A stretch of DNA of 64,000 nucleotides. Source: an uncultured Acidobacteriaceae bacterium. Lineage in GTDB: Bacteria > Acidobacteriota > Terriglobia > Terriglobales > Acidobacteriaceae. Position numbers and translations under genes: made by a program. Location of the stretch: the NCBI GenBank assembly GCA_963763585.1, contig CAVXPR010000028.1, positions 15,203-79,202 on the forward strand, in the 5' to 3' direction. The notes under the pieces are model-generated. The model was given only the letters and a program-made list of their open reading frames with translations, ran no database searches and had not been told where the DNA came from. Below, piece by piece: positions 1 through 64,000 of this stretch (the first letter of the stretch is position 1; each line of letters opens with the position of its first letter).

Positions 1-771
1 CCGGCCTAAACGAGACTGACGGCCACGACCAGATCAGCGGAGCCATGCTTGCCGTTCCCGGCCCTTTCGATCTTCTGGCCGGCGTGAGCCTGATGCGTCA
101 CAAGCTGCCCTACCTTTATGGCGTCGATCTTCGCCAGGCCCTCGCCGCGCGATTCGGCTTGCAGCCCGCGCAAGTGCGCTTTCTCAACGACGCCGACGCG
201 TATCTTCTCGGTGAAGTCGGCGCAGGAGCTGCACGCGGCTTCAGGCGCGCAATAGGTCTCACGCTGGGAACTGGAATTGGCTCGGCTTTCGCGATCGATG
301 GAAATCTCGTGACCGAAGGGCCCGGCGTGCCCAAAGGCGGCGAAATCTGGAACCTTCCTTATCGCGGCGGAATCGTCGAGGACTTTGTTTCCTCGCGAGC
401 CATCGTGGGAAATTACGAGCGTCGCACGGGCAAGAAGCGCGAAGTCGTTGACCTGGCAGCTGCCTCTCTTTCCGATCCGGCCGCAAAACAGGCCTTCGTC
501 GAGTTCGGCGACCATCTTGGAATAATCATCTGCACGCTGCTCGCCGATTTTCGCGCTGAAGTGATCGTACTCGGAGGCGGAATCTCTCGATCTGCCGAAT
601 CTCTTCCTGCCGGCAGTGCAAGCCCATATCGGCGACTCGCCGATCCAGCTGCGAGTCTCGGAGCTTAAGGACAAAGCCGCGCTCGTCGGCTGCGGAGTGG
701 CCGCCTTCCGCAAAGAAGATGGTCCGCCTGACGCCGGCAAATCGACGCCGATGCGCAGCGCCGCAGTCTAG
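1..771 (+). CDS. ROK family sugar kinase/regulator (5' partial; apparent +1 frameshift near 597)
   Basis: Motifs RFLNDADAYLLGE, GLTLGTGIGSAF and IVLGGGISRS. The typical ROK C-terminus (LRVSELKDKAALVG) continues in another frame from ~598 to TAG at 769-771. Confidence 0.8.
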
Positions 772-810
772 CTCTGCTCTTCTTCTCGCCGCGCTACTTC
801 TCAATCGTCA

Positions 811-3800
811 CTACTGCACAAACGTCACGATGCTCTGCGCCGGAAGCGTGTAATTGAACTGCCCGCCCGTAACGGTGACCGCGGTTTGCGCTGCCAGGCC
901 TGCGGCTGAGGTTGATTGATACGGCGTCAGCGATGTCACGCCGCTCCCGTTGTTCAGCACGAATCCCAAGCTCTCCGAAGTCGTATTGGCGTTGATCGCC
1001 ACAATCACATAGTGCACCGGCGAGCTATTGCTGTACGCCGAAATATACACGCCAGAGACGGGCGTCGCCGTCGCCGATCACCCGCACATATCCCGGCTGG
1101 ATGAACTTCGAGTACTGGCCCATCACATAGCCCATCGGCTGCACATTCCCCGCGTCGTCCACAAGTCCGCACGTGCCCGCGTTGGTTGCGCAAGTGCCGC
1201 TCGAGGCGCCGAAAAGTCCCCAATAGACATACGCGTTGTATTGCCCGGTCACCATCGAGTTGTGGATCGATTCACCATAGATCGTCATGGCCTGGGCCCA
1301 GGTGAGTGTCGTAGTGCTCAACGGACCGAACTCGGTCATCCAGATTTCCTTCGGGCTGTCTCCTGAAGGAATAGAGTAGGGTGCCGGCTGAGTCCCATAA
1401 AGGTGGCCGCCGATGATGCTGATGAGCCCTTGCGCATTCGTGTCGCCCAGAGCCGTTGCGGCATCGGTCGGGTTGAACGTATCCGACTCCGGCATAATGA
1501 GCTTCGTCGTGTACGGGTCCGACGTAATTATGGAGGCGTTGCCTGCTATCCACGTATCCATCTGCTGCGGAGTCCAAACAGAGGATTCGTAGGTAACGTT
1601 CTCCTCCGGCTCGTTCTGCATTGAGATGGCGTAGAGATGTTGAGGGCTATTCGTCGCGTTGAAGAAATGGACAAAGTCCTCAAGATAGTTGGCGTAGTCC
1701 GCATAGTGGTTTGGATCGAGATATCCGCCGCAGTAGCCGGCGCCTTCACCGCAAGTGGCGTTTAAGGACTCGTTATAGCTGGTGCCGCTAACGGTGGTTG
1801 TGGTGCCGTTGAGCTTCCACGCCGCTGGCGCTGTCCACGGCGATGCAAAGACGATGGCATTTGGATTGGCGGCGACGACCTCCGCGCCGTTTGCAGCTTC
1901 TTCCAGCCAGTTTCCGCCATCACTCGGGGAGCTGGTTTCCCACGGGTAGGGCGTGGAGGACGCCGAGCCGGTGGGATCGATGCGCACGCGCAGAATGCTG
2001 AGCCCGATGCCGCTCGTTTGGCTATAGAGGGCCGTGGCCACGGCTGACGGCATTTGTCCCAGAAACGCTGTCGAGCCGCCAAATCCGCGAATCGTTTGGT
2101 ATGTCGTCCCAAAGTCCACCGTCACCTGGTTCGGGCTCGCACCCGTTGTGAAGGTCCACACGTAATTTGCGGCCAGCGCAGCGCCGGCAGAGCTCGTTGC
2201 TCCCGTCGTGATCGTCGCCGTGTACGACGTGCTGTAAGCCAGCGATGCATTCGGCGTGAATGTCGCCGTTGAAGTGCCGGTGTTATAGCCCACCAGGCCC
2301 GAGACCGCGGTATTGCCCGGCCCAGTCAGCGTAAACGTCGACGCGGTAATCGTCGACGAGTTCATCGGTATGCTGAACGTCGCCGTCAGCGCGTTGCCCA
2401 CGTTCACGCCCGCAGCGCCGCTGATCGGAACGGTTGTCGTAACTGTAGGAACCGGCGCTGTCGTCGTCGTGAAGCTCCATGTAAAAGGCGCTGACAGCGC
2501 AACCCCGGTGGAGCTCATAATGCTCGTGCTAAGCGTCGCTGTGTACGTGGTGTTGTAGGCCAGATTAGCCGCCGGCGTGAACGTCGCAACCGAAGATCCG
2601 GAGTTGTAGGCAACTGTGCCTTGTATAGATGTGTTCCCTGGCCCAGTCAAGGTAAAGCTCGAGGCAGTGATCGTCGACGAATTCATCGCCTGATTGAAAG
2701 TCGCGGTCAAGGAGGCTGTGATGGCCGCAGTTGTACTCAAACTTGCTGGCGTCACCGCAGTCACCGCCAGCGGAGGCGCTGTTGCGGTCGTGAAGGACCA
2801 CGAGTAATTCGCGGCCAGCGCGCCCCCTAAATAGCTTTGTACGCCGGTTGTGAGGGTCGCCGTGTAGTTCGTGTTATAGGCCAACGGCGAAATCGGTGTA
2901 AGCACTGCTGTAAAACTGTTGTCGTAGTAACCGACGTTCGCTGCCACGGCCGATCCTCCGCCTTGAGGCGTCAGCGTGAATGTCGAACCGGAGATTGTTG
3001 GCGCACTCATTGAAGCGTTAAAAGTTGCAAGAATGTTCGAATTTACTGACACGCCAGTAGCTCCGTTCGCCGGCGTGACTGAGGTAACGATCGGCGGCGG
3101 ACCGACGGCGGTCGTAAAAGTCCAGGAGTAAGCTGAGGCGAGGCTGACCCCGCCGGCGGACATGACGGACGTGTCTACCGTTGCCGTATAGGTTGTGTCG
3201 TTGATAAGCGGCGCACTCGGCGTGAGGGTTGCGGTGTTGGTACCGGACGAATAACTTACGGTCGCCGTCACAGGCACCCCACCCAGTGGAGTCAGGGAAA
3301 TCGTCGAAGGGTTAGTCGTCGACGCATTCATCGCCTCGCTGAACGTTGCCGTAACAGCCGTTGTGATGGCAATGCCCGTGCTCGCATTCGCTGGCGTAAC
3401 GGCTGTCACAGTCGGAGCGGGTGGTGGAGCAACCGCCGCCGTTGTAAATGACCAGGTGTAATTCGAAGCCAGCGCCGTTCCCGCGGTGCTTTGCACTCCC
3501 GTTGTCAGTGTCGCAGTGTACATCGTGCTATAGGCCAGCGGAGCGCTCGGCGTGAGCGTCGCACTGAGACCACCTGCGCCCGCAACGACAGTTCCTGCAA
3601 CCGCGCCTCCGCCCTGCGCCGCCAATGTGAAAGTTGATGCGGAGATGGTCGACGCGCTCGCACCAATGTTGAAGTTGGCCGTAACGGTGGACGTAATTGC
3701 AACCCCCGTGGCCCCACTTGTGGGCGTGACCGAGCTGACCGAAATCGCGGTCGTTGGGCAGTTACTGGTACAACCGCCACCACCACCGCTGCCGCCGCCG

Positions 3801-3856
3801 CACCCAGAAATCACCAGAGCCGCAGCCACCAGCCACCAAGCCGCACGAATCCGCAT
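811..3856 (-). CDS. Lipoprotein: 5x SbsA/Big_5-like Ig domains + GH30 (glucuronoxylanase-like, subfamily 8 resemblance); frameshift near 1080
   Basis: Start MRIRAAWWLVAAALVISGC (lipobox) at 3856 with GAGGAG RBS. Five ~103-aa repeats ending WSFTT/WTFTT. GH30 motifs GFGGS, ASPWTAP, AISMQNEP (acid/base), WMTE (nucleophile) and SKFIQPGYVR. The C-terminal beta-sandwich (VYISAY..VIVAIN..LPAQSIVTFVQ) is in ORF 811..1050. Confidence 0.85.
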
Positions 3857-3954
3857 AATCAACTTCTCCTCAGGATCATTTAGACGCTGGCTCGCCCAGA
3901 TTTCAGTTCGCTCTATCTCAGGCAAAACCAGGCTTGCTGCCAATCGCTTGCGAG

Positions 3955-3968
3955 TGGAATCGGTTTCT
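3955..3968. promoter_or_regulatory. LacI-type operator-like site TGGAATCGGTTTCT upstream of the GH30 gene
   Basis: Imperfect palindrome with central CG, ~100 bp upstream of the start. Similar 14-mers at 17163, 21522 and 21750. Confidence 0.4.
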
Positions 3969-4128
3969 GACGCGAGCCCCGAACCGTCAGTCGGCACCGT
4001 CAGTCGGCGCTCTACAGCACTTCACGGGCGCGTATATCAAGGCGCTGAACGGGTAGTGTCTTCCGCAGCCCACCCATACTAAATCAATTTACTTTGCCGC
4101 GCAACGCCGGGATAAACGTCGCCACAGA

Positions 4129-4160
4129 CAACATTGCGCCGCTTGCGCGGCGCAATGTTG
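4129..4160. terminator. Perfect 14-bp stem-loop downstream of the 4189 stop (terminator or mRNA-stabilising hairpin)
   Basis: CAACATTGCGCCGC-TTGC-GCGGCGCAATGTTG; no clear U-tract on the minus strand. Confidence 0.55.
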
Positions 4161-4188
4161 GTGATCCTCGCTTCTCGTTTATTCAGTG

Positions 4189-7100
4189 CTATTGCACCTT
4201 CACGTTGACATAAAACGGTATCGAGACCTGGTTTTGAGTTCCATAGACCTTGATGCCGTTATTGTTTGCCGATCCGCTTCCAGGAACGATGCAATTATCG
4301 CCTGCGCCGCCCGGTTCGGAGACGCACAACGCACCCACTTCATCCGCTGTGATCGTCACCGCATAGGTTCCTGAAGGCGTAGTCAGCGCGGCTTCGGGGG
4401 TCAAAGTTGTCGTGTTGCACGCTGTAACACTGATCGCCAGCGCGCCTCCGACAACCATCAGCAGCACCATCAGCATCAGCCGGCCTTTTTCAAACGTCTT
4501 GCGCCGGAAGAATAGCCCCATCATTCCCAAGCCAAAGATTGCCGCCAGCGTGACGGAGGTAGCGCGAGCATTTTGGCTTGTGGTGGTGCCCGCCGTTACG
4601 TCGGTGTAGAAAGTCACGGTCACCTGTCCCGGCGTGCATGAGACTGAGCCGTTTGCTATCTGCGTCGTCGTTGCGCCAGTGGGGCATGGAATATCCACGG
4701 CGTTTGGCACAACCGGATCCGGGTTGGGATAGCTGAACGAACATTGTGTATGTGGCGGCAGATTGTCGCAGGTCAGTGAGACCGGGAAGTTTGTAGCGTT
4801 TAGCTGCGAGTTCAGTCCCGAAATCCCATAACCAAGAATCGAAGTGAGAGTCAGATTCATGCTTGCCGAGGATCCGCCCTGCACCGTCACCGACGGAGCA
4901 ACTGTCAGTGACGCCGCATTACCGGTTTGGGTAATTTGCAGCATCGGTCCGCGCACAGACTGCAGCACCTGTGGAGTCGCCCCGGTAAGGCCGAGGAAGT
5001 TTTGATCGCCGCTGTACACCGGGTAGATGGAGTGCGTGAACAGCACTGGCGAATAACTGATGCCCTGAGGCACATACCACAAGCAGCTCGTCGGGAACGC
5101 TGCCTGCGCGCCTGTCGCTGTACCGGCGTTCTCAATGGTCAGCACTCCGGCGCCGGACGATGTCGGACATGCAACGCCCGAGTATCCGCCTGGGCTCGCG
5201 TATCCGGCCAGAACGCAGCTTGCCGCGCCGATTCCCGCTGTCGACGTTCCCGCTGGGCATGTAGTCGAGTTGTCCATCACTGTAATCGACCCTGTTGGAA
5301 CGCCCGCGGCGGTGCCCACTTTCATGATGTAGCTGTATTGGAACGGCGTCTCCGATCCGTCGTACGGAACAGTGCCGCTGCCAGTCCCCGCTGGAACAAA
5401 AGGCAAGTTGATGTCCGTCGGATCAGGGAACGTGGGTGTTTTGATCCCCGTAATCGCGGACTTCGCCACGGTAACTGACAGCGTTCCCGTCGAACGGCCA
5501 TAGACCCGATCGCCGCTGTAGGCCACGGTCATCGTCTGCGTCCCAGCCAATACTGGCGACAGAGTGAAACTGGCGGTACCACCAGCCAGGCTCGATGTTG
5601 CCGTCGCAGTTTGCGGAGTAATGGTCGGAATGCCCGCGTTCGCTCCCGAGCTCGGGATGATCACGATCCAGGTGGTGTAGCTCACCGTAACCGTACCCGT
5701 AGGCGCAATTCCAGCGCCGGCCTTCGGCGCCACCGTAATTGTCAGTGGCGTGTTGATTACCTGTGCCGCACTGGATCCTCCAGCAACGGTGGTAGCGGAG
5801 TTGGTTAGCGCCTGTGCGACGCCAGTGGCGTCAATAACGATTGGAATATTCACGGCATTGCCCGTGATTCCGATGGTGCTGGTTAGCGTCCCTTGCTCTC
5901 CAGCTCCTGGATCGAACGTCACGTTCACCGTGCATGTGGCGCCCGCCGCCACTGGGCTGCCGGCCTCGCAGCCGCCAGTCGCCGTATCGGCAGCTGAGTA
6001 GTCCACCGAATTGCTGCTGGTATAGCCGCTGATTGTCAGCGTGGAATTTCCAGTGTTAGTGATCGTCGCAACCGCATTTGTGGAACCCGTTAGCGTAGCG
6101 GGAGTGGACAGAGTAAGCGTCCCCGCGGTGCCCACCAGGGTGACGGCGCCGCCAGCCGCCTGAACCAGATAAATATTGTTTGTGCGATCAAGAGCGACCG
6201 ACGAAGTACCGGCTACGTTGGAGGCGACCGCGGTCTCCCCGGCGGGATTCAATGCGCCGCCTACCCACGGAACGCGCGTGGTCCCGCTGGCCGACGAAAT
6301 ATAGATCGCGCCGGAGGGATCGACAGCTAAACCGGTTGCGCCGCTCAGATTGTTCAATAGCGTGACTGGAGTCCCCAGGCCGCCAACAAGCTCGAAAAGA
6401 TTCACGCCGTCGATGACGAAGACATTTCCTGAAGCATCCGTAGCCACAGCCGAGGGCGCTGTAAAGCCGGTGGTCAGCAAGGTTTGCGCCTGTCCCAGGT
6501 TTGATGCCGTCGAGGCACCGATACCGCTAAGCTTGACGACCCGCCCATTGGTCGGATCGCTGATATACAAATGGTCCAACCCATCCGCCGCCAATTGCAG
6601 GTCCAGTTGTCCCCAGGCCACTCACCAGAGTTACCTGGCCCGCCACATTCAGGCCGGTTGTGCCGAAGGGAACTTCGTACACGCTGCCCGTGCTGCTGTC
6701 GGCGATAAAGACATCACCCGCGCCATCCACTGCGACGCCCGTAGGCATCGTCAATCCCGTACCGATGGAAACAGCCTTGGATGTGACTGTGGAACCGGGT
6801 GCATACTGGAGAACTTTGCCCTGTCCCGGATCGGCGATGTAGACATTGCCCAGTGCGTCGGTCGCCACTTGAAAAGGCGTCATCAAGCCCGAGCCGAACG
6901 TCGACTGCAGCCCGGGACTTGCCTGGATATTTGCGCCCGTTCCGATGCCGTGCAGCACCATAGACGCCAAAATATTGCCCTTCGCGTCGAGCATCTCCAG
7001 CTTGGCCGAGATATTTCCCACGGAAGTTGGGGTGAAGGACAAATTCTGCAGGCAACTCTTGCCGCTCGCATACGCCACTCCAGTGGTGCAGGTCCCTCCG

Positions 7101-8344
7101 GTGATTGCGAAGTCCACGGCATGCACACCATCTTCGACGATGACGAAATTTGCGGGCGTCGCCGCGCCGTTAAAGCCGAAGACAACATTCGAGCCGGCCG
7201 CCGCTGTCGTGCCCACAGTCGAAGAGCCGAACTCGGCATAACCAAATCCGACCTTGGCCACATCCGCCTGGCCGTTGGTTTGCGACTGGTTGGTAGGAAC
7301 ATACATCACATTGCGTGCGGAATCGATGGCCACCTGGCCCCCGGCAGGCACGCCCGAAAGCAGGATCGCTGAAGAGGTCTGCGGAGTACCGGCTGGATTC
7401 GGCACCTCGACTACGCCGGTTTGCAAATCGCTGATGTACAAGTTGCCGGCGGCATCGGTGATGACGCCCTTCACAGCAGGCAGCATCGGATCCACGCGCG
7501 GAAGAGTTGCGTCCGATGTATATGGAGTGGTTGCGCTCGCCGGGATTTCAAGTACGCCGGGGAGTCCTCCCGAATCCTCGACAAAGAAAATATTATTCTC
7601 CGGGTCCACCGCAACGGCAATCGCCCGCGCGGACAATCCCTGGGCCGGCACAGCAGTCCAATCGCCGTGTACTGGAGCAGACCATGCGCCCGTGACGGAC
7701 AGATCCATTACAGCTGCGCCGAGCGAGCCGCCTTGCTCGCCGACGATCAAGTCGCTGTTGTTGCCGATGGTAACGGCCCACGGCTGAAAGTAGCCGATAC
7801 CATTGCCCGATAGATCGGTGACGCCGTATTGCGCGAAAGCTTCGGGTTCGTTGTTCGATCCAGAGTTGGTGCACATCGTCGTCGTCGGGTTACTTGGCGA
7901 CAGGTCGTTTGGCCCTCCATCGTTGAGGCCAGTCCAGGTTTTCGTCGTCGCGTTCCACGGGAACAACAACAGGCAGTTGTTCCAGTTGGCGCTCAAATAC
8001 AGATTGTTGCCGGGATCGATGGCGATGACGGGGTTTTGGTAACCGCCACCGAGGCTCGCTGATGGCGACGTGGAACCGAGCACGATCGCCGCTCCTCCGC
8101 CCACTGGGAACTCGTACAGCCCTCCGTTGGCATAGTCCACCACAAACCAGTCTCCGGCCTGATCGATTGCCGAGTCCTCAATGGTCCCCCACCCAGTGGG
8201 GTGACTCAAGCCGGCCGCTGAACTGGCCGTCACCAGCGGCGTCCCTTGGCCGGTCGCCAGGCCAGTCAGGCACATGCTGATCAACATCAGCGTAAACGCA
8301 TAGCCGGCAAACCGGCGCAGTGTGGTGAACGATGTGGTGGCCAT
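4189..8344 (-). CDS. Giant secreted NHL-repeat/Ig-like protein A (~1385 aa) with C-terminal TM-hairpin/lipobox module; frameshift near 6610
   Basis: Signal peptide MATTSFTTLRRFAGYAFTLMLISMCLTGLATG with GGAGG RBS. NHL-like repeats (VAVDGAGDVFIAD, VATDALGNVYIAD), ASH/choice-of-anchor-D-like and Big_3-like domains. ORFs 6527..8449 and 4189..6621 join, by comparison with paralog B (SGLG...LxLAxD). Confidence 0.8.
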
Positions 8345-8491
8345 TGCATTCCTCCAAAAAACAACTCGTAGCAACCTTCCGCGTCGGTTCAACTCCGCTC
8401 GCGAATCGAGGCTTGCCTTCTCTTTCATCTCTCCGGGAGTCGCCTCCAACTCCCGGAAAGCATCATTGATTCCAGCCAGTTTCTTCTACCT

Positions 8492-11400
8492 TTACTGAAC
8501 GTTGACCGGCAACGTAAACATCGGGTTCGTCAGAGAGTTCTGAATCAGCGCTTCTGGATCGTAGGTGATAATTTGCACGTTATAACTTCCCGCAGGCGTC
8601 GCCACCTTTGGTGCTGGGGGCGGCGTTGAGTACCCGGCGTTGGTGCAAGCCGTCAGGCCCATGAACAAGCCGGAAAGCATCATCACAACGCAAATTGCAG
8701 CCATTGAACGGTAAAGTTTCTTGCGCCCGGCGATTAACCCAAACAGACCCAGCCCGAACATTCCAGCCAGCGCCCAGGGCGATTGCCGCGCGATCGAAGC
8801 CGTCGAGCCGCCGTTGACCGCTACGTTCGTACTGATGGTCATCACGATGGTTGACGGAACCGGGCCGCTTGCGCCCACGGCCTCTGTGCCCGTGCTCGGA
8901 TTGGCGTAATTGAATGTGCACTCGGAGTACTGAGGCAACGTGGATGCCGGGCTGGTTGTCGCCAGATGAATCGGCGCATCCGATGAGTTGCACTCCAGGC
9001 TCACGTTCTCACTGAAGCCCACCAGCGGCATCAGCGTCAGAGTCACTTGAACTGGCGTCCCGGGCGTGACGGTTGTCGACCCTCCCGACACTGTGATCTG
9101 AACGCTTGGGTTGATTACATAGAAGGTTGCCACCGAAAGTGTCACGGGAGCGTAGTTCACGTCGCCGCTATATACCGCCGACAGATTGTAGACACCCAGC
9201 CCGAGATTCTGCAGCAGGAAGGTCGCAACCCCATTGCCGTTCGGCGCAATAGAACCGCCAACACCCTGAGTTGGATCGGCGGGCTGTCCATTCTGCTCAA
9301 AGGTTACGGTGCCCGAGGGCGTTCCCACCGACGAGCTGATAATCGCCGAAACGTAGACTGGCTTTGTCCAGTACACGTAGGTATTTCCAGCCCACACAGT
9401 CACCAGTCCAGGATTAGCGGCGCAAGTTCCTGACGCGGCCCCGCCCGTCAATGTCGTGTAGTTCAGGCATTGGCTGTTCGTCACCGGCACGCCGAGCGTA
9501 ATTGTCGGAAGCGCCCGTGCGATTGTGAATGTGCCCTTCGCGGCAGCACCTGAGAAACACGGAGTAGCCGTGGCGCATGTGTTCTGCGTGGCGCCTGCCG
9601 TGCCGGCGCCGCTATAGTCTGCGTTGATCGTGTAGGTCCCACCAAGCAGCCCGGTGTAACTAAATGTGGCCACGCCTGCGCTGTTCAGCGTTTGCGTCTG
9701 CTTTGGCTGATTGCCTGTGGTGCTTCCTACTGAAAGCGACACGGTCCCCGTTGGCGTACCAAAGCCCTGACCGGCGGTTACGGTCACTTGGATCGTATTG
9801 CATCCGGGAAAAGTCGCGCCCGCGCATCCTGTCATAGTGACCGGGGTGACCGCGATCGTAGCCGCGGCCGCTGGCCGAAGATCCTGGATTACATTTCCCG
9901 ACACCGCGATACTTACTCCCGATGTTGCATTCACCGCATTGGTGATCACCGCGATAGACGCGTTCGTCTGGCCCGCGGCCGGAGCTTGCAGCACCATGCC
10001 GAGATAGCAGGAGCCGCCCGGCGGAGTGCTCGTGGTCGAGCTGCATCCCGGCGAGTTTTGCGTCGCAGGCGCCACCGTGAAATCGGCGGCGTCGGCCCCG
10101 GAGACGAGATCGATCGTTGGGTCGTCGGAAACCGTCAGCGGCTGATTTCCAAGATTCAGAATCTGCGCGTCCACTTCAGTGGGAACGTTTGGATTGATCT
10201 CCGTAACATCGCTGAAGTTGTACGTGCCGCCTATGCCGAGCTGTGACAGGCCCGCGGTCGACCCGGAGCCATAAGATGCATAGGCATTCTGGGTGCCATC
10301 AAGCGCTACGCCCCACGGTATGGCGGGGCCGCTGCCCAAGCCGCTGGTCAACAAAATCTGGCTGTTGATATTGAGCGCGCCCGTGGTCGTGCTGTATGGA
10401 ATCCAAACCAGTCCATTGGCTTCCGCCGCAAAGACTGAACCCGACGGATCCACGGCCAAACCGGTGATCGGCGCCTGGAGTCCGCTCGCTACCTTCGTCG
10501 AGCCTCCAAAGGGCAACGTTATCTCCCACAGGTTCGACCCATCCGCCACCCACACATTACCTGAAGTGTCAGTAGCAATCGCCGACGGGCCCGCGAAACC
10601 CGATCCCAGCACGATCGGCGGATAGCTTTGCGCCAGCAGCTGCGTCTGCGGATTCGGTATCTCGACGACCTGCTTCTTGGCCTCATCGGCTACAAAAACA
10701 TCTCCTTCGTTATCGGTGGCAAGATTCAGATTGCCGGCGCCCAAGCCCGAAGCGATTTTTGTCTGCTGCCCCGTGGCCAGCGCGCCGTTAACAAACGGAA
10801 TCGCGTAGACATTGCCGGAGTCTCCGATATAGAGATTGCCGACGCCATCAACAGCCACGCCTGTCGGCGCCGATAGGCCGCTGCCCACCACTTTGCCCGA
10901 TGCCGGGCTGGTAGTGCCGGCTGGATATTTCTCGATGGCCTTCAGCGCAGAATCGGCGACATACGTGTTCCCGTAAAGATCGGACGCCACTTGCTTCGGA
11001 TCGTTCAGCCCGGAAGCAATCGATTCAACCGTCGCCGATGAAACCACTGAAACTGCCGAGCCCTGCCCGACACCGCCCAGGTAAGCATTGCTCCCTGCGA
11101 TGACGTCGTTGCTCGAGTCGAGCAGCTGCACTTCGCCCTCAACGGAGCCGGCCTTGTTGGTGTTCAATTGCACGTAGTACGGGCACCAGCTATATGCGCT
11201 CGTTGTCGTCATATTGGCGCTGAATGCCGGATATGAGGTGCCGGCAGTGCAAGGCTGCACTGGATTTGTCGGCGGCGGGTTATCCAGCAAAGGATTGTTC
11301 GCCACGGTCAGGAAATTTGTATTGCTCGGCGCCGCCAGTGAAATAGTCGACGGCGTGGTCGGCTTGTTGAACATGTAGTAGAGGGCTTGCGTTTGATTGA

Positions 11401-12877
11401 CGGCGCCCGTGGCCGATGTCGCCCCGCTTGCGCCTGCGGAGATCAAGCTCGACGAAATCTGAAAAGCCGTGCTGCTCAGCCCGGTTCCCGACACATAGAA
11501 ACTCATTCCGTTCAGCGCGAACAGGGGGTCGCCAGACTTCGCCGAGATAGTGACTACCGTGTTTTCAACGAAGGAATTTTTCGCGGTCAGCGTTATCGAT
11601 CCACCGCCCGACGCTACTACGTAGCCCGTGATAGGCACAGAGCTCGGTCCGCCCACCGGGGAACTCCCCAGGCCAAGAGCGCCGGGCTTCCAAATCACGA
11701 TCGTCGAATACAAACACGTGGCCGTCGCCGCCTGCTGAGTCGTGGTATCGCACTGCGGGCCGTTTACGCCGGCCGGTGCCCAGTTGTTGTAATAGCTCGT
11801 AGCGACCCAGAGGAATCCCCTTTTATCAACCATCGGCGGGTATCCACCATCAACCGGCGAAACCATCTGCGCATCCGCCCAAACCAACTTCGGGCTCGTC
11901 GGCGTGCCTTCATTTGGAATCTCGAAAACGCCGTCCGCTTGACCGCCGTATGAAATGTTGTTCGTGCTACCGAAATACATGTTTCCCTGCGGGTCAATGA
12001 ACATGCCATTGATGCCGTTCCAGCCGCCCTGATCAACCCGTGGCAAAGCTGATTCGGCAGTTCCCGTCCCATCGCCGACGACAGTTGGAGAGCCCGCTAC
12101 AATTTCTCGGATGCCATGCACATTGTTCGGATAAGCGCCCTGGTTCTCAACGAAAAACAGATTCCCTGCGTGATCCACCGCAAGCTGCGTGGCCCCAGCC
12201 TCCAGGCCCGTGGCCAAAGCGACAACCGAATTCGGCACCACGTTTCCTGCCTGATCCACCTGGTACTTGAAGATCGAACTCGTGTCGGAAGTGCACACGT
12301 AGAAAGTCACGCCATCATCGCCTACCTGGAGATCCTGGGGCGGAATCGACAGCGTCTGATTGCTGCTGTTGGTATAGGTAGGGCCCTTCCAGATGTCTGC
12401 GTTGCTGAAAGTCCATGTCCCTGACGCGGCGTTGTATGGAACCCGGCAGAATTGGACAGCAGAGCCAAAGCGATCCGTCACGTAAAGGTTGTCCCACTTG
12501 TCGAATGCGATCGCGCCGTCCCAGTACGAGCCCTTGTACTCCAGCAGCGAACAATCCGAGGCGTCTTTGTTGGACGGTTCTGGTCCAACGATCTCCGTTG
12601 GTAAAGATGCACCGGGCGCCAGATCGTAGATCACGCTGCCAGCTTGATCCAGAAAGAGGATATGGCCATAAATAGGGTCCTGCTTCATGGAATAGATCTG
12701 AATCCAGTTACCTGTGCCGCCATGGTTGAACGGAACGACTGAGCCAACCGAAACCGGAGCCGGCGCGGTAATGGGTAACTGGGCCTTGGCGGCAACACCC
12801 GGCAACACGCCGGCAAGAAGAACCAGGCTCGCGATCCGTGCAACTTTGCGAAACATGACTGTCGATTCGATGGCCAT
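8492..12877 (-). CDS. Giant secreted NHL-repeat/Ig-like protein B (1461 aa) with C-terminal TM-hairpin/lipobox module
   Basis: Intact ORF with GGAGGG RBS and a signal peptide ending AAKA-Q. NHL repeats (PTGVAVDGVGNLYIGD), Big_3-like domains (TPTGTVSLS..ATFSY..GTYTINADYSG) and C-terminal LTAC lipobox. Confidence 0.85.
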   Translation of the reverse strand: MAIESTVMFRKVARIASLVLLAGVLPGVAAKAQLPITAPAPVSVGSVVPFNHGGTGNWIQIYSMKQDPIYGHILFLDQAGSVIYDLAPGASLPTEIVGPEPSNKDASDCSLLEYKGSYWDGAIAFDKWDNLYVTDRFGSAVQFCRVPYNAASGTWTFSNADIWKGPTYTNSSNQTLSIPPQDLQVGDDGVTFYVCTSDTSSIFKYQVDQAGNVVPNSVVALATGLEAGATQLAVDHAGNLFFVENQGAYPNNVHGIREIVAGSPTVVGDGTGTAESALPRVDQGGWNGINGMFIDPQGNMYFGSTNNISYGGQADGVFEIPNEGTPTSPKLVWADAQMVSPVDGGYPPMVDKRGFLWVATSYYNNWAPAGVNGPQCDTTTQQAATATCLYSTIVIWKPGALGLGSSPVGGPSSVPITGYVVASGGGSITLTAKNSFVENTVVTISAKSGDPLFALNGMSFYVSGTGLSSTAFQISSSLISAGASGATSATGAVNQTQALYYMFNKPTTPSTISLAAPSNTNFLTVANNPLLDNPPPTNPVQPCTAGTSYPAFSANMTTTSAYSWCPYYVQLNTNKAGSVEGEVQLLDSSNDVIAGSNAYLGGVGQGSAVSVVSSATVESIASGLNDPKQVASDLYGNTYVADSALKAIEKYPAGTTSPASGKVVGSGLSAPTGVAVDGVGNLYIGDSGNVYAIPFVNGALATGQQTKIASGLGAGNLNLATDNEGDVFVADEAKKQVVEIPNPQTQLLAQSYPPIVLGSGFAGPSAIATDTSGNVWVADGSNLWEITLPFGGSTKVASGLQAPITGLAVDPSGSVFAAEANGLVWIPYSTTTGALNINSQILLTSGLGSGPAIPWGVALDGTQNAYASYGSGSTAGLSQLGIGGTYNFSDVTEINPNVPTEVDAQILNLGNQPLTVSDDPTIDLVSGADAADFTVAPATQNSPGCSSTTSTPPGGSCYLGMVLQAPAAGQTNASIAVITNAVNATSGVSIAVSGNVIQDLRPAAAATIAVTPVTMTGCAGATFPGCNTIQVTVTAGQGFGTPTGTVSLSVGSTTGNQPKQTQTLNSAGVATFSYTGLLGGTYTINADYSGAGTAGATQNTCATATPCFSGAAAKGTFTIARALPTITLGVPVTNSQCLNYTTLTGGAASGTCAANPGLVTVWAGNTYVYWTKPVYVSAIISSSVGTPSGTVTFEQNGQPADPTQGVGGSIAPNGNGVATFLLQNLGLGVYNLSAVYSGDVNYAPVTLSVATFYVINPSVQITVSGGSTTVTPGTPVQVTLTLMPLVGFSENVSLECNSSDAPIHLATTSPASTLPQYSECTFNYANPSTGTEAVGASGPVPSTIVMTISTNVAVNGGSTASIARQSPWALAGMFGLGLFGLIAGRKKLYRSMAAICVVMMLSGLFMGLTACTNAGYSTPPPAPKVATPAGSYNVQIITYDPEALIQNSLTNPMFTLPVNVQ

Positions 12878-13027
12878 ACATTCCCTCCAACAAGTTCAAT
12901 CAGATATCTCTTTACCAGCGGCTTACTTACCCTCGCCGGCCGTTCCGCCGTTGCCGACCGCCTGCCAGTCCCCTTTCCGAGCGCCGCATCAGGTTCACGC
13001 TGCGGCTGCCCGGGCAGAGACCATACA

Positions 13028-16000
13028 TTAGAACGTGAACTTCGCTTCCAGCTCCGCCAGCCTGTTGCCGACCTTGATATTCGCAGTACCGAAATCCTGA
13101 TACTGCAGCATGCTTTGCGTCAGTGGCGCGCCAACCACACCGTCCTGGAAGCCGAGATTCAGGTTCGTGTTGTTGTTGTTGTTGAACGAAACCAGCGGGT
13201 GGTTAAGGAAGTTGAAAGCGCTCATCCGCAACTGCAGATCCCTTCCCTCTCCCACTGAGAAGTTCTTCAGCACCGTCACATCGTGCTCCATGAACGCCGG
13301 ACCGCGAAGGTAGGGCAAGCGGTACGTCCCGTTGGTTCCGGGCTGAGGAATACCAAAGCCCAGCGGATTCACGAACTGGTGCTGATGCGAGCCACCTTTG
13401 ACGCTGACACCCTTCACCAGCGTCGGCATCAGTTGCACGTCCGGCGTGCCCAGCCATATCACCGGATTCATGTTGTTTACGCAGAACGTATTGCCATTCT
13501 TGTCGGGCTGGATACCATAAACGGTCTCGCACTGCGTCTGACCTTGCTGATTTGCCTGGTTTGGATATGGAACCTGCACGGCATTTGCGAACCCGCCGTA
13601 TCCGAACCCGAAGTTGTTGCCGTTTTCTGAGGCTAACGGGAATCCGCTCATGACCTGCGAGATTCCTGAGACCTGCCAGCCATTAGCGAGCTCCTTGAAC
13701 ATCCAGTTCCCGCCCTTGTAACGTCTGCCCAGGTCAACCAGGTAATGAATGTTGAAAACCTGCGTGCGGTCGTACGGCACCGGGTTGTAATCGTTGCGCA
13801 GGTGCACCGGATCGACGAGTTGGTTGTTATACGACGCGCCGGTCGCAAGGTTCTTCGCGAAGGTGTAGTTGGCGCCCCAAGTGACGATGCCCGAAGCCTT
13901 ATCCCACTCGACCTGCGCGCTGTTGTAATTCGAGTAGAAGTCGTGCTTGAGCTCGTAGATGTGCTGGTAGAACGGGTAGGGCCGGTACAAATCGAACTCC
14001 GGCGTACCGAAAGAGCTGATGCTGCCAATAACCGGATTGCCGTATAGCGAAAGCAAATTCGTAGGGATCACCGAGTAGTTGACATTGAACAAACTGTCGT
14101 TCGCGCCGGCCATGTAGGGGTTGTTGTTCGTTGGGCAACCCGTCTCTATGCCGCAGATGATGTTGATGTCCGAGGCCGTGTTGTAATTGGCGCCGGTATA
14201 GTTTGCGCCGCCGTTGTACGACGACAAATTGACGCTCTCATTGCCCACGTAAGCAACCCACATATGTGATTTCCACGGCAGGCTTTGATCAATTCCGACA
14301 TTGAATTCGTAGTAGACGGGGCGCGCAGTGTCCTTCGGAGAGATTGTGTAGACGCTGAAATCGGGAGGCAGCAGCGGCGACTGGCTGTCGATCTGGTTAA
14401 AGGTCAACGCTCCCTGCAAGAACGAAGTCTTGTAACCCTGTGCTGTGCCCGCGGCAAAGGCATAGGGCTCGAACTGCTCCTGGTTGCGATAAATACCAAA
14501 GCCGCCGCGCAGTACGGTCCTGCCTTTGCCCGAGATATCCCACGATGCTCCCACGCGGGGAGTGAAGTTGATCACCGCCGTGGAGTTGACGGAGTTCGAA
14601 ACCCCGGTCTTCTGCGAAGCCCACGTAACACCCGGGAAGCCGGCGCTGGAGCAGTTGCGCGTGTAGCCGCCACATTGCTGCGTGTAAAGAGCGTCGGAGA
14701 ACGTCGCCAGACCGTTGTCATGCCGGTCCGTCCAGGGGCCGAAATGCTCAAGCCGCAAGCCAAGAATCAGCGTAAGATTTTTCACCTTAAATGTATCGTT
14801 GGCGAACCCGGCCATCGTGGTGTAACGCATGTCAACCAGCGGCGTGAAGTTGCTCTGCGTAAAGGAATCGGAATACCCCTCGTACATCATCGCCGTGGGG
14901 TTATAGCAGCTTCCCAGGTATGCCGCGCCAGAGTTGCGCAGGTTGCCCGCCGGGTTGGGGTTCACGCAGCCGTTGTAAGGCGCCTGATTGGTCGCCGAAT
15001 ACTCGTAGTACGAGTTTCCCGGAGTGAAAGTGTATTGGCCCTGCGGATATCCAATAAAAGCGGTGCCGTTGTACGTGCCCGTCTCACCGTAGACTCCGAA
15101 CTCCAGGAAGTGGTTCTTCAACTGCCAGCTCACGTTGTCTTGCAGAATCGGATCGACCTGCTTGGTGTGTACCTGGTTCTGATAGAACCCGCCAGGCATG
15201 CTCAGGTTCGGATAGCCGTTGCTGCCTCCGCTCCCCAGCGCAGGCACGGAATAGTCGCCGTTGTTTTTGTACATTCCCAGGTAGTTGAAGCCTTCCCCGC
15301 CATTTCCCGCAATGTCAAACCGGTCCACTGCCGCCGGGTCTCCCATCTTGCCCGGCCAGCTGACGAAGGACATCGCGGCGATGAATTGATTCGTTAAGCT
15401 TGTGCCAAAAAAGTGCGTATAACGCGCCGAAAGAATATTGGACACGTCTCCTGAAGTGATATCGCCGGGATAGGGCACTGAACCCGTCGGGAACTGATTG
15501 TTCACGTCCACGGGATCCTGGTCGTTTTCCCGCTGCAGGCCATAAACAAAGAACAGGTTATTGGTTGCGTTGATGTTGTATTGCAGCGTCGCCCTGAAAA
15601 CACTTCCGTTCTGGTCCTGCTGAAGCTGCTTAATGTAGTTGTAGCCAAATGGGTTGGTGAATGGGTCGGCATTCGGTGCCGGAAACCAGTTCACAAGCGC
15701 CGCGCCTGCGCCGTTGATGTAGGCATTGGCATTGTTGTTTGGAACCGCGGTTCCATTCGGCAGGAAGCTGTCAACAAAGCACATGGGCTGGATGGCATTG
15801 GGGTTGGGATTGCCGTCGGGACGCGAGCCGCAGAGCTCGGAATTGAGCGAGGCAGCGCTGAAATCGCCCTGACGCTCTGCCGCGGTCGGCACCCAGGCAG
15901 AGATTGCCTGCTGATCGGCCTCGAATATCTGGTTGTAATACTCATACCCCGCAAAGAAGAACAGCTTGTCCCTGTTGCGATTGAAACTTCCCAACGGAAG

Positions 16001-16945
16001 TAGAAGCGGGCCGCCAAAATTTCCGCCGGGATAAAAGTACTGCTCGTTCGGGCGGGACTGCCTGAGGTAGTTGTCGTACCAATCGTTGGAGTTCAAAATC
16101 GCATTGCGCGCCACCATATAAGCCGCGCCATGAAACGAGGCGCCACCCGTCTTCGTTGAAGAGCTCAGGACCGCTGGCCCCTTGGCATACTGCGCACCGT
16201 ACGACGAACTTGTCGCCTTCAACTCCGAGACCATCTCGATATTGGTTTCCTGCACCGATCCGGAGTTGGTCGAGATATTGGTTAGCGAAACGCCGTCACT
16301 CAAAATGGCGATGCCCGTCGTGCCGGCGCCGTTTGCGCTATAAGCTCCAGTGGGACCGCTCAGGCCCTGCACCGCGGTATTGAATCCTGGACGGTTGAAC
16401 AGGCCCTGATCGCCGGTAGACATCGCATATCCGGGCAACATCTTTACCAGTTCGCCGGCGTCGCGGCCCACGATACTCAGGGTGTTGAGATCTTTGGCAG
16501 TAATGATGTCGCTGCGCTCGCCCGTATCGAGTTGGGCCAGATTGGAATCCACCTGCGCTTCCACCGTGACTGCCGTCGCCGCGGTGCCGACCTTCAGCCT
16601 GATATCGGTCTTGCTTAACTGGTCACCGCCGCGGACGGGAAACGGCTGCGATTGCCAGGAGTCGAAGTTATCCGCTGTCACCGTGATTTGGTAACTAAGG
16701 TCGGGGGGCACGCCCGCAAAAGCAAAAGCGCCGTCGCTGTTGCTCGTCGTGCTGCGCTTCACTCCGCTCGCCAGGTCGGCCAATATAACAGTGGCTTTTG
16801 GAATTACCGCGCCTGTCGTATCCGCCACAACGCCAGTCACGTTTCCTGTCGCTTGCCCATGCAGCGCCGTTTGAGCCAGCAGCAGCAGTGCGGTTAGCAT
16901 CACCAGCAACGAGGCAGTCGGCCTGTTCCCTGAAAAGAACTTCAT
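13028..16945 (-). CDS. TonB-dependent receptor with N-terminal carboxypeptidase-regulatory-like domain (Oar/acidobacterial type)
   Basis: Signal peptide MKFFSGNRPTASLLVMLTALLLLAQTALHG-Q. GNVTGVVADTTGAVIPKATV..TTSNSDGAFAF domain, TKTGGASFHGAAY, LILGLRLE, FTPRVGASWD, and C-terminal aromatic KFTF. Confidence 0.92.
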   Translation of the reverse strand: MKFFSGNRPTASLLVMLTALLLLAQTALHGQATGNVTGVVADTTGAVIPKATVILADLASGVKRSTTSNSDGAFAFAGVPPDLSYQITVTADNFDSWQSQPFPVRGGDQLSKTDIRLKVGTAATAVTVEAQVDSNLAQLDTGERSDIITAKDLNTLSIVGRDAGELVKMLPGYAMSTGDQGLFNRPGFNTAVQGLSGPTGAYSANGAGTTGIAILSDGVSLTNISTNSGSVQETNIEMVSELKATSSSYGAQYAKGPAVLSSSTKTGGASFHGAAYMVARNAILNSNDWYDNYLRQSRPNEQYFYPGGNFGGPLLLPLGSFNRNRDKLFFFAGYEYYNQIFEADQQAISAWVPTAAERQGDFSAASLNSELCGSRPDGNPNPNAIQPMCFVDSFLPNGTAVPNNNANAYINGAGAALVNWFPAPNADPFTNPFGYNYIKQLQQDQNGSVFRATLQYNINATNNLFFVYGLQRENDQDPVDVNNQFPTGSVPYPGDITSGDVSNILSARYTHFFGTSLTNQFIAAMSFVSWPGKMGDPAAVDRFDIAGNGGEGFNYLGMYKNNGDYSVPALGSGGSNGYPNLSMPGGFYQNQVHTKQVDPILQDNVSWQLKNHFLEFGVYGETGTYNGTAFIGYPQGQYTFTPGNSYYEYSATNQAPYNGCVNPNPAGNLRNSGAAYLGSCYNPTAMMYEGYSDSFTQSNFTPLVDMRYTTMAGFANDTFKVKNLTLILGLRLEHFGPWTDRHDNGLATFSDALYTQQCGGYTRNCSSAGFPGVTWASQKTGVSNSVNSTAVINFTPRVGASWDISGKGRTVLRGGFGIYRNQEQFEPYAFAAGTAQGYKTSFLQGALTFNQIDSQSPLLPPDFSVYTISPKDTARPVYYEFNVGIDQSLPWKSHMWVAYVGNESVNLSSYNGGANYTGANYNTASDINIICGIETGCPTNNNPYMAGANDSLFNVNYSVIPTNLLSLYGNPVIGSISSFGTPEFDLYRPYPFYQHIYELKHDFYSNYNSAQVEWDKASGIVTWGANYTFAKNLATGASYNNQLVDPVHLRNDYNPVPYDRTQVFNIHYLVDLGRRYKGGNWMFKELANGWQVSGISQVMSGFPLASENGNNFGFGYGGFANAVQVPYPNQANQQGQTQCETVYGIQPDKNGNTFCVNNMNPVIWLGTPDVQLMPTLVKGVSVKGGSHQHQFVNPLGFGIPQPGTNGTYRLPYLRGPAFMEHDVTVLKNFSVGEGRDLQLRMSAFNFLNHPLVSFNNNNNTNLNLGFQDGVVGAPLTQSMLQYQDFGTANIKVGNRLAELEAKFTF

Positions 16946-17105
16946 AGTAGTCCCCCCGTCGGCTACATTCCTTTTTGACTTTGACAGTTGGTTCCCGGTC
17001 CCCATACCACGCCTAAGTTATTGCGCACCCCAACTATGCATGCAAGCGCCACTTAAGCCTTTGGGTATTGGGACGCAGATTCTCGTTCTACTTTGATGAC
17101 AGGGA

Positions 17106-17135
17106 ATTCTGAAGCTTATGGTTAGAGTCTGTCAA
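17106..17135 (-). promoter_or_regulatory. Sigma70-like promoter for the TonB receptor operon
   Basis: Minus strand TTGACA (17135-17130), 18 nt, CAGAAT (17111-17106). Confidence 0.5.
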
Positions 17136-17162
17136 GCGAATTCTTTCCGGGTTTTTCAATAA

Positions 17163-17176
17163 TGGGATCGGTACCG
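17163..17176. promoter_or_regulatory. LacI-type operator-like site TGGGATCGGTACCG upstream of the TonB receptor promoter
   Basis: Central-CG imperfect palindrome ~28 bp upstream of the -35. Confidence 0.4.
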
Positions 17177-17834
17177 CAGGTTTACCAGTCTATGCGCCTT
17201 CTCGGGCCTTTGCGTGGTGTGCTTTCGGCCCTTGCGCCGCGACTCCTCGGCCCATTAAAACCGCGAGCATCTCTACATTTGAGGGTATTCCGGCGATTGT
17301 GATTCCAATGGGACTACGCCGTCACGCGCGATTCATCGCGCAATGTCACTGGATTGTCACGCGCCCGCCAAAGTGCTGAAATCGCTCGCCTCGCGATTGA
17401 AAAATCGCTTCACTTCATGTGCATATTTTCCCGGCGAACATTCACCCGGAAAAGCCATTCGCCACCCGCGTCTCAGGATTTCAGCACGCCATCTTCGCCC
17501 GCGCATGCCGCATCAACGCCTCCACCGAAAGATTGACAGGCCTTCTTGCGCGGCCGATCGTGTTCATCATCAAGACTCGCTGCGAGAGCGCTCACACGCC
17601 GATTACGCGACATGGCGCTTTCCCTATGCATCGCGCCACAATTCGTTAGCCCTGATTTCGATATCATGAAATGCCCTGCGCGAGCCCTGCTCCAACCCCG
17701 CTCCAGCGTCGATCAATGTCTGCTTAGATGGCCGCCGCGGTCATGGCTAAAGGAGGCCCTGTGCCCCTCGGAAATCGCTCACTCGTGCGCCCAATTCGCT
17801 TGCCACAAGCCCGGAATCGTTCTCCGCCTCGTCC

Positions 17835-20800
17835 TTAATCCGGCACCACGAAAAGCGTGATGGATTGCGCCGGGAACGTGTAACTGCTGATCGTGCTCGT
17901 CGTCCCGCTTGCCACCGGCGGCGTCACGCTCACACTTGTTTGCTGCACGATCGCGTTCAGGTCGGCGTTGCTGTACTGGTAGACCTGCGCCGTAGTTCCA
18001 TTCGCTGCGGTGAGATTCAGCAAGCTGATCGTCGACGTCAGCGGGCCATAGGTCTTGTTGATCACCATCACGGTAATCGCGCTGTCAGATGTTCTCTGTC
18101 CGCCGTAAACCGACAGCTGGCCTTCCCCGTCGCCGCTCGATCCCGTGCTCGTCGCATACAGGTACGTGTTCCCAAAAGTCGAATCGTTTCCGTCGTAGTT
18201 GCGGTACATGGCGAAGGCGTAGTTACCGGGGCCTTGCTGGTTGTAGTTCGTCGTCGGCCAGAACGCGCCCATGCCCAGGCCCTGCCGTCCGAAGATGCCC
18301 AGAATGTCCGCCTGAGCCAGCGCGCCGTTAATCGACTCCAGGCCGCCAAAGTTGTATTCGTCGATCGCCGTCTTCGTGCCGGGGTAGTCGTTCGCCACCC
18401 ATGTCTGCAGCATGGGAATCAATTGCGGTGCCTGCGCCGGTGGGTTGCACTTAGTCGTGTAGTTCGCATCGGTGATGTAGTTTGGCTGCGGTTCATTTGG
18501 ATCGGTGTAGCTTGGATCCCAGAAGACCCGCGTCGCGTTCACCCGCGCCTCCTGCTCTTGTGTGTCCCCGGCGGTCGTAAAAGCCACTGAGGTTCCACTG
18601 CCGGCAGGGTAGTCCGGCGCAAAATACCCGTGAATGTCAACGTAATCGAGCAGCCGCACGCCATACTGCTGCGAATAGCTTTTGAACTGCTGCATGTAGT
18701 ACTCAATCATCGGAATGCCGCCGTGAGCCTCGCGGTCGATAGGCGCACTCCACGGTTGGTAGCACGGGGAGCCGGTGTCCCACCCATTCTCAATGTCTTT
18801 CTTTGAGTAGAAATATGCTTCCCAGTAGTCGATCACGGGACCGCTCACCAGAGCCGTCGGATCGGCGGTCTTGATCGCCAACGCAGTCCCGATGCCGTTG
18901 TTCGTCACTTCGTCGTAGGTAAACGCAACCGGATGCACGTCGCGATGCACCGCATCCCACCACGTCGGCTCATTATCCAAATCCCATACGGCCACGCCCT
19001 TCCCGCTCGCGCCATTGCCAAGGCTTGAATTCGTCGCTATCGAATTCGCCCAGCCGCCAGGCCAAGTCCCATCCGCCCATGTTGTTGTCACCGAGCCGGG
19101 ATTCGGAACCGTGCTGGCCGTGGGAGTCGCCGAGGGGTCCGCAATGTTGGGCGGCGGCTCAGAAAGGCTCGTGATATTCGGAATCTGCGTGCCAGTGGTG
19201 CCGTTGCTGCCGTTTAGATCCACGCCGCTGGTCAGTACCCCGTTTCCGCAGCCGCTCTCGAACGACTGCTGGCCGGGGAACTGCGTTTGCGTAAAGCTGC
19301 ATGCGTATTGCGTATTGTTTGACACCCATCCGAGAACCGGCACCGTACCCAGCGCCGCTGAGCCTGCAGCGTCCGTCGACTGCACGAACTGCGTGAAATT
19401 GGTGCTCCCCGTCGCGTTCGGAAACTGCCCTCCTCCACCGCTGAAGTTCTCGAAATAATAGTCGCTGGCAGAGTTAGTCATGTTGAGTTGGTAGTTGTAC
19501 CGCGAAGTATCGTCGCCGCCCCAGCGCACAATGCCCGGATTGGCAATCTTCTCCGACGCTGAATCCAGAACGTATCCATTCATCCCATAAACGTACGGGC
19601 TGATCGTGTGCGGATTCTCGCTCGGCGTACTGGGAGTATTCACGTCCACGGCCAGCGCCGGACCTGTCGCCGTCGTCGGCGCGCTCAATGTCACCGTCGC
19701 GCTGCCACTAATATTCGTGAATCCGGTCATGGTGCTGGTGGCCGTAACGGTCACCGATGCCGGCGCCGGATAAGGCGTGTTGTAAAGGCCATTCGCGTTA
19801 ATCGTGCCGCCACTCAAACTCCCACACGAAGGGCAACTCAGCGACCACGTCACGCCAGTGCTGTAGGTTCCGTTCCCGTGCACCGTCGCAGTGAATTGCT
19901 GCTGCGTGCCGATCGTTGCCGTGCTCGGCGTCACTGTAATCGAAGTAATTCCAGCCTGGTTGTAATTCGCCGTCACGGTCGTGTTGCCGCTCATCGTCAC
20001 GTTGCAATTGATTCCGCCTGCCCCGCTCGTCGACGCGCATCCGCTCCATGACACAAAGGAATAAGTGTTGTCGCTGAGCGGCGCGCTCAGTGTCACCTGC
20101 GCGCCTGAGTTGTAAACGCGCGTAAAAGGCGTCGCTCCCGCGCCTGCGCCGTTGTTGTCGGCAGGAGAGACAGGCGAGATCAAGATGCCGCTCGCGGGAG
20201 CCACGGAATCCACCGTCAGTGTGTATGCCACGCCCGAATTCACCGTCACTTGCACGGTTCCGCTCGCGCTTTTGTAAGAAGGCGAACTCGTCGAGTCGGG
20301 AGTGTAGCTGCCGGTCAGCGTATCCGTCCCCGTCGTCAGCGAGCTGGCTGGAATGTTGATCTGTGCGCTTCCGTTCGTAAGCGTTGTCGCCGAAGACGTG
20401 TAGCCGCCGCCGCTCAGCGTCACCGAGCCAGTCGGCGTGGTTGTTCCTGCGCCGCCGCTAACCGTGACCATCACGGAAAGCGGGCTTGTGACGGAAATGC
20501 TCGACGAGCCCGGAGTCACCGTAACCGTCGGAGCAGCCGTGTTCACCGTTACGCTCACCGAGCCTGCAACCGTGTTGTAGTCTGTCGTGTCGCTAGGCGT
20601 AAACGTCAGGCTTTCGCTCGGTGTCCCACCACTAGGCAATGTCGTTGGCGTAGTCCACGTAAACGCGCCGCCCACAGACGCAGTGCCCCCGCTCAACGCT
20701 GACGATGCCAGTGTCTGCCCGTAGGTGATTGCGCTAGCCGTCGGCCACGCTGATACCGTCGGCGTTGCCTTGTTCACCGTCACGTTCACTTGGCCTGGCA

Positions 20801-21347
20801 CCGTGTTGTAGTCGGCCGCGTCCGTCGCGGTAAAGGTCGCGCCCTGGCTGCTTGTCCCGGTTGCTGGCGTCGTTGTCGCTGTCGTCCAGGAGAAAGTCCC
20901 GCTTACCGACGCCGTGCCACCGCTCAGTGTCGACGCAGCAAGCGTCTGGCCGAATGTGATTGCGCTCGCCGTCGGCCACGTCGTCACCGTCGGAGTCGCC
21001 TTGCTTACCACCACTCCCACAGAACCCGCCACCGTGTTGTAGTCGGCCGTGTCCGAAGGCGTAAAAGTCACGCCCTCACTGGGCGTGCCCGCACCAGGCG
21101 CCGTTGAAGAGGCAGTCCAGGAAAAAGAGCCGGATACCGAGGCCGACCCTCCGGTCAAATTCGACGAAGCCAGCGTCTGCCCGTAGGTGATTGCGCTCGC
21201 CGTGGGCCATGTCGTCACAGTCGGCGTGGTTTTGGTGGTCCCGCCCCCGCCGCCCCCACCCGAGCTATAGCTGCCACCGCACCCCACCACCCACAAACTC
21301 ACTAAGATTCCGACCCAGATCGCCGACCGACGCCCCAATTTCGTCAT
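17835..21347 (-). CDS. Lipoprotein: Ig-like stalk (3x 77-aa repeats, Big_3-, InlB-B-repeat- and Big_2-like) + GH44 endoglucanase/xyloglucanase
   Basis: Start MTKLGRRSAIWVGILVSLWVVGC (lipobox) at 21347. GH44 motifs ISPYVYGMN, RWGGDDTSRYNY, DYYFEN, DLDNEP (acid/base), HRDVHP, LLDYVDIHGY, AIDEYNFGG (nucleophile) and LAQADILGIFGRQGL. Confidence 0.88.
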   Translation of the reverse strand: MTKLGRRSAIWVGILVSLWVVGCGGSYSSGGGGGGGTTKTTPTVTTWPTASAITYGQTLASSNLTGGSASVSGSFSWTASSTAPGAGTPSEGVTFTPSDTADYNTVAGSVGVVVSKATPTVTTWPTASAITFGQTLAASTLSGGTASVSGTFSWTTATTTPATGTSSQGATFTATDAADYNTVPGQVNVTVNKATPTVSAWPTASAITYGQTLASSALSGGTASVGGAFTWTTPTTLPSGGTPSESLTFTPSDTTDYNTVAGSVSVTVNTAAPTVTVTPGSSSISVTSPLSVMVTVSGGAGTTTPTGSVTLSGGGYTSSATTLTNGSAQINIPASSLTTGTDTLTGSYTPDSTSSPSYKSASGTVQVTVNSGVAYTLTVDSVAPASGILISPVSPADNNGAGAGATPFTRVYNSGAQVTLSAPLSDNTYSFVSWSGCASTSGAGGINCNVTMSGNTTVTANYNQAGITSITVTPSTATIGTQQQFTATVHGNGTYSTGVTWSLSCPSCGSLSGGTINANGLYNTPYPAPASVTVTATSTMTGFTNISGSATVTLSAPTTATGPALAVDVNTPSTPSENPHTISPYVYGMNGYVLDSASEKIANPGIVRWGGDDTSRYNYQLNMTNSASDYYFENFSGGGGQFPNATGSTNFTQFVQSTDAAGSAALGTVPVLGWVSNNTQYACSFTQTQFPGQQSFESGCGNGVLTSGVDLNGSNGTTGTQIPNITSLSEPPPNIADPSATPTASTVPNPGSVTTTWADGTWPGGWANSIATNSSLGNGASGKGVAVWDLDNEPTWWDAVHRDVHPVAFTYDEVTNNGIGTALAIKTADPTALVSGPVIDYWEAYFYSKKDIENGWDTGSPCYQPWSAPIDREAHGGIPMIEYYMQQFKSYSQQYGVRLLDYVDIHGYFAPDYPAGSGTSVAFTTAGDTQEQEARVNATRVFWDPSYTDPNEPQPNYITDANYTTKCNPPAQAPQLIPMLQTWVANDYPGTKTAIDEYNFGGLESINGALAQADILGIFGRQGLGMGAFWPTTNYNQQGPGNYAFAMYRNYDGNDSTFGNTYLYATSTGSSGDGEGQLSVYGGQRTSDSAITVMVINKTYGPLTSTISLLNLTAANGTTAQVYQYSNADLNAIVQQTSVSVTPPVASGTTSTISSYTFPAQSITLFVVPD
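20536..21228 (-). repeat. Three tandem 231-nt (77-aa) coding repeats in the GH44 stalk
   Basis: TPTV(T/S)(T/A)WPTASAIT(Y/F)GQTLA..DYNTV.G.V.V.V recurs. The Trp-Pro codon anchor falls at 21205, 20974 and 20743 (period 231). Confidence 0.9.
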
Positions 21348-21521
21348 ACCCACCCTCTCTGCTCTATACCCACTTCCTCTATCGGCTTGCGGTCCTAATC
21401 TTATCGGGTTGGGCAAATCGTCGGCGCCCCTTGCTCCAAACCATGCAGGCGAAATCGGGGTAAGATCGGGGATTTCTCTCTCTTCTTCGCCGTCCTGTTG
21501 GCCCCGAAACCAGCGCGGCAC

Positions 21522-21535
21522 AGATAACGGTATCA
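21522..21535. promoter_or_regulatory. LacI-type operator-like site AGATAACGGTATCA upstream of the GH44 gene
   Basis: Near-palindrome with central CG in the divergent GH44/protein C intergenic region. Confidence 0.4.
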
Positions 21536-21721
21536 TGATTTTTTATTCCGAGCCGATTGTAGGGTGCTTCCGCCGGGTCAGCAAAAATGTCGAGCAGCTC
21601 TCCGGGGCGCGCATCATCAATAGCAGCAGATAGATTCCCCGCCTTCATCCGTACCGCCGCCAGGCCCTTGTTCACCTGATTTTTACGCCCGCCTCATTCC
21701 CCGCGCTTAATCGTTTTTCAC

Positions 21722-21763
21722 TTGACAACCGCAAATTTTGTCGAGTACGGTGTACCGTTACCA
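21722..21763 (+). promoter_or_regulatory. Sigma70-like promoter for protein C with overlapping operator-like site
   Basis: TTGACA (21722-21727), 18 nt, TACGGT (21746-21751). It overlaps GTGTACCGTTACCA (21750-21763; reverse complement TGGTAACGGTACAC). Confidence 0.5.
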
Positions 21764-22085
21764 AATTTGTAGAATTATCCGCACGTAGTTCCAGTTAGCT
21801 TCACGCTGCCGCTCTGTGTGGGTATAGGTGCCGGAGTTTTCCGGCAGTTTTCAGGATTCTTTTTTCTGCGCGTGCTCTCCCAGCTTTTTTCGGGGTCGAT
21901 TCGAAGACGGATATTTCGTCCTTCGAGACCGAATCGTGCGTGAGGCTGATCGGGTCAGTTACTCGAACGGCATGCCAGGATGGGGTTCGATTCAAAAGTT
22001 TGATGTTGGCCAAGGACGTTACGGGACAAACCCGGCCGTCACCGATTCCCCGCTTCGGGGATGGGAACAAATCGGAGGAGAAGGA

Positions 22086-25000
22086 ATGCAAATTACTTTC
22101 AGCAAATTGACGAGTCCAGTTCGGTCCCTCGCGGCGGGAACAGGCGTTGCCCTGTTCACGGCCCTTTTCGCAGTCTTGACCCTTTGCCTTGGCGCATCTT
22201 CAGCGATGGCACGGCCTCCCTCGCCGCCCATCGTGGTAACTGGCCCCTCCGTCACCATCGGAGACTTGAATTTCGGCGGCGCAACCGGTGGCTGGCCCGG
22301 CGGCCAGGCGCCTTTGGGCGGCACCTTCGTGGTGGGTCCAAACGGCGATGTGATCGTCGGCGACGGTTACGGTGGCTGTGCGGCCTGCGGCGTTTTTCTC
22401 ATCACTCCCGCCGGCGTGCAATCCGTCATCGCCAATTTTGGCAACAGCAATGCGGCTGGCATGGACCAGTACGGCAACGCCTATATCGCCAGAGACTACG
22501 GCTCGAGCATTATCAAGCTTCCTTACAGCGCAGCGACAGGCACTTACACGGGCTTTACCACTCTTCCCACCGCCAATTGCCTGGGTGGCACGCAGGATAC
22601 GGCCGCGTGCGTTTTTGCTTCGGGCTCCCAGTCGCTGTTTGCGGGCGAGAATGGTGGCTTCTCATCTCTGCTCTTCGATGGGCAAGGTAATTTCTTCTTC
22701 TCTACCGATGCCAATCCAGCAAACAATCCCGATACGATTTACGAGTGCGTTGCGAGCAGTCTGCCAGCTTGCAGTTCTCCTACGGTTGTTTTCGCCGATA
22801 AGTCGGGCGGTTTGGGTTCGGTCGCCGTCGATCCCTGGGGCAACCTGTTCTTCTCTGACGGCGCTGACAACGGCGCGAATACCGGAAAAGTTAGCTACCT
22901 CGAAGAGTTGCCGCTATCAGGTGGAGTTTACGCCGCCGCGCCGACGGTGATGACTTCTTACACGACGACTGCCGGCTACAACGCGATCACCGGCGTCTCG
23001 GCCAATAGCCTGAATACTGTATTTTTCTCCGTCGCCAACGACGGCGTCTTTGCCCTTCCGAACTCTTCGTCCGGCCCCAACTCTGCTGGAATTTACAAGG
23101 TCTCTGGCCAGGGCGGCCAGGGCTTAGCAGTCGACAGCGCCGGCAACTTGTATACGGTCGGGTATCTCAATTCCCTGGGACACACTGGAGTCGCCAAGAC
23201 AATCCTGAATAACTTCTCCTTCGGCGCCTCGCCAGTCGGAACCGCCGCGACAGCGGTTGCCGTGACGGTGAACGATAACGCCGGCAACTGCACCACTCCA
23301 CCAACTTTGGCCGTTAGCAGCCTCGAAGGCGGAGTCGTGTCAACCGAATTCGCAACCGTGGCTGGAACGTCCTGTTCAACATTCGTCGGCACCGGCAGTG
23401 GAACCTTCAGTCCTGCGCTGGCGTCCACTGCCGCTTCATTTTCGGCCACGATTACCTTCACGCCAACTGCAGTCGGCTCGCGCAAAGCTGCGCTGGTTGT
23501 TACAGATTCGGCAAATTTCGCCATCGGCACCACAGCGCTCATCGGCGTTGGTCAGGGCGCCGCAGTCAACGCCGACCCCGGCGTCTCAACCGCGTACGGA
23601 ACCGGATTTACCAAACCCTATTCGGTCTCTGTCGATGCCGTGGATGACTTGGCGATCGCCGATTTCGGAGCGGGTAAGCTTTTCTGGATTCCCGCCGGAT
23701 CTGCCGCCGGAACCGCGCCCACCTCGATCGGTTCGGGATTCGTCGAGCCTTCCGCAACCGCATTTGACGCCAGCGGAAACCTGTACGTCGCCGATTTCTC
23801 CAACGACAACGTCGTCGAGATTCCCTACGTAAGCGGCGCCTTGGCTCCCGGCTCGCAGTCCACTCTGATCTCGTCTACCTTTGCGTTCAATGGAACTGCG
23901 CTCAACGAACCAAGCGGATTAGCAGTCGGGCCTGACGGCACGCTGTACGTCGCCGACCTCGGCAACAACCGCGTTGTAAGCTACAACCTCGTCACCGGAG
24001 AAACAGCGGTTCCGATTACCGGACTCAAAAACCCGTGGGGAGTTGGCGTCGATTCTTCCAGCAACCTCTACGTCGCCGATACCGGCAATGGCAACGTCCT
24101 CATTGATGCCGCCGGCGCTCAGTCCACATTGACGGTGCCCAACGCCGCTGCTCCATGGGGAGTTAGAGTCGACGCATCCGGCAGCTTGATCGTCTCTGAC
24201 CACGCAACCGGCAATATCGTGTGGGTCCCAAGTGTCGCCGGAGTTCTCACTCCTGCCAGCGCGGTAACGATCGAGAAGAATCCCAGCTCCGCGCTCGGCA
24301 TTGCTCTTGACGCTTCGGGCAACCTCTTTACGACCGACGCGACTGGCGCTTCGGTTTACGCCATTCAGCGCACCGCGGCCGCCCTCAATCTGGGCACCGT
24401 TTCCGATGGCGTCACCAACTCCGCGAACATTTATCTCGAGAGCGACGGAAACATTCCGGCGACTCTGGCCACTCCAGACGTGACCGAGCCAACGAACACC
24501 ATGTTCACTCTCGTTCCGGCTGCGAGCAACGGCTGCTCCAGCGGCTCATCCGGAAATCCCGGAATGGCTTGCCAGTTCACCGGCACCTTCGCTCCGCCGC
24601 CTGCCACTCCCAACGGACCGCAGGTCGGCGCGGCAACCATCGCTGTCGCCACTCCGGCTGCCTCCCTCAATGTGAGCCTCAGCGGCTCAGCCACTGTGTC
24701 GTCGATCATGCCGCAGACCATCACTGGCTTCAACCCACCCACATCCCTGCAGGCAGGCCAAGTGATCACACTGTCGGCTACCGGCGGCGCATCCGGCAAT
24801 CCGGTCGTCTACTCGATCGACGCCGCCTCCGCATGTCCAACATGCGCCACCATCGCGGGCAGCCAGTTGACGGCAGTTTCAGCAGGCGCCGTCAAAGTTG
24901 ATGCCAACCAGGCCGGCGGCGCAGCCAACGGCAATCAATATGCCGCGGCAACGCAAGTTCAGGCGCCGATCACAATCACCAACACCGTGGTTGCGGCCGA

Positions 25001-28000
25001 CGTGCCCGCGCTCTTGGCGAACCAGATCTACTGGAGCTACCAGAGCGGCTCCTTCACCGACGGGCAGAATCCCGCAGGTGGAAGCTTCGCCGTCACACAG
25101 AATGGCTTGATCTACGTCGGAACGACTTACAGCAACAAGGCCGACATCGTAAGCCAAAGCACCGGCGCGCTGATCTCGTCGATATCGATGAGCGGCGGCG
25201 GCGTATTCACGATCGACAGCAAGAACAATCTCTATATGGGCCACCTTTACAACTCGGCAGTCTTCAAGATTCCGTTTGTGAGTGGCGCCTATGTGACGTT
25301 GAGTGACCTGTCGTCGGCGCCAAACTGCACCGGCACCGATACGGCAATCTGCACCGTCGCAAATCTTCCCAGCGGTGGAACGAAGGCGGTCGCATTCGAC
25401 GCCTCCGGCAACCTCTACATGGTTACTGTTCCTTCAGGAAATGGTGTCAACGCAATTTATGAGTGCAACGTGGCCTGCCAGGTTGGCGGCACCGCAACGC
25501 TGGTCTACTCAGATACCACCGGCGCAGTCAGCCAGATTGCTTTAGATCCCTGGGGCAATTTGTTCTTCACCGATGGAATCTACAACGATGCGAGCTTCGC
25601 CAACGACGACAAGGTGACGTCTTCCAATCTCTACGAGCTGCCCTACACGGCGGGAACGGGCTTTGCGGCCAATCCCACCCTCTTGCAAACCCTCACCGAT
25701 GCCTCACCGGGCAACTACGACAATCAGTTGGATGGCGTCGCCGTTACATCCACGGGCACCATCTACTACGCCGACCAGAACGATGGAATGTTTGCCATCC
25801 CCAACACCAAAACCGGCGGCCCCGATACTGCGCACCAATACGTCGTATCGGCCCTCGGCGCAAAGGGTATGGAGCTTGACGCAAACGGCAACGAGTGGGT
25901 CGTGGTCTATCACGCCGGCGGCGACAACCTCGGTTATGCGCTCATCGGCGACTTGGTCACGCCTAACGCCCAGTACGATGGCGCTCCGGTCAATGCACCA
26001 GCCACCGTCGTGGACAACGCGTTGCCCTGCACGACTGGCGCAACCCTGGCCTTTGCATCCTCGAACGCGGAGTTCGGCGCAACGCCCGGAACACCGTGCT
26101 CGACAATTTCAGCCTCAACCTTCAGCACTCCGGTCTCCGCCTCTTCTTATCCGGCGACCATCACCTTCACGGCGACCAAGCCTAATTCTCAAACGGCAAC
26201 GTTGAGCATCTCCGACACCACCAACGGTGGCGAGGGAACAGCAACGGTCACCGGCTTCGCTTTGACTACGCCGCAGACGCTCACCTTTACGGCGCCCACC
26301 ACAACCACTTCCATCTTCTCGCCCGGCGAGACGATCTTGCTGACGGTAACTAACGGCGGATCCAACAATCCTGCCGCCTTCACGGTTGATTCATCAAGCA
26401 CCGGCGCGGGAACAATCTCCGCCACCACCGTCACCGGTACCAGCTCGTCGGCAACGTTGACCGTCACGCAGGCGGGCAGCATCGTCATCGACGCCAACGA
26501 ATTGGGCGGTCTTGCCAGCGGCACTTATTACGACGCTGCTCCGCAGGTCCAGTTGACGCTCACCGTTAACAAGTCTGCTGAGGCCATTACCTTCACGCCG
26601 CCAACTTCGCCGGTCCTGTATTCACCTGGATTGACGGTTCCTCTGAGCGCACTCGGCGGTGGCGCCTCAACTCCGGTGGTCTTCACGGTCGACGCGTCCA
26701 GCACCGGCGCAGGGACCATCTCCACCACAACAGTCACCGGCAACACCTCAACGGCAACGCTGACCGTGACCACGGCAGGCACCATCGTGCTCGACGCCAA
26801 CCAGGCAACCGATGTGAACTACCTGGCAGCACCGCAGGTTCAGCAGGTCTTGGTCGTCAACCAGGCTGCCCAGACCATCGTCTTCACTCCGGTCGCCACG
26901 CCGCTCCACTACATTGCGTCGTGCTCACCCATCACGCTCTGCGCAACCGTTACCATCCAGGCCACGGGCGGTGCTACAGATAATCTCGTCGCCCTCAGCC
27001 CCGATCCAAGCAATGCCGTGATCTTCACTATCCTCAGCAGTTCTGTGAAGAACGGCGTCACGACGGCAACGATAGCGCTTGTGCCAAACCAGAACCTGAG
27101 CTTCCCGGCCAATTTGATCATCGACGGCAATCAGCAGGGCAACGCCAACTACGCGGCCGCTACCCAGGCGAAGATCACCGTCAGTGTTCTCGGCGGGCTG
27201 CCGCTGCAGACCATTACCTGGTCAAACCCAGGCACGCAGGTCGGCGGCGGTACCTTGGCGCTTAACGGATCTGCCAGTTCCGGATTCCCGGTCACCTACA
27301 CTTCCAGCACAACGTCCGTGTGCACAGTTACTGGCGTCACGGTCACGTTCGCAAAACCAACCGCTGCCAGTGCCTGCACCATAACGGCTACGCAGGCCGG
27401 CGACAACCTTACCTTTGCCGCGGCCATCCCGCTCACGCAGACGTTCGCTGTGAACCCGGCCGGCCAGAGCCCCAGCCTGAACATGGCCCTTTCACTGTCC
27501 ACACTCACCATTCAGCCCGGAACCGTTGGCTTGACGCAGATCACTCTTACCTCCGTTAACAACTTCGCGGTCGGTTCGATTACCTTCTCCTGCAGCGGCC
27601 TGCCATCCGGCTACAACTGCTCCTTTAACCCGAACCCGGTAACGGTCTTCGCCCAGAACTCAACAACCGGTCTGCCCTTGGGAACGACCGTAACCACGAC
27701 GCTCACCGTTACGCCGCCTGCATCGGCTGCCGTTGTCCATCAGGACTTCAGGCCGATCTTCCCGGCGACCCTGGCGGTGGCGCTCTGCTTCCTTGGCTTC
27801 AAGAAGCGTAACCGGCTCTACATGCTCGCGTTGCTGGTTGTCCTCTTCGCCGGAATAGGCTTCGTCTCCGGCTGCGGCGGCACCACCAACAGCGCAACAA
27901 CCAAGTCGGTCACGTCCACAGCCACCATCACCGCGACTCCGGCGCCAGGACTTGCCGGCGCGTCAGGATCGGTGCAATCAAGCGCAACCTTGACCGTCGT

Positions 28001-28010
28001 CGTCCAATAG
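22086..28010 (+). CDS. Giant secreted protein C (~1974 aa): duplicated propeller modules, NHL repeats, Ig-like repeats, C-terminal TM-hairpin/lipobox module
   Basis: Strong RBS GGAGGAGAAGGA before ATG 22086. Signal peptide ending SSAMA, NHL repeats (PWGVGVDSSSNLYVAD), five Q(T/A)I(T/V)F-type Ig repeats, and VSGC lipobox near the C-terminus. Confidence 0.85.
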   Translation: MQITFSKLTSPVRSLAAGTGVALFTALFAVLTLCLGASSAMARPPSPPIVVTGPSVTIGDLNFGGATGGWPGGQAPLGGTFVVGPNGDVIVGDGYGGCAACGVFLITPAGVQSVIANFGNSNAAGMDQYGNAYIARDYGSSIIKLPYSAATGTYTGFTTLPTANCLGGTQDTAACVFASGSQSLFAGENGGFSSLLFDGQGNFFFSTDANPANNPDTIYECVASSLPACSSPTVVFADKSGGLGSVAVDPWGNLFFSDGADNGANTGKVSYLEELPLSGGVYAAAPTVMTSYTTTAGYNAITGVSANSLNTVFFSVANDGVFALPNSSSGPNSAGIYKVSGQGGQGLAVDSAGNLYTVGYLNSLGHTGVAKTILNNFSFGASPVGTAATAVAVTVNDNAGNCTTPPTLAVSSLEGGVVSTEFATVAGTSCSTFVGTGSGTFSPALASTAASFSATITFTPTAVGSRKAALVVTDSANFAIGTTALIGVGQGAAVNADPGVSTAYGTGFTKPYSVSVDAVDDLAIADFGAGKLFWIPAGSAAGTAPTSIGSGFVEPSATAFDASGNLYVADFSNDNVVEIPYVSGALAPGSQSTLISSTFAFNGTALNEPSGLAVGPDGTLYVADLGNNRVVSYNLVTGETAVPITGLKNPWGVGVDSSSNLYVADTGNGNVLIDAAGAQSTLTVPNAAAPWGVRVDASGSLIVSDHATGNIVWVPSVAGVLTPASAVTIEKNPSSALGIALDASGNLFTTDATGASVYAIQRTAAALNLGTVSDGVTNSANIYLESDGNIPATLATPDVTEPTNTMFTLVPAASNGCSSGSSGNPGMACQFTGTFAPPPATPNGPQVGAATIAVATPAASLNVSLSGSATVSSIMPQTITGFNPPTSLQAGQVITLSATGGASGNPVVYSIDAASACPTCATIAGSQLTAVSAGAVKVDANQAGGAANGNQYAAATQVQAPITITNTVVAADVPALLANQIYWSYQSGSFTDGQNPAGGSFAVTQNGLIYVGTTYSNKADIVSQSTGALISSISMSGGGVFTIDSKNNLYMGHLYNSAVFKIPFVSGAYVTLSDLSSAPNCTGTDTAICTVANLPSGGTKAVAFDASGNLYMVTVPSGNGVNAIYECNVACQVGGTATLVYSDTTGAVSQIALDPWGNLFFTDGIYNDASFANDDKVTSSNLYELPYTAGTGFAANPTLLQTLTDASPGNYDNQLDGVAVTSTGTIYYADQNDGMFAIPNTKTGGPDTAHQYVVSALGAKGMELDANGNEWVVVYHAGGDNLGYALIGDLVTPNAQYDGAPVNAPATVVDNALPCTTGATLAFASSNAEFGATPGTPCSTISASTFSTPVSASSYPATITFTATKPNSQTATLSISDTTNGGEGTATVTGFALTTPQTLTFTAPTTTTSIFSPGETILLTVTNGGSNNPAAFTVDSSSTGAGTISATTVTGTSSSATLTVTQAGSIVIDANELGGLASGTYYDAAPQVQLTLTVNKSAEAITFTPPTSPVLYSPGLTVPLSALGGGASTPVVFTVDASSTGAGTISTTTVTGNTSTATLTVTTAGTIVLDANQATDVNYLAAPQVQQVLVVNQAAQTIVFTPVATPLHYIASCSPITLCATVTIQATGGATDNLVALSPDPSNAVIFTILSSSVKNGVTTATIALVPNQNLSFPANLIIDGNQQGNANYAAATQAKITVSVLGGLPLQTITWSNPGTQVGGGTLALNGSASSGFPVTYTSSTTSVCTVTGVTVTFAKPTAASACTITATQAGDNLTFAAAIPLTQTFAVNPAGQSPSLNMALSLSTLTIQPGTVGLTQITLTSVNNFAVGSITFSCSGLPSGYNCSFNPNPVTVFAQNSTTGLPLGTTVTTTLTVTPPASAAVVHQDFRPIFPATLAVALCFLGFKKRNRLYMLALLVVLFAGIGFVSGCGGTTNSATTKSVTSTATITATPAPGLAGASGSVQSSATLTVVVQ

Positions 28011-28074
28011 CGCCGGTCGTCTAACCAAGGCCGCCCAGCTCATTGGAACGGCCTGATCAGTTAGTCCAATTACC

Positions 28075-28121
28075 GAGGCCTCTTCGCACAGTTCATACGT
28101 GTGAAGAGGCTTCAACCTTTT
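28075..28121 (+). terminator. Stem-loop downstream of protein C
   Basis: GAGGCCTCTTCGCAC...GTGTGAAGAGGCTTC followed by AACCTTTT. Confidence 0.5.
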
Positions 28122-28236
28122 GGTGCGCTCCGCTTCACCGCGAATCGGCGCGCCTCAAAATATGCGCCCGCAAATAAAAATGACCTCTCGCGCTCGAGAG
28201 GCCATGCCGCAACCAATCCTGTCTTCTATTTGATTC

Positions 28237-28312
28237 TGGAGCCGACGGTCAGACTTGAACTGACGACCTGCTGATTACGAATCAGCTGCTCTACCAACTG
28301 AGCTACGTCGGC
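28237..28312 (-). tRNA. tRNA-Thr (CGT)
   Basis: Reverse complement GCCGACGTAGCTCAGTTGGTAGAGCAGCTGATTCGTAATCAGCAGGTCGTCAGTTCAAGTCTGACCGTCGGCTCCA; cloverleaf, CCA end. Terminator-like hairpin at ~28178-28207. Confidence 0.97.
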
Positions 28313-28477
28313 CTGCTTTTAAGATTGTCCTGCCCTTCGATTGTATCGTTCGGCCGGATCGAGGTAAAGCCGCGCGGCTTCTCGCGTCGCGCCAGTTTGA
28401 ACGCGCTTTGAATGGGCACCGCCGGGACCTCCACGCATTAGGGTGGGCCGCGTACCGTAAGCTGCGGTGAGCACGGT

Positions 28478-28550
28478 TTGAAAGGGCACGACTTCAGTCG
28501 TGCCGCAAGTTGCACGAAGTGAATTGTGGACTTTAGTCCCTGAGGGATGT
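28478..28550 (+). repeat. REP-like double-hairpin repeat, copy 1
   Basis: GGGCACGACTTCAGTCGTGCC ... GGACTTTAGTCCCTGAGGGA. Confidence 0.85.
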
Positions 28551-28613
28551 TTTTCTAAACCGGCCCACAATCCATTTTCGCGCCGCCTCAATTTCAGCGC
28601 TACAATTCTGCCC

Positions 28614-29369
28614 ATGCAGTCCGACCCGATCGCTGAGATGCAAAGGCTCACCGCGCATTATCGTGAGCTGAGCGACGACGAACTTCGCGACCTGGCCGCC
28701 AACCTCGCCGATCTCACCGAAACCGCACAGCAAGCCTTGCGCACCGAAATGCAAAGCCGCGGCCTCCGTCTTGCCGCCCCCGATCCACTCACTGATCCAC
28801 ACGCCGACCCACTTCGCGCAACCAACTCGCCCATCGCCTCAAATGCGCCACACGTCCCGCCCGCTACATACGAATCCAGCGCGCCCACTCAAAACCTAAC
28901 CCGCAGTTTCTTCGCGTTCCGGCCCGACATCGTTCCCGACACGCCCGACACCGGCGCCGAACCCGCCGAATCTGACAGCCCGGTTGACTACACCTGGAAG
29001 ACGCCGCTCTGCGAGTGCGATACTTTGCTGCAGGCGCGCGAGCTCTCTGGAGCACTTGAGCAGGCAGGCATCGAGAGCTGGGTTGAAGCGCCGGGATCAG
29101 CCTACGGATACATAGGCTTCGGTTTCACAAAACTACGCGTCCTCGTCGCCGCCGATAGGCTCGATCAAGCGCGCGCCATCGCCGCGCAGCCCATTCCGCG
29201 GCAGATTATTGAAGATGCTCAGACAAAAATTCCCGACTACCAGCCGCCCACATGCCCCAAATGCGGCGCACCGGATCCCATTCTTGAAGGCGTCGATCCC
29301 ACAAATTCCTGGCGATGTGAGCAATGCGGCCATCGCTGGCAAGACTCCATCTCGCCTGACCCAGCCTAG
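28614..29369 (+). CDS. Hypothetical protein, DUF2007-like (PII-like fold) domain + C-terminal CxxC...CxxC zinc ribbon
   Basis: LSGALEQAGIESWVE...LRVLVAADRLDQARAI, then CPKCG...WRCEQCGHRW. TACAAT lies 7 nt before the ATG (leaderless-type start). Confidence 0.65.
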   Translation: MQSDPIAEMQRLTAHYRELSDDELRDLAANLADLTETAQQALRTEMQSRGLRLAAPDPLTDPHADPLRATNSPIASNAPHVPPATYESSAPTQNLTRSFFAFRPDIVPDTPDTGAEPAESDSPVDYTWKTPLCECDTLLQARELSGALEQAGIESWVEAPGSAYGYIGFGFTKLRVLVAADRLDQARAIAAQPIPRQIIEDAQTKIPDYQPPTCPKCGAPDPILEGVDPTNSWRCEQCGHRWQDSISPDPA

Positions 29370-29443
29370 CCAGACCCCATCTCGACCGGTCCTGCCATTG
29401 CCCGACCCAACCCGAGCCTAGCCCTAAGCCCTAAAAACCGCCC

Positions 29444-29530
29444 AAAAACGGAAAGAGCCGCCCGGCAACAGGGCAGCTCTCTCCTCAGGGAGAATAGTTC
29501 CAACGGAGCCAAAGCCATCAGAACTTTCTG
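29444..29530 (-). ncRNA. Candidate ~87-nt small RNA with its own promoter and intrinsic terminator
   Basis: Minus strand TTGACA (29564-29559), 17 nt, TAGTAT (29541-29536). Terminator GAGAGAGCTGCCC-TGTTGCC-GGGCGGCTCTTTC-CGTTTTT (29483-29444). No gene downstream on this strand before tRNA-Thr. Confidence 0.6.
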
Positions 29531-29584
29531 GCTGCATACTAGGAGCGGGGGGAAGCGGTGTCAAGAGAAAATGTTTGTGAAAAT

Positions 29585-29606
29585 AAGTATTGATGTTTCA
29601 ATACTT
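29585..29606. promoter_or_regulatory. 22-bp palindrome upstream of the sRNA promoter (candidate TF site)
   Basis: AAGTATTGA-TGTT-TCAATACTT in an AT-rich patch. Confidence 0.45.
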
Positions 29607-29738
29607 TAACAATGCATCTTGTTCAATGAGTCTGCCGATTTGTTCGCCTGGTATTCGCCTCAAATCTTTCGGCATTTCCCGTGATTTCGTAGCGTTTCTT
29701 CGGGTTTCCATCCATTTTTCCACAGGCCGGCACCGCCA

Positions 29739-30977
29739 TTAACCCTTCGGATGCGGCCCGTCAATGACTTCTATCACCGTCGCTCTTTCGTCCCATTTCT
29801 CTGCCAAATCCAGATGGATGAACTCCTCGTCATACACAGACGAGATCGGCCTGCCCCGCGCCAGGCGGTAAAGCGCTCTTCCTCCGCCGAGGAACCCTCC
29901 CAGCACAATTGCCGCCGCAGCCCCGATAATCGACAGCACCGCGATCCCCACAAGCAGCTTACTTGTCACCGCCACGTCCGATTCCACCGGTTGCGGAACC
30001 GCCGTCAGGGTCGCATCAAAGTGAACCGACTCCAGCAGCCGGTGGCTGTCGTCAGGCACCGCGTCGCCGCTCACAACCACCACCAGCGGCCCGCTGTGGC
30101 GCACCTCAAGCGACGCCTGGTCGGAATCGGTCAATGGCTTAGGCCACGGCGGCTGAGCCTGACTGCCCGCCTTCAGATACGCGCGAATGGCCGTCTCCTG
30201 CGCCTCGGCTATCTGCGGCGTCGGGTAATCGATAATCGTCAGCGTCGCCTTGCCCGATGTCAGGGAGTAGCTGGCCGTCACTGCCTCTGCGCCCTTGTCA
30301 AAGTCCACCAGGGCCGGCGGCAGCGCGCCCCCAGATCCCGCGTAGCCCGCAGGTCCCTCCGCATAATGCGTCGTCTGCCCGTCGATCTTTGCCTGCGGCA
30401 GGTTTGCCAGGATGGGCGGAATCATGGCCCGGTTTCCCGTAGGCACCGGCAACTGGCGCGCAATCTCGCGCAGCTCCCCAGCCGTCATCGGTCCGATGCG
30501 CGAAAACGTCGCATCCACAACCGTCGTTCCCTGCCAGAACAGAATTCGATTGTGGTCTGAGGCTGCGCCCGTGCCAATGTCTTCCTTGGGCCAGCCGTTC
30601 TGGCGATAAAAGGTGTATGCGCCGTAAGCTCCGCTCGCGTCGTCAAAGCGCAGCGCGCGCATGCTCAGCGTTTCGCTTCCGCGCTTGTAGTTGGCTAGCA
30701 CCGCGGCATTAAAGCCATATTCCTTCAGCGCTGCCGCGCTCGCCGCATCAACTTGCGTCGCGTCTGTCTCAACTGTCGTTGGCTCCGTCGTCACCCATCC
30801 GTCAAACGCATCGGGCAGCAGCGCTTTTGGCGATGGCGGCAAAACAATCGTCGTCGCCGACTGCTTCTCCGCCGCTGTCGGCTGCTGGCCCTGCGCCACG
30901 GCAAAAACGGCGCCACAACCCAGCCCCGCGCCACAACTCAGCACCACACAGCCCGCCGCAATTGCTATCCATCTCAT
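29739..30977 (-). CDS. Secreted/membrane-anchored hypothetical protein (DUF6599-like)
   Basis: N-terminal signal-like segment, LLPDAFDGW...ALRFDDASGAYGAYTFYR, C-terminal TM helix. Family name is from recall of acidobacterial homologs. Confidence 0.6.
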   Translation of the reverse strand: MRWIAIAAGCVVLSCGAGLGCGAVFAVAQGQQPTAAEKQSATTIVLPPSPKALLPDAFDGWVTTEPTTVETDATQVDAASAAALKEYGFNAAVLANYKRGSETLSMRALRFDDASGAYGAYTFYRQNGWPKEDIGTGAASDHNRILFWQGTTVVDATFSRIGPMTAGELREIARQLPVPTGNRAMIPPILANLPQAKIDGQTTHYAEGPAGYAGSGGALPPALVDFDKGAEAVTASYSLTSGKATLTIIDYPTPQIAEAQETAIRAYLKAGSQAQPPWPKPLTDSDQASLEVRHSGPLVVVVSGDAVPDDSHRLLESVHFDATLTAVPQPVESDVAVTSKLLVGIAVLSIIGAAAAIVLGGFLGGGRALYRLARGRPISSVYDEEFIHLDLAEKWDERATVIEVIDGPHPKG

Positions 30978-31114
30978 CAACCGGCTTCTCCATCCTTCAG
31001 CGTACACGCTGACGCGCCAACCCCGCCGCGCGCGCACCGTCCCTTATCTTCGACACTGAAGGATGCAGAAAGGTTCCCACTTAAATTTTTGCCGGCCAGT
31101 ATTCAGGGGGTTGC

Positions 31115-32188
31115 TCACACAGCTCCGCTCGTGCCCACAACAGCCGTCTGCGTCGGATAAAGAATGTCTCCCAGCGCCTTGTACCGGCTGCCGTAGAAGA
31201 TCAACGCATACTCCCGAATCCCCGTACTCAAAGGCCCACCCAGGCAGATTCCGGCCAGCAGCGCAAAGCCGAAGGCAATCACGCCAAAAAACACCTCGAG
31301 AGCAATCCCCACCAGCCACGATGCGCCCGTCGCATTCGTGAACGTCGAGTGCACTCCCCACTCAACCGCCGCAAGAGAACCCGCAAGCATCAGTCCCGGA
31401 AGAAACATCAAGAGAAACAATCCGAATCCGGCGATCGCCGGCAGAATCAGCCGCAGAATCGCGTAAACAAGAAATTGCCTCTGATCTGTCTTGATCCGCG
31501 CGCGCACCTGCCTCCATGCTTCGCCGGCCGTCGCGTTATCCAGCGCGAAGTGCGGCATCATCAAGTCACGCAAGATCAAGTCCGTCAAAAGGCCGCCCAG
31601 CATCAGCAAAATCAGAACGGGTATCAATGGCAAAATCAGAGAAAGCAGCATCCAAACGTCGAAGTGGCCTCCCTGCTGGCTCTCGTTGAACACTCGCCAG
31701 AACCCCGCTGCAAACGGAAGCGCCGCCAGCACCAGCAACCCCATAAAGCAGATTCCTACAACAACGTTCAGCCAGAAGAATCGCGACGCCCGATCGCTGT
31801 AGAGCCGCCAACCCGGCCCAATCTCTTTCGTGTTGTGGATCAGGCAATTGAAGTAGGCAAAGCGCAGCCGATTGATCAGATAGAAAACGAAAATCGCGAT
31901 CATAAACGCCAGCAGCACCGCCGCCGCGATCACAACAATGCTCTGCGGCGTCAGGTGGAACGGCCAGCCCCCGCCAGGTGTATGAAACGGCGAAGTCGCG
32001 CCTGATTCCTGTCCCGCCGCATGCCCCGCGTGCGATGTCGAAGAGCGAAGATTCCTCCCCACCCCTTCCGTAATGATCGCCACCAGTCCCAGCTTCAGAA
32101 AGGTGCTCCATTTAAATGGCCTGAAGAGGAATTGCTTGGTGCGTTCAATGGCAGGCGAAATAGCATCGACAGCGGAGATGGGCTGCAT
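31115..32188 (-). CDS. Polytopic membrane protein of unknown function
   Basis: About 6-7 hydrophobic helices; AISPAIERTKQFLFRPF N-terminus. Confidence 0.7.
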   Translation of the reverse strand: MQPISAVDAISPAIERTKQFLFRPFKWSTFLKLGLVAIITEGVGRNLRSSTSHAGHAAGQESGATSPFHTPGGGWPFHLTPQSIVVIAAAVLLAFMIAIFVFYLINRLRFAYFNCLIHNTKEIGPGWRLYSDRASRFFWLNVVVGICFMGLLVLAALPFAAGFWRVFNESQQGGHFDVWMLLSLILPLIPVLILLMLGGLLTDLILRDLMMPHFALDNATAGEAWRQVRARIKTDQRQFLVYAILRLILPAIAGFGLFLLMFLPGLMLAGSLAAVEWGVHSTFTNATGASWLVGIALEVFFGVIAFGFALLAGICLGGPLSTGIREYALIFYGSRYKALGDILYPTQTAVVGTSGAV

Positions 32189-32273
32189 TGGCGTCCTTTC
32201 CGGGGAAGCAACAGCGTACTACAGAATTACGCAGTTCTTATGCGCGAAGTTCCGCCGCCCGATTGCCCAGTTC

Positions 32274-33697
32274 TTAAGCGGGAAGCTCCGCCGCCCGGCG
32301 AACCGTCGCCCGCCCCATCGCCGCCCGCCAACCCTCAAAAGCCTCGAGCGCCCGCTCACACACCATCCGGTGCCGCTCCTTTTTGTCGCGAACCCGCTTC
32401 CGCGTCTCCCCATCCAGCGAGTCGAGATCCAGTGGCTCCAGCAGGTCAAAGGTGATGTTGGCCGGCTGAAAATTCTTCGCGTCCGCGTGCGTAATGTAGT
32501 GGATCAAACTTCCCAGCGCCGTCGCTCGCGGCACCGGCGTCGGCTCTTCGCCTCGCGCCAGCAACGCCGCGTAAATTCCCGCCAGCATGCCTGACGCAAT
32601 CGATTCCGTATATCCCTCCACTCCGCAAATCTGCCCCGCAAAAAACAGGCTTGGCCGGCTCTTCAGCCGCAGACATTCGTCCAGCAGCACCGGCGCACAA
32701 ATATAAGTATTGCGGTGAATCTGCCCGTAGCGCAGAAAGCGCGCATTCTCGAGCCCCGGAATCAGCCGCAGCACTTTCGCTTGCTCGCCGAACTTCAAAT
32801 GATTCTGGAATCCCACCACGTTGTAGCTATCGGCGCGCAGATTCTCCTTGCGCAGTTGCACCACCGCCCACGGCGTCTTCCCCGTCCGCGGATCGCGCAG
32901 CCCCACCGGCTTCATCGGACCAAAGCGCAGCGTATCGCGCCCGCGCCGCGCCAGAACTTCCAGGGGCAGGCAGCTCTCGAAGTAGTCGAGCTTCTCCCAC
33001 TCTTTTTCTTCCGCCGCCTCGGCCGCAAGCAGTGCGTCCAGAAACTGCTCGTACTCGGCGCGATCCATCGGGCAGTTGATGTAGTCCGCCGTTCCCTTAT
33101 CCCAGCGCGCAGCAAAATAAACCCGGCTCATGTCAATTGACTCCGCATCCACAATCGGCGAAATCGAATCGTAAAATGCCAGGTGTCCCGCGCCGGTCAG
33201 CCGCTCGATCTCCCGGCTCAGCGCATCCGAAGTCAGCGGCCCCGTCGCGACAATCGTGCACTTCGTGCCGTTCTCGTCCCCGCCGTTCTCGTCGTTGGAC
33301 TTGGAGCCGTGCTGAGGTCAGTCACTTCTTCCCGAATCACGCGAATCCTCGGCTCCGCCGCAATCGCCTCCCCAATCCGCCGCGAAAACTCCACGCGATC
33401 TACGGCCAGCGCATGTCCCGCCGGAACCGCCGTCTCATCCGCGATCCGCAACAGCGCCGAACCAGCGCGCCGCATCTCCTGCTTCAACAGCCAGGGCGCA
33501 GTATTCACTGACTCGCTCTTCAATGAATTCGAGCAGACCAGCTCGCCGAAGTCCGTCGTCTGATGCGCCGGTGTCAGCCGCGGCTTGCCGTCGACCATCG
33601 CACGCATCTCATACAGATCCACGTCGCAGCCCAGCCGAGCAGCCGTCAGTGCTGCTTCTGGCCCCGCCAGCCCCCCGCCAATCACGCGAATCCTCAA
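32274..33697 (-). CDS. trmFO: Methylenetetrahydrofolate-tRNA-(uracil-5)-methyltransferase TrmFO; frameshift near 33305
   Basis: VIGGGLAGPEAA, ELVCSNSLKS, IVATGPLTS, YDSISPIVD, GPMKPVGL, RYGQIHRNTYI and FAGQICGVEGYTES. TTG start overlaps the GNAT stop. Confidence 0.92.
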
Positions 33698-34209
33698 GAA
33701 GCCGGCTCCCTCAATGTCGCCCCACTCCCACCGCCGGTGGCCAGCCGCGCTATCGCTTCGCTGCCCAATCGCACGTTCCTCCACTCATCCAGAAACTCGG
33801 CTCCCAGTTCGCGATAGAAATCGATCGCCGGTGTATTCCAGTCCAGAACCTCCCATTGCAGCCGTTGGCAGCCTTTCTCCACCGCATTTAGGGCAACCTG
33901 CTTAAGCAGCGCCCTGCCAATGCCTCTGCGGCGAAACTCCGGCAACACAAAAAGGTCCTCTAAGTAAATCCCCGGCCGGCCCACCCAGGTCGAATAATTA
34001 AAGTAGTAAAGCGCGAAACCCGCCGGCTGCCCATCGTAGTCGGCAATCAGGCACTCGAAAAATGGCCTCGGTCCAAATCCGTCGCGAATCAGCCCTTCTT
34101 CCGTTGCCTCAACCGCGTCCGGCGCGCGCTCAAACGCTGCCAGCGCCCGAACAAACTCGAGAATCTGCCCCACATCCCCCGCGGTTGCCTTGCGAATCAC
34201 AATGCTCAT
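33694..34209 (-). CDS. GNAT family N-acetyltransferase
   Basis: FALYYFNYSTWVGRPGIYLEDLFVLPEFRRRGIGRALL; VLDWNTPAIDFY. Confidence 0.92.
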   Translation of the reverse strand: MSIVIRKATAGDVGQILEFVRALAAFERAPDAVEATEEGLIRDGFGPRPFFECLIADYDGQPAGFALYYFNYSTWVGRPGIYLEDLFVLPEFRRRGIGRALLKQVALNAVEKGCQRLQWEVLDWNTPAIDFYRELGAEFLDEWRNVRLGSEAIARLATGGGSGATLREPAS

Positions 34210-34576
34210 ATTCCAATTCTAGTTTGTGATCCGCGCCACAAACGCCCTTGCGCCCGTTCTACTACGATTCCAGTTGCATGCAATCCCCGCCCCGAAAAGC
34301 GTCCCGCAAGTCGCTGAACACTATCGCCATAAACCCGCCAGAACACTGGCCCACCCCGTCATTCCCGAGCTTTGACGGCCGCATCACCCAAAGCTCCTGT
34401 GGGACGATTCGCCATGGTCCCCTTGTGCGGGGCGCAGGGTTGGATTTAACGTTGTTCCTGCTGGAAATATGCCCTGCCCGATGGAGTCGCGCGTTTGTCT
34501 TCCGGCAGGTGCCTGAAATTTAGATTTTTTTAGAGACTGCGGGCAGCGCTCTTCCCGCCGCTCTCGAGGAGAAAAC

Positions 34577-35788
34577 ATGAAACGCACCTTTTCACTTTGG
34601 CTGGGCGTGACCGCTGTCGCTGGCATGCTCGCATTCGTTCTCCCGTCTGCTAATGCGCAGGGCCCATCTGCTGAAAAGATGGGCAAAATTCACGGCCACG
34701 TCATCAATCCCACAGGGCAACCCCAGGGTGGCGGCACCGTGAGCCTTTCCACCGATGGCGGCCATTCGTTGCTGGTCACCTTCCCAGTCGATTCCACGGG
34801 CGCTTACTCAGGCGAAGCGAGGCCCGGCACCTACACGCTGGTCTTTCGCGAGCCCGATACTGCTGAAGGCAAAATGGTGGACTCCATCCGAGGCATCAAA
34901 ATCGTCGCCGATGTCGATCTGGATCAGGACGACGATATGTCACGGCAGGAATACATCGACGCGATGTCGCCAGACGACAGGAAAAAACTCGACGAGCTGA
35001 AGAAGCAAAATGCTGAAGCCCTTAAGTCGAACGCGGTGATTAACTCGCTCAACGCTGACCTGAAAGTCGTTGCCGGGGACAGGAAAGACATCGACAATGC
35101 TCAGGCAACCGCGCTGCAGACGCTCGGCGCGAACGCTACCAAAACTGACCGTGACGCAAAGACTGAAGAAATCAAAAGCGCCAAGTACACCGACATCCAG
35201 AGCCTGATGACCAAAGACACGGGCCTCAAGCCCGACGAACCTCTGCTCTGGAACAACCTTGGCTTCGCGCAGGCCGGCCTGAAAGAAAACGACGACGCTA
35301 TCGCGACCTACAAGAAATCCATCGACATCGAGACCGCTTCAAAAAAGCCGCGCTTGCCCGTAATCGGTGCAGCTCAAGCCGGTTTAGGCGAAATCTATGC
35401 GCGCGAGGACAAGGTTGCCGACGCCAACGCTGCTTTTGACGCAGCCGTTAAGGCCGATCCTTCCAACGGACCTCTCTACCTGAGAAATGAAGCGGTCATT
35501 TTCTACCAGAATAACGACAATGCCGCGGAAACCGCCGCCGCCGATGAGGCCATCAAGATTGATCCCACCCAGGCCATTCTTTACTACATCAAGGGCCAGG
35601 GCTTGGTAGCCAACGCCACCGTCGATCCCAAAACTCAGCGGATTGTTTTGCCTCCGGATTGCGCGGCTGCCTACCAGAAGTATCTTGAGCTCGCGCCTAC
35701 AGGTCCCTATGCCGATGAGGTTGCGGGCATCCTGCAGCAGGCTGGAGAAAAAATCAGCTCCTCCTACAAAGCGCCCAAGGCCCACTAG
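34577..35788 (+). CDS. Secreted carboxypeptidase-regulatory-like domain + TPR protein (paralog 1)
   Basis: Signal peptide; GKIHGHVINPTG..DSTGAYSG..PGTYTL; TPR motifs (LWNNLG, AIKIDP, LYYIKGQGL, YQKYLELAPTGP). GAGGAG RBS. Confidence 0.8.
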   Translation: MKRTFSLWLGVTAVAGMLAFVLPSANAQGPSAEKMGKIHGHVINPTGQPQGGGTVSLSTDGGHSLLVTFPVDSTGAYSGEARPGTYTLVFREPDTAEGKMVDSIRGIKIVADVDLDQDDDMSRQEYIDAMSPDDRKKLDELKKQNAEALKSNAVINSLNADLKVVAGDRKDIDNAQATALQTLGANATKTDRDAKTEEIKSAKYTDIQSLMTKDTGLKPDEPLLWNNLGFAQAGLKENDDAIATYKKSIDIETASKKPRLPVIGAAQAGLGEIYAREDKVADANAAFDAAVKADPSNGPLYLRNEAVIFYQNNDNAAETAAADEAIKIDPTQAILYYIKGQGLVANATVDPKTQRIVLPPDCAAAYQKYLELAPTGPYADEVAGILQQAGEKISSSYKAPKAH

Positions 35789-35817
35789 CCCAGATCCACC
35801 AGTCGCGAACCACATTA

Positions 35818-35853
35818 AAGGGCGTCCCTTATGTGGACGCCCTTGGTTTTTTT
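35818..35853 (+). terminator. Rho-independent terminator
   Basis: AAGGGCGTCC-CTTATGT-GGACGCCCTT-GGTTTTTTT. Confidence 0.85.
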
Positions 35854-35969
35854 GTTTTTGTCCCCGCTTTCTCATCCCTGCATTTTTGCTTCCGCCCTCT
35901 TGCTTCTGTTTTCTTGTCCGTTCTTTCCAGCGCGGTCCCATTCCCGCAGGCGGTCTATGCGGATGTACT

Positions 35970-36040
35970 TTGAAAAGGGCACGACTTTAGTCGTGCCGAA
36001 AGATAGCAAAAACGGAAATGGGCTTTAGCCCCTGAGGGAA
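35970..36040 (+). repeat. REP-like double-hairpin repeat, copy 2
   Basis: GGGCACGACTTTAGTCGTGCC ... GGGCTTTAGCCCCTGAGGGA. Confidence 0.85.
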
Positions 36041-36106
36041 GGTTCTTTCAACCTGACCGACTACGCCGATTCCTCCCACCGCGCCTTTCCCTCTACAATC
36101 CATTGC

Positions 36107-37426
36107 ATGCGTTTCGCGCTGCGCTTGCGCCTGCCTGCCATCGCGGTTCTCTCCGCCCTGCTTGGACTGCTCTCTGTCGCCTTCGTGTCCGCGCAACAGC
36201 CGGCCACCACAGGCGCAATTCATGGCCGCGTCATCAATCCTTCTGGCTCGCCACAAAAGGACGGCACAGTCAGCCTCTCTGTCGACGGCGGCGTGACATT
36301 GAGCTACAACTTTCTCGTCTCTGCCACTGGCAATTACTCCGGTCAGGCGCCTCCGGGCGAATACACAATCGTCTACCGCGCGCCCGATACGCCCGAAGGC
36401 AAAATCGTCGACTACATCAGCGGAGTCATCGTCGCAGCTGGCCAGGATACGGCGCAGGACATAGATATGACCCGCGAGGAATTCGTCGCCCGCCTCTCGC
36501 CCGATCAGCAAAGGCTATTGCACGAATTGTCTGAAGCAAATATCGCCGCAGCCTCTGACGCCAATCGCGACGCCTCCGCCGTCATTGCCGACCTGCAGAT
36601 AGTGAGCCTCGACTTTCAGGCCGCGGAAAACGCGCGCGTCACTGCTGCTCAGAATCTTGGAGCGGCCGCTGGCCCTGCCGACGTGGATGAAATGACCTCC
36701 GAAATCGAGAATGCCAAGCTGGCCGAGATCGAAACCCTGATGACCAAAGACGCGTCAACCGATCCCAACGAGCCCGTGCTTTGGATCGCTTTGGCGCGAG
36801 CAGAAACCGGCCTTAAGAATTATCTCGATGGTGAAACCAACTTCAAGAAAGCGCTAGACCTCGCGCTGAAAGAAAATCCGCCTCGGCCTGAAGTCATCGG
36901 CACGGCTCAGTCTGGTCTCGGCGAAGTCTATGCCCTCACGTTGATGGTCGACGATGCCAACTCCGCCTTCGCTGCCGCCGCCAAGGCCGACCCCTCGAAC
37001 GCCAGTCGCTACCTGCGTAATCAGGCCATCATCTTCTATAACGCCAGAAACTTCTCAGCTCAAATCGACGCCGCCGACATTGCCATCAAAGCCGATCCGA
37101 ACCGGGCCGATCCCAATCAGGCCCTCCTCTATTTCATCAAGGCTCAAGGGCTCGCTGAAGACGCCCGCGTCAATCCCGAAACCGACAAGCTCATTCTGCC
37201 CCCCGGTTGCGCCGATGCTTATCGCAAGTATCTTGAGTTGGCTCCCACCGGCCCCCACGCCGCTCAGGTAACCGCACTACTCCAGCGCACCGGCGATGAC
37301 GCAAACACTCCCATTCCCGCTGCTGCCACTCCAACTCCCGACAGTCCCACTCCCGCTAGTTCAACTCCTGCCAGCCCAGCACCTCAGAAATGGCGCGCCA
37401 CATCTCCTCTACAATCCATTCCATGA
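36107..37426 (+). CDS. Secreted carboxypeptidase-regulatory-like domain + TPR protein (paralog 2)
   Basis: Colinear similarity to 34577..35788 (IHGRVINPSG, PDTPEGKIVDYISG, LMTKD, YRKYLELAPTGP); Pro/Thr-rich tail. Confidence 0.8.
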   Translation: MRFALRLRLPAIAVLSALLGLLSVAFVSAQQPATTGAIHGRVINPSGSPQKDGTVSLSVDGGVTLSYNFLVSATGNYSGQAPPGEYTIVYRAPDTPEGKIVDYISGVIVAAGQDTAQDIDMTREEFVARLSPDQQRLLHELSEANIAAASDANRDASAVIADLQIVSLDFQAAENARVTAAQNLGAAAGPADVDEMTSEIENAKLAEIETLMTKDASTDPNEPVLWIALARAETGLKNYLDGETNFKKALDLALKENPPRPEVIGTAQSGLGEVYALTLMVDDANSAFAAAAKADPSNASRYLRNQAIIFYNARNFSAQIDAADIAIKADPNRADPNQALLYFIKAQGLAEDARVNPETDKLILPPGCADAYRKYLELAPTGPHAAQVTALLQRTGDDANTPIPAAATPTPDSPTPASSTPASPAPQKWRATSPLQSIP

Positions 37427-38781
37427 GTCCTGTCGGCCGCAGCCCCAAATCGTCCAGCGCGGCGCTTCTCAGTTTCGACGAAGCCTTCGCAGTGGTCGCC
37501 GCCTGCGCCGCGAAGCTCGCCCGCACTCGCCCCACAATCGAGCGCGTCCCGCTCAATCACGCTCTTGGCCGCGTCCTCGCCGAGCCGCTCCGCGCTGACA
37601 CCGACCAGCCGCCCTTCCCTCGTTCCACGCGCGACGGCTTTGCCTGCCGTGCCGCGGAAGCCTCCACGCATCGCTCACTCGTCGTCGCCGGCTCAACCCG
37701 CGCCGGGCAAACTCCATCCTGCCCACTTCCGCGCGGCGCAGCCTGGGAAATCATGACCGGCGCTCCCGTCCCTGCCGGCGCTGACGCCGTCATCATGCTG
37801 GAGCACGTCGAAGATTCCGTCGCCCACGTTGAAAATTCGCACGTCAAAACGTCTCGCGCCCACGCCGACAAAACTGGCCCCGCATCCGCGCGCACCATCC
37901 ATCTCCTGCCTCCCCGCACCGTCCGCAAAGGAGAAAACATCGTCGCTCGCGCCGCACAAGCGCGCAAAGGGGAGGAACTTCTTCCCGTAGGCTCCTCAAT
38001 CGCCGCCGCGCAGATTGCGCTCGCCGCGTCCTGCGGCTCAACCGCGCTGAATGTCTTCGTGAAGCCCCGTGTCGCCATCCTCTCTACCGGCGACGAGCTC
38101 GTTCCCATCCACTCCACTCCCGGCCCCAGCCAGATTCGCAACTCCAGCAGCGCCATGCTGGCCGCAATGGTCTCAGCCGCCGGCGGTGATCCGTGGATTC
38201 TGCCCATCGCCCGCGACACTGCCAAATCCCTCGATGCCGCGCTCGCCCGCGCATCAAGTGCCGATCTTTTGCTCATCACCGGCGGCGTCTCTGCCGGCAA
38301 ATTCGATCTCGTTGAGCCAGCCCTCATCCGTGCGGGCGCGCGCTTTCACTTCACCGGCGTCCGCATCCAGCCCGGCAAGCCACTCGTCTTCGGCGAGATT
38401 CCCCATCGCCCCACAACCCTCGACCAAAACAAGAACGGCACGAAGGCTGCTGCTTCGGACTGCCCGGCAATCCCGTCTCCTCCGCCGTCACTTTCCTGTT
38501 CTTCGCCGCGCCAATCGTCGCCGCACTCGCCGGACGCAGCGCACTGCGGCCCGAATTTCGCCCTCGCGCGCCTCACCGAAGACGTGAAAACAAAACCCGG
38601 CCTTACCCGTTTTCTCCCCGCCGCATGCACTTTCGCCGGCCCCACGCCTGAAGTAGCTCTCGTTCCCTGGCAGGGATCTGGCGACCTCGCCGCCATGGCC
38701 CGCGCCAACTGCTTTCTCGTCGTGCCTGAAGACGCCGATCGCCTTCGCGCAGGCTCGACTGTCCGCATTTTGCTTCCATAA
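37423..38781 (+). CDS. moeA: Molybdopterin molybdotransferase MoeA (two compensating indels near 38450 and 38550)
   Basis: LGRVLAE, PPFPRSTRDGFA, IMTGAPVP, VAILSTGDEL, TGGVSAGKFD, IQPGKP and QGSGDL. The conserved FGLPGNPVS lies in another frame. Confidence 0.92.
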   Translation: MSPVGRSPKSSSAALLSFDEAFAVVAACAAKLARTRPTIERVPLNHALGRVLAEPLRADTDQPPFPRSTRDGFACRAAEASTHRSLVVAGSTRAGQTPSCPLPRGAAWEIMTGAPVPAGADAVIMLEHVEDSVAHVENSHVKTSRAHADKTGPASARTIHLLPPRTVRKGENIVARAAQARKGEELLPVGSSIAAAQIALAASCGSTALNVFVKPRVAILSTGDELVPIHSTPGPSQIRNSSSAMLAAMVSAAGGDPWILPIARDTAKSLDAALARASSADLLLITGGVSAGKFDLVEPALIRAGARFHFTGVRIQPGKPLVFGEIPHRPTTLDQNKNGTKAAASDCPAIPSPPPSLSCSSPRQSSPHSPDAAHCGPNFALARLTEDVKTKPGLTRFLPAACTFAGPTPEVALVPWQGSGDLAAMARANCFLVVPEDADRLRAGSTVRILLP

Positions 38782-38841
38782 ACTCGAGCCTGACGAGGAA
38801 CGGTTGGCCCGATAAGGCAAAATCATTGGGTGCCAATCATT

Positions 38842-38912
38842 TTGAAGGGTACGGGCTTCAGCCCATACATAAAGTGGGCCAAATGATTTTGGGGCTTTAG
38901 CCCCAGAGGGAA
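38842..38912 (+). repeat. REP-like double-hairpin repeat, copy 3
   Basis: GGGTACGGGCTTCAGCCCATAC ... GGGGCTTTAGCCCCAGAGGGA. Confidence 0.8.
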
Positions 38913-38965
38913 AGATTTTTCAAGCTTGCCACCCAAGAGTGGGAGACCGTCATCAGGAGAGCCAA

Positions 38966-39451
38966 ATGGCCCGAACCAAAAAGGAACGCCTCTCGCATTT
39001 CACCACGTCCGGCCACGCCGCCATGGTCGACGTGAGCAGCAAGCAGTCCACTCACCGCTCCGCTACCGCAGCCGCCTTCATCGAGCTTTCCGCAGCCGTT
39101 CTCGCGGCTCTGCCTTCAAACCCCAAAGGCAATCCGCTCGAGGTCGCGCGTTTCGCCGGAATCCAGGCCGCCAAGCGCACTGCCGATCTCATCCCCATGT
39201 GCCATCCCCTCGCGCTCACCCACGTCGACGTCCAGGCCGCCATCGTCACCGGCGGCGTTCGCATCACTTCTACCGTGTCGACAACAGGCCCCACCGGAGT
39301 CGAAATGGAAGCCCTCACCGCCGCCTCCATCGCCGCGCTCACCGTCTACGACATGACCAAGGCGCTCGACAAAGCCATCGTCATCCGTGACCTTCGCCTC
39401 GAATCCAAATCCGGCGGCAAGAGCGGAAATTTCTCACGGAAAAAGAAATAA
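38966..39451 (+). CDS. moaC: Cyclic pyranopterin monophosphate synthase MoaC
   Basis: LSHF..MVDVSSK, PKGNPLEVARFAGIQAAKRT, LIPMCHPL, GVEMEALTA and YDMTKALDK. Confidence 0.95.
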   Translation: MARTKKERLSHFTTSGHAAMVDVSSKQSTHRSATAAAFIELSAAVLAALPSNPKGNPLEVARFAGIQAAKRTADLIPMCHPLALTHVDVQAAIVTGGVRITSTVSTTGPTGVEMEALTAASIAALTVYDMTKALDKAIVIRDLRLESKSGGKSGNFSRKKK

Positions 39452-39478
39452 TCGGATTGGATCAGCTCTCCTTGGGCC

Positions 39479-39549
39479 TTGAAAGGGCACGTCTTTAGTC
39501 GTACCGTAAATTGCGCCGAATGAAATCGGGGCTTCAGCCCCTGAGGGAA
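39479..39549 (+). repeat. REP-like double-hairpin repeat, copy 4
   Basis: GGGCACGTCTTTAGTCGTACC ... GGGGCTTCAGCCCCTGAGGGA. Confidence 0.8.
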
Positions 39550-39649
39550 GGATTACCATCTGGCGAGCCGCACACTACCGCCCGCATTGCCACCCGCGTC
39601 ATTTTCACTCTAAACTTGAAATGGCCAGGCACGCCCTGCGCCGCACCGT

Positions 39650-39734
39650 GCGGAAGTGGTGAAATGGCAAACACACTAGCCTTAGGAGCTAGCGCCCAAA
39701 AGGCTTGCGGGTTCAAGTCCCGCCTTCCGCACCA
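39650..39734 (+). tRNA. tRNA-Leu (TAG)
   Basis: GCGGAAGTGGTGAAATGGCAAACACACTAGCCTTAGGAGCTAGCGCCCAAAAGGCTTGCGGGTTCAAGTCCCGCCTTCCGCACCA; long variable arm. Confidence 0.97.
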
Positions 39735-39800
39735 ATTCCTGCTTGCACCCCTCGCGCTTATCGCACTCCTCTACTCCAAAGAGTAAAAGCGCGGAGCGCA

Positions 39801-42003
39801 TTATTTCAGCCGCGCACCCAGCGGCACATCATCGAGGAACCCAGCCAGAACCGGCGCTCCGCCCTCAAGCGATGCGGCCAGCAGCATCCCATTCGACTCA
39901 AGCCCGCGCATCTTTCGCGGAGCCAGGTTCGCCACAATCACGATCCTGCGCCCAATCAGCTTCTCCGGCTCGTAGTATTCCGCAATCCCCGCCAGAATCT
40001 GCCGCTTCTCGGTGCCCAGATCGACCTCGAGCCGCAGCAGCTTGTCGGCCTTGGGCACACGCTCGGCCACAAGAATCTGCGCCACGCGCAACTCCACCTT
40101 GGAAAAGTCGTCGATCGTAATGTGCTGCGACCCCTGCGCCCCAACACTCGCACTCTCCGCCGCTGCTTGCGTCACAACCGGCGCAGCCGCGCTCGCCGTA
40201 ACTGCCGCAGCCGCAACAGGCGTCGAATCTTTCGCCACCACCGGCGCTACTGGCTTCGCTTCGGCCACCGGCGCTTTCGCCACCGCCGGCCTCACTTGCG
40301 CTGCAGGCGGTTCCGGCTTTTTCGCCTCAACCGGCGTCTTCACTTCCTCAACTACGCTTCTACCGCCCGCAGCTTCCACCGCCGTCCGACTATTTTCGTC
40401 CTCAAGGCTCTGCATACGTTCAATCGCTTCCTTCTCCGCGCGGGGAAACAGCGGCGCGGGCTCTCCAAACTTTGTCCCTGGCTTCAATCCGCCCCACGCG
40501 AGATTCTTCAAAAATCCGTTCTTAGCAGCAACGGCCAATTCGCCCAGTCCAAGCTGCATCCACACCTTCGCCGCCGCATCCGGCACAATCGGATACGCCA
40601 GCGCCGTAATCACGCGAATCGCCTCCGCCGCCGTCGCCAGCACTCGCGCCTGCAACTTCGCGTGCTCCTCGTCCGACCGCTCCGGCGGCTTTTTCCACGG
40701 CGCATTCGCGGTCAAATAGCCGTCCGTCTCCGCCACCACCGCCCACAGCAACTTCAGCGCGTCAGAAAAATTCAGCTCATCAAACGCCGGCCCAAACGCC
40801 GCAATCGCCGCCTCCGCGTTCGCGCGCAGCGCAGTTTCAGCCTGCGTCTCCGGGCCCGCCTCCGGCACAACCCCGCCAAAGTATTTGTGCACCATGTTCA
40901 CCACGCGGCTCACCAGATTCCCGTAGCCGTTGGCCAGGTCCCCGTTGTACCGCTGCACCAGCGCGTCAAAACTGAAATTCCCGTCCTGCCCAAACGGAAT
41001 CTCGCGCAGCAAAAAGTACCGCAGCGCATCCGCGCCCAGCACGTCCTGCACCGTCTCTGCCCGCACAATGTTCCCGCGCGACTTCGACATCTTTCCCTGG
41101 TCGAACAGCAGCCATCCATTCGCCCGCACCGAGCGCGGCAGTCGCAATTCCCGCCGCCATCAGGAACGCCGGCCAGTACACGCAATGGAACCGGCTGATT
41201 TCTTTTCCGATTAAATGAATGTCCGCCGGCCAGAACTTCTTAAATTTCTCGTCGCCGTCCGACCCGTATCCAAGCGCAGTAATGTAATTCGCCAGCGCAT
41301 CCAGCCACACGTACACCACGTGCTTCTCGTCGCCCGGAACCGGAATGCCCCACGAAACACTCGTCCGGGTCACCGAAAGATCCTTCAACCCGCCGCGCAC
41401 AAAGCTGATCACTTCGCGCCGCGTCGACTCCGGCCCCATGAATCCCGGATTCGCGTCGTAAAACTCCAGCAGCTTCCTCTCAAACGCCGACAGCTTGAAG
41501 AAATAATTCTCCTCACTCACCGTCTCCGTCGGCCGACCGCAATCCGGGCAAGGCGTCCCCGGCGGCCCATCTACATACGCCTCATCGAACACGCAATACT
41601 GCCCCGTGTACGATCCCTTGTAGATGTATCCCTTGTCGCGCAGCGTCGTAAACAGCTTCTGCACGCCTCGAATGTGACGAGGCTCCGTCGTCCGAATGAA
41701 ATCGTCGTACGTAATCCCCAGCCGGTCCCACAGTCCGCGAAACTCGCCCGAAACCTTCGTCGCAAATTCCTCAGGAGAGCAACCGGCAGCTTTAGCGCTG
41801 CGCTCAATCTTCTGCCCATGCTCGTCCGTTCCCGTCAAAAACCACGTCTCGATGCCCAGCGCCCGCTTCCGCCGCGCAATCGCGTCGCACACAATCGTCG
41901 AGTACGCATGGCCCAGGTGCGGCCGCGCGTTCACGTAGTAAATCGGCGTAGTCAGGTAAAACCGGCCCGCGTTCGTTTCCGTTTTTGAGGTTGAATCAGT
42001 CAT
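39801..42003 (-). CDS. metG: Methionine--tRNA ligase with C-terminal tRNA-binding domain; frameshift near 41150
   Basis: FYLTTPIYYVN, PHLGH, TGTDEHGQK, YVWLDAL, GKMSKS, and C-terminal ITIDDFSKVELRVA..ESNGMLLA. Confidence 0.95.
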
Positions 42004-42197
42004 GAACAGTCCGCGCACAGAAGAAAAAGCAGCGAGATCGGCAATCACTCTCCATCTTAAGGCATCGCGCCTCGAGCATCGCGCGGCGGTGGTTCGCCTC
42101 GGCCGTTGATCATCACTGTGCACTGCTCGTCAGGAACACGATGCTCCTCGGGTGCTAAAATCACTAGGAAAATCAAGCATTTTCCTGAGGCTCCAGC

Positions 42198-44259
42198 GTG
42201 GTTCTCGAACTCGAAAAGCGGCTCTCCGATCGTCTTCGCGCCGTTCTCAAAGAAAAATACGATCTTGAAATAGCCTCGATCCCTCTCGAGACGCCGCCCG
42301 ATCTCCGCCTCGGCGAAATCGCCACGCCTATCGCATTCGAGCTGGCCCGCAAACTCCGCAAAGCGCCAAAAATTATCGCGCAGGAGATTGTTACTGCCCT
42401 CGCCCCGCTCCCCGGCTTCTCCAAATTCGAAGTCGCCGGCGCAGGCTACATCAACGCTTTCCTCGACCGCGCCGCCGCTGCTCAACTAGCCGTTCCCGCC
42501 GGCACCCATTCGTCATCACATCAGGACCACGTGCTCGTTGAACACACGTCCATCAATCCCAACAAGGCCGCGCACATCGGCCATTTGCGCAACGCCATTC
42601 TCGGCGACACGTTCGTCCGCCTGCTCCGCGCCGCCGGCTACAAAGTCGATGTGCAGAACTACATTGACAACACCGGCGTCCAGGTCGCCGACGTTGTCGT
42701 CGGCTTTCTGCATCTTGAAAAGAAATCGCCCGCCGATGTCCACGCGCTCCTCGCCGACCTCGCCAGCGACGGCGAGCGCATCGATTACTACTGCTGGGAT
42801 CTCTACGCCCGCACTTCGCAGTGGTACGGCGAAGGCACGCCAGCAGAACAAGCCGCGCGCAAACAAATCCGCCTCGACACGCTGCACCTCATCGAGCATG
42901 GCGGCAACGACACCGCCGAAATCGCCGACCTCATCTCCACAGCCGTCCTCCGCCGTCATCTTGAAACCATGCTCCGCCTCAGCATTGAATACGATTTCCT
43001 CCCGCGCGAGAGCGAAATTCTTCACCTCAAATTCTGGGAAGCTGCCTTCGAAAAACTCAAGCAATCAGGCGTGCTTTACTTCGAAAACGAAGGCAAGAAC
43101 AAAGGCTGCTGGGTAATGTCCCGCGCGGGCTCGCCCACAGAGCCCCTCCAAAACGAGGACGGCCCGAAGGGCCCCGACGACGATGCCAAAGTCATCGTCC
43201 GCTCCAACGGCACCGTCACCTATGTCGGCAAAGATATCGCCTATCATCTTTGGAAGTTCGGCCTGCTCGGCAAAGACTTCGGCTACAAGCGCTTCTTCAC
43301 TTATCCCGATCACGAGTGCTGGATCTCGACCGAACACGGCGAGCCCAACCATCCCCACTTCGGCGGAGCAACCGCCATCTACAACGTCATCGATGCGCGC
43401 CAGTCCGACCCGCAGGCCAACGTCATCCAGGCTCTCCGCGGCATGGGATACACCGAGCAAGCCGATCACTACACCCACTTCAGCTACGAGATGGTCGCGC
43501 TCACACCTCGCTGCGCCGTCGAGCTTGGCTACAACATCTCCGACGAAGACCAGAAAAAATCCCACATCGAAGTTAGCGGCCGCAAAGGTTTCGGCGTCAA
43601 GGCCGACGACCTCATCGACAAGCTCATCGCCGCCACGCGCGCTGAGGTCGACGCCCGCCAAACCGGGGTCCCCGCCGGGCGATCTGTGCCTGGTGGGGTG
43701 GAAACCGGCGGAACGGGCGAGAATGCTGACACCGCACGCCAGCAGATCGCCGAACAAATCGCCATCGGTGCCTTGCGCTACTTCATGCTCAAGGTCACGC
43801 GCAATTCTGTCATCGCTTTCGATTTCAAAGACGCGCTCAGCTTTGAAGGCGAAACCGGCCCCTACATCCAATACGCCGTCGTCCGCATCCGCAACATCTT
43901 CCGCAAAGGCAATACCACGCCCGACTCCGTGCTCGCCGATTTCGCCAGCCTGCCCGCTGCCACCCTCGCCGCCTATCTCTCCGGCGACGCGAATCAAGAT
44001 ATCTGGTCGCTATGGCTCCGCGCCGGCCGTCGCACCCAAATCCTCGCAGCAATGCATCGCCACCTCCGAGCCCGCCCATCTCGCCCGGCACGCCTTCCAG
44101 CTCGCGCAGGAGTTCGCCAACTTCTACCATCGCCATCACATCCTCACCGAAGAAGATCCCGCGCGCAAAACATTTCTTCTCGCCACCGCCGCCATCGCCC
44201 TTCGCGAACTCGTCGGCACACTCGCTCTCCTCGGCATCGAAAGCCCCGAAGCAATGTAG
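42198..44259 (+). CDS. argS: Arginine--tRNA ligase; frameshift near 44045
   Basis: EHTSINPNKAAHIGHLRN, SGRKG, FEGETGPYIQY. The C-terminal LAQEFANFYH..LGIESPEAM is in another frame, ending at 44259. Confidence 0.95.
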
Positions 44260-44375
44260 CGGCAGCTCTGAGCCGTTGGCACTCGAATGCAATGGAGAAG
44301 TCCCGGAAATCACGCTGTTGAACAACAGCGGCACGTTGTAAGTTGAGATTTTGTTGCTGAATGGTGCGAGGAGAA

Positions 44376-45977
44376 CTAGACTCTCTTCCGCCTCTGATGC
44401 GTCGACGGAATGTTCATGTCCTCGCGATATTTCGCCACCGTCCGCCGCGTCAGTTGAATCCCCTGCGACTGCAGCATCGCCGCGAGCTGGTCGTCGGTCA
44501 GCGGATGCCGCGCGTCTTCGTCCTCGATGAACTTGCGCACCTTGCGCTTCAGCACCAGCAGCGGCGTATCCGCGCCCTCCGGCCCGTTCGAGCCTTCCGA
44601 GAAAAAGAACCGCAGCTCCAGCACGCCCTGCGGCGTATGCGCGTATTTGTTGGCCACGGCGCGGCTCACCGTCGATGGGTGAACGCCGATCTCCTCGGCC
44701 ACTTCCTTGATCATCATCGGCCGCAGCCCTTCCACGCCCTTGTCGAAAAACTCCTGCTGCCGCCGCACAATCACTTCGCACGTCCGCAAAATCGTGCTCT
44801 TTCTCTGCGCGATGTTCCGCATCAGTTGCAGCGCCGAGCGGAACCGCTCCTTCACGTACTCCTTCACTTCCTTGTCGGTCTCTGATGAAACCAGCATGCG
44901 CCGGTAGCGCTGGCTCAGTCGCAGGCTGGGCAGGTCCTCTTCGTTCATGCTCACTACCCATTCGCCGCCGCGCTTTACAAAATACACATCCGGCTCAATC
45001 AGCCGAGTCTGTTCGCGGTTGTACATCCGCCCCGGCCGCGGATCCAGCGTCCTTATAAACTCGACAGCCGAGTGCGCCTCATCCGCTGTCACCTGCGCCG
45101 CCCGCGCCAGGTCCTTAACGTCCCGCTTTTGCAACAGAGGCAAGTGGCGTTCCACAATCAGCGTCGCCACTTCCATCGCCCGCCGCCGCTCGTCGATCTT
45201 GGCCTCGGCCTCCTCGCGAATGCTCCTGTGATGGTCGGTTCCCGCGTCCTCGTCAATCTCTTCTGATCCCGGCCCGTAGATATGGCTGAACTCGTGCTGC
45301 TGTGCCGCAATCTGCAACATTAGGCACTGCCGCAAGTCGCGCGCCCCCACTCCCGCTGGATCAAGATGCTGCACCAGATCCAGCCCGCGCCGGATCAAAT
45401 CCAGCGCCGCTGCAAGCTCCGCCGCATGGCCGTTGTTAGCGGCCACTTCCAGCGGGACTCCGCAAAAAGCAGCGGCGAGCTCCTCTTCGCTCGCCGCCAG
45501 ATATCCATCTTCATCCAGATTGCCAACCACAAACTGCGCTGCCTCAAGCAGCTTTCGGTCCAGACTCAGTGCCCCCAGCTGCCACGCCAGGTGATCTGAC
45601 AAGCTCGTAGGCTGGGAGAGAAAGTTCTCAAACGAGGGCTTCTCGCTCTCTTCATACTCCGGCTGTGTACGGTAACCGGGATCGAGATACTCCTGGAAGT
45701 ACGAGCCAAAATCGATCTCATCGAATACATCCTTAGGCGGCGCGGCCGTCTCCTCAGCGCTGCGTTCCAGCCGTTCCTCGCGGCCCGCAACTTCATCCAG
45801 CATTGGAACCGTTTCGTCAATCTCCTCAAGGACGGGATTCTCAACCATCTCCGCATCGATCATCTCCTTCAACTCGAGCTTGTTCAGCGCAAGCACGCTC
45901 ACCATCTGCATCAGGCCCGGCGTCAGCACCTGACGTTGGGAGACTTTCAAACTCAATCTTGGTTGCAGAAGCGGCAT
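44376..45977 (-). CDS. rpoN: RNA polymerase sigma-54 factor
   Basis: LELKEMIDAEMVENPVLE, GVHPSTVSRA, and RpoN box RRTVAKYRE. Confidence 0.96.
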   Translation of the reverse strand: MPLLQPRLSLKVSQRQVLTPGLMQMVSVLALNKLELKEMIDAEMVENPVLEEIDETVPMLDEVAGREERLERSAEETAAPPKDVFDEIDFGSYFQEYLDPGYRTQPEYEESEKPSFENFLSQPTSLSDHLAWQLGALSLDRKLLEAAQFVVGNLDEDGYLAASEEELAAAFCGVPLEVAANNGHAAELAAALDLIRRGLDLVQHLDPAGVGARDLRQCLMLQIAAQQHEFSHIYGPGSEEIDEDAGTDHHRSIREEAEAKIDERRRAMEVATLIVERHLPLLQKRDVKDLARAAQVTADEAHSAVEFIRTLDPRPGRMYNREQTRLIEPDVYFVKRGGEWVVSMNEEDLPSLRLSQRYRRMLVSSETDKEVKEYVKERFRSALQLMRNIAQRKSTILRTCEVIVRRQQEFFDKGVEGLRPMMIKEVAEEIGVHPSTVSRAVANKYAHTPQGVLELRFFFSEGSNGPEGADTPLLVLKRKVRKFIEDEDARHPLTDDQLAAMLQSQGIQLTRRTVAKYREDMNIPSTHQRRKRV

Positions 45978-46230
45978 AATTGCGTTGTGTCCCGTTTTGG
46001 CTCAATGCGAGTCTAGTCTTAGTGCGTGATAAAGCTTAGTACAGAAACGGTCTGCTCTTGCTCCCCCATTCGTGTCATCGTACCGAATTGGGGCTTGGCC
46101 CGTTTCGGAATCATTGGAAGAAAACAACTTAGCGGCGCCGCGCTCCCGCCGCTGGAACCTTCAGAATATGCCTGATTTGCGCCGACCGTCCAGCGCCATG
46201 GGAGCCATCCAAATGCACCCCAAATATGCT

Positions 46231-46959
46231 CTAATTCAGCGAGAATCCCTCGCCCAGGTAAATGCGCCGCACCTCAACGTCATTACCCAGCTCGCGCGGC
46301 GTTCCCGTCCGGAAAATTCGCCCTTCGGCAATAATGTATGCCCGGTCGGTCACGCTCAGCGTCTCGCGCACGTTGTGGTCCGTCACCAGCACCCCGATCC
46401 CGCTGGCTTTCAGGTCGAAGATGATCTTTTGCAGCTCCAGCACTGCAATCGGGTCGATGCCGCTGAACGGCTCGTCGAGCAAAATAAAATTTGGCTGAAT
46501 GCACAGCGCTCGGGCAATCTCCACTCGCCGCCGCTCGCCGCCTGAAAGCGCGTATCCCCGCGTGGTGCGGATGTGCCCAAGATTCAACTGATGAATCAGC
46601 TTCTCGGCTCGCGTGCGCCGTTCCCGGTTGCCCAGCGGCTGCGCCTCCAGCACCGCCAGGATGTTCTCCTCCGCGGTCAGCTTGCGAAAAACCGAAGGCT
46701 CCTGGGGAAGATAGCTGATCCCGAAATTCCGCGCCCGCAAATACATCGGCACCCGCGTAATGTCGGTGTCGTCCACCATCACGCGCCCGCTCTCAGGCTG
46801 TACCAATCCCACAATCATGTAGAAACTGGTTGTCTTGCCGGCGCCGTTTGGCCCCAGCAAGCCCACCACTTCGCCGCGGGAAATCCTCAGGTTGACGTCT
46901 CTTACAACCTGCCTCCGCTTGTAGCTCTTTCCGATTCCCTCGGCAATCAGTGTTTCCAT
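46231..46959 (-). CDS. lptB: LPS export ABC transporter ATP-binding protein
   Basis: [47 protein letters not shown] and TDHNVRETL; directly upstream of rpoN. Confidence 0.95.
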
Positions 46960-46984
46960 GTGTCTCGCTGAAGCGATCCCCGCC

Positions 46985-49750
46985 TTACTTCCCGTGCGCG
47001 TCCGGAGCGGTCGTATCCGTTTCTGTCTCGCGGCCGCCGCCTTCGACTCTGACCCTATCATCGCGGCTATCGAAAATCAAAGCCTCACCCGTCACCGTTC
47101 CATGCTCCGGATCGCTCATCTTCGGTGGCACGGCTGCCGTGCCAGTCAGCACATATTCCCCGGTCGCTCCCGTATATACCAATTGCTCTCCGGTTCCGCG
47201 CCTGCCCTGCGAAGTCAGCACCACATGCCCAGTGGCCTTCATCTCATCCACTTGCGCTTGCCCGCTCTGCGCCTGCCCGTTCTGTCCCGGGCCGCCGCTT
47301 GCATCGTGGCCTCCCGCCGGCATCAGCAGCAATTCCACAGCATCGGACGACGATGTCGCCGTGCCCGTCTCCGCAACCACTGCGCCCAGCGTGCCTCCGT
47401 GCATCACCGCCTTGCGCTCCGCGTCGAAGTATTTCAGCTCGCCTCCACGCACGCGAATCACAGAAACCGCAGCGCCCGCATTGCTCGCGCCCGTCTGCCC
47501 AGCAGATTGCGTCGTCGCGCCATTCCCGCCCGCGCTCTTTCCCGTATCCGCCCTACCTGCGTCTGCCGCGTTCGCTACCTTGCCCGCACCCGCCCCGCCT
47601 GCGCTCAGCATCACCACCCGCACCGGCTCTGCCGGATCGCTGCTCCTTGCCACGAGCGTTTGCATGCGCTGGTTCAACACAATCACTGGCCCGCTCACAA
47701 AGTTCGTCTGTTGCCACATACGCGCGTGCCCGCGAAAGGTCGCCTCGCCGCTCGACTGGTTCAGTTGCGCCTCGGCTGCAACCACATGCGCCGGACCCTT
47801 GCCGCCCAACGTCACTCCGCCAGCATCGTTTTTCCCTGTGCCAGCTCTCGTCCCATCGCTACCCGCGGGACCGCCGCCTCCCCCGCCGCCAACCACCGCG
47901 CCCGTCCACGTCGCTTTCACATCGCCATGCGCAAAAGCGTCACCCGACTGCTGCGACATATCGACCTTCTCCGCTGTCAGCTCCATCCCGCCATTTTCCA
48001 CTCGCGGACTCATCGTCAAATGCAGCCACTCTCCCTGGCCCTCATACACAGCTTTGCCGGCTGTCGCGCGCAGCGGCGGTGGTGGCTGCGCGCCTGTCTT
48101 CGCCGCCGGCTGCTCAAACAGCACCACATTCCCGTCCAGCTCCGCCGACTGCACCTCGGTCGCCCCAGCCACACCACCGCTGCCTACTTGCTCCTTTGCT
48201 CCCTTGCTCCCCTGCTCCCTGTCTTCGGCAAAACTCGCCTCCAGCCGGTCGCCGTTCGCCGTCTGTCGCGTCCCTGTCGCCGTTGTCTCATCGATCTCCG
48301 CATGGCCCGCGCCGCTCAGCGTGCGCAACGCCGATCCTGCCCCAAAACTCCCCGTCACTTCATCCGCGCTCATTCTCGATGGCGTCGCCGGCGCATTGCC
48401 GCGCTGGCTCTCGCTCGTGATCGTCACACCGCCCGATCCGCGCATCGTCTCCACTTCCAACTGCCCTTCGCCTGCCTGTCCCGCGCCTGCATGTCGTCCC
48501 GCGCCTTTGCCCGAGCCGTGCCCCGCCCGAAAACCAATGTCCACCACCGGCGAGCGCCAAGCTCGGCTTACGTGTAGAGTCCTGCTCACGCGCAACCCGC
48601 CCCCCCCATCGTCTTGTCCCGCGCTCGTCTCTAGGCTCGTCATCTCCACGCCGCGCTCCAGGTGCGCGCTCTTCAATTCGCCCTTCGCCGCAAAATTCAA
48701 CTCCGCCGTCGGCGCATTTCCGTGCATCGTTCGCATTGCACTCGCCGAATCCATCGTCACGCCACCCTCCATGTGCCCATGGAGCGGTTCGCTGTGCTCG
48801 TCAAACATAATCCACGCCACCGGCGCAGCCACGTGCCCGCCCTTCGTGGTCGTCAGCGTAAACCCGCCCTTCGCATCCAATCGCTCCGCCGACCCATCCT
48901 CGCGAAACAGAATCTTCGCCTCAGCCGCGTCGGCTTTCCCTCCGCTAAATGCCGCCGACGCTCTCTCCATTTCGCAGCTCTGCGCCCCGCGATCGAACTC
49001 CGCATGCTGCGCATGAATCTCAACCTCATCGCCGCCGCGATTGGTCGTCAGCTCCACTGCCTGCTCCAGCGTCAAGTTGCCGCTCTGCGAGTTGTAACTT
49101 GCCCCCGTCGCGCTCCCGGCTCCCTGCGCCGCTGTAAAGTTCACTCGCTGATCAGTCGTCACCAGCCCTGAGTTCCGGTCGAACGTCACTCCGCTCGTCT
49201 TTACGTCAATCTGTCCCGCCCCGCCTGTCGCGTCCACATCGGCAATCGCGTGCGCCTTAATCTCGTCTTCCCTAATCTTGTCTCCCTTGATCTGGTCTTC
49301 CTTCTTCTTGTTTCCTTTTGTCTTATCTGCCTGCTCCACTGCCGCTTCGGTACTCGCTGAAGGCCGCGTCAGCAGCATCTCTACCGGCCCTTGCGCCGTT
49401 GCCTTGCCCGTCTTCTGGTCGTACTCAAATATGTCGCCGGAGATCTTGTCGATCTGCTTGCCGTCCTCGCCGTAAAGATCGATCTGCACGTCGTGCAGCT
49501 CCACAAAGTCCGTCTTCAGCTCCACCTCTCGCGAAGCATGGATCCTGTACTGGGAGTGCGCACCAAACGCGTGCACGTAGGTGTATCCATCCGCCTCCTG
49601 CACAATGTTCTTGGCCAGCTTCGGCGGCAAATCGTGCCGGTTCAGCAGGTTCTTCCACTTCGCCCGCACCAGAAACACGCCCAGCGTCACCAGCAGCAGC
49701 GCTCCCGCCACCAGCACCAGCGTCCGGATTCGCTCGATCGTCAACCGCAC
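46985..49750 (-). CDS. Large LptC/LptA (OstA-like) periplasmic LPS transport protein, 921 aa
   Basis: N-terminal TM anchor, then repeated beta-jellyroll-like segments ([27 protein letters not shown]). Position upstream of lptB. Confidence 0.75.
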
Positions 49751-49840
49751 GCTTTAGCTAACCTCTGAATAATTCGACGTTCTGAAAAGGTAGGAACTTG
49801 CTGTTCGCGGATACGCTTCCTCGCGACACAGTCTTGTATC

Positions 49841-49906
49841 AGGGCACGGCTTCAGCCGGGCCATAAAGGCAGCAAAAAGAATCGAGGGCTTTAGCCCCCG
49901 AGGGAA
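49841..49906 (+). repeat. REP-like double-hairpin repeat, copy 5
   Basis: GGGCACGGCTTCAGCCGGGCC ... GGGCTTTAGCCCCCGAGGGA. Confidence 0.8.
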
Positions 49907-49931
49907 TGTTTGCGATTCGTTCAAATCTCCC

Positions 49932-50699
49932 TCAATTCCCCATCCCCAACCGCGCCGCCAACCGCTGCGCCAGGCTCTCACCAAGCTCGCTCCACAGCAA
50001 CCGAGCCGTCGCGCCCGACGCCTTCTCCACTCCCGCAGTCAGCTCCACCAGTTGACGCACATTCTCCGCCACATGTCTCGCGCCCACTTCACTTAAGTCG
50101 ACATCCTCCTCGAGAAATGGCGCGTCCGAGCCAAAGTCGATCCTGATGTGCCCATCCTGCTCATATGTGCCTTCGTCAAACAGCGGCCCATATCCCGTTA
50201 CCCGCACCAGGCGCGGCCCCCGCGCCCACCGGCCCAGATACTTGTGATCCTGAGCGTTTATTTTTAACCTGCCATCCTGGGCGTCTGTTTCTTGGCTGTC
50301 ATCCTGAGCGGAGGGCGCAGTAGCGCCCGAAGTCGAAGGACCTGCATTTCCAATCTCCAGCTCCCACAAATTCCACCCAATCTGGAACTCGTATGCGTAG
50401 TCCTCGTGCAATAGCTCCGTCGCCTCCGCCACAGCCACGCGCGGATCGGCCCCCGGAAGTTGCCCCGGCACCGGCCCAGCGAGCAACCGCCCGCCTTCCA
50501 TCTGCTCGCCAACCATCCGCCCATATACCCGCTCAAACACCGGCGACTCATTCCAGCTCACCGGCCACACCGTCGCCGAATACACCTTCGCCTCGCCGCC
50601 ATGCGCGGCAAAGGCGCCCAGCACCGCAATCAGCTTGTCGGGGAGCGCCTCGAGGCGCAAATTCGGATACCACAGGCTCAAATAAAGCGTGTCTGCCAT
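49932..50699 (-). CDS. Conserved hypothetical protein
   Basis: MADTLYLSLWYPN..., EATELLHEDYAYEF and FDEGTYEQDGHIRIDFG; coding-like composition. Confidence 0.7.
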   Translation of the reverse strand: MADTLYLSLWYPNLRLEALPDKLIAVLGAFAAHGGEAKVYSATVWPVSWNESPVFERVYGRMVGEQMEGGRLLAGPVPGQLPGADPRVAVAEATELLHEDYAYEFQIGWNLWELEIGNAGPSTSGATAPSAQDDSQETDAQDGRLKINAQDHKYLGRWARGPRLVRVTGYGPLFDEGTYEQDGHIRIDFGSDAPFLEEDVDLSEVGARHVAENVRQLVELTAGVEKASGATARLLWSELGESLAQRLAARLGMGN

Positions 50700-50770
50700 C
50701 AGTATTGATTTTAGTCGTTTGTAGTCTTCGGCCGCCGCAAAGGCTACGCCCGACAATCCGCCGGGATTGC

Positions 50771-50815
50771 GGGTTGCCCCATCCTAACCGCAGCTTCATC
50801 GCGGTTAGGGTGGGA
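50771..50815. repeat. Second REP-like palindromic element type
   Basis: GGGTTGCCCCATCCTAACCGC-AGCTTCATC-GCGGTTAGGGTGGGA; only one clear copy in the window. Confidence 0.5.
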
Positions 50816-50854
50816 TAGCAGGAACTTAATTTCGGAAGAACCGGAGTCGGTCCC

Positions 50855-52939
50855 TTACCCCGTCACAATCTCGCTAAAGTCCGCAATCGTCGAGAAATTT
50901 CGCAGAACCGCGTCAATCAACCCCAAATTCGCGCTCCGCACCTTCTCATCGGGATCAAGCACCATCACCTTGTCGAAAAACTGATCCACCGTCGGCCGAA
51001 TCGTCGCAATCAGCGCCAGAGCCTCGCGATAAGCGCGTTGCTCGCGCAGTTTCGCGATTTGCGGCGCAATCTCTTTTGACCGGTCCCACAAATCGATCGC
51101 CTCAAGCGCCAGGTCGTTCAGCTTCTTCTCATCGGGTCGATAACCCTTTTCCTCAGCCTGTTTCAAAATGTTCTTGATCCGTTTGCAGGCCGCCGATACC
51201 GCCGCGAAATCCGCCGACTCCCGCACCGCCGTCAGCGCCTCGGCTCGCGCAATCGCGTCGCGCACATCGTCTGCGCCCACCGCCAGCACCGCATTCACCA
51301 CGTCGTACGCAAACCCGCGCACATCCTTCAAAAAGAACTGCAGCCGCTCCCGCAGAAACTCGCTTACCTGCGCTTTACCGGAGTCGCTCACGCCGCTCGC
51401 GTTCACCACATCGCCCAGCGTCAGCGGCAACTCCGACTCAGCCAGAATCTTCACAATCGCATTCGCCGCGCGCCGCAGCGCAAAAGGATCCTTCGATCCT
51501 GTCGGTGCGCTCCCAATCCCGAACATCGCCACAATCGTCTGGATGCGATCGGCAATCCCCAGCAGTTGCCCTTCTACCGAAACCGGAATCGGATCTTCAA
51601 TCGAGGCCGGCGTGTACTGGTCATAGATCGCCAGCACAATTCGCTCATTCAATTCCTGCGCCCGCGCGTAAAGCCCGCCAATCACGCCCTGTAGCTCGGT
51701 AAACTCCTTCACCAGCTCCGTCGTCAGATCGGTTTTGGCCAGCTCCACCGCCTTGAAAAGTGCGGCCTCATCGAACGGCGCATCAGCACTCTTGAGGATC
51801 GTCGCCAGCGCGCTCGCAACCGCCAGGTTCTGCTCCGTCTTCCAGTAGTAGCTGCCCAGCTCCTTCTGGAACGTCACATTCTTCAGGCTCTCCATGCGCT
51901 TCGCCAGCGGCGTTTTCTGGTCCATATCCCAGAAGAATCGCGCATCTTTAAACCGCGCCCTCAGCACGCGCGCATTCCCGTGCCGAATGATCGCCGCGCC
52001 CTCTTCGTCCGCCTGCGTATTCAGCACCGCCAGAAAATGCGGCGCCAGCTTGCCCTCTGCGTCTTCCACCGCGAAATATTTCTGGTGATCGCGCATCACC
52101 GTCACCAGAACCTCTTCCGGCAAGCCCAAATACTCGCGCTCAAAATCTCCCAGAATCACGCTCGGCCACTCGGTCAGATGCGTCACGGTCTCGACCAGCG
52201 CTTCATCCTCGCGCCACCGCGCGCCCGCTACCTTTCGCGTCTCCGCATCCAATGCTTTGCGAATGATCTGCCTGCGCTCCGCCACATCCACAACAACGCT
52301 GGCCCCGCGCAGAGTCTCAACGTAACCGTTCGCCGACGGCAGATCCACCGGAGTGGTCGCCATACAGAATGCGATGCCCGCGGCTCGCATTGCCCGCCGC
52401 AATCCCCGCAATCTCCACCGGAACCACTTCCGCATCGAGCAGCGCCACCACCCAGCGCACCGGCCGCACAAACCGCTCCGGCTTCGCCGCGCGCCAGTAC
52501 ATATTCTTCGCCCAGTAAAGCCCCAGCACTTCCTTCGGCAACTCGGCAATCAGGATTTCCGCCGCCGTCCGCCCCGTCAGCTTCACCGTCGCGCCCACGT
52601 ACTCGCCCTTTGACGTCTCAATTTTCTTGAGGTCGGAAACTTCCACGCCAGCCTTTTTCGCAAAGGCCTCGCCGCCGGCGTCGGCTCGTCATCCTTGAAC
52701 GCAATCTTCCACGACGGGCCCATCACCACTTTTCGGTGTCGGCCTGCTTCGCCTGCACGCCCTCTGCCAGCACCGCCAGCCGCCGCGGCGTCGAATACGT
52801 CGTCACCTTCGCGCCGTTCACCTAGCAGCCGCTCGCGCTTCAGCAACTCGGTCACGCGCTTGCCCAGCTCGGCCTCCGCCGCGGCAATCATCCGCGCCGG
52901 AATCTCTTCCAGCCCGATCTCCAGTAAAAAATCCGCCAT
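50855..52939 (-). CDS. glyS: Glycine--tRNA ligase beta subunit; about four frameshifts between ~52350 and ~52830
   Basis: [71 protein letters not shown] and FFDKVMV. Confidence 0.93.
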
Positions 52940-52941
52940 CG

Positions 52942-53962
52942 CTATTCGTTCTCTCGCTGACTTGCCGACTCGTCTGCCGCTGCTAACTGACCCGCTACCC
53001 TGCTGCAACGCCCAAGCCTTCGCCACGCCCACCGCCAGCGCGCGAATCCGCGCAATCACGCCCACGCGCTCCGTCACGCTGATCGCCCCGCGCGCGTCCA
53101 GCAGATTAAAGAGGTTCGAGCACTTCAGCGCCAGCTCATACGTCGCCAGCAGCGGAAACCGTTTCTTCTCCGTTGCGCTCGCGTTCTCATCGGCTATCAC
53201 CGCATGCGCCTTTTCCAGCAGCGCCTGCGCCTCGGCCTCATACGAATTAAAATGCTCCCAAAGCCTGGCCACATCGGCCATCTCGAAGTTGTACACCGAA
53301 AATTGCAGCTCCTCGGCCAGCCGCACATCGCCGTAGGTCACCAGAGCGCCCGCATCAGACTCGTTTTTCTGGGGGTCGCGCGCCCACACAATGTCGTAGA
53401 TCGAGTCCACATCCTGCAAAAACGCCGCGATGCGCTCCATGCCATACGTCAGCTCCGCGCAAATCGGGTCCAGATCCATCCCGCCGCACTGCTGAAAATA
53501 TGTGAACTGCGTAATCTCCAGCCCATCCAGCATCACCTGCCAGCCCACGCCCCACGCGCCGCCCGCCGGCCACTCCCAGTTATCTTCTTCAAACTTCAGG
53601 TCGTGATGCTTCAGGTCAATCCCCATCGCCTCGAGCGACTCGAGATAAAGCTCCTGCACATTCACCGGCGGTGGTTTCAGGATCAGCTGAAATTGTGTGT
53701 GCTTGAACAACCGATTGGGATTCTCGCCATACCGCCCGTCGGCCGGCCTGCGCGATGGCTGCGCATAGCCCACCTTGTAGGGCTTCGGCCCCAGCACGCG
53801 CAAAAACGTCTCCGGGCACATCGTCCCCGCGCCCACTTCCACGTCGTATGGCTGCTGCAGCACGCATCCGCGCTCCGCCCAAAACGCCTGCAGGCGAAAC
53901 AAAAGATCCTGAAAGGTGAGGGAACTTGGGGCTACGCGCGCTTCGGGCTGGGCTGCGGACAC
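52942..53962 (-). CDS. glyQ: Glycine--tRNA ligase alpha subunit (probable indel near the 3' end removes the stop in the read frame)
   Basis: [50 protein letters not shown] and [13 protein letters not shown]. Confidence 0.95.
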
Positions 53963-54048
53963 AGGCTCATCTCTCTCATTTGAACTAAGAAAAGATTCTA
54001 CCAGTCAGCAATCCGCCTTCCTGGTTACTAAGGTGTCCCTTCGTCCGC

Positions 54049-54327
54049 CTAAGGCCAGTCCTGCGCACCATGGTAAATGCGTGCAATCTCGATCGTGTCC
54101 TGCTTAACTCGATAGACCGCGATGTAGGGTAAAGGCGAGAAAATCAGCTCGAGCCACCCCTCTATACGGGTACTTGATCGGCCCATGCCGGGAAGATGCT
54201 TGAGTTGAGCGATTCCCTTATAAATAGTCGCCGCAACTTGTTTGGCAGCTTCCGGATTGTCACGCTCAATCCACGCGCAGATGCGCTCAAGGTCTTCGGT
54301 CGCAGGAAGGGACCATCGCATTTCCAT
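54049..54327 (-). CDS. RelE/ParE family toxin
   Basis: MRWSLPATEDLERI..YI..NPEAA..I...L...P.MGR...ELIFSPLPYIAVYRV..IEIARIYHGAQDW. Confidence 0.9.
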   Translation of the reverse strand: MEMRWSLPATEDLERICAWIERDNPEAAKQVAATIYKGIAQLKHLPGMGRSSTRIEGWLELIFSPLPYIAVYRVKQDTIEIARIYHGAQDWP

Positions 54328-54551
54328 TAAGGTTGGAGAAAGCGCCTCAGCCGGTCGCCAACTTCCTCGTGTGTCAAAGCCTCGCCGCGATCCAGAGCAG
54401 CCTCACCGCGTCGGACAGCCTCGATGAAGCGGTCTTCCTCCTGAAAGTAGCGCGTCACCACATCCCGCACTGCCTCATCGGGGCTCAGGCATTGCCGTGC
54501 CGCGCGCTCAACGAGCCGCGCTTCGATTTCGGGAGTGAACTGCACTTCCAT
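54327..54551 (-). CDS. Putative antitoxin (RHH/CopG-like) upstream of the ParE toxin
   Basis: 74 aa, TAATG overlap with the toxin, AVRRGEAALDRGEALTHEEV motif typical of ParD-like partners. Confidence 0.8.
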   Translation of the reverse strand: MEVQFTPEIEARLVERAARQCLSPDEAVRDVVTRYFQEEDRFIEAVRRGEAALDRGEALTHEEVGDRLRRFLQP

Positions 54552-54608
54552 GGCTATAGTGTAGGAGGAATCTGGCTTCCGGGCAACGCAGCCACTTCAT
54601 GTTGCCCT

Positions 54609-55394
54609 TCACCCACCCAGCCTCGCCAGCGCCTCCGCCGTCTTCAGCTTTCGCTCCAAATGCCTCTCCAGCGTTTGCAAGGTGAACCGTCTCAGATCGT
54701 GCCCGCGCTTTCGCGGCCACGCCTCGCCCACAAAACTCGCCGCCGGAGCCCGCAGCATCCGTTGCGCCAGTTGCCAGCTATCGGCGCTCAGCCCGCTTCC
54801 CGAGCCGTTCGCATGCAGTCCGCAAAACAGTCCATCCGCATACGCGTTAAAGCGCACTTCGCCCGAGCCCAGCGTCTCTCCGCAAATCATGCAGTGGCCA
54901 ATGTCCGGCAGCAATCCCATCAGCCGAGTCATCCACAGCGAGAAATACGTCAGCGCCATCCACGGCCCAGCGAGCGCCGGGCCGGCCCCAGAATTCCCGG
55001 CCTCTGCCTTCACCGCATTCGTCTGCTCCAGCACGCTCGCCACCAGCCTGAACACCGTCGCCTGCGGATCGCGCTCCGGCAGCGCCTCGTCGATCACCTC
55101 GGCATAAAAGCTCAACACCGCCATGCGCGTCTGGTCCACCGGCGCTGACAAGGGTGACCGCAGAATCTCCAACTGGTCGAGCCTCACTAATTCCTGCCGC
55201 GGCCGCTCGGCAAACCACGCCCTCGCCAGCGTCATCGGCTCCAGCGCCCCGCCAAATCGCTTCCGGCTCTTCAGCGCCGCCTTGGCCATCCCCTTCAGCC
55301 GGCCATAATCGCGCGTAAAAAAGCTCACCAGCAGGTCGGCCTCATGCACCGGCCATGTGCGCAAAATCACCGCTTCTGACGTGAGCACGCTCAT
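54609..55394 (-). CDS. recO: DNA repair protein RecO
   Basis: EAVILRTWPVHEADLLVSFFTRDYG, RKRFGGALEP, and zinc-binding CMICG...FCGLH. Confidence 0.93.
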   Translation of the reverse strand: MSVLTSEAVILRTWPVHEADLLVSFFTRDYGRLKGMAKAALKSRKRFGGALEPMTLARAWFAERPRQELVRLDQLEILRSPLSAPVDQTRMAVLSFYAEVIDEALPERDPQATVFRLVASVLEQTNAVKAEAGNSGAGPALAGPWMALTYFSLWMTRLMGLLPDIGHCMICGETLGSGEVRFNAYADGLFCGLHANGSGSGLSADSWQLAQRMLRAPAASFVGEAWPRKRGHDLRRFTLQTLERHLERKLKTAEALARLGG

Positions 55395-55453
55395 GCTTCC
55401 TCATCATCGCATCTTCGCCGTTTTGGAGGAATCTGCTCTATTTCCCCTGCAAG

Positions 55454-55559
55454 AAAGTAAGGGGAAGCCATCAAAAGTAAGGAATTTTCATAGAATGGCT
55501 GGATTTCTTCATAAAGTAAGGCATAATGTAGAAAGTAAGGTATAATAAGAAAGGTAAGG
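55454..55559 (+). promoter_or_regulatory. Five direct repeats AAAGTAAGG over the AbrB-VapC promoter
   Basis: Copies at 55454, 55474, 55513, 55532 and a variant AAAGGTAAGG at 55550; TATAAT at 55541-55546. Confidence 0.7.
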
Positions 55560-55566
55560 AGCCTTC

Positions 55567-55854
55567 ATGCCCACGGCAAAAATCACCTCGAAAGGCCAAA
55601 TCACCATCCCCTCAGAAGTCAGGTCTTCGATGGGCTTGAGTCCGGGCGACAAGATCGTCTTTTTCGCAGACGAAAATGGCGATTTCATCGTGCGACGGGT
55701 CGGCTCCATCATGGATTTGCGCGGAATCTTGGCCGGGTTCGACGTTCCGAAAACCGACGAGGAGATGAACGAGATGATCCATCAGCGTGCGTTTGAACTC
55801 GATGAGGCTACCAAAACAGGCGCAGCGCGAGCCTCAGACGGAGAGGCGGCGTGA
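55567..55854 (+). CDS. AbrB/MazE/SpoVT-family antitoxin
   Basis: AKITSKGQITIPSEVRSSMGLSPGDKIVF. Confidence 0.9.
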   Translation: MPTAKITSKGQITIPSEVRSSMGLSPGDKIVFFADENGDFIVRRVGSIMDLRGILAGFDVPKTDEEMNEMIHQRAFELDEATKTGAARASDGEAA

Positions 55855-56246
55855 TTGGCTTGGATACGAATGTTCTCTTACGCTTTTTTGCGCAAGACGA
55901 TCCGCATCAGAGTCCGCTCGCCGACGCCACAATGGCATCGCTGACCGAAGACGATCCGGGGTGGGTGGGGCTGGCCACGGTTCTTGAGTTTGTCTGGGCC
56001 ATGGACAGGAAAATGCGTGTTGCCAAACCGATCATCTGTAATGCGCTTGAACGCTTACTCCTGCTGGAGTCCATCGTTCTGGAGCAAGACATGATCGTCG
56101 CATCCGCGCTCCGGCAATTCCGCTCAACTCGCGCCGACTTTGCTGATTGCCTCATCGCTGCATCGGCACGAGCCGTCGGTTGCAGCAAGACGGTCACCTT
56201 CGACAGCATCGCGGCACGCGATGCCGGCATGGAATTGATCGCCTGA
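55851..56246 (+). CDS. vapC: VapC PIN-domain toxin
   Basis: IGLDTNVLLRF, TVLEFVW, ADFADCLI and TVTFD; GTGA overlap with the antitoxin. Confidence 0.88.
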   Translation: MIGLDTNVLLRFFAQDDPHQSPLADATMASLTEDDPGWVGLATVLEFVWAMDRKMRVAKPIICNALERLLLLESIVLEQDMIVASALRQFRSTRADFADCLIAASARAVGCSKTVTFDSIAARDAGMELIA

Positions 56247-56383
56247 TTTTTCTCGTCGCTTCGCCTCGGCCATCGACGAAACACAAAATCGTTCGTCGCC
56301 CACAAACACAAACGCGCATCCCGGCAACCGGAATGCGCGTCCTGAGAAACCTTTACTACTGCGCCAACCTGACGCTCAGCCGT

Positions 56384-56644
56384 CTACCGGCCGAAGTGCG
56401 CGGTGTTCTTATCGGCAAAGTGTGCCCACTTCTCCGGCAGGTCATCCAGCGCAAAAATCGCCGACACCGGGCAAACCGGCACGCACGCGCCGCAGTCAAT
56501 GCACTCGACCGGGTCGATGAAAAGCTGATCGGCTTCGGCATAACCGGCTTCGTCTTTCTTGGGGTGGATGCAATCGACGGGACAGGCGTCCACACAGGCG
56601 CTATCCTTCGTGCCGATACAAGGTTCTGCAATTACGTATGCCAT
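56384..56644 (-). CDS. Dicluster (7Fe/8Fe-type) ferredoxin
   Basis: MAYVIAEPCIGTKDSACVDACPVDCIH...IDPVECIDCGACVPVCPVSAI. Confidence 0.93.
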   Translation of the reverse strand: MAYVIAEPCIGTKDSACVDACPVDCIHPKKDEAGYAEADQLFIDPVECIDCGACVPVCPVSAIFALDDLPEKWAHFADKNTAHFGR

Positions 56645-56829
56645 CTCTGCTCTCTCCCAGTATTCCCGCGGCCCCCGCAAACGCGAGCCGCTCTGATCTT
56701 TACTGCGAATTCTTTACGAGCCCAGCTTTTACGAGCCTAGCTTTTACGAGCCTGATACTAGCATACGTCCCCGCTCCCCGGTTCCACGATTTTTGCCCGC
56801 GTTTTGCCATGCGGGAAGCGCCGCCGCCC

Positions 56830-57780
56830 TTACTCCTGACCCGTTTTGGCTCTCTCCGCCCGCGCCCGCGCAAACTCCTCCGGCGTCGGAATCGGCGACA
56901 AGCCACGCCCCGCAAACAGATCGTCAAACATCCCGATCAGCTCTTCGTGAATCAATCCATTCGACGCCAGAATCTCATCGCTCTTTAATTGGAACTGGCC
57001 GCCCGCAAAGTCCGTCACTCTTCCGCCGGCTTCCTCCACCAGCAGAACTCCCGCCGCCGTATCCCACGGATTCAGGTTGAACTCCCAAAACGCATCCATG
57101 CGTCCGCAGGCCACATACGCCAAATCGAGCGCCGCCGAACCCGCCCTCCTCACCCCGTGCGACCGCAGCGTGAACTCCTGGTAAAAGTGAATGTTCGGAT
57201 TCGCATGCCGCTTCCGGCTTGGAAATCCCGTCCCGAGCAGCGCCTCCGCCAACTCAGCGTTACGCGAGACCCTCACCAGCTTCCCATTCAGTCGAGTCCC
57301 CTGCCCACGCTCTGCCGTGAACAGCTCGTCCCGCAGCGGATCGTAGATCACTCCCGCCACCAGCGTTCCATCCTCGCCGGCTTTCATCCCCCCCGCCTGC
57401 TCGTCCAGATTCGTCCGCTGCTCCAGGCCCCCGCGCTTTTCCAGTCCTAATGACACGCAGAACTGCGGAAACCCGTGCGCAAAATTCGTGGTCCCATCCA
57501 ACGGGTCCACATACCAGCGAAACTCCCCATCCATCCGCTCGCGCGTGCCCTCTTCGCCATAGACTCCGTGCTCCGGAAAAGCCTCGCTAAGCCGCGTGCG
57601 AATCAGCCTCTCCGCCGCGCGATCGGCCGCGGTCACAATGTCCACGTCGCCTTTGTATTCGGTCTCTACGCCCTTTGCGTAGTAGTCGCGCAGCAGCGCT
57701 CCGGCCTCGCGCGCAATCTCCGCCGCCTTCGGGAAATAAATAAGATTCTTCTCAGTCGCCGGTTCCGCTGCGCCGCTCAC
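56830..57780 (-). CDS. suhB: Inositol monophosphatase family protein (SuhB-like)
   Basis: GEEG, WYVDPLDGTTNFAHG, GSAALDLAYVACG and LNPWDTAAG. Confidence 0.88.
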   Translation of the reverse strand: MSGAAEPATEKNLIYFPKAAEIAREAGALLRDYYAKGVETEYKGDVDIVTAADRAAERLIRTRLSEAFPEHGVYGEEGTRERMDGEFRWYVDPLDGTTNFAHGFPQFCVSLGLEKRGGLEQRTNLDEQAGGMKAGEDGTLVAGVIYDPLRDELFTAERGQGTRLNGKLVRVSRNAELAEALLGTGFPSRKRHANPNIHFYQEFTLRSHGVRRAGSAALDLAYVACGRMDAFWEFNLNPWDTAAGVLLVEEAGGRVTDFAGGQFQLKSDEILASNGLIHEELIGMFDDLFAGRGLSPIPTPEEFARARAERAKTGQE

Positions 57781-58115
57781 AGCCTTGCCCCATGCTTTCC
57801 GTTCCCGTCAGGTCCATGTCCGTCAGCTGCATGCCCGTCTGCAGTCTCATAGCGCGGAGTCCTTCGCCGGCCCGCTTCGCTGATCATCCGGATCTGGTTC
57901 TTGTAAATAAATAAATTCGGCTGGCCCTCGCGCGTCAGCCGCAGCATGGAATCGTCAAAGTACTCAATCCACCCGCGCACCGTCTCGCCGTCGCGCAATT
58001 TGATGTTCACCACCACCTGCCGATCGCTCAATGAGCGCAGGTAGAGCCCTTCTTGGCCGGTTTCGCCCGGCGGAGGCGTCTTCGATCGGCGCCGCGAAGA
58101 CAATGGGGAAGTCAT
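57777..58115 (-). CDS. Hfq-like Sm-fold RNA chaperone
   Basis: QEGLYLRSL...VNIKLRDGETVRGWIEYFD..MLRL...NLFIYKNQIRMI parallels Hfq Sm1/Sm2; YKNQI replaces YKHAI. Confidence 0.75.
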   Translation of the reverse strand: MTSPLSSRRRSKTPPPGETGQEGLYLRSLSDRQVVVNIKLRDGETVRGWIEYFDDSMLRLTREGQPNLFIYKNQIRMISEAGRRRTPRYETADGHAADGHGPDGNGKHGARL

Positions 58116-58213
58116 ATTGCCATTTTAGATGCAGCCTTCCGCTATCGAGTATTTCGGCTTCCGATCTCCACAATTTTTCCCGGCAAGTTTGCTATCTGCC
58201 TGGCATCGTCAAC

Positions 58214-59167
58214 TCAAAACGCCCTGGGGATGCTGTCGCGGACCGAAACCTTGGAGTCGCTCGGGAAGTCCGCAGGCACCGGAAATGTCACCGGTCTCCG
58301 TGCCAGCCATTCCAGCGCCCGTGGAATGATTGTTTGTACTGCCGCATCCCGAAGGGCCGCCGGCCGCACGTCCCCCGGCCAAACATGACCGTAAGTCGAA
58401 ATGTAAACACGCCCTTTTCCAAAGGTAGTTGTCCACTCCACCGGCCACAGCAAACCCAATTTGGGATCAGAATCCCGCGCATAGGCCAGCACATGCAGCC
58501 GCTCGGCTGGGCCGCGCGCATAGTAATAAACTTCCATGTCGGGCGAGAGCCATGCTTGCGGCATGCCGGCATGAATCGGATCGTCTCCGAGGCGCCTCAC
58601 CTGCACATCGGAGCGCTGCCCGTGGCCTGTTCCGCGACCCACGCCGGGCGGAATCCGCACAATCTTTTCTTTGTCGCTCACGCGAATTGCGGTGCCATAA
58701 TCCGCTTCGCGCCAGCTTAGTCCTACCATTTCTTCATATTCTTTCCAGCCCACGAATGCGTTCTCCGCGGCGTGGAATATATAAACGCCTCCGCCTTTGC
58801 CAACGTATTCAGCAAAGTCCTGTTTCACCCCGTCTGGCCATTGTGGTTTTGGCTTCAATCCTTGCAGAAGGCCGTTCCCGCCATTGTCGTTGCAGGTTTG
58901 AATCACCACATCGTAGTCCGCAAAACGCGGCCGCCACGCTTCCCATGCCGCGGAGCCGGGCTCCAGGGGCGCAGTGCTGACGTCAACGGTGAATTCGCCG
59001 GCCGCCTCAAGAATGCCGCGCAGCAGCAGGGTAGTCTGCTGCCAGTCGTGGTTGCTGAAGCCGTCAACAATGAGAACGCGAATCTTGCCTTGATGCGTCC
59101 TGGCAAAACCAGGAAGTGTGCAAGCTAGCATGATCGCAAGCAAGCACAGAATAGATCGATGCTTCAT
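58214..59167 (-). CDS. Secreted ThuA-like (class I glutamine-amidotransferase-like) domain protein
   Basis: Signal peptide; IRVLIVDGFSNHDWQQTT, GGGVYIFHAA, WTTTFGKGRVYISTYGH. Confidence 0.75.
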   Translation of the reverse strand: MKHRSILCLLAIMLACTLPGFARTHQGKIRVLIVDGFSNHDWQQTTLLLRGILEAAGEFTVDVSTAPLEPGSAAWEAWRPRFADYDVVIQTCNDNGGNGLLQGLKPKPQWPDGVKQDFAEYVGKGGGVYIFHAAENAFVGWKEYEEMVGLSWREADYGTAIRVSDKEKIVRIPPGVGRGTGHGQRSDVQVRRLGDDPIHAGMPQAWLSPDMEVYYYARGPAERLHVLAYARDSDPKLGLLWPVEWTTTFGKGRVYISTYGHVWPGDVRPAALRDAAVQTIIPRALEWLARRPVTFPVPADFPSDSKVSVRDSIPRAF

Positions 59168-59197
59168 GCCGTCAGGTTACAGCACCCCGACCCAGCT

Positions 59198-60175
59198 TTA
59201 GTTTTCACGCGGGCGGGCATCCGCATAATACCCCGCCTTATTCCGCACATTAAATTCATCCGCCGCCGCGCGGGGAACCGTCACCACCACCCGATGAAAC
59301 TCCACGCCGGGAACCTGATGCTGCGGATAATAACCAATCAGGTATTGCGTCCTCAGGTCGTCGCTCACCTGCGCGAATGCCTTATCCAGGCCGCCCTCGC
59401 CCACGTAAAAATGCTTTCCGCCCGTCTGCTCCGCCAGCGTAATCAGCGCGTGTTCGCCGCCCAGGTCGCGCCCCGCGCTGGCTTCAATCGGCACGTCGAT
59501 CAGCGAATAAATCATCACCTCGTTGCGCAGCGCCGCCTCCAGAGCCTGCTCATAAGTCGACGTTTTGGCCGTATCGTCCCCATCCGACACCAGCACCAGC
59601 ACCTTGCGACCCTGCCGTTTTCCCAGGCCCTCGGAGCCTAATCGAATCGCGTCGTAAAGCGCCGTTGAATAATCTGAGCGAAGCTCACCCACCGCGTGGT
59701 CTATCCGCGACAAATTATTCGTAAACGGGGTCAGCTCAGTTACGTCAGTGGCAAACTCGATCACGCTTATCTGGTCTTGCGTCCGCAAAATATCGTGTGC
59801 GAAATGCCTTGCCCCGTTCGCTTCCTCGTCAAGATCCTTGCGCACGCTCCCCGAAGTATCGATCGCCAGCGTCAGATTCAGCGGCACGTCCGTCTTCCGC
59901 TCGAAGACCGCGATCTCCTGCGGGCGGTTATCCTCGAACACGGCGAAATCGTTTTGAGTCAGTCCGCCTACAATCACGCCATTCTTGTCCGTCACGTTGA
60001 CGAAGATGTTCACCAGCTTCACGTCGACATGAAACGTGGGCTGCTGCGCCGTCATCGCCACCGGAGCCAGCGCCGCAACCGCGAAGAGGCCCGCAATCGC
60101 TCCTGCACTTGCGCCAGCGCACAATGCACGAAGACCGCTGCACGTGACACGAAGAACGCTGCGCCGGGCCCTCAT
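59198..60175 (-). CDS. VWA domain protein (acidobacterial VWFA type)
   Basis: TFHVDVKLVNIFVNVTDKNG, LAIDTSGS (MIDAS), TALYDAI, VLVSDGDD and LAEQTGG. Confidence 0.85.
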   Translation of the reverse strand: MRARRSVLRVTCSGLRALCAGASAGAIAGLFAVAALAPVAMTAQQPTFHVDVKLVNIFVNVTDKNGVIVGGLTQNDFAVFEDNRPQEIAVFERKTDVPLNLTLAIDTSGSVRKDLDEEANGARHFAHDILRTQDQISVIEFATDVTELTPFTNNLSRIDHAVGELRSDYSTALYDAIRLGSEGLGKRQGRKVLVLVSDGDDTAKTSTYEQALEAALRNEVMIYSLIDVPIEASAGRDLGGEHALITLAEQTGGKHFYVGEGGLDKAFAQVSDDLRTQYLIGYYPQHQVPGVEFHRVVVTVPRAAADEFNVRNKAGYYADARPREN

Positions 60176-60929
60176 GCGGCGCCTCCAGAACTATCCACCG
60201 TCAATCCCTCCGGAAACGGCTCGCCCGGCGCCCAAACCGCGCCATCGGCAAACGTCTCCTTCTTCCAGATGGGCACAGTCTGTTTCACGGTATCGATCAG
60301 CCAGCGGCAGGCCTCAAACGCTGCCGATGCGGTGCGCCGACGCAACCACAATCAGCACGCTCGTCTCGCCAATCTCCAGCCGCCCCAGCCGGTGAACCAT
60401 CGTCACCTGGCGCACGCCGAATCGCTCCCGCGCCTTCTGCCCCAGCTCCCTCATCTGTCCAACGGCCATCTCTTCATAAGCTTCGTAATCCAAATGCAGC
60501 GTCCGTCGTCCTCGCGAATGGTTGCGCACAATCCCGTCAAACACCACCACCGCGCCGTCTTCGCCGCTCTTCGCCGCCGCAACAATCCTGTCCGCATCAA
60601 TCGCCTCGCGCGTCAGCGCGACAATCACTTCCGGCTCTCCCTCGCTCTCGTCCAAAACGTCCGCCGCGACGCGCATCACTGCCGCCAGACACCGGCGGCA
60701 GCAGCCCAACTTCATCGCCCTCATGCAGCGTCTGCGCAGCCTGCGCATATTCGGCGTTCACTCCCACTGCGATGCCATGGAATGCGTCTTTAGGCGCGCG
60801 CTCCGGCAGCCCCGCGCGCAGCTGCTCAAGCAGCGATCCCACCGTTGCGCCCTCCGGCAGCTGCACGGCAGCGGCATCGGGGCTTAGCCACTCCTTCAAC
60901 ACTCCAAAAGCAATCACGCGCACACGCAT
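60172..60929 (-). CDS. moaE: Probable fused molybdopterin synthase MoaD-MoaE (MoaX-like); frameshifts near 60670 and 60330
   Basis: MoaD part AVGVNAEY..LLPPVSGG with no stop after GG. MoaE part GAVVVFDGIVRN, LDYEAYEEMA, HRLGRLEIGE, SAHR..AFEACRWLIDTVKQTVPIWKKE. Confidence 0.8.
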
Positions 60930-61065
60930 AGATATGAAAAGCATAACGCTCTGCACGTTAGACGCACTTGCTTGAATTCAGGGGTTGGATCAGGCGAGCC
61001 GAGCCGGCGTCCTTCCAAAAAGAAACACCGGCGACAACGGTTCTACAAGAAAAAAGGCAGGCTAC

Positions 61066-61175
61066 AGCGGTTCCACAATTGCTCTACCCAGTCCCGCAAC
61101 CGCTGAGCGGCTTTTTCACCGAGAAAAAGCCACCTCGCAAGATGTTGGAAAGGGCAAGTGTATTGTGGAACCGCT
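61066..61175. repeat. 110-bp element with 14-bp terminal inverted repeats and internal hairpin
   Basis: AGCGGTTCCACAAT (61066-79) / ATTGTGGAACCGCT (61162-75); inner GGCTTTTTC-ACCGA-GAAAAAGCC (61109-31). Confidence 0.6.
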
Positions 61176-61190
61176 TTTTCGCCGGCCTGC

Positions 61191-63684
61191 TCACACAAAA
61201 AATCGAGAGACGCTTACGCCACCGCGCTCGCCGCACTCGGAGCGTTCTCTGCACGTCTCGGCGTAGCTCGGCCGCATCTGCGGCCGAGCCGCAAGCAGCG
61301 GCAGCGCCACAGCCAGCACGTCCTCGATCTCGCTCGCGTAGTGAACCGTCACGCCTTCCATCATCTCCGGCGTCAGGTCCTCTTCCACGCTCTGGCGGTT
61401 CTCGGCAGGCAGGATGATGTTTTGCACCCCGGCCCTGCGCGCCGCCAGAAACTTCTCCTTGATCCCGCCCACCGGCAGCACATTGCCGCTCAGCGTGATC
61501 TCGCCAGTCATCGCGGTAAGCGGTCTCACCGGCGTATCCGTCAGCAGCGACGCCAGCACCGTGGCCATGGTCACGCCGGCCGACGGCCCGTCTTTCGGAA
61601 TCGCCCCTGCCGGCACGTGAATGTGCAGGTCGAGATCCTTGTTGAAGTCCTCAGCCAGCCCCAGCCGCACCGCGTTCGAGCGCACCCAGGTCAGCGCGGC
61701 CTGCATTGACTCCTGCATCACCTCGCCGATCTGCCCCGTCATCGTAAAGCCGCCTTTGCCCTTCATCTTGTTGGCTTCGATAAAGAGAATGTCGCCGCCG
61801 GCTGGCGTCCATGCCAGGCCCACTGCCACTCCCGGCCGTTTCACCCGCTCCGCTACCTCGGTCTCCACGCGCACCTGGATGCCGCCGAGAAATTCCTTCA
61901 GCTGCTCCTTCGTCACGACAAGCTTTTCCGCATGGCCTTCCACCACGCGCCGCGCCTGCTTTCTGCATACTGTCCCGATCGTCTGTTCCAGTTTGCGCAC
62001 CCCTGCTTCGCGCGTGTAGTGGCGGATAATCTGCCTCACCGCAGCTTCGGGAAACTCGATCTGTTCCGCCGTGATCCCGTTCTCCTTGATCTGCCGCGGA
62101 ATCAGGTACCGGCTCGCAATGTGGACTTTTTCTTCCTCACTGTAGCCTTGCAACGGAATGATCTCCATGCGATCCACCAGCGGCGCAGGCACCGTGTCCA
62201 GCATGTTCGCTGTGCAGATGAACAGCACCTTTGACAAATCGAACGGCACATCCAGGTAGTTGTCCCGGAACGTATTGTTCTGCGCCGGGTCCAGGATCTC
62301 CAGCAGCGCCGATGCAGGATCGCCGCGGAAGTCCCTTCCCAGCTTGTCCACTTCATCCAGCATGATCACCGGGTCGTTGGTTTCCGCCCGGCGAATGCTC
62401 TGGATGATCTGTCCCGGCAGCGCGCCGATGTACGTTCTCCTGTGGCCGCGCAGTTCCGCCTCGTCGTGCATGCCGCCGAGCGAGATGCGCTGGAACTTCC
62501 TTCCGAGAGCGCGTGCAATCGACCGCCCCAGGCTCGTCTTGCCCACTCCCGGCGGCCCAACGAAGCACAAAATCGGCCCCTTCATGTCCGGCTTCAGCTC
62601 CAGCACGCTCAGGTAGTCCAGAATCCTGTCCTTCACCTTTTTCAGTTCGTAGTGGTCCTCATCCAAAATTGTCCTTCGCCTGGTTAATGTCGATCTTCGA
62701 CCCCGAGCTCTTGGTCCACGGCAGCAACGCCAGCCACTCAATGTAATTCCGCGTGAGCGAGTAATCCGCCGCCATCGGCGACATCCGCTGCAACCGCGAC
62801 ATCTCCTTCAGCGCTTCCTTCTTTACATCCTCGGGCATTCCCGCGGCTTCAATCTTCGCCCGCAGCTCTTCGGTATCGCGCTGGCCATCATCCTGCTCGC
62901 CCAGTTCCTTCTGGATCGCCTTCATCTGTTCGCGCAGATAGTAGTCGCGCTGCGACTGCTGCACCTGGTCCTGCACCTCGTTCTGGATCTTGGCGCGCAA
63001 CTGCTGCACCTCGATCTCCTTGGCCAGCAGCTGGTTCAATCTCTCCAGCCGCTCCGCGACGCCCGGCGTTTCCAGCAGATTTTGCTTGTCGTCCGTGGTC
63101 AGGAATGGAAGCGACGACGCCACAAAATCCACCAGCCTCGCTGGCTCGTCGATGTTCGCCGCAATCGTCCTCAATTCGTCTGAAAGCGTCGGTGACTCGG
63201 TGACGATCTGCTGAAACTCGCCCACTACATTCCGCACCAGCGCCTCAAACTCCGGTGTGGGCGCGGGCGATGCATCCTCCATCGTCTCCACTTCCGCCAC
63301 CATGAAAGGTTCTGTCTGTACAAACCTCACCAGGCGAACGCGGCTCACGCCCTCCGTAAAAACAAACCGGCTCTGGTTGGGCATGCGCACAACTTTGTGC
63401 ACCGTCGCCAGGGTTCCCACCGCGTGCAGGTCAGCAGGCTTGGGAGTGTCCAGGCGCGGGTCAAGCTGCGCGGCAACAATGATCGTGCGCTCCTCACCTA
63501 GCGATTCAATCAACTGGATTGAGCCTTCGCGGCCTACCGTCAGCGGCAGCACCGCGTGGGGAAACAGGACCGTGTCGCGTACCGGAAGCACTGGAATCCT
63601 GCGTGTGACTGGGGAATTCTTTGGCGATATCTCATGCGCCGCCGCTGTTGCTTCATTGGCTGGCGTGTTCGGCTCGTTAGGCAT
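61191..63684 (-). CDS. lon: ATP-dependent Lon protease; frameshift near 62675
   Basis: N-domain [14 protein letters not shown], Walker [25 protein letters not shown], and catalytic GPSAG and VGGIKEK. The exact 3' end is uncertain. Confidence 0.95.
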
Positions 63685-64000
63685 TGAGTGTCCTCGTATC
63701 AACATTTCTTCATTAGATAGCTCAAATCTGTAAAAGTTGCAACATTCACCCTCTTTAGCCATCCCCTTTGGCTTCTTCGCCTTCTCGCACGCCTTGTTCC
63801 ACGCCTTGTCCTACGTATCTGATCCTGCTTGGGTTCCCGGCAACCCCGCATCATTGGAACTGTCGCCGGGGCCCGACCGCCCAAACCGACCTGTTGGCCA
63901 GAATGGACTTGCACGCCAAAATCCAGTTAGGGCAACCCCGGTACCGGATTCTCTAAGGCTGAATTCAGAAAGAGTCGGCCTCCCAAACAGTACGATGCGC

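Follow-up and report, generated by a model that had tools for sequence, protein, structure and literature searches.

Three giant proteins, here called A, B and C, are encoded within the window, the whole stretch of 64,000 nucleotides analysed, from a soil Terracidiphilus (Acidobacteriaceae). Their passengers are composed of beta-propeller/NHL and Ig repeats, the locus is glycan-utilisation-like, and an N-terminal Sec-type signal is present on each, as judged by eye on the translated sequence. The three proteins terminate in a like order of elements: an Ig half-domain, a first transmembrane helix (TM1), a basic loop, a second transmembrane helix (TM2), a V/L-T/S-A/G-Cys motif and a beta tail of 44-75 residues. 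The translations bear out the five elements that the earlier note had described in this order, near the positions it had given.

Protein A
4189..8344, minus strand: gene, about 1,385 residues if read through; NHL/propeller and Ig passenger
N-terminus: signal peptide MATTSFTTLRRFAGYAFTLMLISMCLTGLATG
6527-8449 and 4189-6621, minus strand: the two open reading frames in this assembly
6600..6602 (near 6601), minus strand: frameshift by one extra base, ACTGGACCTGCAA vs ...GG-CTGCAA in orthologues
4555..4887, minus strand: Ig N-half (strands A-E), containing LTCDNLPPHTQCSF
4507..4554, minus strand: TM1, VTLAAIFGLGMMGLFF, predicted stop-transfer helix
4480..4506, minus strand: basic cytoplasmic loop, RRKTFEKGR
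4417..4479, minus strand: TM2, ending ...ISVTAC, lipobox V-T-A-Cys; Cys codon 4417-4419
4192..4416, minus strand: tail, 75 residues after the Cys, with TPSGTYAVTIT (strand F), a Cys-containing insertion of about 30 residues, and FYVNVKVQ (strand G)

Protein B
8492..12877, minus strand: gene, 1,461 residues; Sec signal, propeller/NHL repeats, Big_3_5 Ig domains, lipo-invert tail
8777..9106, minus strand: Ig N-half (strands A-E)
8726..8776, minus strand: TM1, WALAGMFGLGLFGLIAG, a helix in the AF2 model
8705..8725, minus strand: basic loop, RKKLYRS
8645..8704, minus strand: TM2, ending ...MGLTAC, lipobox L-T-A-Cys; Cys1411, codon 8645-8647
8495..8644, minus strand: tail of 50 residues, with linker TNAGYSTPPPAPKV, strand F TPAGSYNVQIITY and strand G FTLPVNVQ; AF2 pLDDT 81-92

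Protein C
22086..28010, plus strand: gene, about 1,974 residues; Sec signal, two propeller/NHL regions, Ig repeats, lipo-invert tail
27474..27755, plus strand: Ig N-half, containing FSCSGLPSGYNCSF
27756..27800, plus strand: TM1, IFPATLAVALCFLGF
27801..27815, plus strand: basic loop, KKRNR
27816..27875, plus strand: TM2, ending ...FVSGC, lipobox V-S-G-Cys; Cys codon 27873-27875
27876..28007, plus strand: tail of 44 residues, a divergent copy ending ...SATLTVVVQ

The start of C is most likely the ATG at 22086 (MQITFSK...) rather than the GTG at 21828. Protein A, which the earlier note had treated as one protein, carries the full module but is not one open frame here, as one base more than in four orthologues breaks it into two ORFs; A may be a pseudogene, or the assembly may be in error. 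This frameshift in another part of A, together with a Met where TM2 begins in about a third of the modules, could be taken to mean that the module itself is an annotation or assembly artefact, with two neighbouring genes, for a TM-anchored giant and for a small lipoprotein, mistaken for a single one, or with internal initiation at TM2. Such an origin is extremely improbable, given that 12 paralogues, 33 orthologous loci and, across independent assemblies, thousands of representatives all preserve one uninterrupted frame, that the Met is not conserved, and that a lipoprotein signal starting from it would lack a basic n-region.

The tails of all three proteins are matched (E = 5e-8 to 1e-10 each) by one curated HMM, NCBIfam NF058595.1 "invert_tail" (lipo-invert putative C-terminal anchoring domain; release 20.0, June 2026). 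This model, with a length of 113 and a curated cut-off of 37 bits, runs from the last strand of the Ig N-half through TM1, basic cluster, TM2, lipobox Cys and linker to the terminal strands. The modules of B and C exceed the cut-off (41.6 and 38.4 bits respectively, or 43.2 and 39.7 in a six-frame genome search), while A falls just below it with 33.2 bits (34.2 in the six-frame search; E = 5e-8). The alignment of A ends at model position 97 of 113, its architecture being otherwise complete, and the shortfall is attributed to the insertion of about 30 residues in its tail. Full-length B, at 35.9 bits, is slightly under the cut-off. As NF058595 covers all three tails, the claim of the earlier note that the system was new and had no characterised equivalent fails at the catalogue level. 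The same note had held that an existing family with a known mechanism would count against its reading; the family does exist, but the anchoring role given to it in NCBIfam is only "putative", and a literature search found no paper or experiment on lipo-invert or NF058595.

In the six-frame search 12 full modules were recovered from this genome, each forming the very C-terminal end of an ORF 392-2,060 residues long (stop to stop), and all of the 23 sampled genomes of the same family contain between one and 14 scored copies, 14 being a ceiling set by the number of candidates scored. Among 1.84 billion proteins, a profile of the module matched 8,451 cluster representatives at E <= 1e-10, and in 132 of 132 distant representatives (mutual identity <50%) the module lies within 5 residues of the protein end. 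The likeness between the tails of A, B and C is therefore beyond chance, as indicated by the E-values of the curated HMM, the 12 genomic copies and the 8,451 representatives. The passengers are diverse, and include FG-GAP and NHL propellers, a sedolisin-type protease, a lipase-like domain, an arabinofuranosidase and chitobiase-type repeats, so the module behaves, as judged from these architectures, as a sorting tag. NF058595, too, is found throughout at the very C-terminal end of large exported proteins. By sequence, the tails of A, B and C thus represent a widespread and already catalogued lipo-invert anchor whose mechanism is putative.

By sequence comparison and structural modelling the module is the last Ig-like domain of the protein, with some 60-80 residues inserted in the E-F loop; the insert is composed of TM1, an Arg/Lys cluster, TM2, the invariant lipobox Cys and a linker which is usually Gly-rich. 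The clearest illustration is a paralogue (C11) in which tandem intact domains (...SVTTTSSTTTGAYTITITGTSG...VNVFVN) are followed by a split copy, where the hairpin falls exactly between TTTA.. and ..TTAGTYTFTIT. A profile from which the hairpin was excised recovers seven intact copies of 95-113 residues, five of them at iE values of 2.6e-16 to 1.8e-8 and one only at 3.4e-3, as well as two split copies spanning 166-175 residues. Judged from these alignments, strands F and G behind the insert share homology with the final part of the intact copies of this domain. The AF2 model of the B module comprises six strands in the N-half, helices at 112-126 and 133-153, and tail strands at pLDDT 81-92; taken over the models, AF2 confidence in the tail strands is moderate to good. 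In Foldseek, single Ig domains of 100-106 residues align across 187-205 query columns (target-normalised TM-score 0.53-0.63), all E-values being weak (>= 3e-3). The pLDDT values, the spans of these alignments and the sequence homology together suggest that the tail packs into the Ig N-half. The insertion of the TM hairpin into an Ig-like domain, as proposed in the earlier note, stands on these lines of evidence, which place it between strands E and F. For the tail of C, AF2 gives a pLDDT <50 for the first 24 residues and 70-81 for the terminal strands. The Cys pair of the Ig half-domain, which the earlier note had counted as part of the module, is common in the family but not invariant. Conservation across 31 orthologues of B is higher in the tail (0.90), linker (0.95) and TM1 (0.92) than in the Ig half (0.83), and these parts of B thus appear to be constrained at least as strongly as the Ig half.

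In the family alignment (36 modules from 25 genomes) the lipobox Cys is the only invariant column (36/36), and among the 132 distant representatives it is retained in all, preceded at -1 by A, S or G in all and followed at +2 by Gly in 125. The motifs of A (VTAC), B (LTAC) and C (VSGC) all fit the lipobox [LVI][ASTVI][GAS]-Cys and are preceded by a basic n-region and a hydrophobic h-region. Helix 2 and its Cys, which the earlier note had called lipobox-like, thus form a textbook lipobox, the Cys being kept in homologs. The topology argued there, with the basic loop inside and the Cys at the outer face, is also sound. Whereas bacterial lipoproteins carry this signal at the precursor N-terminus, it is internal in A, B and C: the Cys of B is residue 1411 of 1,461, and those of A and C lie 76 and 45 residues from the end, respectively. 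The module HMM also matches genuine N-terminal lipoprotein signals in this genome, for example that of a neighbouring gene (MRIRAAWWLVAAALVISGC-GGGSGGGGG), and TM2 with its linker is, as far as sequence can tell, indistinguishable in form from them.

These properties bear on whether the module is simply a two-helix hairpin anchor, holding the protein at full length in the inner membrane with a Cys that undergoes no lipidation or cleavage and is kept for some other reason, such as a disulfide or the packing of helices. Two hydrophobic helices around a basic loop would suffice for this purpose. However, the invariance of the Cys combined with 100% A/S/G at -1 and 95% Gly at +2 is the signature of an Lgt/LspA substrate rather than of a packing residue, the 36-module alignment contains no conserved partner Cys, and TM2 and linker resemble bona fide lipoprotein signals of this genome; a plain hairpin is therefore improbable.

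The NCBIfam searches returned no match of the tails to PEP-CTERM, GlyGly-CTERM, LPXTG, MYXO-CTERM or any other sorting-signal HMM even at E <= 10, which agrees with the earlier separation of the module from the first three. Like the PEP-CTERM/exosortase, GlyGly-CTERM/rhombosortase and LPXTG/sortase systems, lipo-invert is a multi-copy tag on diverse exported passengers, in which a hydrophobic helix and, behind it, a basic cluster lie close to the C-terminus; unlike them, it lacks a signature motif and its basic cluster is not terminal. In MYXO-CTERM, the substrate of myxosortase MrtX in Myxococcota, an invariant Cys is proposed to be lipidated (Lgt being the leading candidate) and then cleaved; the Cys precedes a single TM helix, the Arg cluster is at the very end, a dedicated CPBP protease is needed and, according to the authors, there is no defined lipobox and the topology is inverted relative to lipoproteins (Guo, Haft and Wall, mBio 2025, PMC11980579). 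Both are C-terminal tags of Sec-exported diderm surface proteins with an invariant Cys and many paralogous passengers per genome. In lipo-invert, in contrast, the Cys follows a second helix, the Arg cluster is internal, the lipoprotein topology is restored, the lipobox is canonical, the lipid would sit on a separate tail peptide, and no dedicated enzyme was found. Identity with MYXO-CTERM was rejected on the placement of Cys and Arg and the missing HMM match.

A related reading regards TM1 and the Arg cluster as a sortase-type, PEP-CTERM-like signal for an exosortase-like enzyme, and the rest as a small lipoprotein fused in frame. The motif, TM helix and RRRR do resemble the tripartite substrate signals of exosortase, rhombosortase and myxosortase (PMC11980579), and an exosortase homologue is present in this genome. 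Apart from the negative HMM searches, two genomes that are 100% complete and carry six and nine modules (G048 and G062, respectively) have no exosortase at E <= 1e-5, and the homology of the tail to strands F-G of the same domain implies that the TM1 part and the downstream part are not independent. This reading is accordingly very unlikely, and identity with PEP-CTERM/exosortase was rejected on the first two grounds.

The whole is probably best explained by the NF058595 split-Ig module combined with an inverted-lipoprotein anchoring of the exported proteins A, B and C. The N-terminal Sec signal would direct export of the passenger, and TM1 would act as a stop-transfer sequence, leaving the basic loop in the cytoplasm. 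As the chain is thereby inverted, TM2 would enter the membrane N-in/C-out, like a lipoprotein signal peptide. Lgt would then add diacylglycerol to the Cys, LspA would cut directly before it, and Lnt would acylate the new N-terminus. The resulting lipopeptide of 44-75 residues would provide strands F and G to complete the Ig domain of the passenger, whose far end would be held at the membrane by lipid, in an "inverted" use of the ordinary N-terminal lipoprotein machinery. We infer lipidation, cleavage and localisation, as every processing step, from sequence. The genome encodes LspA (138 bits), two copies of Lgt (144 and 90 bits) and Lnt (284 bits). The divergent tail of C, with half its residues below pLDDT 50, the frameshift and sub-cut-off score of A, and the score of full-length B weaken this explanation.

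As in classical N-terminal lipoproteins (Lgt/LspA/Lnt/Lol; e.g. the surface lipoprotein pullulanase), a basic n-region, an h-region and a lipobox are followed by a Gly/Ser-rich tether after the Cys. The lipo-invert signal differs in lying 44-75 residues from the C-terminus behind another TM helix, and cleavage would detach most of the protein from the peptide that carries the lipid. After the LspA cut the passenger would still be covalently attached to the two-helix hairpin, so that the lipid would be redundant unless a further event followed. One candidate for such an event, and the only route by which the lipid would add anything beyond the hairpin, is, largely as the earlier note had proposed, that strand E is severed from TM1 by a second protease, leaving a passenger of >130 kDa held non-covalently by a triacylated lipopeptide of 44-75 residues through two-strand completion of the Ig domain, with Lol (and a surface-export route) taking it to the outer membrane or surface.

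The segment preceding TM1, which has conserved positions (a Pro, followed by a Trp where the helix begins; information 6-8 on a scale of 0-9), is compatible with this full model, as are Lnt and a LolA-like gene (25 bits, match in two pieces) in the genome, and the glycan-degrading or -binding types among the passengers, which are expected outside the cell. Positions +2/+3 are occupied by Gly-Gly and Asp is absent; under the E. coli rule, which may not be that of Acidobacteria, such a lipoprotein would escape retention in the inner membrane. Against it, no candidate protease or other dedicated partner gene was found and no gene recurs around the 12 paralogues, Lgt copy number across genomes does not track the module, exosortase is missing from the two complete module-bearing genomes, and the genome search returned no secretin attaining the GspD cut-off. 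The full model is thus rather unlikely; if true, it would constitute a sorting principle without a dedicated sortase and without a characterised precedent. In donor-strand complementation of chaperone-usher pili, and in engineered split beta-sandwiches and split-GFP, an incomplete beta-sandwich is completed by strands from a separate polypeptide. In lipo-invert both pieces would come from one cleaved precursor, and with sequence and machinery unrelated the parallel serves as a working analogy only.

The giant exported proteins A, B and C all end in one module, made up of the N-terminal half of a last Ig-like domain, a first transmembrane helix (TM1), a basic loop, a second helix (TM2), a lipobox Cys and a beta-rich tail (strands F and G); TM1, loop and TM2 form a hairpin in the E-F loop of the Ig domain. 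Translation of the three frames recovers, in the same order, all peptides of A, B and C quoted in the earlier note, whose observation is thereby confirmed. The genes and their neighbours in the window are as follows.

1025-3856, minus strand: gene adjoining A, encoding five Big_5 domains behind a conventional N-terminal lipoprotein signal, MRIRAAWWLVAAALVISGC-GGGSGGGGG
4189-8344, minus strand: A, with the signal MATTSFTTLRRFAGYAFTLMLISMCLTGLATG on ORF 6527-8449, apart from the module ORF
8492-12877, minus strand: B, 1,461 aa, N-terminus MAIESTVMFRKVARIASLVLLAGVLPGVAAKA
13028-17005, minus strand: CarboxypepD_reg and outer-membrane beta-barrel protein, between B and C
17835-21536, minus strand: GH44 protein with an Ig domain, between B and C
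22086-28010, plus strand: C, likely ATG at 22086, N-terminus MQITFSKLTSPVRSLAAGTGVALFTALFAVLTLCLGASSAMA

The signal of A lies on a separate ORF because of one extra base near 6600-6602 (minus strand), at which A splits into two overlapping ORFs. This base is absent from four orthologous loci, where ...GLGTTGLQLAADGLD... is uninterrupted, and the single-base indel would make A in this genome a pseudogene, unless it is an assembly error. In C, the long ORF opens at a GTG at 21828, but the real start is probably the ATG at 22086, where the signal peptide begins; a purine-rich stretch (..GGEG-M..) precedes this ATG. As the CarboxypepD_reg/barrel and GH44 genes lie between B and C, the three proteins are housed in a glycan-utilisation-like locus.

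A full-length scan against NCBIfam matches B to NF058595.1 ('invert_tail'), described as 'lipo-invert putative C-terminal anchoring domain-containing protein'. When the tails alone (last 180-230 residues) are scanned, NF058595, with a cut-off of 37 bits, is the one NCBIfam family common to all three: B (41.6 bits, E 1e-10) and C (38.4 bits, E 1e-9) score over the cut-off and A just under it (33.2 bits, E 5e-8). The Pfam matches in A, B and C (NHL, SBBP, Big_3_5) are confined to the passengers. Because NF058595 covers the tails, the module is an already curated family, and its presentation in the earlier note as a new system does not hold. A literature search yielded no publication on NF058595 or lipo-invert, and nothing relevant on internal or C-terminal lipoboxes or inverted lipoproteins. 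A, B and C are new members of a catalogued putative anchoring family, B being typical, C divergent, and A sub-threshold and frameshifted; their value is confirmatory, as three more members of which one is broken and one divergent.

The family is widespread among close relatives. A six-frame search of the genome (3.48 Mb, 86 contigs) finds 12 complete modules, every one terminating an ORF of 392-2,060 aa (stop to stop), and full-length B as query retrieves 33 orthologous loci from metagenome-assembled genomes (MAGs) labelled Terracidiphilus sp. or Acidobacteriaceae. In an even phylum sample of 301 genomes, with 14 candidates scored, every one of the 23 genomes from the same family carries the module, in one to at least 14 scored copies, while two other families of the class, represented by one genome each, have five and two copies; the rest of the sample gives single weak matches only. 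The one weak match that was inspected (locus L042) proved to be a plain Ig tail with no split. Searching 1.84 billion cluster representatives with a profile of 35 modules gives 8,451 matches at E <= 1e-10. Among the best 150 of these, 132 contain the whole module, which in all 132 ends within five residues of the C-terminus. The passengers include FG-GAP and NHL propellers, a pro-kumamolisin-type protease, a lipase-like domain, arabinofuranosidase B, chitobiase-type repeats, and TIG and BACON domains, a diversity which is the behaviour of a general sorting or anchoring tag. With thousands of distinct metagenome representatives, the lipo-invert tail is very common in soil Acidobacteriaceae, and the hydrolases, proteases and giant propeller proteins bearing it are likely relevant to polymer breakdown in peat and soil.

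The reading of the Cys after TM2 as an internal lipobox, put forward in the earlier note, is supported. It is the sole invariant column in an alignment of 36 modules, in which the Ig Cys pair varies, and it is retained in all 132 representatives (from the best 150 of 8,451), which share less than 50% mutual identity. In this same set, position -1 is Ala (81), Ser (26) or Gly (25) and no other residue, V/L/I/A prevail at positions -3 and -2, and Gly occupies position +2 in 125 of the 132. Such residue preferences are a hallmark of Lgt and signal peptidase II substrates. The NF058595 model also cross-matches true N-terminal lipoprotein signals in the genome, namely that of the Big_5 neighbour of A (model positions 45-111) and two others on contigs C61 and C66. 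From this sequence likeness, the TM2-lipobox-linker part may have arisen from normal lipoprotein signals or may mimic them. The genome encodes LspA (one copy), Lgt (two copies, C61:23000-23734 and C77:15495-16262, at 144 and 90 bits), Lnt and a LolA-like gene. The sole LolA-like match (C56:2149-2632) is broken into two pieces that lie in different frames or ORFs (open frames of 198 and 84 aa, ~25 bits each), and this gene may be frameshifted or divergent.

The proposal that the hairpin sits inside an Ig domain is likewise supported, by tandem intact and split copies, by a hairpin-excised profile and by structure prediction. The clearest evidence is the paralogue at C11:10402-15777, in which tandem intact Ig domains ending ...SSALSVTTTSSTTTGAYTITITGTSGAITHTTTVNVFVN are followed by a split third copy, where ...TATATVTTTAVTS is separated by TM1-PARRRSW-TM2-LSSC-G(n)-NPG from TTAGTYTFTITSAGS...TTFTVSVN. 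With the hairpin columns removed, a profile of the 36 modules (111 positions) detects seven intact copies, each 95-113 aa long, in the genome (three on C11, two each on C65 and C47). Five of them have iE values between 2.6e-16 and 1.8e-8, and one of those on C47 reaches only 3.4e-3. The profile also detects two split copies, each as one alignment across 166-175 aa. On C65, an 802-aa ORF (frame +0) carries an intact unsplit copy 2 aa from its C-terminus, without hairpin or lipobox, and offers a natural counterpart with which the split version can be compared. The AlphaFold2 model of the B module (36-sequence alignment, mean pLDDT 73.8) shows six strands in the N-half, with pLDDT 81-92 in most 10-residue blocks, helices at 112-126 and 133-153, and tail strands at 174-183 and 197-204 (pLDDT 81-92). 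In Foldseek, single Ig domains of 103-106 residues span 203-205 columns of this query (TM-score normalised to target 0.63 for 6v3p_C and 0.53 for 8cxj_B), and both predicted halves therefore fit a single sandwich in which the hairpin is the gap. The C module is modelled with lower confidence (tail residues 135-158 below pLDDT 50, terminal strands 70-81) and Ig domains of 100-103 aa align across 187-189 of its columns. Since the Foldseek E-values are weak throughout (>= 3e-3) and tail-domain packing was judged from pLDDT and alignment spans, structural support for the split domain is moderate; support at the sequence level is strong.

What is observed is the architecture, the lipobox signature, a tail homologous to strands F and G, and genes for the lipoprotein enzymes; a route proposed for them would run as follows. 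The passenger would be exported via its N-terminal signal until TM1 halts transfer, leaving the basic loop inside, and TM2 would thereby be oriented N-in/C-out like a lipoprotein signal peptide. The Cys could then be processed by Lgt, LspA and Lnt, and the lipopeptide would complete the Ig domain. This mechanism has a weak point, since cleavage by LspA would not free the passenger from the hairpin. For the lipid to be useful, either the hairpin must be removed, as in the earlier note, where a second cut before TM1 would leave the passenger held by strand complementation, or double tethering must be valuable in itself. An internal start at TM2 was rejected, as the Met there is not conserved in the 36-module alignment. 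A dedicated Lgt paralogue was also rejected: Lgt copy number (1-4) is independent of the module in the 301 genomes, and several module-rich genomes have one Lgt. Exosortase is present in this genome yet missing from two complete module-bearing genomes, and was rejected as the general TM1 processor. Three secretin-family matches occur in the genome, all under the GspD cut-off, and none is diagnostic of a T2SS. When the ORFs within 8 kb of each of the 12 paralogues were compared all against all by BLASTP, nothing but the passengers recurred, and the downstream genes are mutually unrelated. No partner enzyme emerged from this survey, which covered 301 genomes of one phylum and three candidates.

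To our knowledge, few systems for C-terminal anchoring of surface proteins are known in diderms (exosortase, rhombosortase, myxosortase), each with a dedicated enzyme, whereas the lipo-invert tail seems to use the housekeeping lipoprotein enzymes instead. MYXO-CTERM differs from lipoproteins in its inverted topology and in having no defined lipobox (PMC11980579). In the lipo-invert module, by contrast, an extra helix would re-invert the chain so that the standard lipoprotein machinery becomes usable, and by this analogy it looks like an alternative solution to MYXO-CTERM. If cleavage leaves the passenger held by strand complementation alone, this would be a new protein-anchoring principle and would also offer a ready-made split-domain tool.

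Residues after the Cys number 75 in the tail of A, 50 in B and 44 in C. Averaged by segment over 31 B orthologues, the majority fraction is 1.00 for the Cys, 0.95 for the linker, 0.92 for TM1, 0.90 for the F-G tail, 0.83 for both the Ig N-half and TM2, and 0.82 for the basic loop. The most informative positions in the 132 representatives (from the best 150 of 8,451) are the end of strand E (TTA), the Trp at the entry of TM1, the Arg cluster, the Cys with positions -1, +2 and +3 (-3 and -2 being less constrained), and strand F, GT.xGxY..T(V)TG. This segment conservation and the informative strand F positions argue that the tail is under selection as a folding partner and is not a leftover. TM1 and the linker of B are conserved above TM2 and the Ig half in 31 of the MAGs (loci L050-L082), where both the glycine-zipper-like TM1, WALAG[LM]FGLGL.GLIAG, and the Pro-rich linker TNAGYSTPPPAPKV are almost invariant; such a pattern may reflect a specific contact, either between helices or with a protein.
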